This document shows, piece by piece, positions 1-64,000 of a stretch of 64,000 nucleotides of DNA (position 1 is the stretch's first letter; every line of letters begins with the position of its first letter). Source of the stretch: Spirochaetia bacterium. Lineage in GTDB: Bacteria; Spirochaetota; Spirochaetia; WTKD01; G963693115. The stretch lies in assembly GCA_965226055.1 (NCBI GenBank), contig CBDDCA010000005.1, positions 352,001 through 416,000 of the forward strand. The letters are read 5' to 3'. A program made the translations under genes and the position numbers. Under the pieces are notes generated by a model. It searched no databases, was not told where the DNA came from, and saw only the letters and a program-made list of their open reading frames with translations.

Positions 1-263
1 AAAACAAAGAAAAAGCAATGCGCGTGTTACGTGCAAGAATAACAGCCTTTGAAGAAGAAAAGAAACAATCAGAAATTGCAGCAAAACGAAAACAACAAAT
101 TGGATCAGGAGACAGAAGTGAACGCATACGTACCTATAACTATCCTCAAAACAGAGTTACTGATCATCGTATTAACCTTACACTCTATCAGCTTGATAGA
201 ATGATGGAAGGAGATATACAAGAATTACTTACAAAGCTAAAAATAGAAATGCAGATAGAATAG
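1..263 (+). CDS. prfA: Peptide chain release factor 1, C-terminal part (5' end outside window)
   Basis: [24 protein letters not shown] is the RF1 C-terminal motif; followed by prmC. Confidence 0.95.
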
Positions 264-289
264 TGTTTCTTATATGTTGGAGCTTGTAG

Positions 290-1249
290 TTGTATTTATC
301 AACACTACAAAAAACAGTATTTACTTGTCTCTATGGCTCACAAGCACTACAGAGAGAATATGCTTTGAGTGAGCTTCCTTATGCAGATTGTATTGCACGC
401 GAAGTACAAACTATACTGTGTTATGCACTGCACTGTGATATACGATACCTGCTCACTCATACTGATACATACATACACAAAAACAACAAAGAAACTGCAT
501 TGAATATAAGCAATATACGTGCTACTGGATACCCCCTTGCATATGTATTAGGATACCGTTCTTTTTATGAACATACATTTATGGTAAACGAGCATGTTCT
601 TATTCCTCGTCCTGAAACAGAATTACTTGTAGATCTATGTCTTATGTTGATACAAGATATGGCCTTACAGAAAAAAATACCTCACTGTCTCTTAGATTGT
701 GGTACAGGTAGTGGTTGTATAGCACTTTCTCTTGCTGCTGCCCTACAGAAACAACATAATAGTACTTGGTATATTGCCATGAACGATATAGACACACAAG
801 CGTTAGATGTAGCAAAAAATAATGCACACAACATACTAAAAGCCTCCAATGCCACAGACAATACATTACAGCAATATGATATTTCACCGTACGCATATCA
901 AGACAGTTTGCTCACAAAAGTGCTACAGAAACAAGAACTAGCGTCTCATCCCCCTGGCATTATTGTAGCCAACCTTCCCTATGTGTGCCACCATGAACTA
1001 CCTTTTTCTTGCATACACAACGAACCAACTACAGCACTCAGTGATCATTCTATAGGGGGAATCAGCACCATACGACAGTTCATTACACAAGCCTCTTTGT
1101 TGGCCCACAACTGCATTATACTGCTTGAGTTTGATCCTCTACAAATTGATACCATTATGGCTTTGCTTGTATACAGTAATTTTACTTACATACAATATCA
1201 TAAAGATATACGCAGTCAACTACGTTTTATGAGTGCAAGAAACTTTTAA
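290..1249 (+). CDS. prmC: Release factor glutamine methyltransferase PrmC/HemK
   Basis: PLAYVLG, VLIPRPETE, DCGTGSGCIA and ANLPY motifs; TTG start uncertain. Confidence 0.93.
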   Translation: MYLSTLQKTVFTCLYGSQALQREYALSELPYADCIAREVQTILCYALHCDIRYLLTHTDTYIHKNNKETALNISNIRATGYPLAYVLGYRSFYEHTFMVNEHVLIPRPETELLVDLCLMLIQDMALQKKIPHCLLDCGTGSGCIALSLAAALQKQHNSTWYIAMNDIDTQALDVAKNNAHNILKASNATDNTLQQYDISPYAYQDSLLTKVLQKQELASHPPGIIVANLPYVCHHELPFSCIHNEPTTALSDHSIGGISTIRQFITQASLLAHNCIILLEFDPLQIDTIMALLVYSNFTYIQYHKDIRSQLRFMSARNF

Positions 1250-1280
1250 TACATAGCACTCCTTATTGCTCTCTCTGGTT

Positions 1281-1315
1281 CTATAGCAAGAAAGAGCTAT
1301 CCTTTCTTGCTATAG
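1281..1315. terminator. Conserved 3' hairpin of lipoprotein copy A
   Basis: CTATAGCAAGAAAG-agctatc-CTTTCTTGCTATAG; the same hairpin follows copies B, C and D; no clear U-tract. Confidence 0.7.
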
Positions 1316-1336
1316 GTATGCATTTCTATGCTACGA

Positions 1337-4300
1337 TTATGTACATGCTGGATTACCTTTAAAAATCTTTGGGTGCTTGTTTGTTTTACTTTCCATAGCT
1401 GAGCCTTTGAACTCAGTAGATGATATTTGACCGTGTGAACACAATTTCCATGATGATAAATCTTGATCAAAATTACTAGTATTTTTAAATATATCAAAAA
1501 GATTTATAACATTCTTTACATTCCATTTTCCTATATTTTGATTAAAAGCACTTGCGCCACTAAACATACCATTCATAATAGTAACTTTGCTCACTTCCCA
1601 GCTTCCTATGTCTTGATTAAAAGCACTTGCGCCATTAAACATATTGTCCATCTCAGTAACTTTGCTCACATCCCAACTTCCTATGTCTTGATTAAAAGCA
1701 GAAGCTCTACCAAACATAATACCCATATTAGTTACTTTACTCACATCCCAACTTCCTATGTCTTGATTAAAAACGCTTGCACGCAAAAACATAGAGCGCA
1801 TATTCTCTACATTACTGGTGTTCCACTGTGTTATGTCTCCATTAAAAGTACTATCGCTACTAAATAAACTAAGCATATCAGTAATAGCACTGGTGTCTAT
1901 CATGTTGAGGTTGGGGCTATTGGTGTTTTGTCTCCCTGCTCCTCTTTCTGCAGTGATAATATCTTGCAGTGCTTTCTTTGTCGTTGGTCTATAATAGCTA
2001 GCTACTTGTCCTGCTAGTTTCACCAGTCCTGTCTCTACATTGATAGTCGCAAGTGCCTTTTGTCCCGAGTATGCTCCTGCAGAAGTAATGGTACACTCCA
2101 CTACCTCGTAGTTATACTCAGTTATAGCAGTATCATGTATGTTTGATTTATTTGCTGTACCTCTTATTGTTACTGTATTGGTATTTTTTGCAAATGTTAC
2201 TGCTAAGCCTGTTTCTTCTTTGAGTGTGCTGTCATCTAATGTGCTTTCATCACAGGTAAAGGTAAGTCCACTAGGACTGATACTGGTAAGTACTCTCGTT
2301 GTATTTTGTGCGAGTGCTGTGCCTACTGTTGCTGATACCTTTGTGGCGTTTCCTATCGCTACTGCTGGGGTGCTGGCAGATACTGCTGTTGCTTCTGCTG
2401 ATACTTTTGTCTTTTTAAGGCTATTTACTGCTACTGCGGTAATATAGTATTTTGTATTCAATCGTAGATTGCTTATTGTATAGCTTGTTGCTCCTGTTGG
2501 CACATCGTCTTTTTCTGCTCCTTCTTGTGCATCGCTTGCTCCTTGTGCCTGTGTTTTTACTGTTGCTCCATCTATGTTTGTTTTTGAGGCTGCATAGTAT
2601 ACTATGTAATCTATTTGATTATCTCTTAAATCAGTTCCTTCTGCTGTCGTTCCTTTTACGGTTGGGGCTGTTATGGTAAGTACTATGGTTGCTCCTTGTG
2701 CATTTGCTTGTATGGTGGGCTTTCCTGGTGCGGCATAGGCTTCTTTTGCTATAAACTCCTTGCGTAGTCCTGTTGCTTCTTTGCTGGTATCGGTGCTATT
2801 TACTGCTTGCACTACTATTTCGTAAGTTGTGCCTACTGTCAATCCTGTCAGAGTGCTGTTGGTTGTGCCTGCTGCTACTGTTGTGGAGCTTCCTGCTGCT
2901 GTTTTTATTGCTGCTACGCTTTTTGCACTGCCACTTTTGGCTACTTTGTATACTTTGTACGATACTTGTGCTACTGTTAGAGTGTCTCCTTTGTTTGTTT
3001 TGTGGCTTGCATTGAGACTGGGAGCTGTCCACGATATTGTTGCATTGCCTCCGTCTACTCCCCCTACTTGTATGTTGCTTACTTCTGCGGGAGCTGTCGC
3101 CTGTGATGCGGTTGTTACAGTTGCCACTGTCGATACTGCTTTTTTGCTTGTGTCTGTTTTTACTGCTACTTCTACCACAAAATGATACTTTGTTGCTCCT
3201 TTTATTGCTACTACTGGTGCTGTTTCACTAGACAAACCTAAACTGGCAAGAGCAGAGACAGTGTATACTCCGCTACTTGCACTGCCTATGTTTACTTTTC
3301 TGCCTCTTTGTACTTCTGCTACTGTTGGTGTTGTGTCTTTCTGTAAGCCATACACTGTGTATACTAGCTCATCATTGCTTGTTACTGTTGTGCCATCTTT
3401 GTTTTTTGCTCCTGTTATTGTGCTTAACTGTGTGAGTACGAGCTTTATTGTTCCTGCTGTGTTTGTTGAGGGTGATACTACTAGCTTGCCTGTTAAGGAC
3501 GATGTAGGGGCTGTTGCTTTTGAGGTGGGGATAGTACTCAGTTCTAGTTTTTGTATCAGTGCAGGGTCCTTGCTTTGTGCTTTCTTTGTTGCATAGGGAT
3601 TGAGGCTGTTTATTGCTTCTATGCCTATGGTGTACACTGCTCCTTTTGTTCCTATAAATGTTCCTCGTAAGCTGCTGTTTCCTGCTATCTCTTGCGTTTG
3701 CACTCCTCCCATTGCTTTTATTTCCGCTATAGTTTTAGTACTCTGGTCTCCTGCTACTATGTATACTTTGTACTGTATTTGTGCTTGTGTGAGTTGTCTG
3801 TCATTGGGGGCTTTGTGCTTACTGGTAATTGTTCCTTTTTGAAATTCGTACTGTACGGTATCGCTTGTTTGTGTTGATGTTTCGATAAACAGAGTGAGAT
3901 TTTCTGGTGCTGGGGGGACAGTGGATACTGCATCATATACTGCTACTTTATCAGTGAGCGTTGTTGGGGGGCTTACTCTGTTATTCTCTACTGTGAGAAA
4001 GGTAAAGCTATAGCTTTTTGCATTTGCTTGCGTTGAGGATACTTCTATGCCATCTGCTATGCCAAAGCTAATGGTGGTTGCTGTGTTTGTTATACTTTTT
4101 TCTGCTATCAAGTTTGTGCCATCTAACATACGCAGAGTGTAGTATCTTCCTATGCCTGGAGCTTGCTTAAATGTTGCTTTTATTTGTATTGCTCCCGTTG
4201 TTGTAACTAGGGCAGGCTTGCTTTGAAAGAGATCTTCTGAGGGAGCTGTGAGTGAGTTGGGGGTGCTTATGTCTTTTGTTGCTTGGGTGCTTTTGTTTTC

Positions 4301-6038
4301 TGAGTAATCAAGCGTGAGTATTGTTACGGTATATGTTTTTCCTTGCGTGAGTTCTTCTACAGAGAGTGATATTGTGGGATAGGCTACTTTTTTCTCATTC
4401 AGTACTGTGGTGCTTGTGCCTTTCTCTGCTATGCTTATGCTGTATTCTTTTATGTCTTTGTTGTTGACTTTTGTTATATCGGGGGCTGTCCACGTTATCT
4501 GTGTGCCTACTTTTGCTGCTGATACAAAGGGATAGCTTGCTTGTATGCTTGTCACTGCATCGGGGGCGGTGTTATCTGCTACTGTATCTACTGTGGCAGT
4601 TGCTTCTGTTCCTTTGTTGCCTGCACTGTCCATTGATACTACTGCCACTGTATACTCGGTGGTAGCTTTGAGGCCTGGTATCTGCGTGTTGCGTACTGTT
4701 CTCTCTGTTATTGTCACTGTCTTTGCTGCTGTTGTGCTGTCCTTTTCTGTTGCTGTTATAGTCACTCCTGCATAGTCTCGTACATCAGGGGCTTGCCAGC
4801 CTACTACTAGGCTTGTTGCTCCTCCTACTACACTCACATTGCTTACAGGCTCTGTGCTTTTGTCTGTTGTTGCTTGTTCTTTTGACACTGCAGTGGAGTA
4901 CTTTCCGTTTTTAAAAACATACACTTCTACTTTGTACGTAAGCGTGCCATAGAGTTTTGTGAGTGCTATGCCGTCCTTTGCTACATACACAGTGGCGTAC
5001 TCTTGATTGTCTGCACTTGCAGAACTGAGTTTGGCTGTACTGCTATTGTTCACAGTTTCCTCTGCTACTACTGTATTTGTTGCTTTTGTTGTTACTCGTA
5101 CTAAGAGGCTTTTGTCCGTAAAGGTAACATTTCCCCACTTGATAAGCAGGCTCTCATCGGCTGGGCTATTGCTTTTATCGTTTGCTGTTACTGTAAGATC
5201 TGCCTCTGGCAGTGGCGTTACTGTTTGTGAAAGCTGTGATGCTTGCACGCCTGTCAATACTGTTGTAGGACTGCTTGTGTTGTCATTTCTGTCTTTGTAG
5301 CGTATTTCTACATCATAGGATATGCCTGCAAGCGTGGAGACATTTGGAAGTATAACTTCTCCTTGTTGTAGGTTCTGCACGGTAGCTTGTGCAAGCACTA
5401 TGCCACCAGTCGTGCTTTTTACCACTATCGTTGCTTCGGCTATATCTGTTTTGCCTGATGCAAGTCGCTCTTTGTCCCATGTTATCTTTATGCCATCCCC
5501 CGACTTCTCTACTCCTACCTGTGTCAATGTGTCTTGTGGTGCAGTAGTATCTATCAGTGTTGTAACAGAGCGTGTTGTTTTTGGTGATACTTCTGTGTCT
5601 TTTTGTGCCTCTATCTCTACAGTGTAGTCGGTGAGTGCTTGTAAGCCTTTGAGTTGGTACGATTGTCCTTGTTGAAAGAGTGTTTGATATTCTATTGCAG
5701 GAACACGCACCTGTATGGACTGTGCTGGCGTTGTTGATGTAGCTTTTACGACTACATGCGTGGCATCACTGGGAGCTTCCCAGCGTAAAGCAAGTGTCCC
5801 ATCGTTGCTTGCTACTTGTATCTGCACATTGGACACTGATGCGAGTGTCGGGGTTACTGGCGTTCCCCCTCCGCCTGATGAGGAACTGCTACTGCCCTCC
5901 GAACATCCTACAAGTACGAGGGTAGTCATTGCTAGCACTACTAGTATAGTTAGGTTTTGCTTATACAAGAGTGTACCCCCCCCCCCCCCCGATTTTTTTC
6001 ACGCTGTATAGCTCTTTACTTTTGTAGCTATCATTCAT
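1337..6038 (-). CDS. Giant FN3-stalk/DUF285-tip surface lipoprotein, copy A; phase-OFF as assembled (G15 frameshift)
   Basis: AGGAG-led ATG at 6038 gives [25 protein letters not shown] (TAA 5963-5961). The main frame 5968-1337 has lipobox LVLVGC, FN3-like repeats (W.AP ... GL...T.Y.V.V) and five 25-aa [16 protein letters not shown] repeats. Confidence 0.88.
5976..5990 (-). repeat. Poly-G tract (G15) in the signal-peptide coding region of copy A
   Basis: 15 C on the + strand; G14 or G17 would restore the frame. Confidence 0.9.
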
Positions 6039-6091
6039 AGAAATACTCCTTACTATTTGTTTTATTGTATATAGTATTATACACAATAGTT

Positions 6092-6100
6092 ATTATAGCA
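6092..6100 (-). promoter_or_regulatory. Extended -10 promoter (TGCTATAAT) for copy A
   Basis: TGnTATAAT; the same upstream sequence is conserved before copy C (~60608-60616). Confidence 0.55.
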
Positions 6101-6203
6101 CAAAATAGTATTTCATATATCTGCAAAGAAAATAATAACTTTTGAACTCACGTTATCTATCCAGTATTTACTTAAAATGTACAGAATATACTATACTATA
6201 AAT

Positions 6204-6695
6204 ATGGCTACAATTTCACATCATGGACAAGAAGTACATACAGTAGGCGAACTCCCTTCTGTAGGAACAAAAGCAAAAGATTTTGCCTTATTAGATGAGC
6301 AGCTACAAACTGCTACTTTAGAAACATTTGCTGGTCAGCGAAAAATACTTAACATTTTTCCCAGTATTGATACCTCTACCTGTGCTAGCAGTGTAAAAAC
6401 ATTTGAAGTAAAAATACCTGATAACACAGTAGTGCTTAACATAAGTAGAGATACTCCATTTGCACAAAAACGTTTCTGTCAATCCAATAGTATAGGCAAA
6501 GGCATTTCTTTAAGCGATATGTCACATACATTTGGAAACGATTATGCTCTTACCATCATTTCAGGAAAACTAAAAGATTTCTTATCACGTGCTGTTATTG
6601 TTCTTGATATTGATAATACAGTGCTATATACCGAACAAGTGGCAGAGATTACACAAGAACCAGAGTATGAGAAAGCAATAGAAGTTCTGAAATAA
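6204..6695 (+). CDS. tpx: Thiol peroxidase Tpx
   Basis: NIFPSIDTSTC, ISRDTPFAQKRFC; start at MATISH (6204) fits Tpx length. Confidence 0.93.
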   Translation: MATISHHGQEVHTVGELPSVGTKAKDFALLDEQLQTATLETFAGQRKILNIFPSIDTSTCASSVKTFEVKIPDNTVVLNISRDTPFAQKRFCQSNSIGKGISLSDMSHTFGNDYALTIISGKLKDFLSRAVIVLDIDNTVLYTEQVAEITQEPEYEKAIEVLK

Positions 6696-6714
6696 TCACT
6701 TGTATATTTATATA

Positions 6715-7743
6715 CTATAATAATTTTATAACATTACTTATTGCTTCCTGATAACTTTCTAAAGGAGCTTTTTGTATTTGGGTTTTCCCATGTTGTAATA
6801 CATACAAACTGTTTTTTAAATCTGATATAGGAGTTGCTAATTCCGATGCTGTTATTGCTACTGCATGTGCATCAGGTACTTCTAGACTGATAATGCCTGC
6901 TTGTAATTTCATCTTATCTTTTAATGTATTTGTCCTAATTCTTATTTCTTCATACATAGCACCAAATGCTTTACTTGGTGCATTTCTGCTTGTTGTATAT
7001 CTATTTAGTAAGACTAAATGTATTGTTGGCACTTCTAAACCATTTGCTTTAGCTTTCGCAGAAAAATTAGTTTTTGAGTAAAGTTGTGATACACCAACTC
7101 CAAATAATAATTTTCCTATATTATCTATTGCTCTAGCAGAAGCCCCATCTGCAGTACAAGGAACAATTAATCTTTTAGATGCAATCACTGCTTGGGCTGT
7201 GTATGTAGCAAAACTTGGATTACAATCTATAAAGTAGGTTACATTATTAGTATATTTACTAGAAATACCTTCTTGTAAATCTATGATCCACTTATGGACA
7301 TTAGTCCACCTATCTTCTGGTAAGTCTACTGATGCTATTTGATTAATAGACTGAACTTGTAATTCCAAGGATGGATCCCCACTCACCAGTAAAAGATTAT
7401 CTGGCAGTTCTGTTATCCCTAAATCTTTCCTAACTTCAATTACATATTCAGACTCCGAACCTGTGTTTTTATCTGGGTTTGATAACCTTTTATCAAAGTA
7501 CCCCCCTATAGTCTTTCTGTTTTTGTTTTTATTCTCATCATGTTCATTTGCTAATAACTTAGATAGATTTTCATACCCTCTCCCATTTCCTCCTAATACA
7601 ATTTCACTAACATTTGCTTGTGGACACATATCAATTATACAAACTTGTTTATTGGGATTTTTCTTTGCATATTCGGTAGCAAGTACAAACGTTAGAAACG
7701 ATTTACCGACACCACCCTTATTATTCCAAATTGCATACTGCAT
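6715..7743 (-). CDS. Orphan ParA/Soj-family ATPase
   Basis: Deviant Walker A NNKGGVGKS, IDMCPQAN, FIDCNPS; GGAGG RBS before ATG 7743. Confidence 0.85.
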   Translation of the reverse strand: MQYAIWNNKGGVGKSFLTFVLATEYAKKNPNKQVCIIDMCPQANVSEIVLGGNGRGYENLSKLLANEHDENKNKNRKTIGGYFDKRLSNPDKNTGSESEYVIEVRKDLGITELPDNLLLVSGDPSLELQVQSINQIASVDLPEDRWTNVHKWIIDLQEGISSKYTNNVTYFIDCNPSFATYTAQAVIASKRLIVPCTADGASARAIDNIGKLLFGVGVSQLYSKTNFSAKAKANGLEVPTIHLVLLNRYTTSRNAPSKAFGAMYEEIRIRTNTLKDKMKLQAGIISLEVPDAHAVAITASELATPISDLKNSLYVLQHGKTQIQKAPLESYQEAISNVIKLL

Positions 7744-7939
7744 ACATATTCCTCCTAAGTTATAATATACATTATACCATATATAATATAATTTGTTATA
7801 CAATTATGTTATTTTCATCTTGTTATCATTTCACAATAATTTATTTAGCACAGCAAAATATATAAGTCCATACTAACTATCACAAACATTCCTATACATA
7901 TATCTCCTCCCATCTCTTACTATATGCTATACTATACAT

Positions 7940-8830
7940 ATGAATACACTACAAGGTACCTTTACAGCACTCATTACTCCGTTTCACGAAGATGGTTCTT
8001 TAGATGAAGTTGCTTTACGAAATTTAGTAGATCAACAAATAGAAAGTGGTATAACAGGACTCGTTCCTGTAGGCACTACAGGAGAAAGCCCTACCCTTAG
8101 TCATCAAGAACACAGCAAAGTTATTCGTATAGTAGTAGAACAAACAAATAAACGTGTTCCTGTCATTGCAGGCACTGGTTCTAATAGTACCCAAGAAGCA
8201 ATAGAGCTTACACTTGCAGCAAAAGAGCTTGGGGCAGACGCATCATTACAAGTAGCTCCCTATTACAATAAACCATCACAAGAAGGATGTATACAACACT
8301 TCACTGCCATAGCTGACCAAGCAAAGTTACCCCTTATTCTCTATAATATCCCTGGACGCACAGGCAAAAATATAGAAATAGACACTATTGTACATCTCTC
8401 TGAGCATCCTATGATTATAGGAGTAAAAGAAGCCACAGGAAATATAACACAAGCAGTAGATATTATGAAAAAGGTAACAAAAAAAGATTTCAGCGTACTC
8501 AGCGGAGACGATGCTCTTACATTAGGTATGATGGTACATGGCGGACATGGAGTTATATCAGTAACAAGCAATGTATTGCCTCAACACATGGCATCACTTA
8601 CGGCTCTATCCCTTGCAGAAGATTTTGTATCAGCTCGAAAATTATTTTTTACACTACTCCCATTTTTTCATGCAACCTTTATTGACACTAACCCTATCCC
8701 TATAAAATATGCTGCCTCTATTTTAGGAATATGTAAAGAAACATATCGTCTTCCCTTATGTCCACTCTCTCATGCCCATAAGCAAGCAGTAAAAGACAGT
8801 TTACAACAAGTACAAGCAGCCATATCGTAA
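7940..8830 (+). CDS. dapA: 4-hydroxy-tetrahydrodipicolinate synthase
   Basis: GTTGESPTL, PYYNKP, LYNIPGRTG and GVKEA motifs. Confidence 0.96.
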   Translation: MNTLQGTFTALITPFHEDGSLDEVALRNLVDQQIESGITGLVPVGTTGESPTLSHQEHSKVIRIVVEQTNKRVPVIAGTGSNSTQEAIELTLAAKELGADASLQVAPYYNKPSQEGCIQHFTAIADQAKLPLILYNIPGRTGKNIEIDTIVHLSEHPMIIGVKEATGNITQAVDIMKKVTKKDFSVLSGDDALTLGMMVHGGHGVISVTSNVLPQHMASLTALSLAEDFVSARKLFFTLLPFFHATFIDTNPIPIKYAASILGICKETYRLPLCPLSHAHKQAVKDSLQQVQAAIS

Positions 8831-8847
8831 TACATACAAGCAATGTC

Positions 8848-9795
8848 CTACTGTGTTACTTGATCTATGTATTTTGCTAACTGAACATACTGTTTGACTG
8901 CTACTTCTTCTGCACGCATATGTACACTTATTGAACATGTTTCTAATAAATGGCATATACTTGCTTTTTTTTCCTCACTTGTTTTCATATCATCAAATAA
9001 CCCATTAACAGAAAGCAACATAGGAACTAAAGTATTATATAATTTTTTTCTCCTTTGACTAAACGCTGCACGTACTATAGCACATAAAAGAGAATATGCA
9101 CTATTCCCTATATGGGTATCAGGAATACAGCTAAACACAGTAGACTCCACACTCGGTACAGGATAGAATGAATCGGCAGATACAGAAAAATGATGAGACA
9201 AAGAAAAAACACTTTGCATAAGCACCGAACTTATACCATATTGGCTTTCGCCTACTGTACTCACTAAGCGATCTACCGCCTCTTTTTGTATCATATATAC
9301 AGCAGGAACATGCAACTGTTCTAAAGAGCTTATCTTTATTAAGATACGTACCGCAGAACTGTAGGGTAAATTACCACATACCACATGTGGCAATGTAGCA
9401 CCGCTTGACACATACTGCCCCAATGTTTTTTCGGCATCTCCAGAAACAATAGTAATTTTTCCCATCGCTCGTTCTTGAGCAAACTCTTTTTCTAAAAAAT
9501 GTATTATTCCATAATCAATTTCAAAGACAGTCAGCTGTACATCAGGCAATAATAATGCAGCGCTTACACTTCCTAGCCCAGGACCTATTTCCCAAATCCT
9601 TAATGGCTTTTGCTTGCCATTTATATGAGCTAACGAAAATATAAGCTGAGCTATTTTTTCTACAAAAAAATAGTTTGTAAGAAAATTTTGCCCCCATCGT
9701 TTTTTTAATGCAAGAGAATGAGTAGCAAGAAGCTCTTTAATGTTCTGTTTTTTGTAAAGAATAGTGTGCATAGTATCCCGATATAATAAAGCCAT
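8848..9795 (-). CDS. rsmA: 16S rRNA adenine dimethyltransferase RsmA/KsgA
   Basis: KKRWGQNFL, EIGPGLG, GNLPY, AFSQRRKKL; start may be 9771. Confidence 0.93.
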   Translation of the reverse strand: MALLYRDTMHTILYKKQNIKELLATHSLALKKRWGQNFLTNYFFVEKIAQLIFSLAHINGKQKPLRIWEIGPGLGSVSAALLLPDVQLTVFEIDYGIIHFLEKEFAQERAMGKITIVSGDAEKTLGQYVSSGATLPHVVCGNLPYSSAVRILIKISSLEQLHVPAVYMIQKEAVDRLVSTVGESQYGISSVLMQSVFSLSHHFSVSADSFYPVPSVESTVFSCIPDTHIGNSAYSLLCAIVRAAFSQRRKKLYNTLVPMLLSVNGLFDDMKTSEEKKASICHLLETCSISVHMRAEEVAVKQYVQLAKYIDQVTQ

Positions 9796-11047
9796 ACTTC
9801 CGTTTTACATCTCTATTAGAGTATAGTGTAAATAATAATAACACACATACCACTATATATAATAATACTAACTGCTCTATACTTTCTATAGCAATAGCAC
9901 CAGACGCATAAGACATACTATAACGAATAATTGCTCCCACTCCCTGTACAATAACACCAAGATACAATGAAAAAACATTTGGCAACACCAAAAATAACAC
10001 TCCACACAATATGAAAAAAATTACCAACGGAGTCAATACTATTGCACTAAACAAAGCAATAGGATACACTGCCTTAAATACAATAAAGCTATACCATGCC
10101 GTAGTTATCAAAGCCCCAAACCCCACACTAAGAGTTTGTATTATCGCAGGAGGAACATAAGAGTCCAACCTATGAGGAAACATAGCCCTCCCATACACAA
10201 CACCGATTAACGCTAATTGAGATAAAACAAGCCCAACATTACTCAGCGAACGAGTAAACCCTAACAGAAAAATAATACTAGTCATACTCCACAGACTCAT
10301 AAAGTGAATTTTTCCCCATACTAATGAACATAGCAAAGAAAGAGTAAACATAATGGCAGCTCGATACAACGAAGGAATAAACCCTAACCATATACAGTAT
10401 GCCCATACAACCAAAAGACTTACGCCCGCATGTAAAAAAACTGGTATTTTGCCTTTACACCGTAACAATACATACAACAACACATTTAAGTGAAACCCTG
10501 ACAGAGCAAGAAGATGACTTGCTCCTGCACGCCTAGAAATATCACGCAATGCTCCCGATAAATACTGCTTTCTCCCAACAAGTAAAGCACTCAATAATCC
10601 CGCACTATCTTCATCAGCATACCGCATAGTTTTATCCACAATAAACTGTGCTACTGTATCTGCATCATAATTCCATGACAATATAGTAGTAGTTTGTAAC
10701 TTACTCTCTTTTTGCAATACCATAGCACTGGTACTCTCTTGCTCAGCAGTATTAATAACAGTATGATGTGTCCATGTAAGAGAGTACCAATACTGCACTA
10801 AAATAATAAAATAACATACACACAACACCATCAACATACTACCCCTATGCTGTTTCACACATAGTAGTATATTATTTCCTTTCCTTTGTTGTCTATTTTC
10901 TAAAAACCCCTTCTTTTGTTTTGATGCTTTCCCTAACACATATATACATTGGGAACTCAAAAATATCAACAGTATTACATCAGTATACTGTACAAACATA
11001 CGAGAGAGAATACAAAATAACGATAAAATAAATAGAAACTGTGCCAT
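9737..11047 (-). CDS. comEC: ComEC/Rec2-family competence membrane protein (core domain only)
   Basis: ALLVG, AGASHLLALSGFHL, PSLYRAAIM; multiple TM segments. Confidence 0.85.
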   Translation of the reverse strand: MAQFLFILSLFCILSRMFVQYTDVILLIFLSSQCIYVLGKASKQKKGFLENRQQRKGNNILLCVKQHRGSMLMVLCVCYFIILVQYWYSLTWTHHTVINTAEQESTSAMVLQKESKLQTTTILSWNYDADTVAQFIVDKTMRYADEDSAGLLSALLVGRKQYLSGALRDISRRAGASHLLALSGFHLNVLLYVLLRCKGKIPVFLHAGVSLLVVWAYCIWLGFIPSLYRAAIMFTLSLLCSLVWGKIHFMSLWSMTSIIFLLGFTRSLSNVGLVLSQLALIGVVYGRAMFPHRLDSYVPPAIIQTLSVGFGALITTAWYSFIVFKAVYPIALFSAIVLTPLVIFFILCGVLFLVLPNVFSLYLGVIVQGVGAIIRYSMSYASGAIAIESIEQLVLLYIVVCVLLLFTLYSNRDVKRKYGFIISGYYAHYSLQKTEH

Positions 11048-11152
11048 ATATCTGTATACACAAAAAAAATTATCTTACTTGAAGTATCATATAATAACAA
11101 CAATGAGTAATTTTTTAATGAAATAGTACACTCTAAAAAACAGTAATTTCCT

Positions 11153-11773
11153 ATGAAAAAAAACATTATTGCACAGATACCCATAGATATTGGCATCATA
11201 TCAAGCTATATACTTCTCAGTACCATTATGTATCCAATATACAATGAACAATTATACTATAGCATGTACATTTTTTATCATATACTTGTGTTCACGGTAT
11301 ATACATTTTTCTATATTTACAGCCCTGCATTTAAGGAACATTTTCTCTACAGCACTACACTCACTAAAAAAACTCTCTGTATATCAATACTAGCCACTAT
11401 ACCGCTTATACTGTTGTCCTTGATTCTCTCCTATTTCTTTCCTGTACAAAATACAGTAACACTTCCTAAGAGTCCTGTTTTGAGCATACTTTTACTTATT
11501 ATAGTAGCAAGCAAAGAAGAGCTTTTTTTTCGAAATTATATAATAAAAATAGGACAACGTCTTGGTATTCCACTGCTTATAAATATAACAAGTAGCTCCT
11601 TACTATTTGCACTAGGGCATTTGTATCAAGGATATATTGTAGGAATATTTTCTTTTTTCGCAGGAGTATTTTTTTGCTATTTATTTCTTCGATATAAGTC
11701 AATATATATATGCATGATATGTCATGGATTATACAATGTCCTATTGTATATACTCTACTATATCAATCAATAA
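11153..11773 (+). CDS. CPBP/Abi (CAAX) intramembrane metalloprotease
   Basis: EELFFR, SSLLFALGHLYQG and HGLYN motifs. Confidence 0.88.
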   Translation: MKKNIIAQIPIDIGIISSYILLSTIMYPIYNEQLYYSMYIFYHILVFTVYTFFYIYSPAFKEHFLYSTTLTKKTLCISILATIPLILLSLILSYFFPVQNTVTLPKSPVLSILLLIIVASKEELFFRNYIIKIGQRLGIPLLINITSSSLLFALGHLYQGYIVGIFSFFAGVFFCYLFLRYKSIYICMICHGLYNVLLYILYYINQ

Positions 11774-11864
11774 AAGAACCTGTTTATACAATAGCACAAT
11801 AACCAAACTATAGTAAAAGTATAGTATAACGAAAAAAGACCTATTCTTTACGATTCCTTTACGA

Positions 11865-12884
11865 TTAGCTCTTAAAGAAACTTTTTATACGAGAAAATAA
11901 ACCTTTCTCTTCTAGTACAGTCTCTGGACTTCTTGTATAATCAATGATCTTTTGAGAACGTTGTGCCACTAAGGCCTGTACATCTTTTGCACTTGTTTCT
12001 GCATACGCTTTCATAATAGTTTCTTTTATGTTATGAGCCATACGAACAGGATCGTTATGTGCTCCCCCTGTAGGCTCAGGAATAATTCCATCTATAAGCT
12101 GAAACCGAAAAATTTCTTCAGAGGTAAGTTTCATATATACAGCAGCCTCTTTTGCTTTGCTTGCATCACGTAAAAGAATAGAAGCAAAGCCTTCGGGTGA
12201 TATTACCGAATAGATTGAATTTTCAAGCATGTAGACTTTATCCCCAACCCCAATACCAAGAGCTCCTCCTGATCCTCCCTCTCCAATAACAATACAAATA
12301 ATAGGAGTACATAGCACAGATAGCTCCATAAGGTTTCGTGCAATAGCCTCTCCTATACCACGTTCCTCAGACTGCATTCCAGGATATGCACCTGGAGTAT
12401 CAATAAAAGTAATGATAGGACGACCAAACTTTTCTGCCTGCTTCGCTAGACGCAATGCTTTTCTGTACCCTTCAGGATGAGCCATACCATAATGGCAAAG
12501 AATATTCTCTTTCATATTCTTGCCTTTTTGATGAGCAAGAAATGTAAAATGCACTCCATCTATTGAACATATACCACAAACGAGCGCCTTATCATCTCCA
12601 TAATAGCGATCTCCATGCAACTCCATATACTGATCGCTTATCATATCAATATATTCAAGAGAAGTAGGCCTATCCTGATGTCTTGCAATCTGCACTTTGT
12701 TCCATACCTTTTCGACAGTATCGTCAAAACTCTCTTGTTGCGTATATGATGGCTTTTCATCTCCCCCTTGCTTATCCGTATTAAAATGATCAGAAGCATA
12801 TTGCAATACTTCCGCAGGATCTTTACCTAGCTTTCTTGCCATCTCTTTTAGTTCATCAAATTTTTTTCTTATAGTATCATCCAT
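11865..12884 (-). CDS. accA: Acetyl-CoA carboxylase carboxyltransferase alpha
   Basis: ELHGDR, PEGYRKALR, DTPGAYPG, GEGGSGGALG. Confidence 0.96.
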   Translation of the reverse strand: MDDTIRKKFDELKEMARKLGKDPAEVLQYASDHFNTDKQGGDEKPSYTQQESFDDTVEKVWNKVQIARHQDRPTSLEYIDMISDQYMELHGDRYYGDDKALVCGICSIDGVHFTFLAHQKGKNMKENILCHYGMAHPEGYRKALRLAKQAEKFGRPIITFIDTPGAYPGMQSEERGIGEAIARNLMELSVLCTPIICIVIGEGGSGGALGIGVGDKVYMLENSIYSVISPEGFASILLRDASKAKEAAVYMKLTSEEIFRFQLIDGIIPEPTGGAHNDPVRMAHNIKETIMKAYAETSAKDVQALVAQRSQKIIDYTRSPETVLEEKGLFSRIKSFFKS

Positions 12885-12892
12885 AGTTACTC

Positions 12893-13741
12893 CTACTTAT
12901 TATGTACAGTCATCAAATAGTGAAGTACTTTTCTTACATTTGCTCTATGCACTATAGCGTCAACATAGCCTTTTTCAAGTTGAAATTCTGATCGTTGAAA
13001 TCCTTCTGGTAATTTCTGCTTGACAGTACCTTCAATAACACGTGGACCAGCAAACCCTATCAATGCTTCTGGTTCTGCTAAAATAACATCACCTAACATA
13101 GCAAAAGAAGCAGTAACTCCCCCTGTTGTCGGATCAGTCAATAAAACAAACAACGGTATATCCTTTTGTTGAAACAACGCTATAGCATGAGAAGTACGTA
13201 ACATTTGCATAAGAGAAAAAAGCCCTTCATACATTCTTGCTCCACCGCTCGCAGTAACAATAAGACAAGGACAATTTTGACGCATAGCAGTAAACACTGC
13301 CTGAATAAGCCGCTCTCCTACCATAGTCCCCATACTCCCCCCAATAAAATCAAAAGTCATAGCGGCTACCACAATCTTATGCTCAAGAATTTCTCCTATA
13401 GCAACTGATATAGCTTCATCTTCTCTGCTTTTTGCAATAGTATCATGTATCTTTTCTTGATACTGGGGAAAATCGATAGGATTTTGAAACACAGAAGGAA
13501 GTGAAATAATATCGTACATCCCATTATCAAATAATAAATTAAATCGTTCTTTTGCCGAAATACGAAAATGATAATTACAATTTTTACAAACAAATAAGTC
13601 TTTTCGTAAATCACTATACTCTATATGTATATGACATTTTGGACATTGATTTTTTTTATTAAAAAATTCTCTATCATCAACAGTAACAGGTACTGTATCT
13701 TTTTTCTGTTTAGTAAGTATTTTTTTTAGCTTTTGAAACAT
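12893..13741 (-). CDS. accD: Acetyl-CoA carboxylase carboxyltransferase beta
   Basis: CPKC..CKNC zinc finger, GGSMG, SGGARM, PTTGGVTASFA. Confidence 0.96.
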   Translation of the reverse strand: MFQKLKKILTKQKKDTVPVTVDDREFFNKKNQCPKCHIHIEYSDLRKDLFVCKNCNYHFRISAKERFNLLFDNGMYDIISLPSVFQNPIDFPQYQEKIHDTIAKSREDEAISVAIGEILEHKIVVAAMTFDFIGGSMGTMVGERLIQAVFTAMRQNCPCLIVTASGGARMYEGLFSLMQMLRTSHAIALFQQKDIPLFVLLTDPTTGGVTASFAMLGDVILAEPEALIGFAGPRVIEGTVKQKLPEGFQRSEFQLEKGYVDAIVHRANVRKVLHYLMTVHNK

Positions 13742-13784
13742 GATATTTTCCTATTATTACATTTTATATACAATATAATACTCT

Positions 13785-15113
13785 CTATTCTCTTTCAAGT
13801 ACCTTACTTTCTTCTAAATAATTTATTGAATATTTTCCTGAACGAAATGCCTTATCATTGAGGATTTTAACAAACCACTCTTTATTACACGAAAACCCTT
13901 TTCCTTCAATACGCAATTCACTCAGGGAACGAAGCATCTTCTGTATTCCTTCATTTCTATTTTGGGCATGTACTAATAATTTAATAAGCAATGAATCGTA
14001 GAATGGAGGAATAGTACTTCCTTGTGCTATCCATGTATCTATACGAACTCCATGTCCTCCCGGTAAATTCAAAAAATCTATAGTTCCTGAAGAAAGAGCG
14101 TTTATTCTACATTCCATCGCATAGCTATCAATAACAATATCTTCCTGTGAAAAACTCAATGGCTTTTGATTGGCTACCATAATTTGCTCTTTTATAAGAT
14201 CCACTCCCCCTACTAACTCTGACACTGGATGTTCTACTTGAATACGTGCATTCACTTCCATAAAATAGAATTCATCCCCTTCTACTAAAAACTCTATAGT
14301 ACCTGCATTTTTATACCCTATTGAACGAAACAAAGATACTGCTGCATCATACATTTTTTCTCGTAATTCCTCACTCATAGCAGACGATGGACTTTCTTCT
14401 ATCAACTTCTGATGATTCTTTTGTACAGAACAGTCACGTTCACCGATATGCACAACATTAGACACACTATCAGCTATAAGCTGAATCTCTACATGTCTTG
14501 GATTTGTAACATACCGTTCAATATATACACGACTATCAGAAAATGATTTTTCTGCCTCTGATGTAGCAATACTAAAATTGGTATCTATCTGAGAGGACTC
14601 TTCTATCACGCGCATCCCTTTTCCACCACCACCACTTGCTGCCTTAAGGATAATAGGAAACCCATGTTTTTGTGTAAACTCATGTACTTTTTCAGCACTA
14701 TCAACTGCCCCTTCTGATCCAGGAATACAAGGAACTCCTGCTTTTTTAGCAGCCTCCTTTGCTGATACCTTATCTCCTACAAGTGCTATAGTATCTGGAT
14801 CAGGGCCTATAAATACCATCCCAGCCTTCTCCACTTGACGTGCAAAATTTGCATTTTCACTTAAAAAGCCAACCCCTGGATGAACCGCATGACAAGAAGC
14901 TCCCGTAGCAGCAGAAATAATATTATTAACATTAAGATAAGAATCAGAAGAAGGAGGCGGTCCTATACATACTTTCCTATCCGCATATTTTACTGGATAT
15001 GAATCTCTATCAGCCTCAGAGTACCCTATAACGCTTTCTATGCCAAGCTCTTTGCATGCCCTAATAATACGAAGAGCAATTTCTCCCCTATTAGGAATAA
15101 ATATAGAATCCAT
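13785..15113 (-). CDS. accC: Biotin carboxylase
   Basis: NRGEIA, FLSENA, GGGGKGMR, EVNARIQVEHPV. Confidence 0.96.
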   Translation of the reverse strand: MDSIFIPNRGEIALRIIRACKELGIESVIGYSEADRDSYPVKYADRKVCIGPPPSSDSYLNVNNIISAATGASCHAVHPGVGFLSENANFARQVEKAGMVFIGPDPDTIALVGDKVSAKEAAKKAGVPCIPGSEGAVDSAEKVHEFTQKHGFPIILKAASGGGGKGMRVIEESSQIDTNFSIATSEAEKSFSDSRVYIERYVTNPRHVEIQLIADSVSNVVHIGERDCSVQKNHQKLIEESPSSAMSEELREKMYDAAVSLFRSIGYKNAGTIEFLVEGDEFYFMEVNARIQVEHPVSELVGGVDLIKEQIMVANQKPLSFSQEDIVIDSYAMECRINALSSGTIDFLNLPGGHGVRIDTWIAQGSTIPPFYDSLLIKLLVHAQNRNEGIQKMLRSLSELRIEGKGFSCNKEWFVKILNDKAFRSGKYSINYLEESKVLERE

Positions 15114-15616
15114 TATAAAGCCCTTACTTCAAACAAAGCCTGTCCATACTCAACAAGATGAGAATTTTCTACCAATATAGACACAATTTCCATATCATAT
15201 TCTGCCTCAAATTCATTCATAACTTTCATAGCTTCAATAATACAAAGAACATCTCCTTTTTTCATTTTATCACCTTCTTGAACAAAAGGCGGAGTATCAG
15301 GACCAGCAGATCGATAAAAAGTGCCTACTATTGGAGCAGACACCTCTTGAGTATCCTTCTTTACTTCGGTAGAAGTTACATTTTGAGGGGCTTCATGTAC
15401 TGCAGAAGCTACGGGAGCAGGAGCTTGTGAAATATGATGAGGAACAGGAGGAGAAGTAACAGGGTAATGAGCATACCCTACATCTTTTGTAGGCATTTCC
15501 TTGTTCAGAGTAACCTTGAAATCTCCCTTTACAGACACTTCTATAGTAGCCGAACTTAGCCCACTTGACTTAAACCACTTTGATATATCCTCTAATGTTT
15601 TTTTATCAACTTTCAT
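15113..15616 (-). CDS. accB: Biotin carboxyl carrier protein
   Basis: APIVGTFYR and EAMKVMN biotinylation motif. Confidence 0.96.
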   Translation of the reverse strand: MKVDKKTLEDISKWFKSSGLSSATIEVSVKGDFKVTLNKEMPTKDVGYAHYPVTSPPVPHHISQAPAPVASAVHEAPQNVTSTEVKKDTQEVSAPIVGTFYRSAGPDTPPFVQEGDKMKKGDVLCIIEAMKVMNEFEAEYDMEIVSILVENSHLVEYGQALFEVRAL

Positions 15617-15681
15617 AATTTACCTCACTATATGTATTATACATTAAAACAATAATATCAAGTGCAAGGAAATTAGGTATT

Positions 15682-15708
15682 TGCGGATTCAAGGACTAAA
15701 TGTCGCCA
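15682..15708 (+). mobile_element. Solo IS30-like terminal inverted repeat, copy 1
   Basis: TGCGGATTCAAGGACTAAATGTCGCCA; recurs at 42722 and 54414. Confidence 0.55.
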
Positions 15709-15744
15709 AAAATTCAACTTCAGAGCAGAAGATAAAAATAATAG

Positions 15745-15776
15745 GGAGCTATTATCTCACATAAGACAATAGCTCC
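15745..15776 (-). terminator. Intrinsic terminator of the giant DUF285/Ig lipoprotein gene
   Basis: Minus strand GGAGCTATTGTCT-6nt-AGATAATAGCTCC (one G-U pair), then CTATTATTTTT. Confidence 0.7.
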
Positions 15777-15802
15777 TCCATATCTAAGAGTATACTTATG
15801 TT

Positions 15803-18800
15803 CTATTTAGAAGATGGTCCTGTATAGGTTCCTCCTGCCCAATCTGGTGTCTTATGTCTTATAGCAGTACCAGCAAATGCATTTATCGCATTAACCTTTT
15901 TTGATCCAAAATGTTCTTTCCATTCATAGATATCTCTATCAAATGCTGTTGCACCATTAAACATGTGAAACATATTAGTAAGACTGCTGACATCCCACCC
16001 TGCTATATCCCTATTAAACGCATGATTGTCCCAAAACATATTTTTCATATTTTTAACCTTACTTACATTCCAGCCTGATATATTCGCACTAAATGGGCGA
16101 GCATAGCGTAACCCATAGGATGAAAACATATGTTCCATATTCGTAACATTACTGACATCCCAGCCTCCTATACGACTATTAAAACCATCTGTGCTTGCAA
16201 ACATATAGCTCATATCTGTCACTTTCCCTACCTTCCAGTCTTTTATATCTCCAGTAAATTTTGATTGTTGAAACATATATGCCATATCGGTAACATTACT
16301 CACATCCCACCTTGATATATCCCCATTAAATTTCGATATATAAAACATAGATCGCATAGTGGTAACATTACTCACATCCCAGTTTGATATATCCTTATTA
16401 AAACTCGATTCATGAAACATACCTTTCATACTTGTCACATTCCCTACCTTCCAGTCTGATATATCTCCATTAAATCTTGAATTACGAAACATATTGTACA
16501 TAAATTTCACATTATCTACCTTCCATTTTGATATATTCCCCTTAAATGATGTATTAATAAACATATTACTCATATCGGTAACATTACTCACATCCCACCC
16601 CGATATATCTCCCCTAAATGATGATGTATGAAACATACTACTCATATCGGTAACATTACTCACATCCCACCCCGATATATCTCCGTTAAATGATGATGCA
16701 TGAAACATACCTCCCATATCGGTAACATTACTCACATTCCAACCTGATATATCCCCATTAAATTTCGATTTATAAAACATACCTCTCATATTTTTCACTT
16801 TATCTACCTTCCACCCCGATATATCTCCGTTAAATGATGATGTACTAAACATACTTTCCATATCTTCTACTTTATCTACCTTCCAACCCGATATATCTCC
16901 ATTAAATGATGTACCCCAAAACATACGATTCATATCGGTAACATTACTCACATCCCATCTTGCTATATTCCCATTAAATTTTCTCAAAAAACGATCATTA
17001 AATACCTTACTCATATCCCTAATATTTCCTGTGTATATGACATTCAAATCTGCTCTATTATTAGTAGATATCATCTGCCTTATTGCTTTTATCAATTCTG
17101 CTTTATTCGTAGGTCGATATTGATATGTCCAGCTTGGTATTTTATCATTAGGTATCTTAGTCCTATCAAATATCCCTGGTATGTTTATTTTCCTTCCTGC
17201 TACATGCTCTCCCCATGCTTCTAAATCTTGATTAAACTCTGTTGCTCCGTTAAACATATATGCCATAGTAGTTACTGTATCAACTGCCCAGCCCGATATA
17301 TCTTGATTAAAGGCAGTTGCCTTGTAAAACATATAATCCGTATCGGTAACTTTCTTTACATTCCACCTTGATATATCTCCATTAAATTGCGCATAAGCAA
17401 ACATAAAGTACATAGTAGTAACATTACCGACATCCCAACCCGATATATCTTTAGTAAATGGCGAATCATAAAACATTGCTTCCATATCAGTAACATTACT
17501 TACATCCCATTTCGATATATCCCCATTAAATTGCGATTTATAAAACATATGTTCCATATTACCAACACTACTTACATCCCAGCCTGATATATCCCCATTA
17601 AATTGCGATTCACGGAACATCCAGTACATCTGTTCTACATCACTTACATCCCAGCCTGATATATCTCCAGTAAACTGCGATTTATAAAACATACCTTGCA
17701 TATATCTCACATTGCTTACATCCCAGCTTGATATATCTCCAGTAAATCGACTCTCCTTAAACAAATTTCGCATATTTCTCACATTACTTACATCCCAGCC
17801 CGATATATCCCCATTAAAACTTTTCAAAGCACTGTCATAAAATACCTCACGCATATCTCTTATGTATCCTGTATATATTCCATTCAAGTCTGCTGTGTTC
17901 CCATCAGGGTTACCATCCCCATCAGCATCTGCTGCCATCACCGTTTTTATATTTGCTATCAAAGCACTCTTTGTTTTTGGGTAGTATGTATATGTACCAC
18001 TGCCGTCATATATGTGTATGGTAAACTCTTTTGTACGCCTTTTTCCTGCATAATCACCAGTCCCTGTAAACACAATTATATATTTTCTCAGTGCAAGTGC
18101 TTTTGTAGGACTTCCGCTTATTGTTCCATTCACTGCACTAAATGTCAAGCCTGTGTCTGCAGTAAAGGTACTTGGCAGTATACTATAGTCCCCTGTCGCA
18201 TTAAATGTACTCACTCCAGTATTAGTCAATGGAATACTAATGTTCTGTTGCCCTTTTACCATAGTAAATAATGAAGCAACATTGCCTCCATATCTCTGTG
18301 ATATGCTATATATCCAGCTCGGTATATTTTCATCAGAAACATTAGCACCGGTAAATATATTTCCCTTATCCACTGTTCTTCCTGCTATATGCTCTCCCCA
18401 TGCTTCTAAATCTTGATCAAACGCTGCTGCTTTGCGAAACATGTCTTTTATGGTAGTTACACTATCAACTGCCCACCCTGCTATATCTCCATTAAATTTC
18501 GATTGATAAAACATGGCATACATGTTTGTAACATTACTTACCTTCCACTTTGATATATCTCCATTAAATGATGATCCCCAAAACATATATTTCATATTAC
18601 CAACACTACTTACATCCCATTCTGATATGTCTCCAGTAAATGGCGTTTCAGTAAACATTGCTTCCATATCAGTAACATTACTTACATCCCATTGTGATAT
18701 ATCTTCATTAAATGGTGCATAGGAAAACATATAGTGCATAAAAGTAACATTACTTACATCCCAGCCCGATATATCCCCATTAAATTTTGATTGATAAAAC

Positions 18801-21800
18801 ATTGTTCGCATGGTTGTAACATTACTTACGTCCCATTGCGATATATCTCCATTAAATTGCGATTGATAAAACATAGATCGCATGGTTGTAACATTACTTA
18901 CGTCCCATTGCGATATATCTCCATTAAATTTTTTCAAATCACCATAACTACTAAATAACTTATACATATCCGTGATATTCCCCGTATAGATGACATTCAA
19001 ATCAGCACTGTTATCATTAGGACTCCCATCATCATTGGTATCCATCACATCCTTTATCGCTGCTATCAACTCCGCTTTATTGGTAGGAGAGTAACTATAC
19101 TTTCCTGCTGCTACTGTCATGATAAATGGTATCTCATAGCTTTTGCTTGCATAGTCTCCTGTTCCACTAAAGAGCAGTGTATAGCTTTTTGTACTTTGTA
19201 CTTTTGTTGGACTCCCACTTATCGCTCCTGTACTTGCATCTAAGCTAAGCCCTATATCTGTTATGCTCGGAGAGATAGTATAACTCCCCACTGCCGTAGT
19301 AGGCAATTTCTTACTTACTGTTATTACCCCATCTGCTTCTATGGCTTTGCCTACAAACCCACTTATAGTACTGCTTTCGGTTCCTCCAACTGTAAGCACA
19401 AAATCGTAGAGCCATGTAGGTATGTTTTTATCAGAGAGTATCACTCCACTATTATCTGCGGTATTGAATATTTTATCAGTATTTACTGTTCTTTCTGCTA
19501 TATGTTCTCCCCATGCTTCTAAATCCTTATCAAAGGCTGTTGCCCCTTGAAACATTGACTCCATAGTAGTCACAACATCAACTGCCCAGCTTGATATATC
19601 TTGATTAAATGCTCCTGTTTCACTGAACATCTGTTTCATAGTAGCTACCTTGCTTACATTCCAATAGGATATGTCCTTATCAAATGCTGTGTTCTTATAG
19701 AACAGTAATTCCATATCTGCAACATTTCGAACATCCCATAGGGTTATATCATTGTTATACGCTGTTTCTCGAAACATCTCGTTCATAGTTGTGACATTCC
19801 TTACATCCCAGCCTGATATATCCCCTGCATATGATGATTTCTTAAACATATCATTCATATCTGTTATGTTCCCTACATCCCAACTTGTTATGTCTCCATT
19901 TTCTCCTGTAAACTTCGATTCTTCAAACATACTGTCCATCGTAGTTACATTACTTACATCCCAGCCCGATATATCCCCATTAAAATTTCTCAAGGCACTC
20001 TCATTAAATATCCCACTCATATCTGTTATATACCCTGTATATATGACATTCAAGTCTGCTGTATTCCCATCAGGGTTACCATCTCCATCAGCATCTGCTG
20101 CCATCACCGTTTTTATATCTGCTATCAAAGCTGCATTTGTTTTAGGGGTATAAGTATAAGCACTCACATCCTGTATCGTGAGAGTGAGAGGGGTACTTTT
20201 TTTCCTGCCAACATACCCTCCATTTCCTGTAAATGTTATGGTATACTCTTTTGTAGCCAATGCTACCGTAGGAGAACCACTTATCTCTCCAGTTGCTGTA
20301 TCAAATGTCAATCCTGTATCTGTAGTAAATGTATTGGGTACTACACTATAAGTTCCTGTTGCTGCTTTTGGTGTTTTGTCAATAGACAGAACAATATTTT
20401 TATCACTCGTAGTGAACACTTTCTTATTTACTGTAACGCCTGTATCTTTGTACACAAGAGTATATACCCATGATGGAATTTTTTCATCAGGTAAATGAGA
20501 AAATATACCTGTTATATCCAGTGATTTTCCTGATTCTGTTATCTCTGGTATATGCTCTCCCCATGCTTCTAAATCTTGATCAAACGATGTTGCACCATTA
20601 AACATTTTATACATAGTAGTGACTTTCTCAACATTCCACCCTGATATATTCTGATTAAAGACTTTTGATTGATAAAACATTGTCCGCATAGTAGTAACAT
20701 TACTTACATCCCAGCCCGATATATCCCCATTAAATGACGAATCCCAAAACATATGTTTCATATTACCAACACTACTTACATCCCATCTTGATATGTCTCC
20801 AGTAAATGGCGTTTCAATAAACATTGCTTCCATATTAGTAACATTACTTACATCCCAGCCCGATATATCCCCATTAAATTGCGCATAGGCAAACATAAAG
20901 TACATAGTAGTAACATTACTTACATCCCATTTTGATATATCCCCATTAAATGGTGCATAGGCAAACATTATTGCCATATTAGTAACATTACTTACATCCC
21001 AGCCCGATATATCCCCATTAAATGACGAACCACGAAACATAGATCCCATATAAGTAACATTACTTACATCCCATTTTGATATATCCTCATTAAATTTCGA
21101 TTTATAAAACATAGATCCCATAGTAGTAACATTACTTACATCCCAGCCCGATATATCCCCATTAAAATTTCTCAAGGCACTCTCATTAAATATCCTACTC
21201 ATATCCGTGATATTCCCCGTATAGATGACATTCAAATCGGCACTGTTATCATCTGGCGTCCCATCACCGTTTATATCCATTACCTTTTTTATTGCTGCTA
21301 TCAATTCTGTTTTGTTATTAGGAAAATACGCATATTTCCCTTGATTTGACTTTACCTCTAATAAAAATGGGATAACAAGACTCTTGCCTTGAAACTTAGC
21401 GTCTCCAGTAAAAGTAATTGTATATGCTTTTTTTGCTACTTCTTGCGTTGCTATTCCTTTTATTATTCCCTTTTGTGCATCAAATGATAATCCTGTATCT
21501 GCACTAAGTGTATTGGGTGCTATACTATATTGTCCTGTCGCATGTGATGGAAATTGCTTTTTAATCCTCACTACTATGTTTTGATATTGCAACACAGTAA
21601 TATCGTTTATTCTTGCTTCTTGATATATCACATCAAACACATATGCCCATGTAGGTATCTTTTCATCAGACACACTAGCACTATCAAATATATCTGTTTT
21701 ATCTACTGTCCTTCCTGCTATATGCTCTCCCCATGCTTCCAAATCTTGATCAAACGCTTTTGTTGAATTAAACATATTCTCCATAGTAGTTACCGCATCA

Positions 21801-23226
21801 ACTGCCCAGCCTGATATATCCTGATTAAAGGCAGTCGCTCCTTCAAACATACCATCCATAGTGGTAACTTTCTTTACATCCCAATTTGATATATTTCCAT
21901 TAAATCGCGATCCACGAAACATCTCTTTCATTTCTCTTACATTACTGACATCCCAACTTGATATGTCCCCAGTAAATTGTGAGTCACGAAACATACTATT
22001 CATTTCTCTCACATTACTTACATCCCAGCCTGATATATTTCCAGTAAACTTTGATCCTCGAAACATCTCATTCATATATTTCACTTTACTGACATCCCAG
22101 CCCGATATATCTCCAGTAAAATGTTTCAACATACTATCATTAAATATACCACTCATATCCGTAATAGCACTGACATCAATGCTATTGAGATCTGCTGTAG
22201 CATTATCAATAATCCCATTCCCATCAGCATCTACTATCACTTTTATGAGTGCTATCAGCTCTGCTTTTGTCTTAGGTTGTGTCGAATAATCCTTCACTGA
22301 TACCGATACAGCTGCTTGCACATTTTTATTTACTGCTTTATCAAATTCTCCTGTCCCATTAAAAGTAACAGTAAACCTGTGAGGACTTCCTTTTGTTATC
22401 GTCTTAAGGTCTCCTGCATTTGCTGTTATTGTCCCTGTCGTACCATCAAAATTCATCCCTGTTGGAAGTACATCTCTCCCTACTAACACTGGGAGTAATG
22501 CAAATGTTCCTGTTGTTGTTACTGGCCACCGAGTGATAGACACATTCACTGCCCGTCCTACTATTGCTACTACTACCTTTGGCTCTAACAGCACCTCTAA
22601 TGTCAACCATCTGGGATCCTCAGTAACTCCCGAATTCTTAAATACATCTTTACTCACTTTACTTACCGCAGGTGCTACTGCCCATTGCTTCAGATCCTGA
22701 GTAAAAGCAGCTGTTCCTTCAAACATGCTGTTAATCTGTTTTACATTACTTACATCCCAGCCTGATATATCCCCATTAAATTTGGTCGCTCCCTTAAACA
22801 TAGTATTCATGTTTGTTACTTTGCTTACATCCCACCTTGATATCCCTCCACGAAACCCTGTCACTCCTTCAAACATACCACTCATATTTGTTACATGGCT
22901 TACATCCCACTCCGACACATTGCCACTAAAGGTAGGAAACTGCACAAACAAATTACTCATATCAGAAACCTTACTTACATCTATATCGTTTAAGTCTGCT
23001 GCCTTGTCTTTACTCAACCGCTCAGAGATAAGCTGTAATAATTGTTCTTTTGAGCTAGGTTGTACCTTTCCTCCTCCCCCTCCTGGAGCAGGAGAAGATC
23101 CTCCACCAGAGCCCCCTCCTGGAGCTTCACAACCCAATAGTAGTAGTACTAGTATCAATAGTAGCATTACCCCCCCCCCCCCCATATATACAGATTGCTA
23201 TGTATAAACAAATTATTTTTTCTCAT
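15803..23226 (-). CDS. ~2470-aa multi-module DUF285 (BspA-like) / Ig-like surface lipoprotein; phase-OFF as assembled (G14)
   Basis: AAGGAG-led ATG at 23226 gives MRKNNLFIHSNLYIWGGGG*. The downstream frame has LLLLGC lipobox, 7 blocks of 24-aa FNGDISGWDVSNV..M..MF repeats, 5 Ig-like spacers (GL.FD...G.I.G) and DxDxDG loops. Confidence 0.88.
23170..23183 (-). repeat. Poly-G tract (G14) in the signal-peptide coding region
   Basis: 14 C on the + strand; G12 or G15 joins the MRKNN leader to VMLLLILVLLLLGC. Confidence 0.9.
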
Positions 23227-23500
23227 ATGTATCTCCTTACTTTTTTTTTCAAAAATATTCAATATTGTATATAATAAACTATATTACATAATATTACAAT
23301 ACTGTTTCTGCGATTACACAGAAATCAATGAGGAATATAAAAAGCAACAGAAAGGAAAAAAAATAATAAAAAAGTTTGAAATTAAGATTAAAGGGATACA
23401 ATGTACATAATTCCCTTTTCCTCTTCCATAGATACAATACAACAAATACAATATTTTGCTATAATACCACATAGGAAAACAAAGAAATTATTATAAACAT

Positions 23501-24280
23501 ATGCAATACATCAGTAACATCAAAAAACATATATCACAGTTCTTTTTTACTATTGGAGACTTTACTATATTCTCCTTCAAAGCATTTAAGGCTCTGTTTA
23601 CTCCGCCATTTCGAGTAAAGCTCATCATTGATCAGCTCATGCATACTGGCATTGCCTCCATCAGTGTTATAGCTATTTCTAGTATAGCTATTGGCATGAT
23701 TTTTACATTACAGCTTGCCATCGAACTTGAAAAATTCAACAGTGCTGTACTCGTAGGCAACATTATAGGACAAGTATTCAGCAAAGAGCTAAGTCCTGTA
23801 TTTACTGCTTTGATGCTCATTGGAAAAAACGGATCTGCTATGACTGCAGAACTAGGAACTATGCATATTAGTGATCAAATATATGCTATGAAAACGATGT
23901 CTGTAGATCCAATACAATACCTCGTACCTCCACGCCTTATTGCGTGTATGTGGATGTTTCCGTTACTTTCTGCTCTTTCTACTCTTGTAGGATTAGGGGG
24001 AGCATCGTTTGTAGCATTTTATTTACTGAACATTGATAAAGCATCAACAATAGATTACATGTTCAAATCAATTACTCCTTTTGATATTATCATGGGAGTA
24101 TTTAAGTGTTTCCTTATGTCTATTTTTATTTGTCTTATATGTTGTTATCTAGGAATGTCCGATAAACGAAACTCTAATGATGTTGCAAAACAAACCACAA
24201 ATGCTGTGGTAATATCATCATTAACTATACTTATATTAGATTTTATATTAGGAAAACTTATCCTTTTAATAAATATATAA
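23501..24280 (+). CDS. mlaE: MlaE-family ABC permease
   Basis: KELSPVFTAL..GKNGSAMTAELGTM, DPIQYLVPPR, TTNAVV. Confidence 0.92.
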   Translation: MQYISNIKKHISQFFFTIGDFTIFSFKAFKALFTPPFRVKLIIDQLMHTGIASISVIAISSIAIGMIFTLQLAIELEKFNSAVLVGNIIGQVFSKELSPVFTALMLIGKNGSAMTAELGTMHISDQIYAMKTMSVDPIQYLVPPRLIACMWMFPLLSALSTLVGLGGASFVAFYLLNIDKASTIDYMFKSITPFDIIMGVFKCFLMSIFICLICCYLGMSDKRNSNDVAKQTTNAVVISSLTILILDFILGKLILLINI

Positions 24281-24293
24281 CTAAGAGATTTAT

Positions 24294-25043
24294 ATGAATG
24301 ACCAAGGCTTTCTAACCATAAAAAATCTTCGCAAATCTTTTGGAAACAAACATATTCTTGATGATATATCGCTTTCCATTAAAAAAAATAGTGTCACTAC
24401 TATTTTTGGAAAAAGTGGTGAAGGAAAAAGCGTACTATTAAAATGCATCGTGGGAATACTCACTGCTGATAGCGGAAATATATTATATAAAAATCATGAT
24501 ATTCGAGAGAAGAAAAAAGAAAATGCTCATATCCTTCAAGATTTTGCGTACTTATTTCAAGAATCTGCATTATTTGATTCATTGACTGTATTTGAAAATG
24601 TTGCATTTCCTTTACGAGAATGTCTAAAAATAAAACAAAAAGCACGCATATCAACCATAGTAGAAGAGTTATTAGAAAGTGTAAGTATAAGAAATAGCAA
24701 TACTAACTATCCATCCAATCTCAGTGGAGGAATGAAAAAAAGGGTAGCGCTTGCAAGACTTCTTGCTCTAAAACCAAAGATAATGCTTTGCGATGAACCA
24801 ACGACTGGACTAGACCCTGTTACTGGGAAAGCTATTACTGAGCTTATTGTAAAGCAAGCAAAAGAACATAATATTACCTGTATCATTATTTCACATGACA
24901 TAAATATAGCATTAGCATATACTGATACTGTGGCTTTTTTAGAAAATGGAAAAATAAGCTATTATGGAAACAAAGAAGGTATGTATACCAGCAACAGTGC
25001 ATTAGCACAACAATTTCTAGATATAGCTATGAATTTAAAATAA
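24294..25043 (+). CDS. mlaF: MlaF-family ABC ATPase
   Basis: GKSGEGKS, FQESALFDSL, LSGGMKKRV, DEPTTGLDP. Confidence 0.92.
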   Translation: MNDQGFLTIKNLRKSFGNKHILDDISLSIKKNSVTTIFGKSGEGKSVLLKCIVGILTADSGNILYKNHDIREKKKENAHILQDFAYLFQESALFDSLTVFENVAFPLRECLKIKQKARISTIVEELLESVSIRNSNTNYPSNLSGGMKKRVALARLLALKPKIMLCDEPTTGLDPVTGKAITELIVKQAKEHNITCIIISHDINIALAYTDTVAFLENGKISYYGNKEGMYTSNSALAQQFLDIAMNLK

Positions 25044-25061
25044 AGAAGGAAGGATAAGATA

Positions 25062-26498
25062 TTGAAAAAATCAATTATCATAATAGGCATTTTCTCTACA
25101 GGAGTAATAGTTTTTTTTACTCTTTTTATTATTCAATCAAGTAATTTAGTAGGGACAGAAAGTTATGAAATATCTGCTGAACTAAGCAATGCAGATGGAA
25201 TTATAAGAGAAACAACAGTCAAGATTGCTGGAGTAGATGTAGGAAAGGTCAAAGAATTACTATTACAAACAGATAATCATGTACTCCTTACCATAGAGTT
25301 AGATGGTAAGGTAAGCATCCCTATAGATTCTACAATACAAAAAAAACCACTTGGCATTCTTGGATCATCTTTTTTAGAGATTGTTCCAGGAACAGCTCAA
25401 ATAAATATTAGTGAAGGAGGTACATTACAAAGTACTAATGAGGCAAGTTTGATAGATACATTAGGAGATTCAGCAGGAAGTATCAGTGAAGATATAGAAA
25501 GCATAACAGATACAGTAGATACCTACTTAAAACAAAGCGATATTCTTGAAAAAATAGATAGTATAGCATCAGAATTAAATACTACTGTAATATACATGAA
25601 CACATTATTAGAAACAGTACAAAAAAGTGTAGAAAACAACACTACATCCATTGGCGCAATTATTACTGCAACAGCACAGATAACAAATGCACTTGAGTAT
25701 CTTATAGTGCAAGACAAACAATCATCAAATGATGATTTATCTCAAACATTACTTGCTATCCGAAATACGCTTGTTAATATAGAAGAAATTACAGGTAAAA
25801 TAAACAATGGAGAAGGAACCATAGGAAAATTGATAAATGACGAAGAGTTATACGATAACATCAATGAAACTGCAAGTAAACTAGATACTGCCGTTGATTC
25901 TATAAACAAGGTAGTAAATCCAGCAGCTCAATTAACAACAACCCTTGATTATAGAGTAGAAAATCTCATATCAGAAAACGCTCAGTATACTCCAAAACAG
26001 CATGTTAATCTTCAGTTTGCAATACCCAGTACTTACAGAGAATACAAAGTTGGTATTGCCTATGGTGGCGGAGAAAATCTTACTGATAATACATCCTACC
26101 CTTCTTTATCAGACAGTAATATAAAATTAAATCTCACTATCGGACAAGGGGTCTATAAAGATTATATCGTATTGCATGGAGGAGTTATAGAAAATACAGG
26201 TGGCTTTAGAGTTGATATACGCCCTATAAAAGAATGGGAAATTTCATCAGAGGTATATAATTTTGGCACACAAAATGGAGCAAATATCAGAGCCTTTACT
26301 CAAGTAAAGCCGTTTATATATTTAGAGAATAAGAAAAACCCTCTCAGCTGGCTGTATGTCAATGGTGGAGTAGACGATATACTTAATAGCTATACTCGAA
26401 CCTATTTTGTAGGAATAGGACTACACCTTGTTGACAATTTCTTTCACGAAGCTACTACAGTACTGCCTGTAGCTAACACAATACAACAACTGCCATAA
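25062..26498 (+). CDS. mlaD: MlaD/MCE-domain protein with long helical and C-terminal extension
   Basis: N-terminal TM; MCE motif VKIAGVDVGKV..GILG..FLEIVPG; GEGTIGKLINDEELY. Confidence 0.85.
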   Translation: MKKSIIIIGIFSTGVIVFFTLFIIQSSNLVGTESYEISAELSNADGIIRETTVKIAGVDVGKVKELLLQTDNHVLLTIELDGKVSIPIDSTIQKKPLGILGSSFLEIVPGTAQINISEGGTLQSTNEASLIDTLGDSAGSISEDIESITDTVDTYLKQSDILEKIDSIASELNTTVIYMNTLLETVQKSVENNTTSIGAIITATAQITNALEYLIVQDKQSSNDDLSQTLLAIRNTLVNIEEITGKINNGEGTIGKLINDEELYDNINETASKLDTAVDSINKVVNPAAQLTTTLDYRVENLISENAQYTPKQHVNLQFAIPSTYREYKVGIAYGGGENLTDNTSYPSLSDSNIKLNLTIGQGVYKDYIVLHGGVIENTGGFRVDIRPIKEWEISSEVYNFGTQNGANIRAFTQVKPFIYLENKKNPLSWLYVNGGVDDILNSYTRTYFVGIGLHLVDNFFHEATTVLPVANTIQQLP

Positions 26499-26503
26499 AA
26501 ACA

Positions 26504-27790
26504 CTAATCAATAACAAACAATCCTTGCGAAATAATTGCTTCTTCATTTTTTATCGTTTTGTACGCTATATCAGATTCTTCGTCTTCATTGTAATAGACT
26601 CCATATACTGATAATTTTTCATAACCAATCGTAAAATCTTCATGACTACAGCTTACATTACATCCAATAGACAACAGCTCTTCTTTTTCTTTCTTATCGT
26701 CATGACCAAAACCGTACCCTGTAGTATACGCAGCTCCCAACGCAAAATGAACACCAGCATTTTCATCAAACAAAATATTATTGAACACAATGCCTGATTT
26801 CCACACAAGTGAGTGAGTATCAACAAGTGCTATCTCCCCAAGATATTGATTGCGTTCATCAGCATGTAAAAAACTTTGAAGCGCATCATTCCCTGATTGA
26901 GCAGATGCAGAAACTACTTTTCCTTGACTAAATGTCATAGTAATACCGTCAATAGTCTTTCCAAATATTTCAATAGGTCGTTGTACTGTTACAGTACCAT
27001 GACTGTATCGACAATCGGGGGAAGTATATGTTTCTTCAGTGGGAACATTTGCTTGAAAACGTTTTCCATTAGAGCTAGTGTGTACCGCTCCTGACCATAT
27101 ACTCCGTTTATTAAGTGAAACAAACCAATTAGTACCTTCGCCTACAAAATGCAAGGCATGATATTTTTTATTATCAAGATATTGTTTTCTTTTTTGTATA
27201 CGACTAATTTTTTCTTCCCATGCGGTAATACAGTCATCCTTGTCTAACATAAGTATGTTACGCATATGTTCCCATAACTTTTTTCCTGCTGAGATAGGAT
27301 CTAAATGAGGAAATATATTTTTTCCCCATACCAATGTAGGATATGCAGTAACTATCCATGTAAACCTATCACTGATTACTCCTTCATGAAAATGCTTTAC
27401 GGTATTTTGATATGTTCTGTGCAATACCGATAATGCCTCTGCTGAAACTGCATTGCTTATATCTTTTTCAAGAGGACTACGCAATGAAATAACACAGGCT
27501 TTCATATCACTGTATTCGTTAAGGGTATCTTTTATATTATTGGGAAGGTATTCAAGATATTCTGTACGAGAATACTGTGCTCGAAGCAGCTGAAGATACT
27601 GATCTTTTATAGATACCGCAACATACTTTGCTCCTTTTTGATATGCTTTTTGAACAAGCGTATAGACCATCTGTTCATACCCAAACTGAGTATTGATAAG
27701 AACAACATCATCTTTATCGACTGCTAAAAGATGCAATATAAGATCTGCATATTTTTCCCTCTCTATAGGTGGTACTATGTCTTGTATCAT
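26504..27790 (-). CDS. Aminopeptidase, family M29 (AmpS/PepS type)
   Basis: NVPTEETYTSP, LGEIALV, LFDENAGVHFALGAAY, HEDF. Confidence 0.92.
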   Translation of the reverse strand: MIQDIVPPIEREKYADLILHLLAVDKDDVVLINTQFGYEQMVYTLVQKAYQKGAKYVAVSIKDQYLQLLRAQYSRTEYLEYLPNNIKDTLNEYSDMKACVISLRSPLEKDISNAVSAEALSVLHRTYQNTVKHFHEGVISDRFTWIVTAYPTLVWGKNIFPHLDPISAGKKLWEHMRNILMLDKDDCITAWEEKISRIQKRKQYLDNKKYHALHFVGEGTNWFVSLNKRSIWSGAVHTSSNGKRFQANVPTEETYTSPDCRYSHGTVTVQRPIEIFGKTIDGITMTFSQGKVVSASAQSGNDALQSFLHADERNQYLGEIALVDTHSLVWKSGIVFNNILFDENAGVHFALGAAYTTGYGFGHDDKKEKEELLSIGCNVSCSHEDFTIGYEKLSVYGVYYNEDEESDIAYKTIKNEEAIISQGLFVID

Positions 27791-27857
27791 GCTTTTTTTA
27801 CCTCACAATAATAGCATTCAATATATATACTTATATATAGCTTATGTGTAATACTGC

Positions 27858-28325
27858 TTACTTTTTTATTTCATCAATTTGCTGCGATAAAGAAGCTTGA
27901 TCAATAATAGCCAGTGCAGCAGAATACCCTGCGTTTCCATGTTTTATGCCTGCTCTGTTTAAGGCTTGTTCTACAGTATGGGTAGTGAGTACCCCAAAAC
28001 TTATTGGAATACTGCTCTCACGTGCTATTGCAGCAATAGAAGATGCGGTATTTGACGCAACATAATCATAATGATCTGTATCTCCCTTAATCACTGCTCC
28101 AAGACAACATATTCCATGATAAAGGTTCTTTTTTGATAGCTTATTAGCAATAAAAGCAAGTTCCATAGAGCCAGGCACCCAAAAAATATCAGGGGCATTT
28201 CCTTCATGCTGTTCTATACATTGCTTTGCTCCTGCAAGAAGTTTTTCAGTAATGAGTGAGTTAAAACTAGCAACAACAATAGCAAATTGCTTTCCTTTAG
28301 CACTTAATGTTCCACTATATTCCAT
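27858..28325 (-). CDS. ribH: 6,7-dimethyl-8-ribityllumazine synthase
   Basis: FN..IT..LL.GA, VPGSME, GAVIKGDTDHYDYV, FGVLT. Confidence 0.95.
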   Translation of the reverse strand: MEYSGTLSAKGKQFAIVVASFNSLITEKLLAGAKQCIEQHEGNAPDIFWVPGSMELAFIANKLSKKNLYHGICCLGAVIKGDTDHYDYVASNTASSIAAIARESSIPISFGVLTTHTVEQALNRAGIKHGNAGYSAALAIIDQASLSQQIDEIKK

Positions 28326-28459
28326 TGTTTCTTTCCTTTTTGTCTATTACTTTACCTGTATTTTCTATTATTATATATGCTTTCTATCATATGGCTTTCC
28401 ATTCTATGTTTCTTACCCATAAAAGATCGTATACCCATATATAAAGTATAGCAAATAAC

Positions 28460-29077
28460 TTATACATGTTGTATATAGGATAATAGATCTTCTATGTGAA
28501 GTAGCACAAGACCATGCTCTTTTGCAATATGTTCAAGCTGTGCCATGCTTGCTGCAAAGCCATCTTTGTTAAGTATCTCACAAATAGCAGCTACTGGTCT
28601 GTGTCCAGCTTGCCGTACCAGCTCTATAGATGCTTCGGTATGCCCTGCTCTTGATTGTACTCCCTCTTTATGTGCAACAATGGGAAATATATGTCCCGGT
28701 CGAGCTAAATCTTGTGGCACTGTGCGTGCATCTGCAAGCGTGTTTATAGTAATAGCTCTATCACGTGCTGATACTCCCGTAGTAGTACCTGCAACAGCAT
28801 CTACACTTACAGTAAAGGCAGTATGATGTAAAGAGGTATTATTATTGACTTGCATATCAAGAGAGAGGCTTTGTGCTATCTCAGAAGAAAGAGGACAGCA
28901 CAACAATCCTTTTCCTTCAGTAATCATAAAGTTTACACTTTGAGTATTTACCATTTGAGCAGATTGTACAAAGTCACCTTCATTTTCTCTGTCTACATTA
29001 TCAAATAAGATAACTATCTTGCCTTGTTTTATATCTGCTATTGCTTGTTCAACTATTTCTTTTTTTCGTATTTCCAT
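28460..29077 (-). CDS. ribB: 3,4-dihydroxy-2-butanone 4-phosphate synthase (no GTP cyclohydrolase II domain)
   Basis: DRENEGD, FTVSVD, TGVSA.DRA, RPGHIFP, RAGHTEA; 205 aa. Confidence 0.93.
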   Translation of the reverse strand: MEIRKKEIVEQAIADIKQGKIVILFDNVDRENEGDFVQSAQMVNTQSVNFMITEGKGLLCCPLSSEIAQSLSLDMQVNNNTSLHHTAFTVSVDAVAGTTTGVSARDRAITINTLADARTVPQDLARPGHIFPIVAHKEGVQSRAGHTEASIELVRQAGHRPVAAICEILNKDGFAASMAQLEHIAKEHGLVLLHIEDLLSYIQHV

Positions 29078-29092
29078 AAGCTCTGTATTTAA

Positions 29093-29791
29093 TTATACTC
29101 TTTTATTGATAACATTGTTATAATGTGATACTACCATGTTGCTAACATGCTTTATTATCATATCGGGTTCTATGTTTATTGCATCCCCTTGTTTTCTATA
29201 TTGTAGAGTTGTATGATGATATGTATGAGGAATAATGTTGACAATAATAGTTTGTGCCTGCGTGTCTATATACGCAATGGTAAGGCTTATTCCATCCAGT
29301 GTCACCGATCCTTCAGGACACATATATTGCATCATTGATTGCGACATGTGTATACTATAAAAATAATTTTTTTCAGAATATGGCAATTCTTTCGTCTGCT
29401 GTTGCTCTTTTGCATCCTTGCTATATGTGTCTTCTTTTTTATGAGTGATAGCCGTAATAGTCCCTGTAGACTCCACATGCCCAAGCACAAAATGCCCTCC
29501 TAAAGAATCTCCTACCTTAAGAGATAGCTCCAAGTTTACATAATCATGTGTTTGTAACAGAGAGAGGTTTGTTTTTTCCTCACTACTGTATAATACCTCT
29601 ACAGTAAAAGTTCCATATAAACGAGAATATGTTACCACAGTAAGACATACCCCATTTACTGCTACAGAGTCTCCTTTTCGAATTCTTTTACTAATATATC
29701 TTGACTTGATAACTAAGCGTCTGTATTTTCCTTCTTCCTTTATGTCTACCGACAGTACCGTACCTATATCAACCACTAATCCTGTAAACAT
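29093..29791 (-). CDS. ribE: Riboflavin synthase (alpha chain)
   Basis: MFTG start, GDSVAVNGVCLTV, GGHFVLGHV, DGISLT. Confidence 0.95.
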   Translation of the reverse strand: MFTGLVVDIGTVLSVDIKEEGKYRRLVIKSRYISKRIRKGDSVAVNGVCLTVVTYSRLYGTFTVEVLYSSEEKTNLSLLQTHDYVNLELSLKVGDSLGGHFVLGHVESTGTITAITHKKEDTYSKDAKEQQQTKELPYSEKNYFYSIHMSQSMMQYMCPEGSVTLDGISLTIAYIDTQAQTIIVNIIPHTYHHTTLQYRKQGDAINIEPDMIIKHVSNMVVSHYNNVINKRV

Positions 29792-29887
29792 AGCTCCTCC
29801 TATAGTAATTGTAGCATTTTCTTATTATAATGGCTTTGGAAAATATAAGCTGTAAACTAATAATTCAATTTATGCGATAATATAAAT

Positions 29888-30130
29888 ATGAAAAAAGAAA
29901 CAAAAAATAGAGATGATGATTCACTTGATACTCCAGTAACTAAATATGATTTGTTGCTAGAAAAAATGAACAGTATAAGCACAAATTTAGAAGAAAAAAT
30001 GAACAGTACGAGCACAAAACTAGAAGAAAAAATAAACAGCTTGAGCAATAGTATAAAAACTATTTATTGGATTATGGGAATAAACTTTGCAACCATGTTC
30101 GCTGGATTCACTTTACTCTACAATAAATAA
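29888..30130 (+). CDS. Small Bdr/DUF1640-like coiled-coil protein with C-terminal membrane anchor
   Basis: VTKYDL, three 11-aa (33-bp) repeats (EKMNS...LE) and a hydrophobic C-terminus. Confidence 0.7.
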   Translation: MKKETKNRDDDSLDTPVTKYDLLLEKMNSISTNLEEKMNSTSTKLEEKINSLSNSIKTIYWIMGINFATMFAGFTLLYNK

Positions 30131-30171
30131 AAAATCTCTAATTTTCATTAAATAGATCAGCCTCTTCTTTT

Positions 30172-31440
30172 TTATATGAGCCTTTGTTTTCCATAACATT
30201 GAAAATATTCTTTTGTATATCCTGATATCAATAGATCCTCTGTGCCATCGGCATTAGCAATAGTACGAGTGTTTACTGTGTACAAAGAAGATACTTCTTT
30301 CATGGTAGTGATTCCCTGTATCTGAAAAGAGGAGTGCTGTGTGCCACCTATAATTTTTGGTGCTATAAATACTGATATTTTATCTATAAGCCCCATAGAA
30401 AAAAAACTACTGAGCAATGTTGCTCCACTTTCCAGTAAGACAGAATAGCAGGACAAAGAATACAGTACATCCAATACATGATACAAATCTATACGTTGCT
30501 TTGTATCTCTCTCCTGTGTAATGATTTTTGCTCCACGTGCTTCTAGTGCTTGTGCTTTTTTCTTTTTTTGATGAACATACTGTTTTGCACAAAAAATAAT
30601 AACACCAGGGGACTGTCTGCGTGCAATATCAAATATACGGGCATGTGCGGGAGTTTTTAATGTTGTATCAAGAATTACCAACAACGGATTATTGGATGCT
30701 TTTGACATATCATTACTACTATTTTTTAGTCGAACATCAAAACGAGGATTATCTTTGAGTATAGTATTTACTCCTGTGATAATTGCTTGAGCTTGCTTGC
30801 GTATGATACGATGTACCACTGCTCGTGAAGCCTCTCCTGTAATCCACTGTGAGTCTCCCGAAAGAGATGCTATGCGTGCATCAATACTCTGTGCAATTTT
30901 TGCATGTACAAAAGGATGCTTTTTCTGTTGTAATGCAATAAACACCTCGTTTAATTCTACCAGCTCTTTTTGGAGAATATCAAGTACTATTACTTCTATC
31001 CCTGCTTTTTGCAACAATGCAATGCCTTTGCCTTGCATATTTTTATTGGGATCGATCATGCCTACTACTACTTTCTTTATTCCTGATGCTATAATGGTAT
31101 CGGTACAGGCAGGTTGCTTTTTTCCTTTCCACACAGCACAGCATGGCTCTAAGGTACAGTACAGTATTGCCTCATCCATTATCTTTGGCATAACAGGAGA
31201 TGTACGAGAAAAACTAAAAACATTGCTTTTTTTCAATGCTCTGTCTATGGCAATTTTTTCTGCATGTTGCTGTCCATACTGTGCATGCCATCCTTGTGCT
31301 ATAATCTCATCATCTTTTACTATCAATGCCCCTACTTTAGGGTTTGGATATACTGCATTCCCTCCCCTTTTTGCAAGAGCTATAGCTTTCTGCATATATT
31401 TCTTATGCTCATTCATACTATATTTCTCATTATACATCAT
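30172..31440 (-). CDS. ribD: Bifunctional riboflavin deaminase/reductase RibD
   Basis: PNPKVGA, HAE, TLEPC..C, SQWITG. Confidence 0.95.
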   Translation of the reverse strand: MMYNEKYSMNEHKKYMQKAIALAKRGGNAVYPNPKVGALIVKDDEIIAQGWHAQYGQQHAEKIAIDRALKKSNVFSFSRTSPVMPKIMDEAILYCTLEPCCAVWKGKKQPACTDTIIASGIKKVVVGMIDPNKNMQGKGIALLQKAGIEVIVLDILQKELVELNEVFIALQQKKHPFVHAKIAQSIDARIASLSGDSQWITGEASRAVVHRIIRKQAQAIITGVNTILKDNPRFDVRLKNSSNDMSKASNNPLLVILDTTLKTPAHARIFDIARRQSPGVIIFCAKQYVHQKKKKAQALEARGAKIITQERDTKQRIDLYHVLDVLYSLSCYSVLLESGATLLSSFFSMGLIDKISVFIAPKIIGGTQHSSFQIQGITTMKEVSSLYTVNTRTIANADGTEDLLISGYTKEYFQCYGKQRLI

Positions 31441-31513
31441 ACACTATTATGAGTTTAGTTTGTATATGATATACAAAGATATATAGAAATATTTTCTTAC
31501 TGCTCTTATGGTT

Positions 31514-31549
31514 CTATAGCAAGAAAGGAGCTATCCTTTCTTGCTATAG
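31514..31549. terminator. Conserved 3' hairpin of copy B
   Basis: CTATAGCAAGAAAGGA-gcta-TCCTTTCTTGCTATAG, perfect 16-bp stem. Confidence 0.7.
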
Positions 31550-31569
31550 GTATTGTTTCTTATATTCTA

Positions 31570-34500
31570 CTATGAGCTACACTCTGCAGATCCTTTGAAT
31601 TTTGGATATCTGCTTGAAACTCTGTCTAAAGGTGAACCTACAAACATATTATTAATTGAAGTTCCTGGTTTAAATTCACACATTCTCCACGATGATAAAT
31701 CTTGATTAAATACAGTGGTACCAGAAAACATACCTGTTGCTGTAGAAACATTTTCAACATTCCATCCACTTATATTTTGATTAAATTTACTAGCTACAGC
31801 AAACATATCATTCATATCAGTAACCTCACTCACATCCCAATCTCCTATGTCTTGATTAAATACAGAAGCAAAGGCAAACATACTATTCATATTCGTTACA
31901 TTACTGGTATTCCACTGTGTTATATCCCCATTAAAAGTACTATCTCTAAAAAATAAATCACTCATATCAGTAATGGCACTGGTATCTATCATGTTGAGGT
32001 TGGGGCTAGGGTTACTGTTCCCTCCTGAACCTTGCCTTGTTTTTTCTGCAGTGATAATATCTTGTAGTGCTTTCTTTGTTGTTGGTCTGTAATAAGTAGC
32101 CGATTGTCCTGCTAGTTTCACCAGCCCTGTCTCTACATTGATAGTTGCAAGTGCCTTTTGTCCCGAGTATGCTCCTGAAGAAGTAATCGTACATTCCACT
32201 ACCTCGTAGTTATACTCAGTTATAGCAGTATCATATATGTTTGATTTATTTGCTGTGCCTGTTATTGTTATTGTATTGGTATTTTTTGCAAATGTTACTG
32301 CTAAGCCTGTTTCTTCTTTGAGTGTGCTGTCATCTAAGGTGCTTTCATCACAGGTAAAGGTAAGTCCACTAGGACTGATACTGGTAAGTACTCTTGTAGT
32401 ATTTTGTGCAAGTGCTGTGCCTACTGTTGCTGATACCTTTGTGGCATTTCCTATCGCTACTGCTGGGGTGCTGGCAGATACTGCTGTTGCTTCTGCTGAT
32501 ACCTTTGTCTTTTTGAGGCTGTTTACTGCTACTGCGGTGATATAGTACTTTGTATTCAATCGTAGATTGCGTATTGTATAGCTTGTTGCTCCTATTGGTA
32601 CATCGTCTTTTTCTGCTCCTTCTTGTGCATCGCTTGCTGCTTTTGCTTGTGTTTTTACTGTTGCTCCATCTATGTTTGTTTTTGAGACTGCATAATACAC
32701 TATATAGTCTATTTGATTATCTCTTAAATCAGTTCCTTCTGCTGTTGTTCCTTTTACGGTTGGGGCTGTTATGGTAAGTACTATGGTTGCTCCTTGTGCA
32801 TTTGCTTGTATGATGGGCTTTCCTGGTGCGGCATAGGCTTCTTTTGCGATAAACTCCTTGCGTGATCCTGTTGCCTCTTTGTTGGTATCGGTGCTGTTTA
32901 CTGCTTGCACTACTATTTCGTAAGTTGTGCCTACTGTCAATCCTGTCAGAGTGCTGTTGGTTGTGCCTGCTGCTACTGCTGTGGAGCTTCCTGCTGCTGT
33001 TTTTATTTGTGCTACTGTCCTTATTGCACTGCCACTCTTGGCTACTTTGTATACTTTGTACGATACTTGTGCTACTGTTAGGGTGTCTCCTTTGTTTGTT
33101 TTGTGGCTTGCATTGAGGCTGGGGGCTGTCCACGATACTGTTGCACTCCCTCCTGTTACTCCTCCTACTTGTATGTTGCTTACTTCTGCGGGGGCAGTCG
33201 CCTGTGATGTGGTTGTTACGCTTGCCACTGTCGATACTGCTTTTTTGCTTGTGTCTGTTTTTACTGCTACTTCTACCACAAAATGATACTTTGTTGCTCC
33301 CTTTATTGCTATCACTGGATCTGTATCTGCAGATAAGCCTAAACTGCTAAGGGCTTGTACTGTGTACACTCCGCTACTTGCCGTGCCTATACTTACTCTT
33401 CTGCCTCTTTGTACTTCTGCTACTGTAGGCGTTGTGTCTTTCTGTAAGCCGTACACTGTGTATACTAGCTCATCATTGCTTGTTACTGTTGTGCCATCTT
33501 TGTTTTTTGCTCCTGTTATTGTGCTTAACTGTGTGAGTACGAGCTTTATTGTTCCTGTCGTGTTTGTTGAGGGTGATACTACCAGCTTACCTGTTAAGGA
33601 CGATGTAGGGGCTGTTGCTTTTGAGGTGGGGATAGTGCTTAATTCTAATTTTTGTATCAGTGCAGGGTCTTTGCTTTGTGCTTTCTTTGTTGCATAGGGA
33701 TTGAGGCTGTTTATTGCTTCTATGCCTATGGTGTACACTGCTCCTTTTGTTCCTATAAATGTTCCTCGTAAGCTGCTGTTTCCTGCTATCTCTTGCGTTT
33801 GTACTCCTCCCATTGCTTTTATTTCCGCTATAGTTTTAGTACTCTGGTCTCCTGCTACTATGTATACTTTGTACTGTATTTGTGCCTGTGTGAGTTGTCT
33901 GTCGTTGGGTGCTTTATGGTTACTGGTAATTGTTCCTTTTTGAAACTCATACTGTACGGTATCGCTTGTCTGTGTTGATGTTTCGATAAACAGTGATAGA
34001 TTTTCTGGTGCTGGGGGAACAGTGGATACTGCATCATATACTGCTACTTTATCAGTGAGCGTTGTTGGGGGGCTTACTCTGTTATTCTCTACTGTGAGAA
34101 AGGTAAAGCTATAGCTTTTTGCATTTGCTTGCGTTGAGGATACTTCTATGCCATCTGCTATGCCAAAGCTAATGGTGGTTGCTGTACTTGTTATGCTTTT
34201 TTCTGCTACCAAGTTTGTGCCATCTAACATACGCAGGGTGTAGTACTTATTTGATCCAGGAGCTTGCTTAAAGCTTGCTTTTATTTGTATTGCTCCTGTT
34301 GTTGTAACTAGGGCAGGCTTGCTTTGAAAGAGATCTTCTGAGGGGGCTGTGAGTGAGTTGGGGGTGCTTATGTCTTTTGTTGCTTGGGTGCTTTTATTTT
34401 CTGAGTAATCATAGGTGAGTATTGTTATGGTATATGTTTTTCCTTGCACAAGTTCTTCAACAGAGAGTGCTGTTGTGGGATAGGGTATTTTCTTCTCGTT

Positions 34501-36117
34501 CAGTACTGCAGTACTTGTGCCTTTTTCTGCTATGCTTATGCTGTATTCTTTTATGTCTTTGTTATTGGCTTTTGTTGTATCGGGTGCTGTCCATGTTATC
34601 TGTGTGCCTATCTTTGCTGCTGATACAAAGGGATAGCTTGCTTGTATGTTTGTCACTGCATCGGGGGCGGTGCTATCTGCTGCTGTGGTTACTGTGGCTG
34701 TTGCTTCTGTTCCTTTGTTGCCTGCACTGTCCATTGATACAACTGCCACTGTATACTCGGTGGTTGCTTTGAGGCCTGGTATCTGAGTATTGCGTACTGC
34801 TCTCTCTATTATTGTCACTGTCTTTGCTGGGGTACTGCTGTCCTTTTCTGTTGCTGTTATAGTCACTCCTGCATAATCTCGTACATCGGGGGCTTGCCAG
34901 CCTACTACTATGCTTGTTGCTCCTCCTACGGCACTTACATTGCTTACAGGCTCTGTGCTTTTGTCTGTTGTTGCTTGTTCTTTTGACACTGCAGTGGAGT
35001 ACTTTCCGTTTTGAGAAACATACACTTCTACTTTGTACGTAAGCGTGCCATAGAGTTTTGTGAGGGCTATGCCATCCTTTGCTACATACACAGTGGCGTA
35101 CTCTTGATTGTCTGCACTTGCAGAACTGAGTTTGGCTGTACTGCTATTGTTCACAGTTTCTTCTGCTACTACTGTATTTGTTGCTGTTGCTATAACGCGT
35201 ACTAAGAGGCTTTTGTCCGTAAAGGTAACATTTCCCCACTTGATAAGCAGGCTCTCATCGGCTGGGCTATTGCTTTCATCGTTTGCTGTTACTGTAAGAT
35301 TTGCCTCTGGCAGTGGCGTTACTGTTTGTGAAAGCTGGGATGCTTGCACGCCTGTCAATACTGTTGTAGGACTGCTTGTGTTGTCATTTCTGTCTTTGTA
35401 GCGTATTTCTACATCATAGGATATGCCTGCAAGCGTGGAGACATTTGAAAGTATAACTTCTCCTTGCTGTAGGTTCTGCACGGTAGCTTGTGCAAGCACT
35501 ATGCCACCAGTCGTGCTTTTTACCACTATCGTGGCTTCGGCTATATCTGTCTTGCCTGATGCAAGTCGCTCTTTATCCCATGTTATCTTTATGCCATCCC
35601 CCGACTTCTCTACTCCTACCTGTGTCAATGTGTCCTGTGGTGCAGTAGTATCTATCAGTGTTGTCACGGAGCGTGTTGTTTTTGGTGATACTTCCGTGTC
35701 TTTTTGTGCCTCTATCTCTACAGTGTAGTTGGTGAGTGCTTGTAAGCCTTTGAGTTGGTACGATTGTCCTTGTTGAAAGAGTGTTTGATATTCTATTGCA
35801 GGAACACGCACTTGTATGGACTGTGCTGGTGCGGTAGATGTAGCTTTTACGACTACATGCGTGGCATCGCTGGGAGCTTCCCAGCGTAATGCAAGTGTCC
35901 CATCGTTGCTTGCTACTTGTATCTGCACATTGGACACTGATGCGAGTGTCGGGGTTACTGGCGTTCCCCCTCCGCCTGATGAGGAACTGCTACTGCCCTC
36001 CGAACATCCTACGAGTACGAGGGTAGTCATTGCTAGCACTAAAAATAGCGCAACAACTATAAATATGTTCAGCTTACCATTTAGCTGATAGTTTAGTTTT
36101 TCATTACTTTTTTTCAT
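31570..36117 (-). CDS. Giant FN3-stalk/DUF285-tip lipoprotein, copy B (intact, no poly-G)
   Basis: AAGGAG-led MKKSNEK leader, LVLVGC lipobox, stalk near-identical to A, three 25-aa tip repeats. Confidence 0.9.
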   Translation of the reverse strand: MKKSNEKLNYQLNGKLNIFIVVALFLVLAMTTLVLVGCSEGSSSSSSGGGGTPVTPTLASVSNVQIQVASNDGTLALRWEAPSDATHVVVKATSTAPAQSIQVRVPAIEYQTLFQQGQSYQLKGLQALTNYTVEIEAQKDTEVSPKTTRSVTTLIDTTAPQDTLTQVGVEKSGDGIKITWDKERLASGKTDIAEATIVVKSTTGGIVLAQATVQNLQQGEVILSNVSTLAGISYDVEIRYKDRNDNTSSPTTVLTGVQASQLSQTVTPLPEANLTVTANDESNSPADESLLIKWGNVTFTDKSLLVRVIATATNTVVAEETVNNSSTAKLSSASADNQEYATVYVAKDGIALTKLYGTLTYKVEVYVSQNGKYSTAVSKEQATTDKSTEPVSNVSAVGGATSIVVGWQAPDVRDYAGVTITATEKDSSTPAKTVTIIERAVRNTQIPGLKATTEYTVAVVSMDSAGNKGTEATATVTTAADSTAPDAVTNIQASYPFVSAAKIGTQITWTAPDTTKANNKDIKEYSISIAEKGTSTAVLNEKKIPYPTTALSVEELVQGKTYTITILTYDYSENKSTQATKDISTPNSLTAPSEDLFQSKPALVTTTGAIQIKASFKQAPGSNKYYTLRMLDGTNLVAEKSITSTATTISFGIADGIEVSSTQANAKSYSFTFLTVENNRVSPPTTLTDKVAVYDAVSTVPPAPENLSLFIETSTQTSDTVQYEFQKGTITSNHKAPNDRQLTQAQIQYKVYIVAGDQSTKTIAEIKAMGGVQTQEIAGNSSLRGTFIGTKGAVYTIGIEAINSLNPYATKKAQSKDPALIQKLELSTIPTSKATAPTSSLTGKLVVSPSTNTTGTIKLVLTQLSTITGAKNKDGTTVTSNDELVYTVYGLQKDTTPTVAEVQRGRRVSIGTASSGVYTVQALSSLGLSADTDPVIAIKGATKYHFVVEVAVKTDTSKKAVSTVASVTTTSQATAPAEVSNIQVGGVTGGSATVSWTAPSLNASHKTNKGDTLTVAQVSYKVYKVAKSGSAIRTVAQIKTAAGSSTAVAAGTTNSTLTGLTVGTTYEIVVQAVNSTDTNKEATGSRKEFIAKEAYAAPGKPIIQANAQGATIVLTITAPTVKGTTAEGTDLRDNQIDYIVYYAVSKTNIDGATVKTQAKAASDAQEGAEKDDVPIGATSYTIRNLRLNTKYYITAVAVNSLKKTKVSAEATAVSASTPAVAIGNATKVSATVGTALAQNTTRVLTSISPSGLTFTCDESTLDDSTLKEETGLAVTFAKNTNTITITGTANKSNIYDTAITEYNYEVVECTITSSGAYSGQKALATINVETGLVKLAGQSATYYRPTTKKALQDIITAEKTRQGSGGNSNPSPNLNMIDTSAITDMSDLFFRDSTFNGDITQWNTSNVTNMNSMFAFASVFNQDIGDWDVSEVTDMNDMFAVASKFNQNISGWNVENVSTATGMFSGTTVFNQDLSSWRMCEFKPGTSINNMFVGSPLDRVSSRYPKFKGSAECSS

Positions 36118-36215
36118 AATGTTCTCCTTGTTGGTATCTATGTATTGTGTAATTATCATTACACCTAAGCATCATTATAGTACAAATACTATTTTTTGTG
36201 TTATCTCTATAAATT

Positions 36216-36230
36216 AAAAAAAAAAAAAAA
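36216..36230. repeat. A15/T15 homopolymer upstream of the copy B promoter
   Basis: 15 A on the + strand, 37-51 nt upstream of a minus-strand TATAAT (36174-36179). Confidence 0.8.
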
Positions 36231-36389
36231 TGGGATGAAATACACAAAAATATACATACACTATAGTAATATATACTACAATAGAGATACTATGCACAAC
36301 AAAGAACCCATGATTTCCCAAACATACAAAAAAACATGAAATACAAAATACGCTATAATGATATTAGTAATATTTATAAGGAGTATACT

Positions 36390-36578
36390 ATGCAATGTTG
36401 TAATACTTGTCAATGTACAACAGGTGATGAAATATGCTGTTCATGTACCTGTAATGAAACTATAAATGATTGTTGTAATGAAATAAAACATAACAACTGT
36501 TCATGTACTTGTGATGAAACTACAGGCTATAATTGTACCCCACATCACACAGCTAGCATTCATTGTAGTTGCAATTAG
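36390..36578 (+). CDS. 62-aa cysteine-rich peptide, metallothionein-like
   Basis: TAAGGAG RBS, TATAAT at 36354; 16 Cys and 4 His in CC/CxC/CxCxC clusters. Confidence 0.7.
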   Translation: MQCCNTCQCTTGDEICCSCTCNETINDCCNEIKHNNCSCTCDETTGYNCTPHHTASIHCSCN

Positions 36579-36731
36579 TATAAGCGTATAACTTATACTA
36601 TAAAATATATACCATACAAACTCAATACCTTTCAAGAAATAAAACTGGTATATACATATTATTGTATGTTCTTCTTGTACATATAATAATATGCACTATT
36701 CTTTTAAGAAGTAATTCTATACAATAAAAGT

Positions 36732-39329
36732 ATGGAACATGATATCAATCCTATTATACAACAATCATTACAAGAGGCACTTGCCCTTGCAGAAGAGCTA
36801 CATCATGGAGAAGTAACTAGCTATCATCTTTTTGAAGAGCTTACAAAAAAACAAGCCATTATTACCCTGCTTGAACAAAGTTTAAGGCAATCTCCCAATA
36901 CTACAGAAAGTCCTGTAGAGCTTCTCCGACAAAAAAATCAACAGACACTCAGTACCTTTAGCAAAGTAAGTGACAGTAATGGAAATGTCCATACCGAATT
37001 AAGCCGTGAAATATACACTATTATACGACAAGCTCCGCGCATTGCACAGCACATGAACAATGAGTTAGGTATTATCCATATTTTTCTCGCAACAATTAGG
37101 TTTGGCAAAGTAGGAACACTATTTGAAAAACAAAATATTGCTCATATTGAAAAGACAGTGCAGAATAACACAGAAAATACAACCACAAGCAATACATCAC
37201 AAGGAATACTAGAACAGTATACTCGTGATATTGTACAAGAAGCACGGAAAGGAAAGATTGATCCTATTATTGGTCGAGATAATGAAATTAGACGTATTAT
37301 ACAAGTGCTATGTCGAAGAACAAAAAATAATCCAGTACTCGTAGGAGATCCTGGTGTAGGAAAAACCGCTATTGTAGAAGGGCTTGCCAACAGAATAGTA
37401 GATAAAGATGTTCCTGAAAGTATGCATAATAAACGAGTGCTTGAACTTGATTTAGGGCAGCTCATTGCTGGTGCAAAATTTCGTGGAGAATTTGAAGAAC
37501 GATTAAAAAATATCATTCAAACAGTCAAAGAAAGTAATGGCGAAATTATATTGTTTATTGATGAGCTACATACAGTAGTTGGTGCTGGTGCTACAGAAGG
37601 AAGCATGGATGCATCAAATTTACTAAAACCTATGCTTGCCCGAGGAGAGTTAAGAACTATAGGAGCAACTACCTTTGATGAATATAAAAAAAATATTGAA
37701 AAAGACAAAGCCTTAGAAAGAAGGTTTCAGCAAGTATATGTACATGAGCCTAGTATAGAAGATAGTATATCTATACTACGTGGACTGCGTGACAGATACG
37801 AAGTACATCATGGAGTACGCATCAAAGATGAAGCGTTGGTAGCAGCAGTTACTCTCTCGTTTCGATATATTGGTGGACGTTTCTTACCAGATAAAGCAAT
37901 AGATTTAATTGATGAAGCTGCAAGTCGCTTAAAAACCGAAATTGAAAGTCAACCAACCGAACTTGATATACTTGAACGAAAAGTACGACAAGTAGAAATG
38001 GAAATAAGCTCAATATCAAAAGATAAAGACGAAGAATCAAAAAAGAGACAAAAAAAATTGCAAACATCTTTAGCGCAGCTACAACAAGAAACACAGAACA
38101 TGAAACAACGATGGAACGCAGAAAAAGAAAGCATTGATGCACTGCGCAATATAAAAGCAGAAATTGATACGCTAAAGGCAGATCAGCAACGTTTTGAACG
38201 TGAAGGAAACTATGAAAAAGCAGCAGAAATAAAGTACGGCATTATCCCCGAAAAAGAAAAACAACTACAATCATATATAGAAAAACAGCAAAGCATCACG
38301 TATCAACACGCTCAAAATACACTGCTTCGTGATGAAGTAACTGCAGAAGATATTGCCTATATAGTGTCAATTTCCACAGGAATACCAGTAGCCCGATTAA
38401 ACAGCACAGAGAAAGACACACTTTTACACCTAGAAGAACATCTTCAACAGCGTGTAAAAGGACAGGAAGCGGCAATACAGGCAGTAAGCAACGCAGTACG
38501 AAGAAATAAAAGCGGTTTATCAGATGAAGGAAAACCCATAGCCACATTGCTGTTTCTTGGACCTACTGGGGTTGGAAAAACTGAGCTTGCAAAAGCATTA
38601 GCAGAATTTCTGTTTGATAGCGAACAAAATATCATACGCATTGATATGAGTGAATACATGGAATCACATTCAGTAGCACGCATGATAGGTGCTCCTCCTG
38701 GCTACATAGGACATGAAGATGGAGGACAGCTTACTGAACAGATAAAACGAAATCCTTTTTCTGTTATATTATTTGATGAGTTTGAAAAAGCTCATCCTGA
38801 AGTGCTTAATATTATGCTACAAATATTTGATGATGGAAGATTAACCGATAATAAAGGTACTCTTATTGATTTTTCAAATACTATTATAATACTCACAAGT
38901 AATATAGGAAGTAACTATATTTTAAGCAATGATATAGACAAACATGAAATACAAGAGCGTATACACAGTGAACTTGCCGCTATATGTAAGCCTGAATTTC
39001 TCAATAGAATAGATGAAACTATTATATTTAATCGACTAGAGTTTCCTGTATTACATGAAATAGCAGAAAGAGAAATAGCATTACTTCGTAATAGAGTAGC
39101 GTCAAAAGGATATACCCTTGAGATAAGCAAACAAGCATTAGGCTTTATTGTAGAGCAAGGCTACAGCAATACAATGGGAGCACGTCCTCTTAAGCGTGCA
39201 ATAGAACAGTACTTAACAAACCCACTCGCAATATATCTCTTAGAGCAAGATGAACAAAAAGGACACAATAGTATAAAAATAGATTACTCAGACGGAAAAA
39301 TACAAATACATAGTGCATCTGATATATAG
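36732..39329 (+). CDS. clpB: ATP-dependent disaggregase ClpB
   Basis: Two AAA+ modules ([16 protein letters not shown]) and a long middle coiled coil (AAEIKYG). Confidence 0.95.
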
Positions 39330-39385
39330 CACTCTCATTACATCCCCTCCCCTTTTAAGAAGAGAGTATAGAAATAACACACTCC

Positions 39386-39429
39386 TTATATAAAAAAGAG
39401 GAAACATATGTTTCCTCTTTTTTATATAA
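39386..39429. terminator. Bidirectional terminator; perfect 44-bp palindrome
   Basis: TTATATAAAAAAGAGGAAACATATGTTTCCTCTTTTTTATATAA between convergent genes. Confidence 0.85.
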
Positions 39430-39453
39430 CAAAACAATATCAAAAATATGACA

Positions 39454-41901
39454 TTAATTTTCTAGTAATTCAAACTCTACTCGTCTATTTTTCCATATAG
39501 TACTACTTGTTGGATTATCAACTTCAGGTTGAGAACCACCAACCGCACGAATATCTATACGATTTGCATCTATCCCTAAAATTTGTAACGCTTTGTTAAT
39601 CTGATATGCTCTGTTTCGAGATAAAGGAATAAGCACCTCTATTTGTTCTCTTTCAGCGGCTGCTCCTTTTAATAAAGCTGCTGCATGGCCTACTATTGTC
39701 ACATTATAGGTAGGATACGCTTTTAATAAACGAGCGATACTACGAACATACAGTAAGTTATCATATAACAAGCCTTTCTCTGACAGAGAAAATATATCAT
39801 CACTATATGCTGGAAAATAAATTTTAGGCATTTCATCACCAGGGCGCAAAATAGCTCCTTGCTCATACACACCAGAGTCTACTACAAATGAAATAGTTTT
39901 CACTGTTTCGTTCCCAAAGCTATCTCTTCCAATAAGACGATAAATATAATCTCCATCGACAACTATCTTATCATCCTTATCTTTCCCATCCCAGCTAAAA
40001 TCAGCAATAGTATCAGGAAATGTTTGAGAATAAATAAGAGTATCAAATATATTTCGTATTTCAACTGTCCATGTAACTCCTTTCTCACTTCCTTGCTGCC
40101 TTACAGTGAGATACCTATCAGCTTCATTTTCACTAGTAGGGTTCATTACTACCGACTCTGTAGAAAAACTACGTATGACAGGAGCTTGAGAATCAACAAG
40201 AATATTTTCTATACTGCTCTCTACCATGTCTCCATTAAAATATTCAATAGAAAGTACAAATGCATATTCTCCATCTGGAACAGGCTGTCCTGCATCATTT
40301 CTTGCATACCATTCAAACCCACTAAGCCCATACGATAAACGAGAAGACCGCACCACTCTATTATTTTTTTCGTTCTTCACAAACATAGCAAACTTACTGA
40401 TACCTATACGATCAAAATTAAATGTAAAATTGATGGGATCTGCAAAGGCAGATGCTTTTTTACGATCTACAGAAACTGATATTTCACGTGGTTTAGTATC
40501 TTTTATAGCTTTGAAAGGACCGATTCTTCCTTCATTTCCTGCTAGGTCTGTAGAGAAAAAACTTATTTCATATAGTCCATCAGGCAACTCTCTATCCATA
40601 AGCTCTATATTGGCAGGAACAGACATTTCAAATATATTATCAACAAAGCTCACAGAGTCACTATACACAGTTTGTTCCCCTTGTACTACCTCTATGTCCC
40701 AATCGGCTGTATCTAAGCGCTTCACACGTATGTCAACAGTATTGCGTAACTCTCCTCCAAAATAAAACGGATCTCCACTTTTTACTGGCTGTGGACTTGT
40801 TTGCATAAAAAAAGTAGCAAAAGGCTCTTGTGTATCAATTACCACCTCTACCATATTTGTAGTAAAATTCACATTGTTATTCTCTAATACAAGATATACA
40901 TTATAAGTACCATCAGAAATAGGAATGCCGTCCAACAATAAACCACTAAATATAATCTCAGTAGTACTCTCTTGTGGTATCCGTACTACCTCTTGATTCT
41001 TCATAGTTTGTACCACTAACTCTTTTATATCAAAATCTATCCCTAAACGCAAACTTGGAGGATAACGAAAGGATAATGATAACGTATCTCTAGATCCATC
41101 TGAGTTAGGAGAAAAATACCTATTTGCTGGCATTTCTAATAAAAAAGACCCTTCAGAACTTACAATAATCTGTGTTTCAACTTTATGCATTATCGCATTA
41201 CCAGCCATATCCTCCGCTAGTATATTCAATACATAATCACCATCAGGCAAAGCATTATTGTAAGTGTCAAAACCATTCCATTCCCATTTTTTTGGCAGAG
41301 TAAAAGCTGTATCTCCCTGCTCACGTAACAACACATATGTTTCCCTTGAAGCACTATTTTCTGCTTCAATCTCCCACGATACTTCTGGACTTGTTTCAAG
41401 ATCCAGCATAAGCACCGTATCCTCATCACCAGGAACTATAACATTACCAGAACTTATTCTTGAATAAAATACCTGCGGAGCAGTATTATCTATATGAATA
41501 GTATATGGCTGAGATATACTTTCAATATCTTTTTCATCCAAGATACCAACAGTATATACATATGTACCATCAGCTAAAAAATCCCCATTACGAGATTTTC
41601 CATCAAAAACAAAAGGGGGAATAGAGGTAGCTTTATCAAGCTGCTTATCTATTTCAAATAAAAATGTTCCATTTTGATCATATAAACGAAAGAAAAATTT
41701 CGTTATTTTTAAGCTACTAGGGATATCTACCTTACCATCAAAATCAATGGTGAGAGTATCAAATACCCCATCTTTATTTTCTGGTGAAAGAACATTTTGT
41801 TCCGGCACTCCCTTAAATGTTGCTTCTTCTACAGACCCAAAGCTAAACGCTATAGAACTAATTAGAGATACCATCATAATGCAGATTGCTATCTTTTTCA
41901 T
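39454..41901 (-). CDS. OmpA-family protein with repeated FlgD-Ig-like (FSPNxDG / WDG...DG.Y) domains
   Basis: Signal peptide; repeated PDG.Y modules; C-terminal OmpA-like GH..LS..RA, NRRVEF. Confidence 0.82.
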   Translation of the reverse strand: MKKIAICIMMVSLISSIAFSFGSVEEATFKGVPEQNVLSPENKDGVFDTLTIDFDGKVDIPSSLKITKFFFRLYDQNGTFLFEIDKQLDKATSIPPFVFDGKSRNGDFLADGTYVYTVGILDEKDIESISQPYTIHIDNTAPQVFYSRISSGNVIVPGDEDTVLMLDLETSPEVSWEIEAENSASRETYVLLREQGDTAFTLPKKWEWNGFDTYNNALPDGDYVLNILAEDMAGNAIMHKVETQIIVSSEGSFLLEMPANRYFSPNSDGSRDTLSLSFRYPPSLRLGIDFDIKELVVQTMKNQEVVRIPQESTTEIIFSGLLLDGIPISDGTYNVYLVLENNNVNFTTNMVEVVIDTQEPFATFFMQTSPQPVKSGDPFYFGGELRNTVDIRVKRLDTADWDIEVVQGEQTVYSDSVSFVDNIFEMSVPANIELMDRELPDGLYEISFFSTDLAGNEGRIGPFKAIKDTKPREISVSVDRKKASAFADPINFTFNFDRIGISKFAMFVKNEKNNRVVRSSRLSYGLSGFEWYARNDAGQPVPDGEYAFVLSIEYFNGDMVESSIENILVDSQAPVIRSFSTESVVMNPTSENEADRYLTVRQQGSEKGVTWTVEIRNIFDTLIYSQTFPDTIADFSWDGKDKDDKIVVDGDYIYRLIGRDSFGNETVKTISFVVDSGVYEQGAILRPGDEMPKIYFPAYSDDIFSLSEKGLLYDNLLYVRSIARLLKAYPTYNVTIVGHAAALLKGAAAEREQIEVLIPLSRNRAYQINKALQILGIDANRIDIRAVGGSQPEVDNPTSSTIWKNRRVEFELLEN

Positions 41902-41921
41902 ATATACTCCTTTTAATAATC

Positions 41922-42650
41922 TTATTTAGAAATTATAGAAACTGATAATACTAGCTGTATGCTATCATCTATTACTTTTTGATACACAGTATCATCATAA
42001 GTAATTATATTATAAATCACTACACCCCTATTATCGTTCATTTTTCTAAAAAAGGTTATATTATTTGTACTATTTTCCCTTATCATTATTGTATCATATT
42101 CCTTAATATAAGCAAATTGTAGGGTATCACTAAGGCTTATATTAAAAAAACTACTAAGGGTATCCTGAGTATCTACTAATTGCTCATAATAATCACTAGC
42201 AAGTGTAGCAAACATAGGAGACACTACAAAAGAACTGTCTGTACTATCTTCTCTAACATCACTGCCTTCTCCAACATCATTGTTATCTACAAGAGCTTCC
42301 AAAAGAACAGTAGAGAATATATTATGCATGGCAACTATCTCTTCAAGACTACTCATTGAAAGAGTAGCTAAAAAACTATTTTCTCTCATTGATTCTTCTA
42401 TTACATCAGCAGGAAAAGTAAGCAATTCTAAAGTATTTGAAATTCTAACAGTTTCTTCTTCTTCAAAAATATGCCATTGTTTAGGATACTGAAAACTAAA
42501 ATCAAAGTTTACGGCAACATAAGAACTAACATATTCGTTATCTACTAAATCAGTAGCATCTTCTTTAGTGCTTGCACAGCTAAAAAGAAACATAGCATAC
42601 AATAGGATAAAAGAGATAACAATATACTTATGTAAAAAATATCGTAGCAT
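41922..42650 (-). CDS. Hypothetical lipoprotein
   Basis: Hydrophobic leader ending FLFSC; F.FQYP..W motif (PsbP-like, tentative). Confidence 0.65.
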   Translation of the reverse strand: MLRYFLHKYIVISFILLYAMFLFSCASTKEDATDLVDNEYVSSYVAVNFDFSFQYPKQWHIFEEEETVRISNTLELLTFPADVIEESMRENSFLATLSMSSLEEIVAMHNIFSTVLLEALVDNNDVGEGSDVREDSTDSSFVVSPMFATLASDYYEQLVDTQDTLSSFFNISLSDTLQFAYIKEYDTIMIRENSTNNITFFRKMNDNRGVVIYNIITYDDTVYQKVIDDSIQLVLSVSIISK

Positions 42651-42721
42651 AGCCCCTTACTATTGTATCATGTTTACTATAATATGATGCAACTTATTTC
42701 ATATATCCACGAGTTCAAGGA

Positions 42722-42747
42722 TACGGATTCAAGGAATAATTGCGACA
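42722..42747 (+). mobile_element. Solo IS30-like terminal inverted repeat, copy 2
   Basis: TACGGATTCAAGGAATAATTGCGACA, preceded by a partial duplicate TTCAAGGA. Confidence 0.55.
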
Positions 42748-42843
42748 GGGAGCAAAAATAAGCTATGCAAACTTCTTTCATCAAGCTATACAATATTTTA
42801 TACCTAAATATAGCCTTATGCTATACTATATATAAGGAGAACA

Positions 42844-43872
42844 ATGCATATGCTTTCTAACAATATCGCCCCTATTCTTGATGCATTACATCGTCCACTC
42901 CACGATATACGTATATCAGTGACAGATAGATGCAATTTTAATTGCACATACTGTATGCCTGATAAAAATATACAATTTCTTCCTAAGTCACAGCTACTTA
43001 CATTTGAAGAAATTACTGATGTAATATCAGTAGTACAAAGTCTTGGAGTAAAAAAAGTAAAAATTACTGGAGGAGAACCAACATTACGACTTGGTTTAGA
43101 CATCCTCATAAAAAAAATTAGAGACATTTCAGGAATAGAAGACATAGGCTTAATTACTAATGGTGCATTTCTCAAAACACTAGGAAAGCGTTTATATAAT
43201 GCAGGATTAAAACGCATCAATATCAGCCTTGATTCATTAGATGAAAGAATATTTCAAACTATTGTCGGAAACACCCATTCCATACATCCAGTACTAGAAG
43301 GAATTGATTATGCAAAAAAAATTGGGTTTTCTCCTATAAAGATAAACTGCGTAATTCAAAGAGGATTAAACGAAAAGCAAGTCATACATATGGTGGAATA
43401 TTTTAGACAGAGAGAAATAGACATTCGATTTATAGAATTTATGGACGTAGGATCTATTGAATGGCAAGAAGAACGGGTAGTATATTCTCATGAAATATTA
43501 GAAACATTACAGAAAACATATCCTCTCATTCCTATTGCTGGTTCTTATCAAGGAGAGGTTGCCACTCGTTATAAACATAAAAACAGTAATTCTGAGGTAG
43601 GCTTTATCAGTTCTGTCTCTAACCCTTTTTGTAAAGACTGTAATAGGCTACGGCTCACAGCAAATGGATTCTTATACGGTTGTCTGTTTGCCTCAAAAGG
43701 ACAAGATATAAAAAAAATACTAAGAGAGAATCATAAAAATACAAAAGAAGCTCTAAAAACAGCAATAACAGAATTTTGGACTCAGAGAGACGACAGATAC
43801 TCTGAACATCGCACATACAGTAGAAACACCGATACCAATAGAAAGAAAGATATGAATTTTATAGGAGGATAA
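42844..43872 (+). CDS. moaA: GTP 3',8-cyclase MoaA
   Basis: RISVTDRCNFNCTYC, FC..CNRLR, C-terminal IGG. Confidence 0.96.
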   Translation: MHMLSNNIAPILDALHRPLHDIRISVTDRCNFNCTYCMPDKNIQFLPKSQLLTFEEITDVISVVQSLGVKKVKITGGEPTLRLGLDILIKKIRDISGIEDIGLITNGAFLKTLGKRLYNAGLKRINISLDSLDERIFQTIVGNTHSIHPVLEGIDYAKKIGFSPIKINCVIQRGLNEKQVIHMVEYFRQREIDIRFIEFMDVGSIEWQEERVVYSHEILETLQKTYPLIPIAGSYQGEVATRYKHKNSNSEVGFISSVSNPFCKDCNRLRLTANGFLYGCLFASKGQDIKKILRENHKNTKEALKTAITEFWTQRDDRYSEHRTYSRNTDTNRKKDMNFIGG

Positions 43873-43873
43873 T

Positions 43874-44320
43874 ATGCTATCGCATCTCAACAATAAAGAC
43901 ATGCCTCATATGGTAGATATATCCAAAAAAAATATATGTACAAGAAAAGCAGTAGCACAAACTACTGTAGAGTTAGATGAAACAATACGCGCGTATATAC
44001 AAAACAATGATATACAAACACCGAAAGGAGCAGTCTTTGCTACTGCAATTATAGCAGGAATACAAGCAGTAAAATATACCGCATATCTTATACCCCTATG
44101 CCATCCCATCCCCATTAGCCATTGTACTATAGATATACAAACCACTCCACTAGGAGTAGACATAGCATGCTCTGTAACTTCATCATATGCCACTGGGGTA
44201 GAAATAGAAGCTATTACTGGAGCTTCTATAGCCGCTATCACTATATATGATATGTGTAAAAGTATACACACCAATATGCGAATCCTTGAAACAAAACTTA
44301 TATCAAAGGAAAAAAAATAA
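43874..44320 (+). CDS. moaC: Cyclic pyranopterin monophosphate synthase MoaC
   Basis: LSH..MVDISKK, LIPLCHP, TGVEIEA, IYDMCK. Confidence 0.95.
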   Translation: MLSHLNNKDMPHMVDISKKNICTRKAVAQTTVELDETIRAYIQNNDIQTPKGAVFATAIIAGIQAVKYTAYLIPLCHPIPISHCTIDIQTTPLGVDIACSVTSSYATGVEIEAITGASIAAITIYDMCKSIHTNMRILETKLISKEKK

Positions 44321-44562
44321 TGATCATACACGTTAAGTACTTTGCATCCCTTGCACAAATGCGAGGAGTAGAAGAAGAACACATAGAGATTAAAGACAAC
44401 TATACTGCACAAAAATTATATAGTATACTAAAAGAAACATATGCCTTTCCTTTTGAAGAAAAAGATATTAAAGTAGCAATCAATCATGAATACAAAGATT
44501 TTTCATCTCAGCTTCAACATAACGATACTGTAGTTTTTATCTCTCCAGTGTCAGGAGGATAA
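44320..44562 (+). CDS. moaD: Molybdopterin synthase sulfur carrier MoaD
   Basis: VKYFA start, C-terminal PVSGG. Confidence 0.93.
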   Translation: MIIHVKYFASLAQMRGVEEEHIEIKDNYTAQKLYSILKETYAFPFEEKDIKVAINHEYKDFSSQLQHNDTVVFISPVSGG

Positions 44563-44565
44563 ATT

Positions 44566-44994
44566 ATGCCTCATACCTCTCCGTCTATACAATTTTTTCT
44601 CACAAAAGAAAAACTTACTGCAACAGAACACTTAGCTCCAAAAACAGACGAAGGGGCACACGTGTGTTTTCGAGGATATGTGCGAGATAACAACCCTTAT
44701 AAAGACACAACTAATATAGTTGCCATTGAATACCACTGCTACACAGAACTTGCACAGAAAGAAGGACTACGCATTTTGCAAGAGGCCAGCAGTATCTATC
44801 ATGCATATCGCATTTTCTGCATACATAGAATAGGAATAGTCTCTTTACAAGAAGCTTCTATTCATGTTGAAGTTGTCCATTCCCACAGACTTCAAGCCTT
44901 TCAAGCAACACAATATATCATGGATACCATAAAAAAAACCTTACCTATCTGGAAACAAGAAATTACTGTTAATGGAGAAAAAATATGGACATAG
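44566..44994 (+). CDS. moaE: Molybdopterin synthase catalytic subunit MoaE
   Basis: GA...F.G.VR, HRIG, HR..AF, PIWKQE. Confidence 0.93.
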   Translation: MPHTSPSIQFFLTKEKLTATEHLAPKTDEGAHVCFRGYVRDNNPYKDTTNIVAIEYHCYTELAQKEGLRILQEASSIYHAYRIFCIHRIGIVSLQEASIHVEVVHSHRLQAFQATQYIMDTIKKTLPIWKQEITVNGEKIWT

Positions 44995-46070
44995 ATACCA
45001 ATACATTTACCCAATACTATAAAAGACAAATACTCATAGAATCTTTTGGCATAGAAGAACAACAAAAAATAGCAAAACGCTCATGCCTTATTATAGGCAT
45101 GGGAGGACTTGGGTGTCCCATAGGACTATATCTAGCAACCAGTGGTATCGGAAACATAGGTATTTGTGACTACGATGAAATTGAATTTAGCAACATAGGA
45201 AGACAAATTCTTTTCTCTCCTCAAGACATAGGTCAGAAAAAATCCTCTGTTGCACAAAAAACATTACAAAACAAAAACCCATTTATCAATGTACAAGCAC
45301 ATGATACAATATTAAACGAATCAAATGCTCAAGAAATAATTTCTCAGTATGATCTAGTACTTGATTGTACTGACAACTTTCATAGTAAATATCTTATTCA
45401 TGACAGCTGTCTGTACCTTAAAAAAGATCTTGTTCAAGGCGCCTTATTTCAAACACAAGGAGCAATCCTAAGCCTTGCCTTTAGTAATACAACATTCAAA
45501 GGATGTATGAGATGCATGTGGGAACAAGAACCTTCTGCTTTATGCGTAAAATCATGTGCAGAAGCAGGAATACTAAACCTCGTAGCTGGTACTGTTGCAC
45601 TAAAACAAGCAACGACAGCATTACAATTTATAACAGAACAGTATCAAAATGCTGGCATATCAAGCCTATACAGCTATACTACACAAGAATGGATGGAGCT
45701 TGCTCTCCCATATAATGAGAATTGTGCATATTGTACAAAAAATGAACAACAACACATAAGTAAAGAACCACTTATAATAACCACCATACCTGATACCACT
45801 TGGTGTATATTAGACACAAGAAATGAACAAGATCAAAACAATTTTTTTGGAAAATACCCATATCTCAATGTTAGTGCAGAACAAATAAACAATCCTTCTC
45901 TCCTTACTCAAACACTCAACAAAGATACCCACTATGTAACAATATGCTACGCTGGAATTAGAAGCCTTGATATAGCAAGAAAGCTACGCATACTCGGATA
46001 TACCAATACACATTCTTATGCAGGAGGATACAAAAAATTTCTTATCAATGAGCATATTCTTACTGATTAG
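44985..46070 (+). CDS. moeB: MoeB/ThiF adenylyltransferase with C-terminal rhodanese domain
   Basis: GMGGLG, SNIGRQ, DCTDN, CMRC; rhodanese CYAGIRS. Confidence 0.9.
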   Translation: MDIDTNTFTQYYKRQILIESFGIEEQQKIAKRSCLIIGMGGLGCPIGLYLATSGIGNIGICDYDEIEFSNIGRQILFSPQDIGQKKSSVAQKTLQNKNPFINVQAHDTILNESNAQEIISQYDLVLDCTDNFHSKYLIHDSCLYLKKDLVQGALFQTQGAILSLAFSNTTFKGCMRCMWEQEPSALCVKSCAEAGILNLVAGTVALKQATTALQFITEQYQNAGISSLYSYTTQEWMELALPYNENCAYCTKNEQQHISKEPLIITTIPDTTWCILDTRNEQDQNNFFGKYPYLNVSAEQINNPSLLTQTLNKDTHYVTICYAGIRSLDIARKLRILGYTNTHSYAGGYKKFLINEHILTD

Positions 46071-46854
46071 CTTTCTTGTTAATGCACTCATAAGCTCTCT
46101 TATAGGGCTTGGAGGCGGAACTTTTTATCTTTTATTTCTTTCTCTTTTCTCTGTAAATCATGAAATTATCCCATTCATTGCCCTATTGTGTAACATAACA
46201 GTGAGCGGGACATCTGCAGGAATACAGCTTTTAAGAGGACAAAGAGAACATCTTTCCTTTTTCATATCTTTACTCATACCATCTATGATAAGCACTTACA
46301 TAGGAGGACAATTTGTTATAAACGCTCGTAATTTTCGTCTTATTCTCAGCAGTGTTATACTTCTTATACTATGCTTCTTACTCCTTATAAAAAAAACAAC
46401 TGCTTCTCCTTCAATAAAGCTACAACAGAACAACAAAATTTTAGTGGTATCTCTCATAAGTTTTGGTATTGGATTCTTATCAGGCATGATTGGTATTGGC
46501 GGTGGTATTATTTTAGGACCAGTGTTACATATGCTAGGTATGTCTTACTTAGATATTCCGTTAATTACAGCAATCTATATTTTTGTAAACTCTGTCATAG
46601 GAATAATTTCCCATACTATAAAATATACTAACAATGGTATGTATACAACCAGTATCCCTGCTCTTGAGTATCTAGGAAAACAGCTTATTCCATATATCCC
46701 TCTTATTTTCGTATGCCTATGCTCTGCTATTTTCTCTATTTATTTTAAGAAAAAACTAAAAAACGAGAGTACTATTAAAAACATATTATTTGTTATTATG
46801 CTATCTTTAACAATATACAATCTTATACAAACAGGAATATATTATTATGGATAA
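46048..46854 (+). CDS. TauE/SafE (TSUP) family membrane transporter
   Basis: Two GxGGG repeats (GLGGG, GIGGG) and ~8 TM segments; start 46018 or 46048. Confidence 0.85.
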   Translation: MSIFLLISFLVNALISSLIGLGGGTFYLLFLSLFSVNHEIIPFIALLCNITVSGTSAGIQLLRGQREHLSFFISLLIPSMISTYIGGQFVINARNFRLILSSVILLILCFLLLIKKTTASPSIKLQQNNKILVVSLISFGIGFLSGMIGIGGGIILGPVLHMLGMSYLDIPLITAIYIFVNSVIGIISHTIKYTNNGMYTTSIPALEYLGKQLIPYIPLIFVCLCSAIFSIYFKKKLKNESTIKNILFVIMLSLTIYNLIQTGIYYYG

Positions 46855-47365
46855 CACATTTCTTTCTCTCTCTATAGCATGTCTCACTATATCGGATACA
46901 CGAAATAAAGACAACGATATATCAGGAAAAGTAATAACAACACATATCAAAGAAGCTGGTCATATACTATCAGATTATACAATTACAAAAGACAATATCT
47001 ATGATATTCGTGCAGTTGTATCACAATGGATAGCAAACACAAACATACAAGTTATTATCACCACAGGAGGAACAGGCATTTTTGATACTGATGTAACACC
47101 AGAAGCATTAACAGTACTCTTTGATAAGCATATTGACGGATTTGGGGAACTGTTTCGCTATGTATCCTATAAAGAAATAGGAACATCGACAATGCAATCT
47201 CGTGTGTGTGCAGGCATAGCAAACAATACAATTATATTTGCACTTCCCGGTTCATCGAAAGCATGCAAAACAGGATGGACGCTTATTGAAGAACAGCTAG
47301 ATAGAAGCAAAAAATCATGTAGCTTTGTAAATGTATTGCATCGCGACACACTCTTTAGCGTATAA
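46847..47365 (+). CDS. moaB: Molybdenum cofactor biosynthesis protein B
   Basis: LTISDTR, TTGGTG..DVTPEA, GFGELFR, QSR, LPGS. Confidence 0.93.
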   Translation: MDNTFLSLSIACLTISDTRNKDNDISGKVITTHIKEAGHILSDYTITKDNIYDIRAVVSQWIANTNIQVIITTGGTGIFDTDVTPEALTVLFDKHIDGFGELFRYVSYKEIGTSTMQSRVCAGIANNTIIFALPGSSKACKTGWTLIEEQLDRSKKSCSFVNVLHRDTLFSV

Positions 47366-47370
47366 CACAT

Positions 47371-48630
47371 ATGATTTCAGTTGAGCAAGCAAAAAAAATA
47401 TTAAAAGAAGCTGAGCAGCTATTTTCTTCTCCTTTAGAAAGTGAGATTATTGCTTTACAATCAGCTCATAAAAGAATACTTGCAAAAAACATTTATTCAT
47501 CTTACGATTTTCCTGCCTTTCCTAACAGTGCTATGGATGGATTTGTATTTCATAGAGATGATATTGTACATTACCATACACAGAAAAAGCCTATTCCAAT
47601 ATACGGAGAAATTACAGCAGGAGATACACCTATTTCATTTCCTCGCTTGCAAGCACTCAAAATATTTACAGGTGCTCCAATACCCGATGGAGCAAACTGT
47701 GTTGTTCCTGTCGAGCAATGTATTGTAAAAGAAAATCATGTTACCATTACACAGGAGCTATCCAGCATAAAAGAAGGGCAGCACATACGTCCTAAAGGCC
47801 TAAATTTTACCAAAAATGAATGTGTACTCAGTCAAGGAACTGTCCTAAACAGTATGAATATGTCTGTGCTTGCTTCTATTGGAATTTCGTCAGTAGAAGT
47901 ATTCCGAAAAATTAAAATAGCCATTGGAGTAACAGGCAACGAGCTTACCCCATACAGCAATACAACATTACCAATAGGAAAAATATATGACTCAAATAGT
48001 GTGCTACTCTATCAACTATGTAAAGAACATGGACATGAAATAGTTATAGCAGATACCATACCAGACACTCTAGAAAGCACACAGAAATTTTTATTCCATG
48101 CAGTAGAACATGCTGATATAGTACTTACGACTGGAGGCATTTCTATGGGCGATAAAGATTACTTAAAGATACTACTAAACAAACTTAGTGCTACCAATAC
48201 ATGCAGAAAACATTTTCAAGGAGTAGCCATAAAACCAGGAAAACCATTTACCTTTGCTCACATACAAACCACAAAACACAATAGAACAACACAGGTCCCT
48301 CTCTTTTGTATGCCTGGCAACCCACTTTCTGCATGTATCACCTATTTATACTTTGTAGTCCCTTATATACATGCAATCTCAGGAAACAATGATACATCAA
48401 TAATACTAGAACAAGTTACTGCACCATGCCATTTCTCATCATATCCACGCACACGGTTTCTCTTTGGCATAAAAGACACAACAGAAAAAACAATAGCAAT
48501 ACTAGAAGATCAAAGCTCTGCTTCAATAAAAAACCTAAACACAGCAAACGGAGCACTCATTATTCCTGCTAACACAGTGATAGAAAAAAACGATCCTTTA
48601 CATTTTTTTCCGTTCCGCTGTTCTTGTTGA
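47371..48630 (+). CDS. moeA: Molybdopterin molybdenumtransferase MoeA
   Basis: NSAMDGF, IFTGAPIP.GA, TGNEL, TGGIS.GD.D, KPGKP, PGNP. Confidence 0.95.
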   Translation: MISVEQAKKILKEAEQLFSSPLESEIIALQSAHKRILAKNIYSSYDFPAFPNSAMDGFVFHRDDIVHYHTQKKPIPIYGEITAGDTPISFPRLQALKIFTGAPIPDGANCVVPVEQCIVKENHVTITQELSSIKEGQHIRPKGLNFTKNECVLSQGTVLNSMNMSVLASIGISSVEVFRKIKIAIGVTGNELTPYSNTTLPIGKIYDSNSVLLYQLCKEHGHEIVIADTIPDTLESTQKFLFHAVEHADIVLTTGGISMGDKDYLKILLNKLSATNTCRKHFQGVAIKPGKPFTFAHIQTTKHNRTTQVPLFCMPGNPLSACITYLYFVVPYIHAISGNNDTSIILEQVTAPCHFSSYPRTRFLFGIKDTTEKTIAILEDQSSASIKNLNTANGALIIPANTVIEKNDPLHFFPFRCSC

Positions 48631-48662
48631 ACTGTTGAACATAAAAAGATAAAACATATAAC

Positions 48663-49253
48663 CTATACTCCGTATAGCTGATACTCTTCATAGGTATTTA
48701 CATTTTTAAGAATATTTGCATCTATTGATGCCTTAGCGACATACATTGTTTTCTTCTTCAGTAGCTTCTGCAACGAATACTGTTTTTTTAGACAATGCTC
48801 ATTTATATGCGGTTGTATATCAGGCTCATAGAGAGCAAATAAAGGCTCAAAATAACTATCAGAAGTATATGGCACAGTTGCATACAAAGGAGCAGTAGTA
48901 TGTTCTTTATACATAGCACGCGTATGCATCAGGTAATTGATAGCTTCTTGTGTTATATGAGGCATATCAATGGCTACCACAAACCAAGTAACCATATACG
49001 CATGAAAAGCAGACACAATGCCTCCCATAGGACCACAACCTTCTTCTTGTATATCAGTAATATGTGGATACTTTAAGAGATAGTCTGCAACACTATGCTT
49101 TGCAACAGAAAAAAACACATACTCAAAACAGTTACATACCAGTGTATATACCCGCTTATACTGGGCTTCTCCATAATAACACAGAGAAGCCTTATCCTGC
49201 TTCATACGACTGCTCTTCCCTCCGCAGAGAATAAGAGCATGGTTTACAGTCAT
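48663..49253 (-). CDS. mobA: Molybdenum cofactor guanylyltransferase
   Basis: LCGGKSSRM.QDKA, GPMGGI, DMP, EPLFA.Y, NVNT. Confidence 0.93.
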   Translation of the reverse strand: MTVNHALILCGGKSSRMKQDKASLCYYGEAQYKRVYTLVCNCFEYVFFSVAKHSVADYLLKYPHITDIQEEGCGPMGGIVSAFHAYMVTWFVVAIDMPHITQEAINYLMHTRAMYKEHTTAPLYATVPYTSDSYFEPLFALYEPDIQPHINEHCLKKQYSLQKLLKKKTMYVAKASIDANILKNVNTYEEYQLYGV

Positions 49254-51334
49254 GATGCTTTTTGAATATTTACCGCTCCTGTCTTAAAAGATGGTTCACG
49301 TGAAAAAGGATCAAATGAAGATATAGTATGAATATTTGCCTCAACATAATGCATAGGAATAAAAATATATCCCTGACGAGAAGAGTCTCCCACTATTGCC
49401 TTAATCGTACATTCTCCACGACGAGACACAATAGTCACCATATCATTTGTCTTTACTCCTAATATATCAGCATCTTTCTCATTGATTTCACAGTACGGTT
49501 CTTTTAAGTCTTCCTTTTGTAACAAAGGAGCTTTTGCTGTGCGTGTTTGCGTATGAAATTGAAACACAGACCCGCGACCAGTCAGTAAACGGAACGGATA
49601 TGCCTCATCGATACTTTCTTTTTCTTCAATTATATCCTCAAATATAAATTTTGCCTTTTTATCTGGCGTATAAAACAAACCATCTTCAAAAAGCCTGCGT
49701 GTAGATGAAACAGTATCTCTATGAGCAGCGGTATAGGGCCATTGAATACCGTTATGTTTTTTCAAATCTTCCCAACTTTCAATACCAGTAATATCACATG
49801 GCATCCCTTTTGTAGCATCCCTTAACACAGAAAATACTTTTTCCATTGTATCAAAATTTTTAATAACATCATAACAGCCATAACTCTGTGCAACCCTGCG
49901 TACTATTTCAAAATCAGGAAGAGATTCTCCTAACGGTTCAATAGCAGCTTCAAATACTCCAAAACGACGCTCAGAATTGATAAAAAATCCCTCTTTTTCC
50001 AAAGAGCCTGAAGCAGGCAAGAGAATATCTGCGTATTCTGCAGTTATAGTATCTGACCATAAATCTTGAACAACAAGAAGCTCTAGATTTTTCAATGATT
50101 TCTTAAGGGCATTCAAGTCCACCCAAGAATGCAGTGGGTTTGTACATACAATCCATAATGCTTTTATGCTCCCATCCCCTACTCCTTCAATAATTTTATC
50201 ATAAGGTTTTGTTGGCCCCGCAGGCAATATACTAGGATCTATACCCATGAGATCCCCAATAAGTTGTCTGTCATTCTCATTGGTAAAATCACGCCCTCCA
50301 AATAATCCAGTAGTATTACTATGAAGACGAGAGCCCATAGCATTCGCTTGTCCTGTAATTGAGTTTGCTCCTGTACCTGGACGACCTATATTTCCAGTCA
50401 TCAAACAAATATTGATAATAGCCTGTGCCGTACGCACCGCTTGATGACTCTGATTTACTCCCATTGTCCACCAAAAAGAAACTTTCTTACTTGTGTGAAT
50501 TGTGTTAGCAAACTTACTTGCTTCCTCACTTGTAATACCTGTTGCTGCTTCTAACTTGTCCAAAGTAAATGAAGCAACATGAGCTTTAAAATCTTCAAAA
50601 CCATTGGTATTGCTCTGTATAAATTTTTCATCTATCCAATTATTAGCTATCAAAACATTAGCAACTGTATATAACAGTATTAAATCAGTCTTAGAAGTAA
50701 CTGCTAAATGCTGTGTAGCAAAACTAGCAGTCTTTGTTTTTCGAGGATCAATAACAATAAGTTCAGGATTATTCTTGTTCTTTCTAAAATGATTCCAAAT
50801 AACAGGATGTGCTATTACTGGGTTTGCACCAACTAACACAACACAATCTGATTCTGTAATATCTGCATAGGTAAAAGGAGGAGCATCAAAACCAAAGGCT
50901 TGCTTATATCCTACTACCGCACTTGCCATACATTGACGTGTATTTCCATCACCATGTATGCCCATACCAATACGTCCTACTGCTCCTAAAATTGCCATTT
51001 CTTGTGTTGGCATTTGTCCTGTACTAATAAACGCCCCCGAATCTCTTCCATATTTTTCTTGAATTTTCTTTAATCGCGAGGTAAAAGTATCGATTGCTGT
51101 ATCCCAACTTGCTTTTTGAAATACTCCTTTTTCGTCTTTTACAAGCGGATGTAACAAACGTTGATCGTTTATCATAGCAGCAGCTAAATTAAACCCTTTT
51201 GGACAACATTTTTTTTCATTTACAACATGATCCGCTGGGACCATCTTTACTATTGTATTGCCTTCAGTATGCACATCAAAATTGCATCCAACAGAACAAT
51301 AACTACATGTTGTTTTTGTTATTTGTGGTGTCAT
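49250..51334 (-). CDS. Cytoplasmic Mo-bisPGD nitrate reductase catalytic subunit (NasA/NarB/clostridial type)
   Basis: CSYCSVGC..C.KG Fe-S motif, NTRQCMASA Mo ligand, WTMGVNQ, SITGQANAMG, EP.FK; no Tat signal. Confidence 0.88.
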   Translation of the reverse strand: MTPQITKTTCSYCSVGCNFDVHTEGNTIVKMVPADHVVNEKKCCPKGFNLAAAMINDQRLLHPLVKDEKGVFQKASWDTAIDTFTSRLKKIQEKYGRDSGAFISTGQMPTQEMAILGAVGRIGMGIHGDGNTRQCMASAVVGYKQAFGFDAPPFTYADITESDCVVLVGANPVIAHPVIWNHFRKNKNNPELIVIDPRKTKTASFATQHLAVTSKTDLILLYTVANVLIANNWIDEKFIQSNTNGFEDFKAHVASFTLDKLEAATGITSEEASKFANTIHTSKKVSFWWTMGVNQSHQAVRTAQAIINICLMTGNIGRPGTGANSITGQANAMGSRLHSNTTGLFGGRDFTNENDRQLIGDLMGIDPSILPAGPTKPYDKIIEGVGDGSIKALWIVCTNPLHSWVDLNALKKSLKNLELLVVQDLWSDTITAEYADILLPASGSLEKEGFFINSERRFGVFEAAIEPLGESLPDFEIVRRVAQSYGCYDVIKNFDTMEKVFSVLRDATKGMPCDITGIESWEDLKKHNGIQWPYTAAHRDTVSSTRRLFEDGLFYTPDKKAKFIFEDIIEEKESIDEAYPFRLLTGRGSVFQFHTQTRTAKAPLLQKEDLKEPYCEINEKDADILGVKTNDMVTIVSRRGECTIKAIVGDSSRQGYIFIPMHYVEANIHTISSFDPFSREPSFKTGAVNIQKAS

Positions 51335-51352
51335 AAAAAACTCCTTACATTC

Positions 51353-51382
51353 TTTATATTTAAGACATATCTTAAATATAAA
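51353..51382. other. AT-rich hairpin between narK and the nitrate reductase gene
   Basis: TTTATATTTAAGA-cata-TCTTAAATATAAA. Confidence 0.5.
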
Positions 51383-51391
51383 TGATAAAAT

Positions 51392-52666
51392 TTACTTACT
51401 TGCTTTCGCAGGCTTAAGCAATGCTACTAACAATAATGAAAGAATACTCAATACAAAAAATACATAAAATCCTTGTAAAAATCCAGGGTCTTTTTCTATC
51501 CCTGCTGTACGAAATAAAGAAAGTATTTTTGGTAACACATACCCACCAAGTGCACCAAGTCCTCCAACCCATCCAGCAGCTCCACCAATGGCATGAGGAA
51601 CATAGGCTGGCACAAGTTTAAAAACACCAGCATTTACAATGCCCATTCCAAGTGTCATCAAAATAAGCCCTACAACACTCATACCTATAGAACTAAACAG
51701 AGCAAGAATCAAAGATCCAATGGCAGTTACTACTAAGAAAACAGTAACTGCTTTTCTTCCGCCAATTCTATCAGAAAAGCCACCTCCATATACGCGTATT
51801 ACCGAAGCACCAATAAGATATATAGCACCAAGTGTCCCTGACACCTGAGCACTTATCCCATAATAGTCTTGAAAGAACACTCTAAACCATCCACCAAGAG
51901 CCAAGAAACCACCGAAAGATAAGAAATACACAAAGACTAACACCCATGTTTGCCATACTTTAGCAGAGGTCTTTAAGCTGGCAATAACAGTGCCTTTAGG
52001 AAATAAGCTCTGTCCTTTTTCTTTAGCTATAGATATAGCTTCTTCCTCACTAGCCCCTTGCTGTTTTAGCTGAAAAAACCATGCATTTTGTGCATAAATA
52101 GCGTATACAATAGTACCTACTATCAAAAATATTGTCCATGCAATATATGTTGTTTTCAATCCAAGATAAGGAAGAAAAATATTACTCACAAGTAACAAAG
52201 CAATTCCAGGAGCTAAGTTGCCAATCCCTGCGTAGTTTCCCAATGCTTTTCCTTGCTGTTCTTGTGCAAACCAATACGAAGTCTGTCCTATTCCTACAGA
52301 AAATGTCGCTATACCACATCCAGCTAAAGCACCAGCACTCAACAGTATCCATAAATTTTCTCTTAAGTATTCTGCACTCTTTGTGTACAGTAATGTAGTA
52401 AAAATAATCATTCCTATAATTGCCAATCCCAAGAGAACAAGCATTGGTTTCTTGCCTCCTGTAGACTCAACCCATGCCGCAAAAGGAATACGGAACAACG
52501 AACCTGTAAGAGCTGCTATGCCTAACAAATTCCCTGTCTGAACAGGATCAAGATTCAAATACTTGACAAGCGGTGTTGTAAGAGTAACCGCAGCAAAACC
52601 AATAAAGAATGCTAACGTAGCACTCGTAAGCCCCGACTTAGGGGTGCCTTTTAATGTATAATTCAT
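51392..52666 (-). CDS. NarK/NrtP-family nitrate/nitrite MFS transporter
   Basis: GGAGG-led MNYTLKG; GSLFRIP, AGIGN, GFLA, GMGIVNAGVFKLVP, GGAAGWVGGLGALGG. Confidence 0.88.
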   Translation of the reverse strand: MNYTLKGTPKSGLTSATLAFFIGFAAVTLTTPLVKYLNLDPVQTGNLLGIAALTGSLFRIPFAAWVESTGGKKPMLVLLGLAIIGMIIFTTLLYTKSAEYLRENLWILLSAGALAGCGIATFSVGIGQTSYWFAQEQQGKALGNYAGIGNLAPGIALLLVSNIFLPYLGLKTTYIAWTIFLIVGTIVYAIYAQNAWFFQLKQQGASEEEAISIAKEKGQSLFPKGTVIASLKTSAKVWQTWVLVFVYFLSFGGFLALGGWFRVFFQDYYGISAQVSGTLGAIYLIGASVIRVYGGGFSDRIGGRKAVTVFLVVTAIGSLILALFSSIGMSVVGLILMTLGMGIVNAGVFKLVPAYVPHAIGGAAGWVGGLGALGGYVLPKILSLFRTAGIEKDPGFLQGFYVFFVLSILSLLLVALLKPAKASK

Positions 52667-52699
52667 AGTATCCCTCCTAATAATATACAATCTATGTAT

Positions 52700-52729
52700 A
52701 TTATAGCATATTTTTAAATATGCGTGCAA
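52700..52729 (-). promoter_or_regulatory. Sigma70 promoter with a palindromic spacer (candidate operator)
   Basis: TTGCAC-18nt-TATAAT; the spacer GCATATTT-aa-AAATATGC is an 8-2-8 inverted repeat. Confidence 0.65.
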
Positions 52730-52816
52730 AAAGATGGAAACTTTTCATTACTATATCAACTGTTATATTTACTAGATTTATATCTTTCTATAAGCCATAT
52801 GCACTATAGATATATG

Positions 52817-53212
52817 CTATAGATTCGTTTTGTGCTTATAAGAACTATACATCGTGTAATTTTTATGTGGACCGGTAACTATCCACTGCAACATAATGGT
52901 ATTATCACTATAGCACCAAGTTCCTATGTATATATCTTTTCCACATACATGCTTTATATTGAAATATCCATGTATAGAATCCAATGTATAAAATTCACGC
53001 CCATCGGAAAACATGACAGAAAACCTTTTGCTCATATCAATGGTATATATCTGATAAAAGGACATGCCATTCATTGTCCCTCTTTCTACCCATGAAGTCT
53101 TTGCGATATTCATATGGCCATGAGCAGTACTTTGTTTATGAATATTTCTATCAACAACGGTACGTTCTAAAGACCATGTGCCAATAAGTGCTTCTTCTAA
53201 TATATTATACAA
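52817..53212 (-). CDS. DUF6314-like protein
   Basis: GTWSLERT, F.DGR.F, H.C..D.Y.G, W.VTGP.K.Y pattern (family recognised from memory). Confidence 0.65.
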   Translation of the reverse strand: MYNILEEALIGTWSLERTVVDRNIHKQSTAHGHMNIAKTSWVERGTMNGMSFYQIYTIDMSKRFSVMFSDGREFYTLDSIHGYFNIKHVCGKDIYIGTWCYSDNTIMLQWIVTGPHKNYTMYSSYKHKTNL

Positions 53213-53251
53213 ACAAGGACAATACTATATTTTTCTATTAAAACAAAGATA

Positions 53252-53818
53252 CTATTTTTTTATCTTGCTCCATACCAATGGAAACAAGAGAGCAGCAAAC
53301 AACATCTTTATTATATCACCAATAATAAAAGGGGTGAAGCCTAAGGCAAAAATTGGCTTATCCCAACCAAGAATAATGCCTAACTGTATCAGCCCGGGAA
53401 TGTAAATCACAATATTACCAATAAGCATAGCTACACATGTTTTTATAAATGAACGATCCCATCCTTTCTCCGATAGAAGACCAACGATATACGCAGCTAA
53501 TACAAAGCCGATAAGATACCCTCCTGTTGGACCAAGTATTGTTGCAATACCAGATTTAAATCCTGCAAACACTGGAATGCCTATAATTCCTTCTCCTAAA
53601 TACATAATAAGAGATAAAGCTCCATAGCGTGCCCCCAGTACCATACCAATAGACAATACCGCAAAAGTCTGTCCTGTTATTGGAACTAACGTAAAAGGAA
53701 GAGGAATAGTAATTTGTGCGCTTATAGCAATAACAATACTGCCTAAAAAAGCAAGCAAAATATTCTTAATCTTTGTGTTAACAACAGAAATAGTAATATA
53801 CGAGGATAAAACTTTCAT
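53252..53818 (-). CDS. bioY: Biotin transporter BioY
   Basis: VPITGQT, Y...G..G.PVFAG, GPTGGYLIGF, PFIIGD..K. Confidence 0.94.
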   Translation of the reverse strand: MKVLSSYITISVVNTKIKNILLAFLGSIVIAISAQITIPLPFTLVPITGQTFAVLSIGMVLGARYGALSLIMYLGEGIIGIPVFAGFKSGIATILGPTGGYLIGFVLAAYIVGLLSEKGWDRSFIKTCVAMLIGNIVIYIPGLIQLGIILGWDKPIFALGFTPFIIGDIIKMLFAALLFPLVWSKIKK

Positions 53819-53910
53819 ACAATACTCCTTAAATAATAATACAAGTGTAGCATGTTATGCAAAACTATTCAATACTTACTCTAAAAACACATTAGGTATA
53901 CCTAGTATCA

Positions 53911-54360
53911 TTAAGGCTGTAATATATTTAAGTTCGTAATAGTATCTTTACTTCTGAAAAAAGTCCCTTCATATACTTGTATAAATAACTCAACTACGGC
54001 ATATACTTCTGCTTCAAATAAATGCCCTCCAAATACAGTACAATCTTTTGTTTTGTCCGTGAAATTTACATGGCTATGTACAAATAATTTCTCGTCTTCT
54101 CCTTCATTCTTTACAATTCCCACATTTCCAATAATACTTGTAAGTTCATACCCACCTTCATATTTTTTATTGGTATAAGATTTAGTTGGTCTATTGTATT
54201 CTCCTACATCTACATTGCAAATAGCCCCAATTCCTGAAAATGAAGCAGCTCGGATATTTTTACTCTGACAAAATGCTTCAATAGCAGCCTGTACCTTATC
54301 GCCTACATGTAATGCTAACATATAGGTTTCTCTAGGGATTAGTTTTCTTTCTACTTTCAT
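53911..54360 (-). CDS. PPC/DUF296-domain protein
   Basis: SGIGA, ELTSIIGN, HSH, GGHL. Confidence 0.88.
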   Translation of the reverse strand: MKVERKLIPRETYMLALHVGDKVQAAIEAFCQSKNIRAASFSGIGAICNVDVGEYNRPTKSYTNKKYEGGYELTSIIGNVGIVKNEGEDEKLFVHSHVNFTDKTKDCTVFGGHLFEAEVYAVVELFIQVYEGTFFRSKDTITNLNILQP

Positions 54361-54366
54361 ATATTT

Positions 54367-54395
54367 ATTGTAAGATGAATATAAAAAAATTGCAA
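54367..54395 (-). promoter_or_regulatory. Sigma70 promoter placing +1 on the ATG of the PPC gene (leaderless)
   Basis: TTGCAA-17-TACAAT-6nt-ATG; no SD. Confidence 0.7.
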
Positions 54396-54413
54396 TATGG
54401 AAATTCTAATCAT

Positions 54414-54439
54414 TGCGGATTCAAGGATTAAATGCGACA
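54414..54439 (+). mobile_element. Solo IS30-like terminal inverted repeat, copy 3
   Basis: TGCGGATTCAAGGATTAAATGCGACA (26 bp). Confidence 0.6.
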
Positions 54440-54514
54440 AAGGATCAAACATCATTTTTAATATATTGATACAATAAGTATGTATACTTTATATTTTTCT
54501 AATAGGAGATTTTT

Positions 54515-55234
54515 ATGAAAAAAATTATATTACTTATCTTTATACTAATAACAATATCATCACAATATATATTTTCTGAAACAAAATTTTTTCTAGGGGG
54601 AACAACTACTTCTTTCCCGTCCTTTAGTACTCATACAGGAAAATATAACGAGAAAATTACTTACTTAAAAGATAATGATGTAGAAACAAATACTTCCTCT
54701 ACATACTCTCAATCATCTGATATTTCTCTCATACTAGGAATAAATCTTGATAAAATAATTGACATATATCTTGGTATAGGGAATGGAACTTTTAATACTT
54801 TTACCCTTCAATCAATAGACAACAGAGCTATGTCATTTCAATATTTCTTAACAAATAACATAAATATTCGTTATAATTTTTCGGCACTGGAATGGCTGAG
54901 CTTTTATGTTGCTTCAGGAGCAGGATTAGATATATATCTTATTTCTCTTATGGAAGAAAACAGCAATAGTAAATATGTAAGTTTTAGCTCTCATCCATTG
55001 GATTATTATCTTACACTCAGTGGTGGGGTATCGTTTCACCTTGGTGCCAACCATAATCATCGTATAGGTATTGGACCAAAAGGTAAGTTTTATATTACTG
55101 AAAACTTCGGATTAGAAAGAAAAAAACACAGTGCTACATTTACTACTGATAATGCAATAAGCCGAGAAGCAACATTTGATACACATAGTAGTTTTTTAAT
55201 GGGAATAGAATTTGAATATTCCTATACATTCTAA
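54515..55234 (+). CDS. Putative outer-membrane beta-barrel protein
   Basis: AGGAG RBS, Sec signal, alternating beta-strand pattern, C-terminal FEYSYTF. Confidence 0.65.
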   Translation: MKKIILLIFILITISSQYIFSETKFFLGGTTTSFPSFSTHTGKYNEKITYLKDNDVETNTSSTYSQSSDISLILGINLDKIIDIYLGIGNGTFNTFTLQSIDNRAMSFQYFLTNNINIRYNFSALEWLSFYVASGAGLDIYLISLMEENSNSKYVSFSSHPLDYYLTLSGGVSFHLGANHNHRIGIGPKGKFYITENFGLERKKHSATFTTDNAISREATFDTHSSFLMGIEFEYSYTF

Positions 55235-55268
55235 CTCAAATCATACAATCAATGACTATTATTAAATA

Positions 55269-55341
55269 AGGCGTTGGGCGGATTCGAACCGCCGCATAAA
55301 GGTTTTGCAGACCTCTCCCTTAACCACTTGGGTACAACGCC
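55269..55341 (-). tRNA. tRNA-Cys(GCA), CCA not encoded
   Basis: GGCGTTG acceptor, CCAAGTGGTTAAGG D-arm, GGTCTGCAAAACC anticodon arm, GGTTCGAATCC T-arm. Confidence 0.96.
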
Positions 55342-55393
55342 ATTTATATTTTTATTATTCTTCCTAGAAATGATATTACTCTATCATTATTTT

Positions 55394-55810
55394 CTAAATG
55401 AGATCTGTCAACTTAAAGAAAATCTTAATCTCACGCTCAGCACTCTTTTCAGAATCTGATGCATGGATAACATTCTCTTGCACGAACAAAGCAAAATCTC
55501 CACGAATAGTACCTGGCTTAGCTTCTAATGGATTAGTCGCTCCAATAAGAGTACGCACCATACTTACTGCTTCCTCTCCTTGCCAGACCATAGCAATTAT
55601 TGGAGCTGACATATATTCAATTAGAGAGGAATAAAAAGGCTTATTCTTATGTTCTCGATATAAACTTTCAAGCTGTTTTTGTGTAGGAATACATGCTTTT
55701 AGTGATTTTAGTATCAATCCTTTTTGCTCAAAACGCTGGATAATATTTCCTACTATTCGTTTTTTTTCAAACCCTGGTTTAATCATTGTAAAGACACTTT
55801 GTATAGACAT
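55394..55810 (-). CDS. ndk: Nucleoside diphosphate kinase
   Basis: MIKPG, PGTIRGDFA, NVIHASDS; start at MSIQ (55810). Confidence 0.95.
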   Translation of the reverse strand: MSIQSVFTMIKPGFEKKRIVGNIIQRFEQKGLILKSLKACIPTQKQLESLYREHKNKPFYSSLIEYMSAPIIAMVWQGEEAVSMVRTLIGATNPLEAKPGTIRGDFALFVQENVIHASDSEKSAEREIKIFFKLTDLI

Positions 55811-55816
55811 ATTTTT

Positions 55817-55845
55817 ATTATACTTATTTATCACTCCTAGTGCAA
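55817..55845 (-). promoter_or_regulatory. Sigma70 promoter placing +1 on the ndk ATG (leaderless)
   Basis: TTGCAC-17-TATAAT-6nt-ATG. Confidence 0.72.
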
Positions 55846-55863
55846 GATATACATCATTTTTTT

Positions 55864-55912
55864 GGACTGTTACTCTCTCGTATACTCTATAAAGATACTG
55901 TAGTAACAGTCC
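55864..55912. repeat. 11-bp inverted repeat with 27-nt spacer at the edge of the duplicated lipoprotein unit
   Basis: GGACTGTTACT...AGTAACAGTCC; sequence shared with copies A/B begins at 55913. Confidence 0.55.
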
Positions 55913-55930
55913 CTTACTGCTCTTATGGTT

Positions 55931-55966
55931 CTATAGCAAGAAAGGAGCTATCCTTTCTTGCTATAG
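55931..55966. terminator. Conserved 3' hairpin of copy C
   Basis: Identical to the copy B hairpin. Confidence 0.7.
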
Positions 55967-55987
55967 GTATGCGTCTCTTATGCTCTA

Positions 55988-58900
55988 CTATGAGCTACAT
56001 TGTGCAGATCCTTTGAATTTTGGATGTTTATTTGAAACTCCATCTAAAGGTGAACCTAAAAACATAGTGCCAATATCAGCTCCATCTGGTTTGAAATTAC
56101 ACATTTTCAAAGATGATAAATCTTGATTAAATACAGAGGCAGCGGTAAACATACTTATTGCATTACTAACCTTACTTACATCCCAATTTCCTATGTTTTG
56201 ATTAAATTTTTCAGCGCCAGCAAATATACTATGCATATTAGTAACCTCACTCACATCCCAATCTCCTATGTTTTGATCAAAAGCACTTGCTAGCTTAAAC
56301 ATACCCAGCATACTTGTTACATTACTGGTATTCCACCGTGTTATATTTCCATTAAAAATTTTATCATTATTGAATAAATCACTCATATCAGTAATGGCAC
56401 TGGTATCTATCATGTTGAGGTTGGGGCTATTGGTGTTTTGTCTGCTTGCTCCTCTTTCTGCAGTGATAATATCTTGCAATGCTTTCTTCGTTGTTGGTCT
56501 GTAATAGCTAGCTACTTGTCCTGCTAGCTTCACCAGTCCTGTCTCTACATTGATAGTCGCAAGTGCCTTTTGTCCTGAGTATGCTCCTGCAGAAGTAATG
56601 GTACACTCCACTACCTCATAGTTATACTCAGTTATAGCAGTATCATGTATGTTTGATTTATTTGCTGTGCCTGTTATTGTTACTGTATTGGTATTTTTTG
56701 CAAATGTTACTGTTAGACCTGTTTCTTCTTTGAGTGTGCTGTCATCTAAGGTGCTTTCATCACAGGTAAATGATAGTCCACTAGGACTGATACTGGTAAG
56801 TACTCTCGTTGTATTTTGTGCAAGTGCTGTGCCTACTGTTGCTGATACCTTTGTGGTATTTCCTATCGCTACTGCTGGTGTGCTGGCAGATACTGCTGTT
56901 GCTTCTGCTGATACTTTTGTCTTTTTAAGGCTGTTTACTGCTACTGCGGTGATATAGTATTTTGTATTCAATCGTAGATTGCTTATTGTATAGCTTGTTG
57001 CTCCTGTTGGCACATCATCTTTTTCTGCTCCTTCTTGTGCATCACTTGCTGCTTTTGCTTGCGTTTTTACTGTTGCTCCATCTATGTTTGTTTTTGAGGC
57101 TGCATAGTATACTATGTAATCTATTTGATTATCTCTTAAATCAGTTCCGTCTGCTGTCGTTCCTTTTACGGTAGGGGCTGTTATGGTAAGTACTATGGTA
57201 ACTCCTTGTGCATTTGCTTGTATGGTGGGCTTTCCTGGTGCGGCATAGGCTTCTTTTGCTTCAAATTCCTTTCGAACTCCTGTTGCTTCTTTGCTGGTAT
57301 CGGTGCTGTTTACTGCTTGTACTACTATTTCGTAAGTTGTGCCTACTGTCAATCCTGTCAGAGTGCTGTTGGTTGTATCTGCTGCTACTGTTGTGGAGCT
57401 TCCTGCTGCTGTTTTTATTTGTGCTACGCTTTTTGCACTGCCACTCTTGGCTACTTTGTATACTTTGTACGATACTTGTGCTACTGTTAGGGCATCTCCT
57501 TTGTTTGTTTTGTGGCTTGCATTGAGGCTGGGGGCTGTCCACGATAGCGTTGCACTCCCTCCTGTTACTCCCCCTACTTGTATGTTGCTTACTTCTGCGG
57601 GGGCAGTCGCTTGTGATGCGGTTGTTACACTTGCCACTGTCGATACTGCTTTTTTGCTTGTGTCTGTTTTTACTGCTACTTCTACCACAAAGTGATACTT
57701 TGTTGCTCCTTTTATTGCTACTACTGCTGCTGTTTCACTAGACAAGCCTAAACTGGCAAGGGCAGAGACAGTGTATACTCCGCTCCTTGCTGTGCCTATG
57801 TTTACTTTTCTCCCTCTTTGTACTTCTGCTACGGTAGCAGTGCTGTCTTTCTGTAAGCCGTACACTGTGTATACTAGCTCATCATTGCTTGTTACTGTTG
57901 TGCCATCTTTGTTTTTTGCTCCTGTTATTGTGCTTAACTGTGTGAGTACGAGCTTTATTGTTCCTGCTGTGCTTGTTGAGGGTGATACTACCAGCTTGCC
58001 TGTTAAGGACGATGTAGGGGCTGTTGCTTTTGAGGTAGGGATAGTGCTCAGTTCTAGTTTTTGTATCAGTGCGGGATCTTTGCTTTGTGCTTTCTTTGTT
58101 GCATAGGGATTGAGGCTGTTTATTGCTTCTATGCCTATGGTGTATACTGCTCCTTTTGTTCCTATAAATGTTCCTCGTAAACTGCTGTTTCCTGCTATCT
58201 CTTGTGTTTGTACTCCTCCCATTGCTTTTATTTCCGCTATGCTTTTAGTACTCTGGTCTCCTGCTACTATGTATACTTTGTACTGTATTTGTGCTTGTGT
58301 GAGTTGTCTGTCGTTGGGTGCTTTGTGGTTACTGGTAATTGTTCCTTTTTGAAACTCATACTGTACGGTATCGCTTGTTTGTGTTGATGTTTCAATAAAC
58401 AGTGATAGGCTTTCTGGTGCGGGTGGGACAGTGGATATTGCATCATGTACTGCTACTTTGTCAGTGAGCGTTGTTGGGGGGCTTACTCTGTTATTTTCTA
58501 CTGTGAGAAAGGTAAAGCTATAGCTTTTTGCATTTGCTTGTGTTGATGATACTTCTACGCCATCTGCTATGCCAAAGCTAATGGTGGTTGCTGTTCTTGT
58601 TATGCTTTTTTCTGCTACCAAGTTTGTGCTATCTAACATACGCAGAGTGTAGTATCTTCCTATGCCTGGAGCTTGCTTAAATGTTGCTTTTATTTGTATT
58701 GCTCCTGTACTTGTGTCTAGGGCGGGCTTGCTTTGAAAGAGATCTTCTGACGGAGCTGTGAGTGAGTTGGGGGTTGTTATGTCTTTTGTTGCTTTGCTAC
58801 TTTTGTTTTCTGAGTAATCATAGGTGAGTATTGTTACGGTATATGTTTTGCCTTGCACAAGTTCTTCGACAGAGAGTGATGTTGTGGGATAGGGTATTTT

Positions 58901-60554
58901 CTTCTCGTTCAGTACTGTGGTGCTTGTGCCTTTCTCTGCTATGCTTACACTGTATTCTTTTATGTCTTTGTTATTGGCTTTTGTTATATCGGGGGCTGTC
59001 CATGTTATCTTGTGTGCCTACCTTTGTATTTGATACAAAAGGATAGCTTGCTTGTATGCTTGTCACTGCATCGGGGGCGGTGCTATCTGCTGCTGTGGTT
59101 ACTGTGGCTGTTGCTTCTGTTCCTTTATTGCCTACACTGTCCATTGATACGACTGCCACTGTATACTCGGTGGTTGCTTTGAGGCCTGTTATCTGCGTGT
59201 TGCGTACTGCTCTCTCTGTTATTGTCACTGTCTTTGCTGGAGAACTGCTGTCCTTTTCTGTTGCTGTTATAGTCACTCCTGCATAGTCTCGTACATCGGG
59301 TGCTTGCCAGCCTACTACTATGCTTGTTGCTCCTCCTACTACACTTACATTGGTCGCGGGCTTTGTTGTCTTGTCTGTTGTTGCTTGTTCTTTTGACACT
59401 GCAGTAGAGTACTTTCCGTTTTGAGAAACATACACTTCTACTTTGTACGTAAGCGTGCCGTAGAGTTTTGTGAGGGCTATGCCGTCCTTTGCTACATACA
59501 CAGTTGCATATTCTTTGTTTTGTGCGGTTGCACTGCTGAGTGCTGCAGTACTGCTATTGTTCACAGTTGCTTCTGCTACTACTGTATTTGTTGCTTTTGT
59601 TGTTACTCGTACTAAGAGGCTTTTGTCGGTAAAGGCAAAGCTCCCCCACATAATAAGCAAGCTCTCATCGGCTGGGCTATTGCTTTTATCGTTTGCTGTT
59701 ACTGTAAGGTCTGATGCAGAAAGTGGCGTTACTGTTTGTGAAAGCTGGGATGCTTGCACGCCTGTCAATACTGTTGTAAGACTGCTTGTGTTGTCATTTC
59801 TGTCTTTGTAGCGTATTTCTACATCATAGGATATGCCTGCAAGCGTGGAGACATTTGAAAGTATAACTTCTCCTTGCTGTAGGTTCTGCACGGTAGCTTG
59901 TGCAAGCACTATGCCACCAGTTGTGCTTTTTACCACTATCGTTGCTTCGGCTATATCTGTTTTGCCTGATGCAAGTCGCTCTTTGTCCCATGTTATTTTT
60001 ATGCCATCCCCCGATTTCTCTACTCCTACCTGTGTCAATGTGTCCTGTGGTGCAGTAGTATCTACCAGTGTTGTCACGGAGCGTGTTGTTTTTGGTGATA
60101 CTTCTGTGTCTTTTTGTGCTTCTATCTCTACGGTGTAGTTGGTGAGGGCTTGTAAGCCTTTGAGTTGGTACGATTGTCCTTGTTGAAAGAGTGTTTGATA
60201 TTCTATGGCAGGAACACGCACTTCTATTGATTGTGCTGGTGTCGTTGATGTAGCTTTTACTACTACATGCGTGGCATCACTGGGAGCTTGCCAGCGTAAC
60301 GAGAGCGTCCCATCGTTGCTTGCTGCTTGTATCTGCACATTGGACACTGATGCGAGTGTCGGTGCTACTGGTGTTCCCCCTCCGCCTGATGAGGAACTGC
60401 TACTGCCCTCCGAACATCCTACGAGTATGAGGATTGCTAGCACTAAAAATAATGCTACTAGAGTTAGGTTTTGCTTATATTGAGAGTGTACCCCCCCCCC
60501 CCCCCCGATTTTTTTCACGCTGTATAGCTCTTTGCTTTTGTAGCTATCATTCAT
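55988..60554 (-). pseudogene. Giant FN3-stalk/DUF285-tip lipoprotein, copy C; poly-G in frame but +1 frameshift at ~59010
   Basis: ORFs 60554-58971 and 58858-55988 are collinear with A/B; CAG ATA has become CAAGATA (extra base at 59010-59011). Confidence 0.82.
60491..60506 (-). repeat. Poly-G tract (G16) in the signal-peptide coding region of copy C (in frame)
   Basis: 16 C on the + strand; reads [16 protein letters not shown]. Confidence 0.9.
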
Positions 60555-60646
60555 AGAAATACTCCTTACTATTTGTTTTATTGTATATAGTATTATACAC
60601 AATAATATTATAGCACAAAATAGTATTTTATATATCTATAAAGAAC

Positions 60647-60678
60647 ATAGCAAGAAAGGAACTATCCTTTCTTGCTAT
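60647..60678. terminator. Conserved 3' hairpin of copy D, abutting the copy C promoter
   Basis: ATAGCAAGAAAGGA-acta-TCCTTTCTTGCTAT. Confidence 0.7.
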
Positions 60679-60705
60679 AAGCTGTATTTCTATACTATGC
60701 TACGA

Positions 60706-63700
60706 CTAAGGACATGCTACTTTATCAGTGCTATCTTTTGGGTACTGTGCCGTTTTTCCCTCCATAGCCGAACCTGAGAAATCAGAATTCTTAATTCTTA
60801 CTTTACATATTTTCCATGATGATAAATCTTGATCAAAATTAGAGGCATCCTCAAAAATATCGCTAATGTGATTAACACTCGCTACTTTCCAATTTCCTAT
60901 GTCTTTATTAAAAGATGTTCTACGAAACATCGAATCCATCTTTGTAACACTACTCACATCCCAGCTTCCTATATCTTGATTAAAGGCACTTGCTCCATTG
61001 AACATATCACTCATCATAATAACCTTACTCACATCCCAATCTCCTATATCTTGATTAAAAGCACTTGAGTTCAAAAACATATATTGCATATTTCCTACAT
61101 TACTGGTATTCCACCGTGTTATGTCTCCATTAAAAGTACTATCGCTATCAAATAAACTACTCATATCTATAATAGCACTGGTGTCTATTATGCTGAGGTT
61201 GGGGCTATTAGTGTTTTGTCTGCCTGCTCCTCTTTCTGCAGTGATAATAGCTTTAAGTTCTGTCCTGCCTGTTGGTCTATAATAGCTAGCTGACTGTCCT
61301 GCTAGTTTCACCAGTCCTGTCTCTACATTGATAGTCGCAAGTACTTTTCCTCCTGAATAAGATCCCGAAGTAATTGTACATTGCACTACCCCATAGTTAT
61401 ACTCAGTAATAGCAGAGTCATGTATGTTTGATTTATTTGCTATGCCTGTTATCGTTACTGTATTGGTATTTTTTGCAAATGTTACTGTTAAGCCTGTTTC
61501 TTTTTTGAGTGTGCTGTTATCGTTATCTATTGTGCTTTCATCACAGGTAAATGATAGTCCACTAGGACTAATACTGGCAAGTACTCTCGTAGTATGTGCT
61601 GATGTTGGTGCTGAGCCTACTGTTGCTGATACCTTTGTGGTATTTCCTATCGCTACTGCTGGTGTGCTGGCAGATACTGCTGTTGCTTCTGCTGATACCT
61701 TTGTCTTTTTGAGGCTGTTTACTGCTACTGCGGTGATATAGTATTTTGTATTCAATCGTAGGTTGCGTATTGTATAGCTTGTTGCTCCTGTTGGTACATC
61801 GTCTTTTTCTGCTCCTTCTTGTGCATCACTTGCTCCTTGTGCTTGTGTTTTTACTGTTGCTCCATCTATGTCTTTTGTTGAGGCTGCATAGTATACTATA
61901 TAATCTATTTGATTATCTCTTAAATCAGTTCCATCTGCTGTCGTTCCTTTCACAGTAGGGGCTGTTATGGTAAGTACTATGGTAACTCCTTGTGCATTTG
62001 CTTGTATGGTGGGCTTTCCTGGTGATACATAGGCTTCTTTTGCTATAAACTCCTTGCGTTCTCCTGTTGCTTCTTTGTTGGTATCGGTGCTGTTTACTGC
62101 TTGTACTACTATTTCGTAAGTTGTGCCTACTGTCAATCCTGTCAGAGTGCTGTTGGTTGTGCCTGCTGCTACTGCTGTGGAGCTTCCTGCTGCTGTTTTT
62201 ATTGCTGCTACGCTTTTTGCACTGCCACTCTTGGCTACTTTGTATACTTTGTACGATACTTGTGCTACTGTTAGGGTAGCTCCTTTGTTTGTTTTGTGGC
62301 TTGCATTGAGGCTGGGGGCTGTCCACGATATTGTTGCATTGCCTCCGTCTACTCCCCCTACTTGTATGTTGCTTACTTCTGCGGGGGCAGTCGCTTGTGA
62401 TGCGGTTGTTACACTTGCCACTGTCGATACTGCTTTTTTGCTTGTGTCTGTTTTTACTGCTACTTCTACCACAAAATGATACTTTGTCGCTCCCTTTATT
62501 GCTACTACTGGTGCTGTTTCGCTAGACAAGCCTAAACTGGCAAGGGCTGGTACTGTGTACACTCCACTACTTACACTGCCTAGGTTTACTTTTCTGCCTG
62601 CAAGTACTTCTGCTACTGTTGGAGTGGTGTCTTTCTGTAAGCCGTATACTGTGTATACGAGCTCATCATTGCTTGTTACTGTTGTGCCATCTTTGTTTTT
62701 TGCTCCTGTTATTGTGCTTAACTGTGTGAGTACGAGCTTTATTGTTCCTACTGTGTTTGTTGAGGGTGATACTACCAGCTTGCCTGTTAAGGACGATGTA
62801 GGGGCTGTTGCTTTTGAAGTAGGGATAGTGCTTAATTCTAGTTTTTGTATCAGTGCAGGGTCTTTACTTTGTGCTTTCTTTGTCGCATAGGGATTGAGGC
62901 TGTTTATTGCTTCTATACCTATGGTGTATACTGCTCCTTTTGTTCCTATAAATGTTCCTCGTAAGCTGCTGTTTCCTGCTATCTCTTGCGTTTGTACTCC
63001 TCCCATTGCTTTTATTTCACCTATGCTTTTAGTACTCTGGTCTCCTGCTACTATGTATACTTTGTACTGTATTTGTGCTTGTGTGAGTTGTCTGTCGTTG
63101 GGTGCTTTGTGCTTGCTGGTAATTGTTCCTTTTTGAAAATCATACTGCACGGTATCGCTTGTTTGTGTTGATGTTTCAATAAACAGAGTGAGATTCTCTG
63201 GTGCGGGTGGGACAGTGGATACTGCATCATATACTGCTACTTTATCAGTGAGCGTTGTTGGAGGGCTTACTCTGTTATTTTCTACTGTAAGAAAGGTAAA
63301 GCTATAGCTTTTTGCATTTGCTTGCGTTGAGGATACTTCTATGCCATCTGCTATGCCAAAGCTAATGGTGGTTGCTGTACTTGTTATGCTTTTTTCTGCT
63401 ACCAAGTTTGTGCCATCTAACATACGCAGGGTGTAGTACTTATTTGATCCAGGAGCTTGCTTAAATGTTGCTTTTATTTGTATGACTCCTGTTGTTGTGT
63501 CTAGGGCAGGCTTGTTTTGAAAGAGATCTTCTGAGGGAGCTGTGAGTGAGTTGGGGGTGGTTATGTCTTTTGTGGCTTGGCTACTTTTGTTTCCTGCATA
63601 GTCTATGGCTTGTATTGTTATGGTGTATGTTTTGCCTTGCGTGAGTTCTTCTACAGAGAGTGATGTTGTGGGATAGGGTATTTTCTTCTCACTCAGTACT

Positions 63701-64000
63701 GTGGTGCTTGTGCCTTTTTCTTGTATGCTCACGCTGTACTCTTTTATGTCTTTGTTATTGGCTTTTGTTACATCAGGGGCTGTCCATGTTATCTGTGTGC
63801 CTATCTTTGCTGCTGATACAAAAGGGTAGCTTACTTGTATGTTTGTCACCGCATCGGGGGCGGTGCTATCTGCTGCTGTGCTGACTGTGGCTGTTGCTTC
63901 TGTTCCTTTGTTGCCTGCACTGTCCATTGATACGACTGACACTGTATACTCGGTGGTTGCTTTGAGGCCTGTTATTTGTGTGTTGCGTATTGTTCTCTCT
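60706..64000 (-). CDS. Giant FN3-stalk/DUF285-tip lipoprotein, copy D (5' part outside window)
   Basis: Frame open to the window edge ([20 protein letters not shown]); stalk near-identical to A-C; four tip repeats. Confidence 0.9.
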   Translation of the reverse strand, partial: ERTIRNTQITGLKATTEYTVSVVSMDSAGNKGTEATATVSTAADSTAPDAVTNIQVSYPFVSAAKIGTQITWTAPDVTKANNKDIKEYSVSIQEKGTSTTVLSEKKIPYPTTSLSVEELTQGKTYTITIQAIDYAGNKSSQATKDITTPNSLTAPSEDLFQNKPALDTTTGVIQIKATFKQAPGSNKYYTLRMLDGTNLVAEKSITSTATTISFGIADGIEVSSTQANAKSYSFTFLTVENNRVSPPTTLTDKVAVYDAVSTVPPAPENLTLFIETSTQTSDTVQYDFQKGTITSKHKAPNDRQLTQAQIQYKVYIVAGDQSTKSIGEIKAMGGVQTQEIAGNSSLRGTFIGTKGAVYTIGIEAINSLNPYATKKAQSKDPALIQKLELSTIPTSKATAPTSSLTGKLVVSPSTNTVGTIKLVLTQLSTITGAKNKDGTTVTSNDELVYTVYGLQKDTTPTVAEVLAGRKVNLGSVSSGVYTVPALASLGLSSETAPVVAIKGATKYHFVVEVAVKTDTSKKAVSTVASVTTASQATAPAEVSNIQVGGVDGGNATISWTAPSLNASHKTNKGATLTVAQVSYKVYKVAKSGSAKSVAAIKTAAGSSTAVAAGTTNSTLTGLTVGTTYEIVVQAVNSTDTNKEATGERKEFIAKEAYVSPGKPTIQANAQGVTIVLTITAPTVKGTTADGTDLRDNQIDYIVYYAASTKDIDGATVKTQAQGASDAQEGAEKDDVPTGATSYTIRNLRLNTKYYITAVAVNSLKKTKVSAEATAVSASTPAVAIGNTTKVSATVGSAPTSAHTTRVLASISPSGLSFTCDESTIDNDNSTLKKETGLTVTFAKNTNTVTITGIANKSNIHDSAITEYNYGVVQCTITSGSYSGGKVLATINVETGLVKLAGQSASYYRPTGRTELKAIITAERGAGRQNTNSPNLSIIDTSAIIDMSSLFDSDSTFNGDITRWNTSNVGNMQYMFLNSSAFNQDIGDWDVSKVIMMSDMFNGASAFNQDIGSWDVSSVTKMDSMFRRTSFNKDIGNWKVASVNHISDIFEDASNFDQDLSSWKICKVRIKNSDFSGSAMEGKTAQYPKDSTDKVACP

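Follow-up and report, generated by a model that had tools for sequence, protein, structure and literature searches.

A very large family of giant spirochaete lipoprotein genes with a common stalk, differing LRR-like tips and homopolymer tracts suggestive of phase variation

Lipoproteins built on PARCEL/DUF285 repeats are known from Mollicutes, where MAG1330 and MAG3260 of Mycoplasma agalactiae and the PARCEL lipoproteins of M. capricolum, the latter with 5' contingency repeats, share with the genes described here both the repeat family (PF03382/TIGR02167) and lipoprotein anchoring. In the Vlp system of M. hyorhinis and the Vmc and Vmm systems of M. capricolum and M. mycoides, each lipoprotein gene has a promoter-associated simple repeat and expression is combinatorial. 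VlsE of Borrelia, TprK of Treponema pallidum and pilE/pilS of Neisseria have variable exposed segments set between conserved sequence, and recombination gives new combinations. The BspA-type leucine-rich repeat (LRR) families, such as Tannerella BspA and the BspA-like proteins of Trichomonas vaginalis, are likewise large surface-protein families with LRR-type repeats; we know of no report on them that describes a homopolymer switch at each gene and a common stalk evolving in concert. The BspA-like family of T. vaginalis is a large one (PMC2843621). In T. pallidum, itself a spirochaete, variable-length G runs gate tpr and other outer-membrane protein genes, and variation in run length within isolates has been shown (PMC7864442).

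The genes described here, which we followed from a window of 64,000 nt of spirochaete DNA, form a family that resembles the switchable surface-protein families of mycoplasmas but is larger and more modular; phase-variable PARCEL lipoproteins were known there before. They differ from the Mollicutes PARCEL lipoproteins in that: (i) the host is a spirochaete; (ii) the repeats are confined to a short tip at the C-terminal end of an FN3 stalk of 1300 aa and (iii) there are ~40 or more copies, with concerted stalks and a family-specific 3' hairpin. With Vlp, Vmc and Vmm they have in common that a lipoprotein gene family carries a simple repeat at each gene, but the T run found here lies upstream of the would-be -35 box rather than in the spacer, and its effect is putative. 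The tracts described in T. pallidum, of about 7-11 G, are found mainly in promoters and affect transcription (PMC7864442), whereas here runs of 9-18 G fall in signal-peptide codons, would act on the reading frame and belong to unrelated proteins. A first-pass annotation of the window had known of no description of such an architecture; that is right only in part, given that PARCEL phase-variable lipoproteins and poly-G phase variation in T. pallidum were on record.

The genome containing the window (G000; 2.25 Mb in 6 contigs, 89% complete) and the same-genus comparison genome (G001; a single contig, 93% complete) are both metagenome assemblies. Judged from its sequence, G000 has some 40 to 65 genes for giant, predicted surface lipoproteins with a common long stalk and differing LRR-like tips. 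The four stalk-sharing paralogues first noticed in the window (A to D) are indeed there, but the number was too low. When the genome-wide search that the first-pass annotation had proposed was run, 92 ORFs of G000 matched A, and the 65 of these with at least 1000 aa take up ~15% (about a seventh) of the genome. A to D belong to 13 near-identical copies with 85-91% aa identity to A by tblastn (90.9% for B, 85-89% for C and 85.4% for D), besides which there are about 40 relatives; G001 has 40 family loci. The family was found in G001 alone among 40 relatives searched, and a search of 1.84 billion proteins returned only 7 representatives at E <= 1e-30. JGI metagenome contigs gave no match to the leader plus poly-G pattern and no confirmed relative among 167 pattern matches for the stalk protein. 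A homologue search with residues 1150-1523 was dominated by many-repeat DUF285 proteins of other phyla and gave nothing of use on population variants. DUF285 proteins carry the NCBI name 'BspA family leucine-rich repeat surface protein'.

By sequence, Pfam matches and fold prediction, the proteins consist of a lipobox, a Ser/Gly linker, a ~1300-aa FN3/Ig-like stalk, a helical linker and a DUF285/PARCEL tip, in that order. The lipobox of A, B and most family ORFs is L-V-G-C after a hydrophobic stretch, a bacterial lipoprotein signal from which lipidation is predicted. In A, Pfam finds DUF285 at E 4.5e-58 and fn3 at E 3.3e-24; the PF03382 scores of A, B, C and D are 194.7, 125.3, 119.3 and 192.9 bits against a cut-off of 25, and the PARCEL repeat model TIGR02167 reaches 63.6 bits, its cut-off being 30. 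The Mbov_0838 family model NF045896 gives A 136.6 bits, below its cut-off of 500, and the fifth gene of the window 955.7 bits, but the latter only when summed over 21 repeat stretches. The repeat unit is exactly 25 aa in 95 units from 30 tips, with F1, W8 and F20 invariant and entropy peaks at positions 7, 15, 17, 18, 21, 22 and 25; the same seven positions were recovered when the units of G000 and those of G001 were analysed separately, and they coincide with the V-x-x-M-x-x-M-F-x-x stretch to which variability had been assigned. The earlier counts of 5, 3, 3 and 4 full 25-aa units fit the 6, 4, 4 and 5 motifs that we see in the tips of A to D, and the C-terminal Cys pair, noted before as kept, occurs unchanged in all 21 tips that were aligned.

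Across the tip blocks, the AlphaFold2 model has pLDDT values of 77-97 and a beta-bridge recurs every 25 residues, the single bridge residue of each turn being repeat position 15 by DSSP periodicity. VIA-align on this predicted model placed LRR-type solenoids in all 50 matches listed, with RPP1 at Z 12.4 (rmsd 3.5, 190 aligned) and T. pallidum TpLRR (6mlx) at Z 12.0; Foldseek against PDB found none at E <= 0.001 (a weak best match at E 0.09), and a PDB sequence search with the tip found none at E <= 0.01. As modelled, the tip qualifies as an LRR solenoid, and it is predicted to be LRR-like with 4-6 turns, closed by a disulfide-type cap.

The features of the window are collected in the table; a ComEC-like gene also lies inside it. 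All four genes A to D are followed by the conserved 3' hairpin described earlier, which in A has a folding energy of -27.2 kcal/mol (z = -4.8). Followed into the adjoining genome sequence, D proves to be an intact gene; its leader is of the B type and its T tract (T4-C-T5) is degenerate.

Table. Positions of the family genes, tips, tracts and hairpins within the window
Feature	Position	Strand	Remarks
Paralogue A	1337..6038	-	leader ATG 6038, lipobox LVGC, FN3 stalk, DUF285 tip; out of frame at G15
Poly-G tract of A (G15)	5976..5990	-	in signal-peptide coding leader; frame would open at G14 or G17
Tip of A	1337..1900	-	6 repeat motifs, C-terminal cap with Cys pair, stop codon
3' hairpin of A	1285..1311	-	family-specific; 15-bp stem, without U tract
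Fifth gene	15803..23226	-	2460-2474-aa lipoprotein; 19 DUF285 stretches and He_PIG Ig domains
Poly-G tract of fifth gene (G14)	23170..23183	-	
3' hairpin of B	31518..31545	-	
Paralogue B	31570..36117	-	reading frame intact; T-type leader (MKKSNEKLNYQ...)
Tip of B	31570..31989	-	4 repeat motifs
T15 tract of B	36216..36230	-	upstream of B; ends 36 nt before conserved TATAAT
3' hairpin of C	55935..55962	-	
Paralogue C	55988..60554	-	leader in frame at G16; +1 A near 59011 gives 543 + 956 aa
Tip of C	55988..56410	-	4 repeat motifs
Poly-G tract of C (G16)	60491..60506	-	in leader
3' hairpin of D	60649..60676	-	just upstream of promoter and leader module of C
Paralogue D	60706..64000	-	in tandem with C; T-type leader; 1304 nt more beyond window end
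Tip of D	60706..61188	-	5 repeat motifs

The homopolymers at the 5' ends are of two kinds. G-type copies have a run of G9-G18 within the signal-peptide codons (a G20 occurs elsewhere in G000), and 21 of the 32 G/C runs of at least 9 in G000 lie in giant lipoprotein gene leaders. T-type copies have a run of T13-T27 whose end is followed, 33-36 nt on, by a conserved TATAAT; such runs precede 24 family ORFs, in a genome with 29 A/T runs of at least 12 in total. Neither kind is expected from composition, as the window has 12 overlapping matches to G12 or longer against 0 in 100 shuffles, and T14 likewise appeared in 0 of 100 shuffled windows. In T-type copies, B included, the run is upstream and not between -35 and -10, where a Vlp-type spacer switch would have it. 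A simple sigma-70 consensus scan called no gene-strand promoter at the conserved TATAAT of A or B, and the case for a role of the T tract is therefore made from its position and conservation. An SD, an ATG, a leader and, upstream, a TATAAT module accompany every copy, and there is no single expression site.

The expression states that had been read from the window were borne out at the level of reading frames: A is out of frame at G15, B is intact behind a different leader (its T15 run had been missed), C is in frame at its G16 tract but frameshifted further in, and a fifth DUF285 lipoprotein does carry a poly-G tract. This fifth gene is one of three with a poly-G leader common to them; from its SD-linked ATG, G14 yields a 19-aa peptide ending at TAA and the frame would open at G15 or G12; at G14, an alternative ATG completed by the tract's first G is in frame. 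The 14 assessable type-1 leaders of G000 divide into 2 that are in frame and 12 that are not, and G001 has G11-G18 in 34 of 40 loci, 7 in frame and 27 out, with the caveat that such calls hang on exact homopolymer lengths in metagenome assemblies and could be off by one. When we changed the G tracts in silico by +/-1 and +/-2, all 12 out-of-frame type-1 genes opened at +1 or -1, to ORFs of 1554-1609 aa.

From these observations we think it probable that the family, very large as it is, consists of contingency genes encoding surface lipoproteins. Slippage of the G run inside the signal-peptide codons would alter the reading frame, as at a contingency locus, and the T run could tune transcription; slipped-strand mispairing would thus turn individual genes ON and OFF at random, such that cells may display shifting combinations of tips. 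The likely role would be variable adhesion or antigenic display. MutS is present in G000 and G001, so lost mismatch repair is rejected as a source of tract instability and slippage would proceed without that aid.

An alternative that we regard as unlikely is a static adhesin repertoire, in which the homopolymers are either hot spots of decay, at which most copies have been silenced, or sites of RNA polymerase slippage that keep the expression of all copies low at any tract length. Transcriptional slippage at long homopolymers is known, no more than 9 of the 48 G-type leaders of the two genomes are in frame, and C has a second frameshift, all of which fit this scenario. However, decay is argued against by the finding that the out-of-frame copies other than C have, once opened by a 1-nt change in the tract, uninterrupted frames of 1530-1609 codons. 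Furthermore, the tracts occupy the same leader position in G000 and G001 and their length differs between loci that share flanks (J with G11 and L009 with G14; C6:627688 with G14 and L007 with G12), and the stalk is under purifying selection, as indicated by its dN/dS of 0.22-0.33. Among paralogues, G tract lengths range from 9 to 16. We consider per-gene switching more probable than a static repertoire. For contigs of public runs compared with the locus, which fragment in the stalk and at the hairpin, none of the 23 of 42 rows listed falls at the tract, and hence none gives an indel there.

The stalks evolve in concert. The sharp divergence of tip from stalk that the first-pass annotation had reported was evident in 150-nt sliding windows along the 13 near-identical copies, where nucleotide identity is 0.84-0.98 in the stalk, 0.52-0.58 in the tip and ~0.25 in the flanks. 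Flanks are mostly 94-97% identical between G000 and G001. Stalk identity is 0.93-0.956 within a genome and 0.87-0.895 between genomes; the nearest stalk is in the same genome for 30 of 30 copies, syntenic pairs included, and the stalk tree splits by genome with a support of 1.0. Homologous recombination among copies keeps the stalks alike within one genome, and the tips escape this homogenisation: dS is 0.14-0.28 in the stalk and 0.55-0.59 in the tip, the latter alike within and between genomes.

Tips are old and distinct within a genome, and their putatively exposed repeat positions change fast. The expected nonsynonymous excess was found, with a pooled dN/dS of 1.36 at the seven hypervariable positions against 0.42 in the framework, although these sites were chosen for variability and synonymous changes are few (1-3 in the four closest pairs). 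A blastn search for a second copy of the 13 G000 class-I tips (at least 85% over at least 70 nt) found only the H/L pair, at 86%, and a separate comparison found one more pair, at 94.7%. Tip-to-tip matches of at least 92% were confined to framework segments of 45-55 nt and the conserved first ~100 nt, and mosaic tips were rejected on this basis, the variable segments having no mosaics. The giant DUF285 genes were also considered as donor cassettes, and blastn found no donor in them.

The comparison of the two genomes supports the exchange of tips between loci and stalk classes since these ~95%-identical genomes split. The downstream flank is conserved at 20 G000 loci; for 5 of them the best G001 tip is at the same locus, and for 15 it is elsewhere. 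The tip of A has 93% nucleotide identity to that of G001 locus L102, which lies in a non-syntenic place and has a stalk class and flank other than those of A. The switch in similarity falls within about 100 nt past the stop codon, and the family hairpin, of which there are 27 occurrences, is at most 120 nt downstream of a family gene in 26. Tips, 5' switch modules and flanks have thereby come to stand in new combinations at different loci; 5' exchange can use the long stalk homology, and the 3' break falls at the short conserved hairpin. Shuffling alone would be insufficient for the tip diversity, because the identity between a G000 tip and a G001 tip never exceeds 96% and 30 of 43 G000 tips have no G001 counterpart at 84% or above.

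The earlier proposal of a common stalk that carries a repertoire of differing LRR-like tips, each gene behind a putatively hypermutable homopolymer, therefore holds, and so does its idea of reshuffling insofar as tips have been re-paired between loci; its likeness to VlsE and TprK does not. Programmed gene conversion of that kind, in which one expressed gene would receive copies of silent tip cassettes in the course of colonisation, accounts for the conserved-variable-conserved layout of stalk, tip and hairpin and for the movement of tips, and yet we hold it to be very unlikely. All copies are full length with their own promoter, leader and switch, tips lack second copies beyond the two pairs above, and exchange is seen here only between genomes. 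Silent cassettes, tip mosaics and a reverse transcriptase were all searched for and not found, and a VlsE/TprK-type mechanism is accordingly not supported.

Could the copies or their flank pairings be artefacts of a repeat-rich metagenome bin? Several of the 6 contigs of G000 end within family genes, short-read contigs break at stalk and hairpin, and joins across 4-kb repeats could be chimeric, both genomes being metagenome assemblies. We nevertheless give this explanation almost no weight: tip-to-flank joins are short, flanks and tip are unique to each copy, the independent single-contig G001 has its own loci, and the tip of C was reproduced without difference in contigs of two runs. A 266-nt contig of run X5 with 16 differences from the tip of C was set aside, as it starts inside the repeated hairpin and hence is not anchored to that locus. 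A diversity-generating retroelement or other targeted mutator would suit variation restricted to seven positions per 25-aa repeat in a framework with 92-98% nucleotide conservation, but is extremely improbable, as PF00078 was found in neither genome at their 89% and 93% completeness (3 of 14 control genomes were positive) and no tip has a template-like second copy.

Returning to distributed switching and exchange, it may be that the stalk and the 27-copy hairpin serve as recombination handles, with complete tips exchanged often among ~40 expressible loci and DNA possibly arriving from relatives, for which the ComEC-like gene of the window may be relevant; together with the two kinds of switch, this would be a distributed system of antigenic and adhesin variation without a dedicated expression site or silent archive. 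We put this forward tentatively and consider it rather unlikely as a whole. If true, the recombination-handle organisation would be unlike every classical system. The short hairpin is a candidate for the 3' boundary of exchange.

If the switches work as we infer, a gut-type, free-standing spirochaete lineage uses the per-gene stochastic PARCEL switching of mycoplasmas and devotes ~15% of its genome to it. The genes embody a division of labour in which the stalk is homogenised by recombination and the putative ligand-binding tip is kept diverse, placing concerted evolution and diversifying selection side by side in one gene. The family repeats are also places at which assemblies break and the chromosome of this lineage rearranges.

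The explanation that we favor, and consider likely, is that the giant lipoprotein genes of this Spirochaetia genome (G000; 2.25 Mb, 35% G+C, six contigs) form a phase-variable, recombining multigene family of stalk lipoproteins with LRR tips. The window (C5:352001-416000) holds four minus-strand genes of ~4.6 kb each (A, B, C and D) and, at 7.4 kb, a larger fifth one; by tblastn, B is 90.9%, C 85-89% and D 85.4% identical to A. The A and B translations start with a signal peptide that terminates in an L-V-G-C lipobox, contain a Ser/Gly linker and ~1300 aa with four to five FN3 stretches (Pfam), and finish in a DUF285 (PARCEL) repeat block, while the fifth gene combines He_PIG domains with 19 DUF285 stretches. 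What the first-pass annotation had observed here is confirmed and its four paralogues are all present, but the family is far larger: 92 G000 ORFs match A, and the 65 of at least 1000 aa sum to 15% of the genome. Thirteen copies (class I) match A at 85-91% identity along the whole length, about eight show 55-58% identity throughout, and in about fourteen the likeness (63-72%) is limited to the N-terminal 886 aa.

Among 40 relatives the family was found only in a same-genus sister genome (G001, one contig), two others giving weak FN3 matches only. Scanning 185,579 species genomes gave 40 loci, which share a single 2,360,799-base Spirochaetia MAG record with coordinates coinciding with G001. A 600-aa stalk query against 1.84 billion representatives matched only 7 proteins at E <= 1e-30, and no family members were found in JGI metagenome contigs.

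Features of the window and their G001 counterparts (positions in the window)
Feature	Position	Strand	Remarks
Poly-G of A	5976-5990	-	G15; reading from the SD-linked ATG (6038) meets a stop at 5961
Poly-G of fifth gene	23170-23183	-	G14
T run of B	36216-36230	-	T15, overlooked in the first-pass annotation; leader differs, with no G run
ComEC/Rec2-like competence protein fragment	9737-11047	-	436 aa; TIGR00360 domain exceeds its cut-off
ORF between B upstream region and clpB	36336-36578	+	80 aa, or 62 aa from internal start MQCC
OmpA-domain protein	39454-41901	-	815 aa; FlgD-Ig-like and Lsa66-like stretches, all under curated cut-offs
MoeA, molybdopterin oxidoreductase and NarK-family transporter cluster	47371-52729		oxidoreductase Fdh-alpha/NasC-like, under cut-offs
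D-C tandem versus G001 locus L013	55988-64000		L013 is a single gene: upstream flank of D, downstream flank of C, E-like tip
G001 gene with upstream flank of B and downstream flank of A	6000-31500		counterpart of G000 A + 25 kb + B; loci L008, L012
G001 gene with upstream flank of A and downstream flank of F (a further G000 copy)			from the comparison of loci L008, L012

Several observations bear on phase variation. Runs of G12 or T14 did not occur in 100 shuffles of the window. Genome-wide, G000 has 32 G/C runs of at least 9, of which giant lipoprotein leaders hold 21 (A's leader context occurs 15 times, a second context and that of the fifth gene three times each), and only 29 A/T runs of at least 12. 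Gene A would gain an open frame of 1566-1567 codons at G14 or G17; the C leader (G16) is in frame, and an extra A near 59011 splits the body of that gene into 543 + 956 aa. Two of the 14 assessable A-type leaders in G000 are in frame (one being the broken C) and 12 are out, a +1 or -1 shift opening the frame in all 12, and G001 leaders have G11-G18 in 34 of 40 loci, seven in frame and 27 out, these calls resting on homopolymer lengths from metagenome assemblies. The expression state of the fifth gene is ambiguous because its SD-linked ATG is out of frame, yielding a 19-aa peptide closed by TAA (full frame at G15 or G12), and an alternative ATG that uses the tract's first G is in frame at G14 but lacks an obvious SD.

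A second kind of leader (B-type) carries a T run whose end lies 33-36 nt before a conserved TATAAT. Runs of T13-T27 are found in 24 family ORFs, where they stand in place of the G run, or together with it in three genes; four G001 loci have T14-T16 and no G run, the T15 of one falling inside the reading frame. Gene D, which starts 1304 nt past the window end and is intact in the genome sequence, has a B-type leader with the T run decayed to T4-C-T5. Because a simple sigma-70 scan reported no promoter on the gene strand at the TATAAT, it is from position that we infer a role for the T run in transcription. The 5' module of genes with a poly-G leader (5990-6130, 60510-60650) holds a degenerate T-run remnant, e.g. 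'ttttcttt', where T-type genes have T13-T27, and on this basis both switch modules appear to derive from one ancestral promoter. Outside the window, four more G14-G20 runs (C1:13372, C3:96327, C4:27722 and C6:662400) share a separate repeated context that has no relation to the leaders of the lipoprotein genes, and another pair lies at C5:644322 and C6:715624. MutS was found in both genomes.

The stalks evolve in concert; the tips are old, distinct within the genome and quick to change at presumably exposed positions. Between G000 and G001, gene-flanking DNA is for the most part 94-97% identical, and stalk identity is 0.87-0.895 between genomes versus 0.93-0.956 within each. The nearest stalk lies in the same genome for 30 of 30 copies (13 from G000, 17 from G001), and pairs that share flanks are also closer to their own genome's stalks (G000 copies J and L against G001 loci L009 and L010, 0.885 and 0.887). 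A FastTree of stalks separates the two genomes with support of 1.0, and identical runs reach 811 nt among copies of one genome, against at most 150 nt across the two. Because the loci are syntenic and yet the nearest stalks lie in their own genome, the comparison indicates that stalks are homogenised by recombination and are not the products of independent recent expansions. For the stalk, dN/dS is 0.22-0.33 (C excluded for its frameshift) and dS 0.14-0.28; tip dS is 0.55-0.59, alike within and between genomes, and overall tip dN/dS is ~0.6.

The details first described for the tips hold up: A, B, C and D have 6, 4, 4 and 5 repeat motifs, equal to the 5, 3, 3 and 4 full 25-aa units claimed; variation follows the reported pattern, with entropy maxima at repeat positions 7, 15, 17, 18, 21, 22 and 25; both C-terminal cysteines are kept in every one of the 21 aligned tips; and downstream of each stop codon lies a 15-bp hairpin, that of A folding at -27.2 kcal/mol (z = -4.8). 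F1, W8 and F20 are invariant across 95 repeat units. Pooled over ten pairs of related tips, dN/dS is 1.36 at the seven hypervariable positions, 0.42 at framework positions and 0.38 at the remainder, the seven sites having been picked by variability, which biases toward high dN; the identical seven were recovered when G000 units and G001 units were taken separately. The four closest tip pairs give 2.1-8.9, from just 1-3 synonymous changes per pair. An AlphaFold2 tip model (pLDDT 77-97; the preceding Ig-like part poorly modelled) has beta-bridge residues spaced 25 apart, each at repeat position 15. Foldseek gave weak matches, and the best 50 VIA-align matches were LRR-type solenoids only (Z of 12.4 for RPP1 and 12.0 for T. 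pallidum TpLRR). Given this periodicity and these structural matches, the variable positions probably lie on one face of an LRR-like solenoid.

When 43 G000 tips were compared with 39 complete G001 tips, 13 of the 43 had a counterpart at 84% nt identity or higher; the downstream flank was matched too for ten of these, tip and flank pointing to the same G001 locus in four and to different loci in six. Conversely, of the 20 G000 loci whose downstream flank is conserved, only five have the best G001 tip at that locus. For A, L008 matches the upstream flank, L012 (tip 44% aa identical to A's) the downstream flank, and L102 the tip, at 93% nt; L102 is a locus with a class-III-like stalk and unrelated flank. 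L013 has a tip 91% identical to that of E, a further G000 copy, and the downstream flank of C, similarity switching from one to the other within ~100 nt past the stop codon, at the position of the hairpin. Of the 27 genomic occurrences of the hairpin core, 26 lie no more than 120 nt downstream from family genes, whatever their class. Re-pairing extends to the 5' modules: the flank upstream of A is joined to a G-type leader in G000, and to a T-type one in G001. Within G000, no second copies of class-I tips were found at 85% or more over at least 70 nt, bar one pair (copies H and L, 86%), and tip-tip matches of at least 92% are limited to 45-55-nt framework segments and the conserved first ~100 nt.

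Larger rearrangements involve the same genes, in that break points of several G000/G001 chromosome rearrangements fall within them. The D-C tandem reflects either duplication in G000 or deletion by recombination in G001. Because G001 genes join the flanks concerned, the 25-kb A-B segment is placed elsewhere in G001, with break points inside family genes.

The first-pass annotation had interpreted the genes as a candidate antigenic-variation system comparable to VlsE/TprK. A recombining family with differing LRR-like tips on a common stalk stands; the likeness to VlsE/TprK does not, and a system of that type or of the pilS type is rejected because a single expression site and silent cassettes are both lacking. 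Nor is a DGR involved, since no reverse transcriptase was found in G000 or G001. An assembly artefact is contradicted by unique flanks and tips, by the same family in a second assembly and by an exact match to C's tip in contigs of two public runs. Contigs of the 18 public runs listed are interrupted within the stalk and at the hairpin, and rare variants drop out of them.

The closest described relatives are the PARCEL lipoproteins of Mollicutes, whose genes in M. capricolum are noted to carry 5'-flanking homopolymer or dinucleotide repeats (PMC2996958). Poly-G phase variation is documented in the spirochaete T. pallidum, the tracts described there being mostly in promoters and of 7-11 G (PMC7864442). 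Word searches of the open literature found no paper on this stalk-tip lipoprotein family. New here are: (i) the host lineage and the family scale; (ii) a long FN3 stalk bearing a short LRR-like tip; (iii) two alternative switch modules within one family; (iv) concerted stalks beside diversifying tips and (v) tip exchange bounded by the hairpin.

Among the neighboring genes, the OmpA-domain protein may be another surface or peptidoglycan-linked adhesin, and the small ORF next to clpB, with ~15 cysteines in C-x-C and CC patterns, looks metallothionein-like or like the precursor of a Cys-rich peptide. DNA uptake via the ComEC/Rec2-like protein could be an import route for tip variants. Family genes are all on the minus strand on contig C5 and on C6 up to ~730 kb, and on the plus strand from C6:818 kb on, which suggests that they are co-oriented with replication. 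If so, recombination between copies would lead to deletions and duplications rather than inversions.
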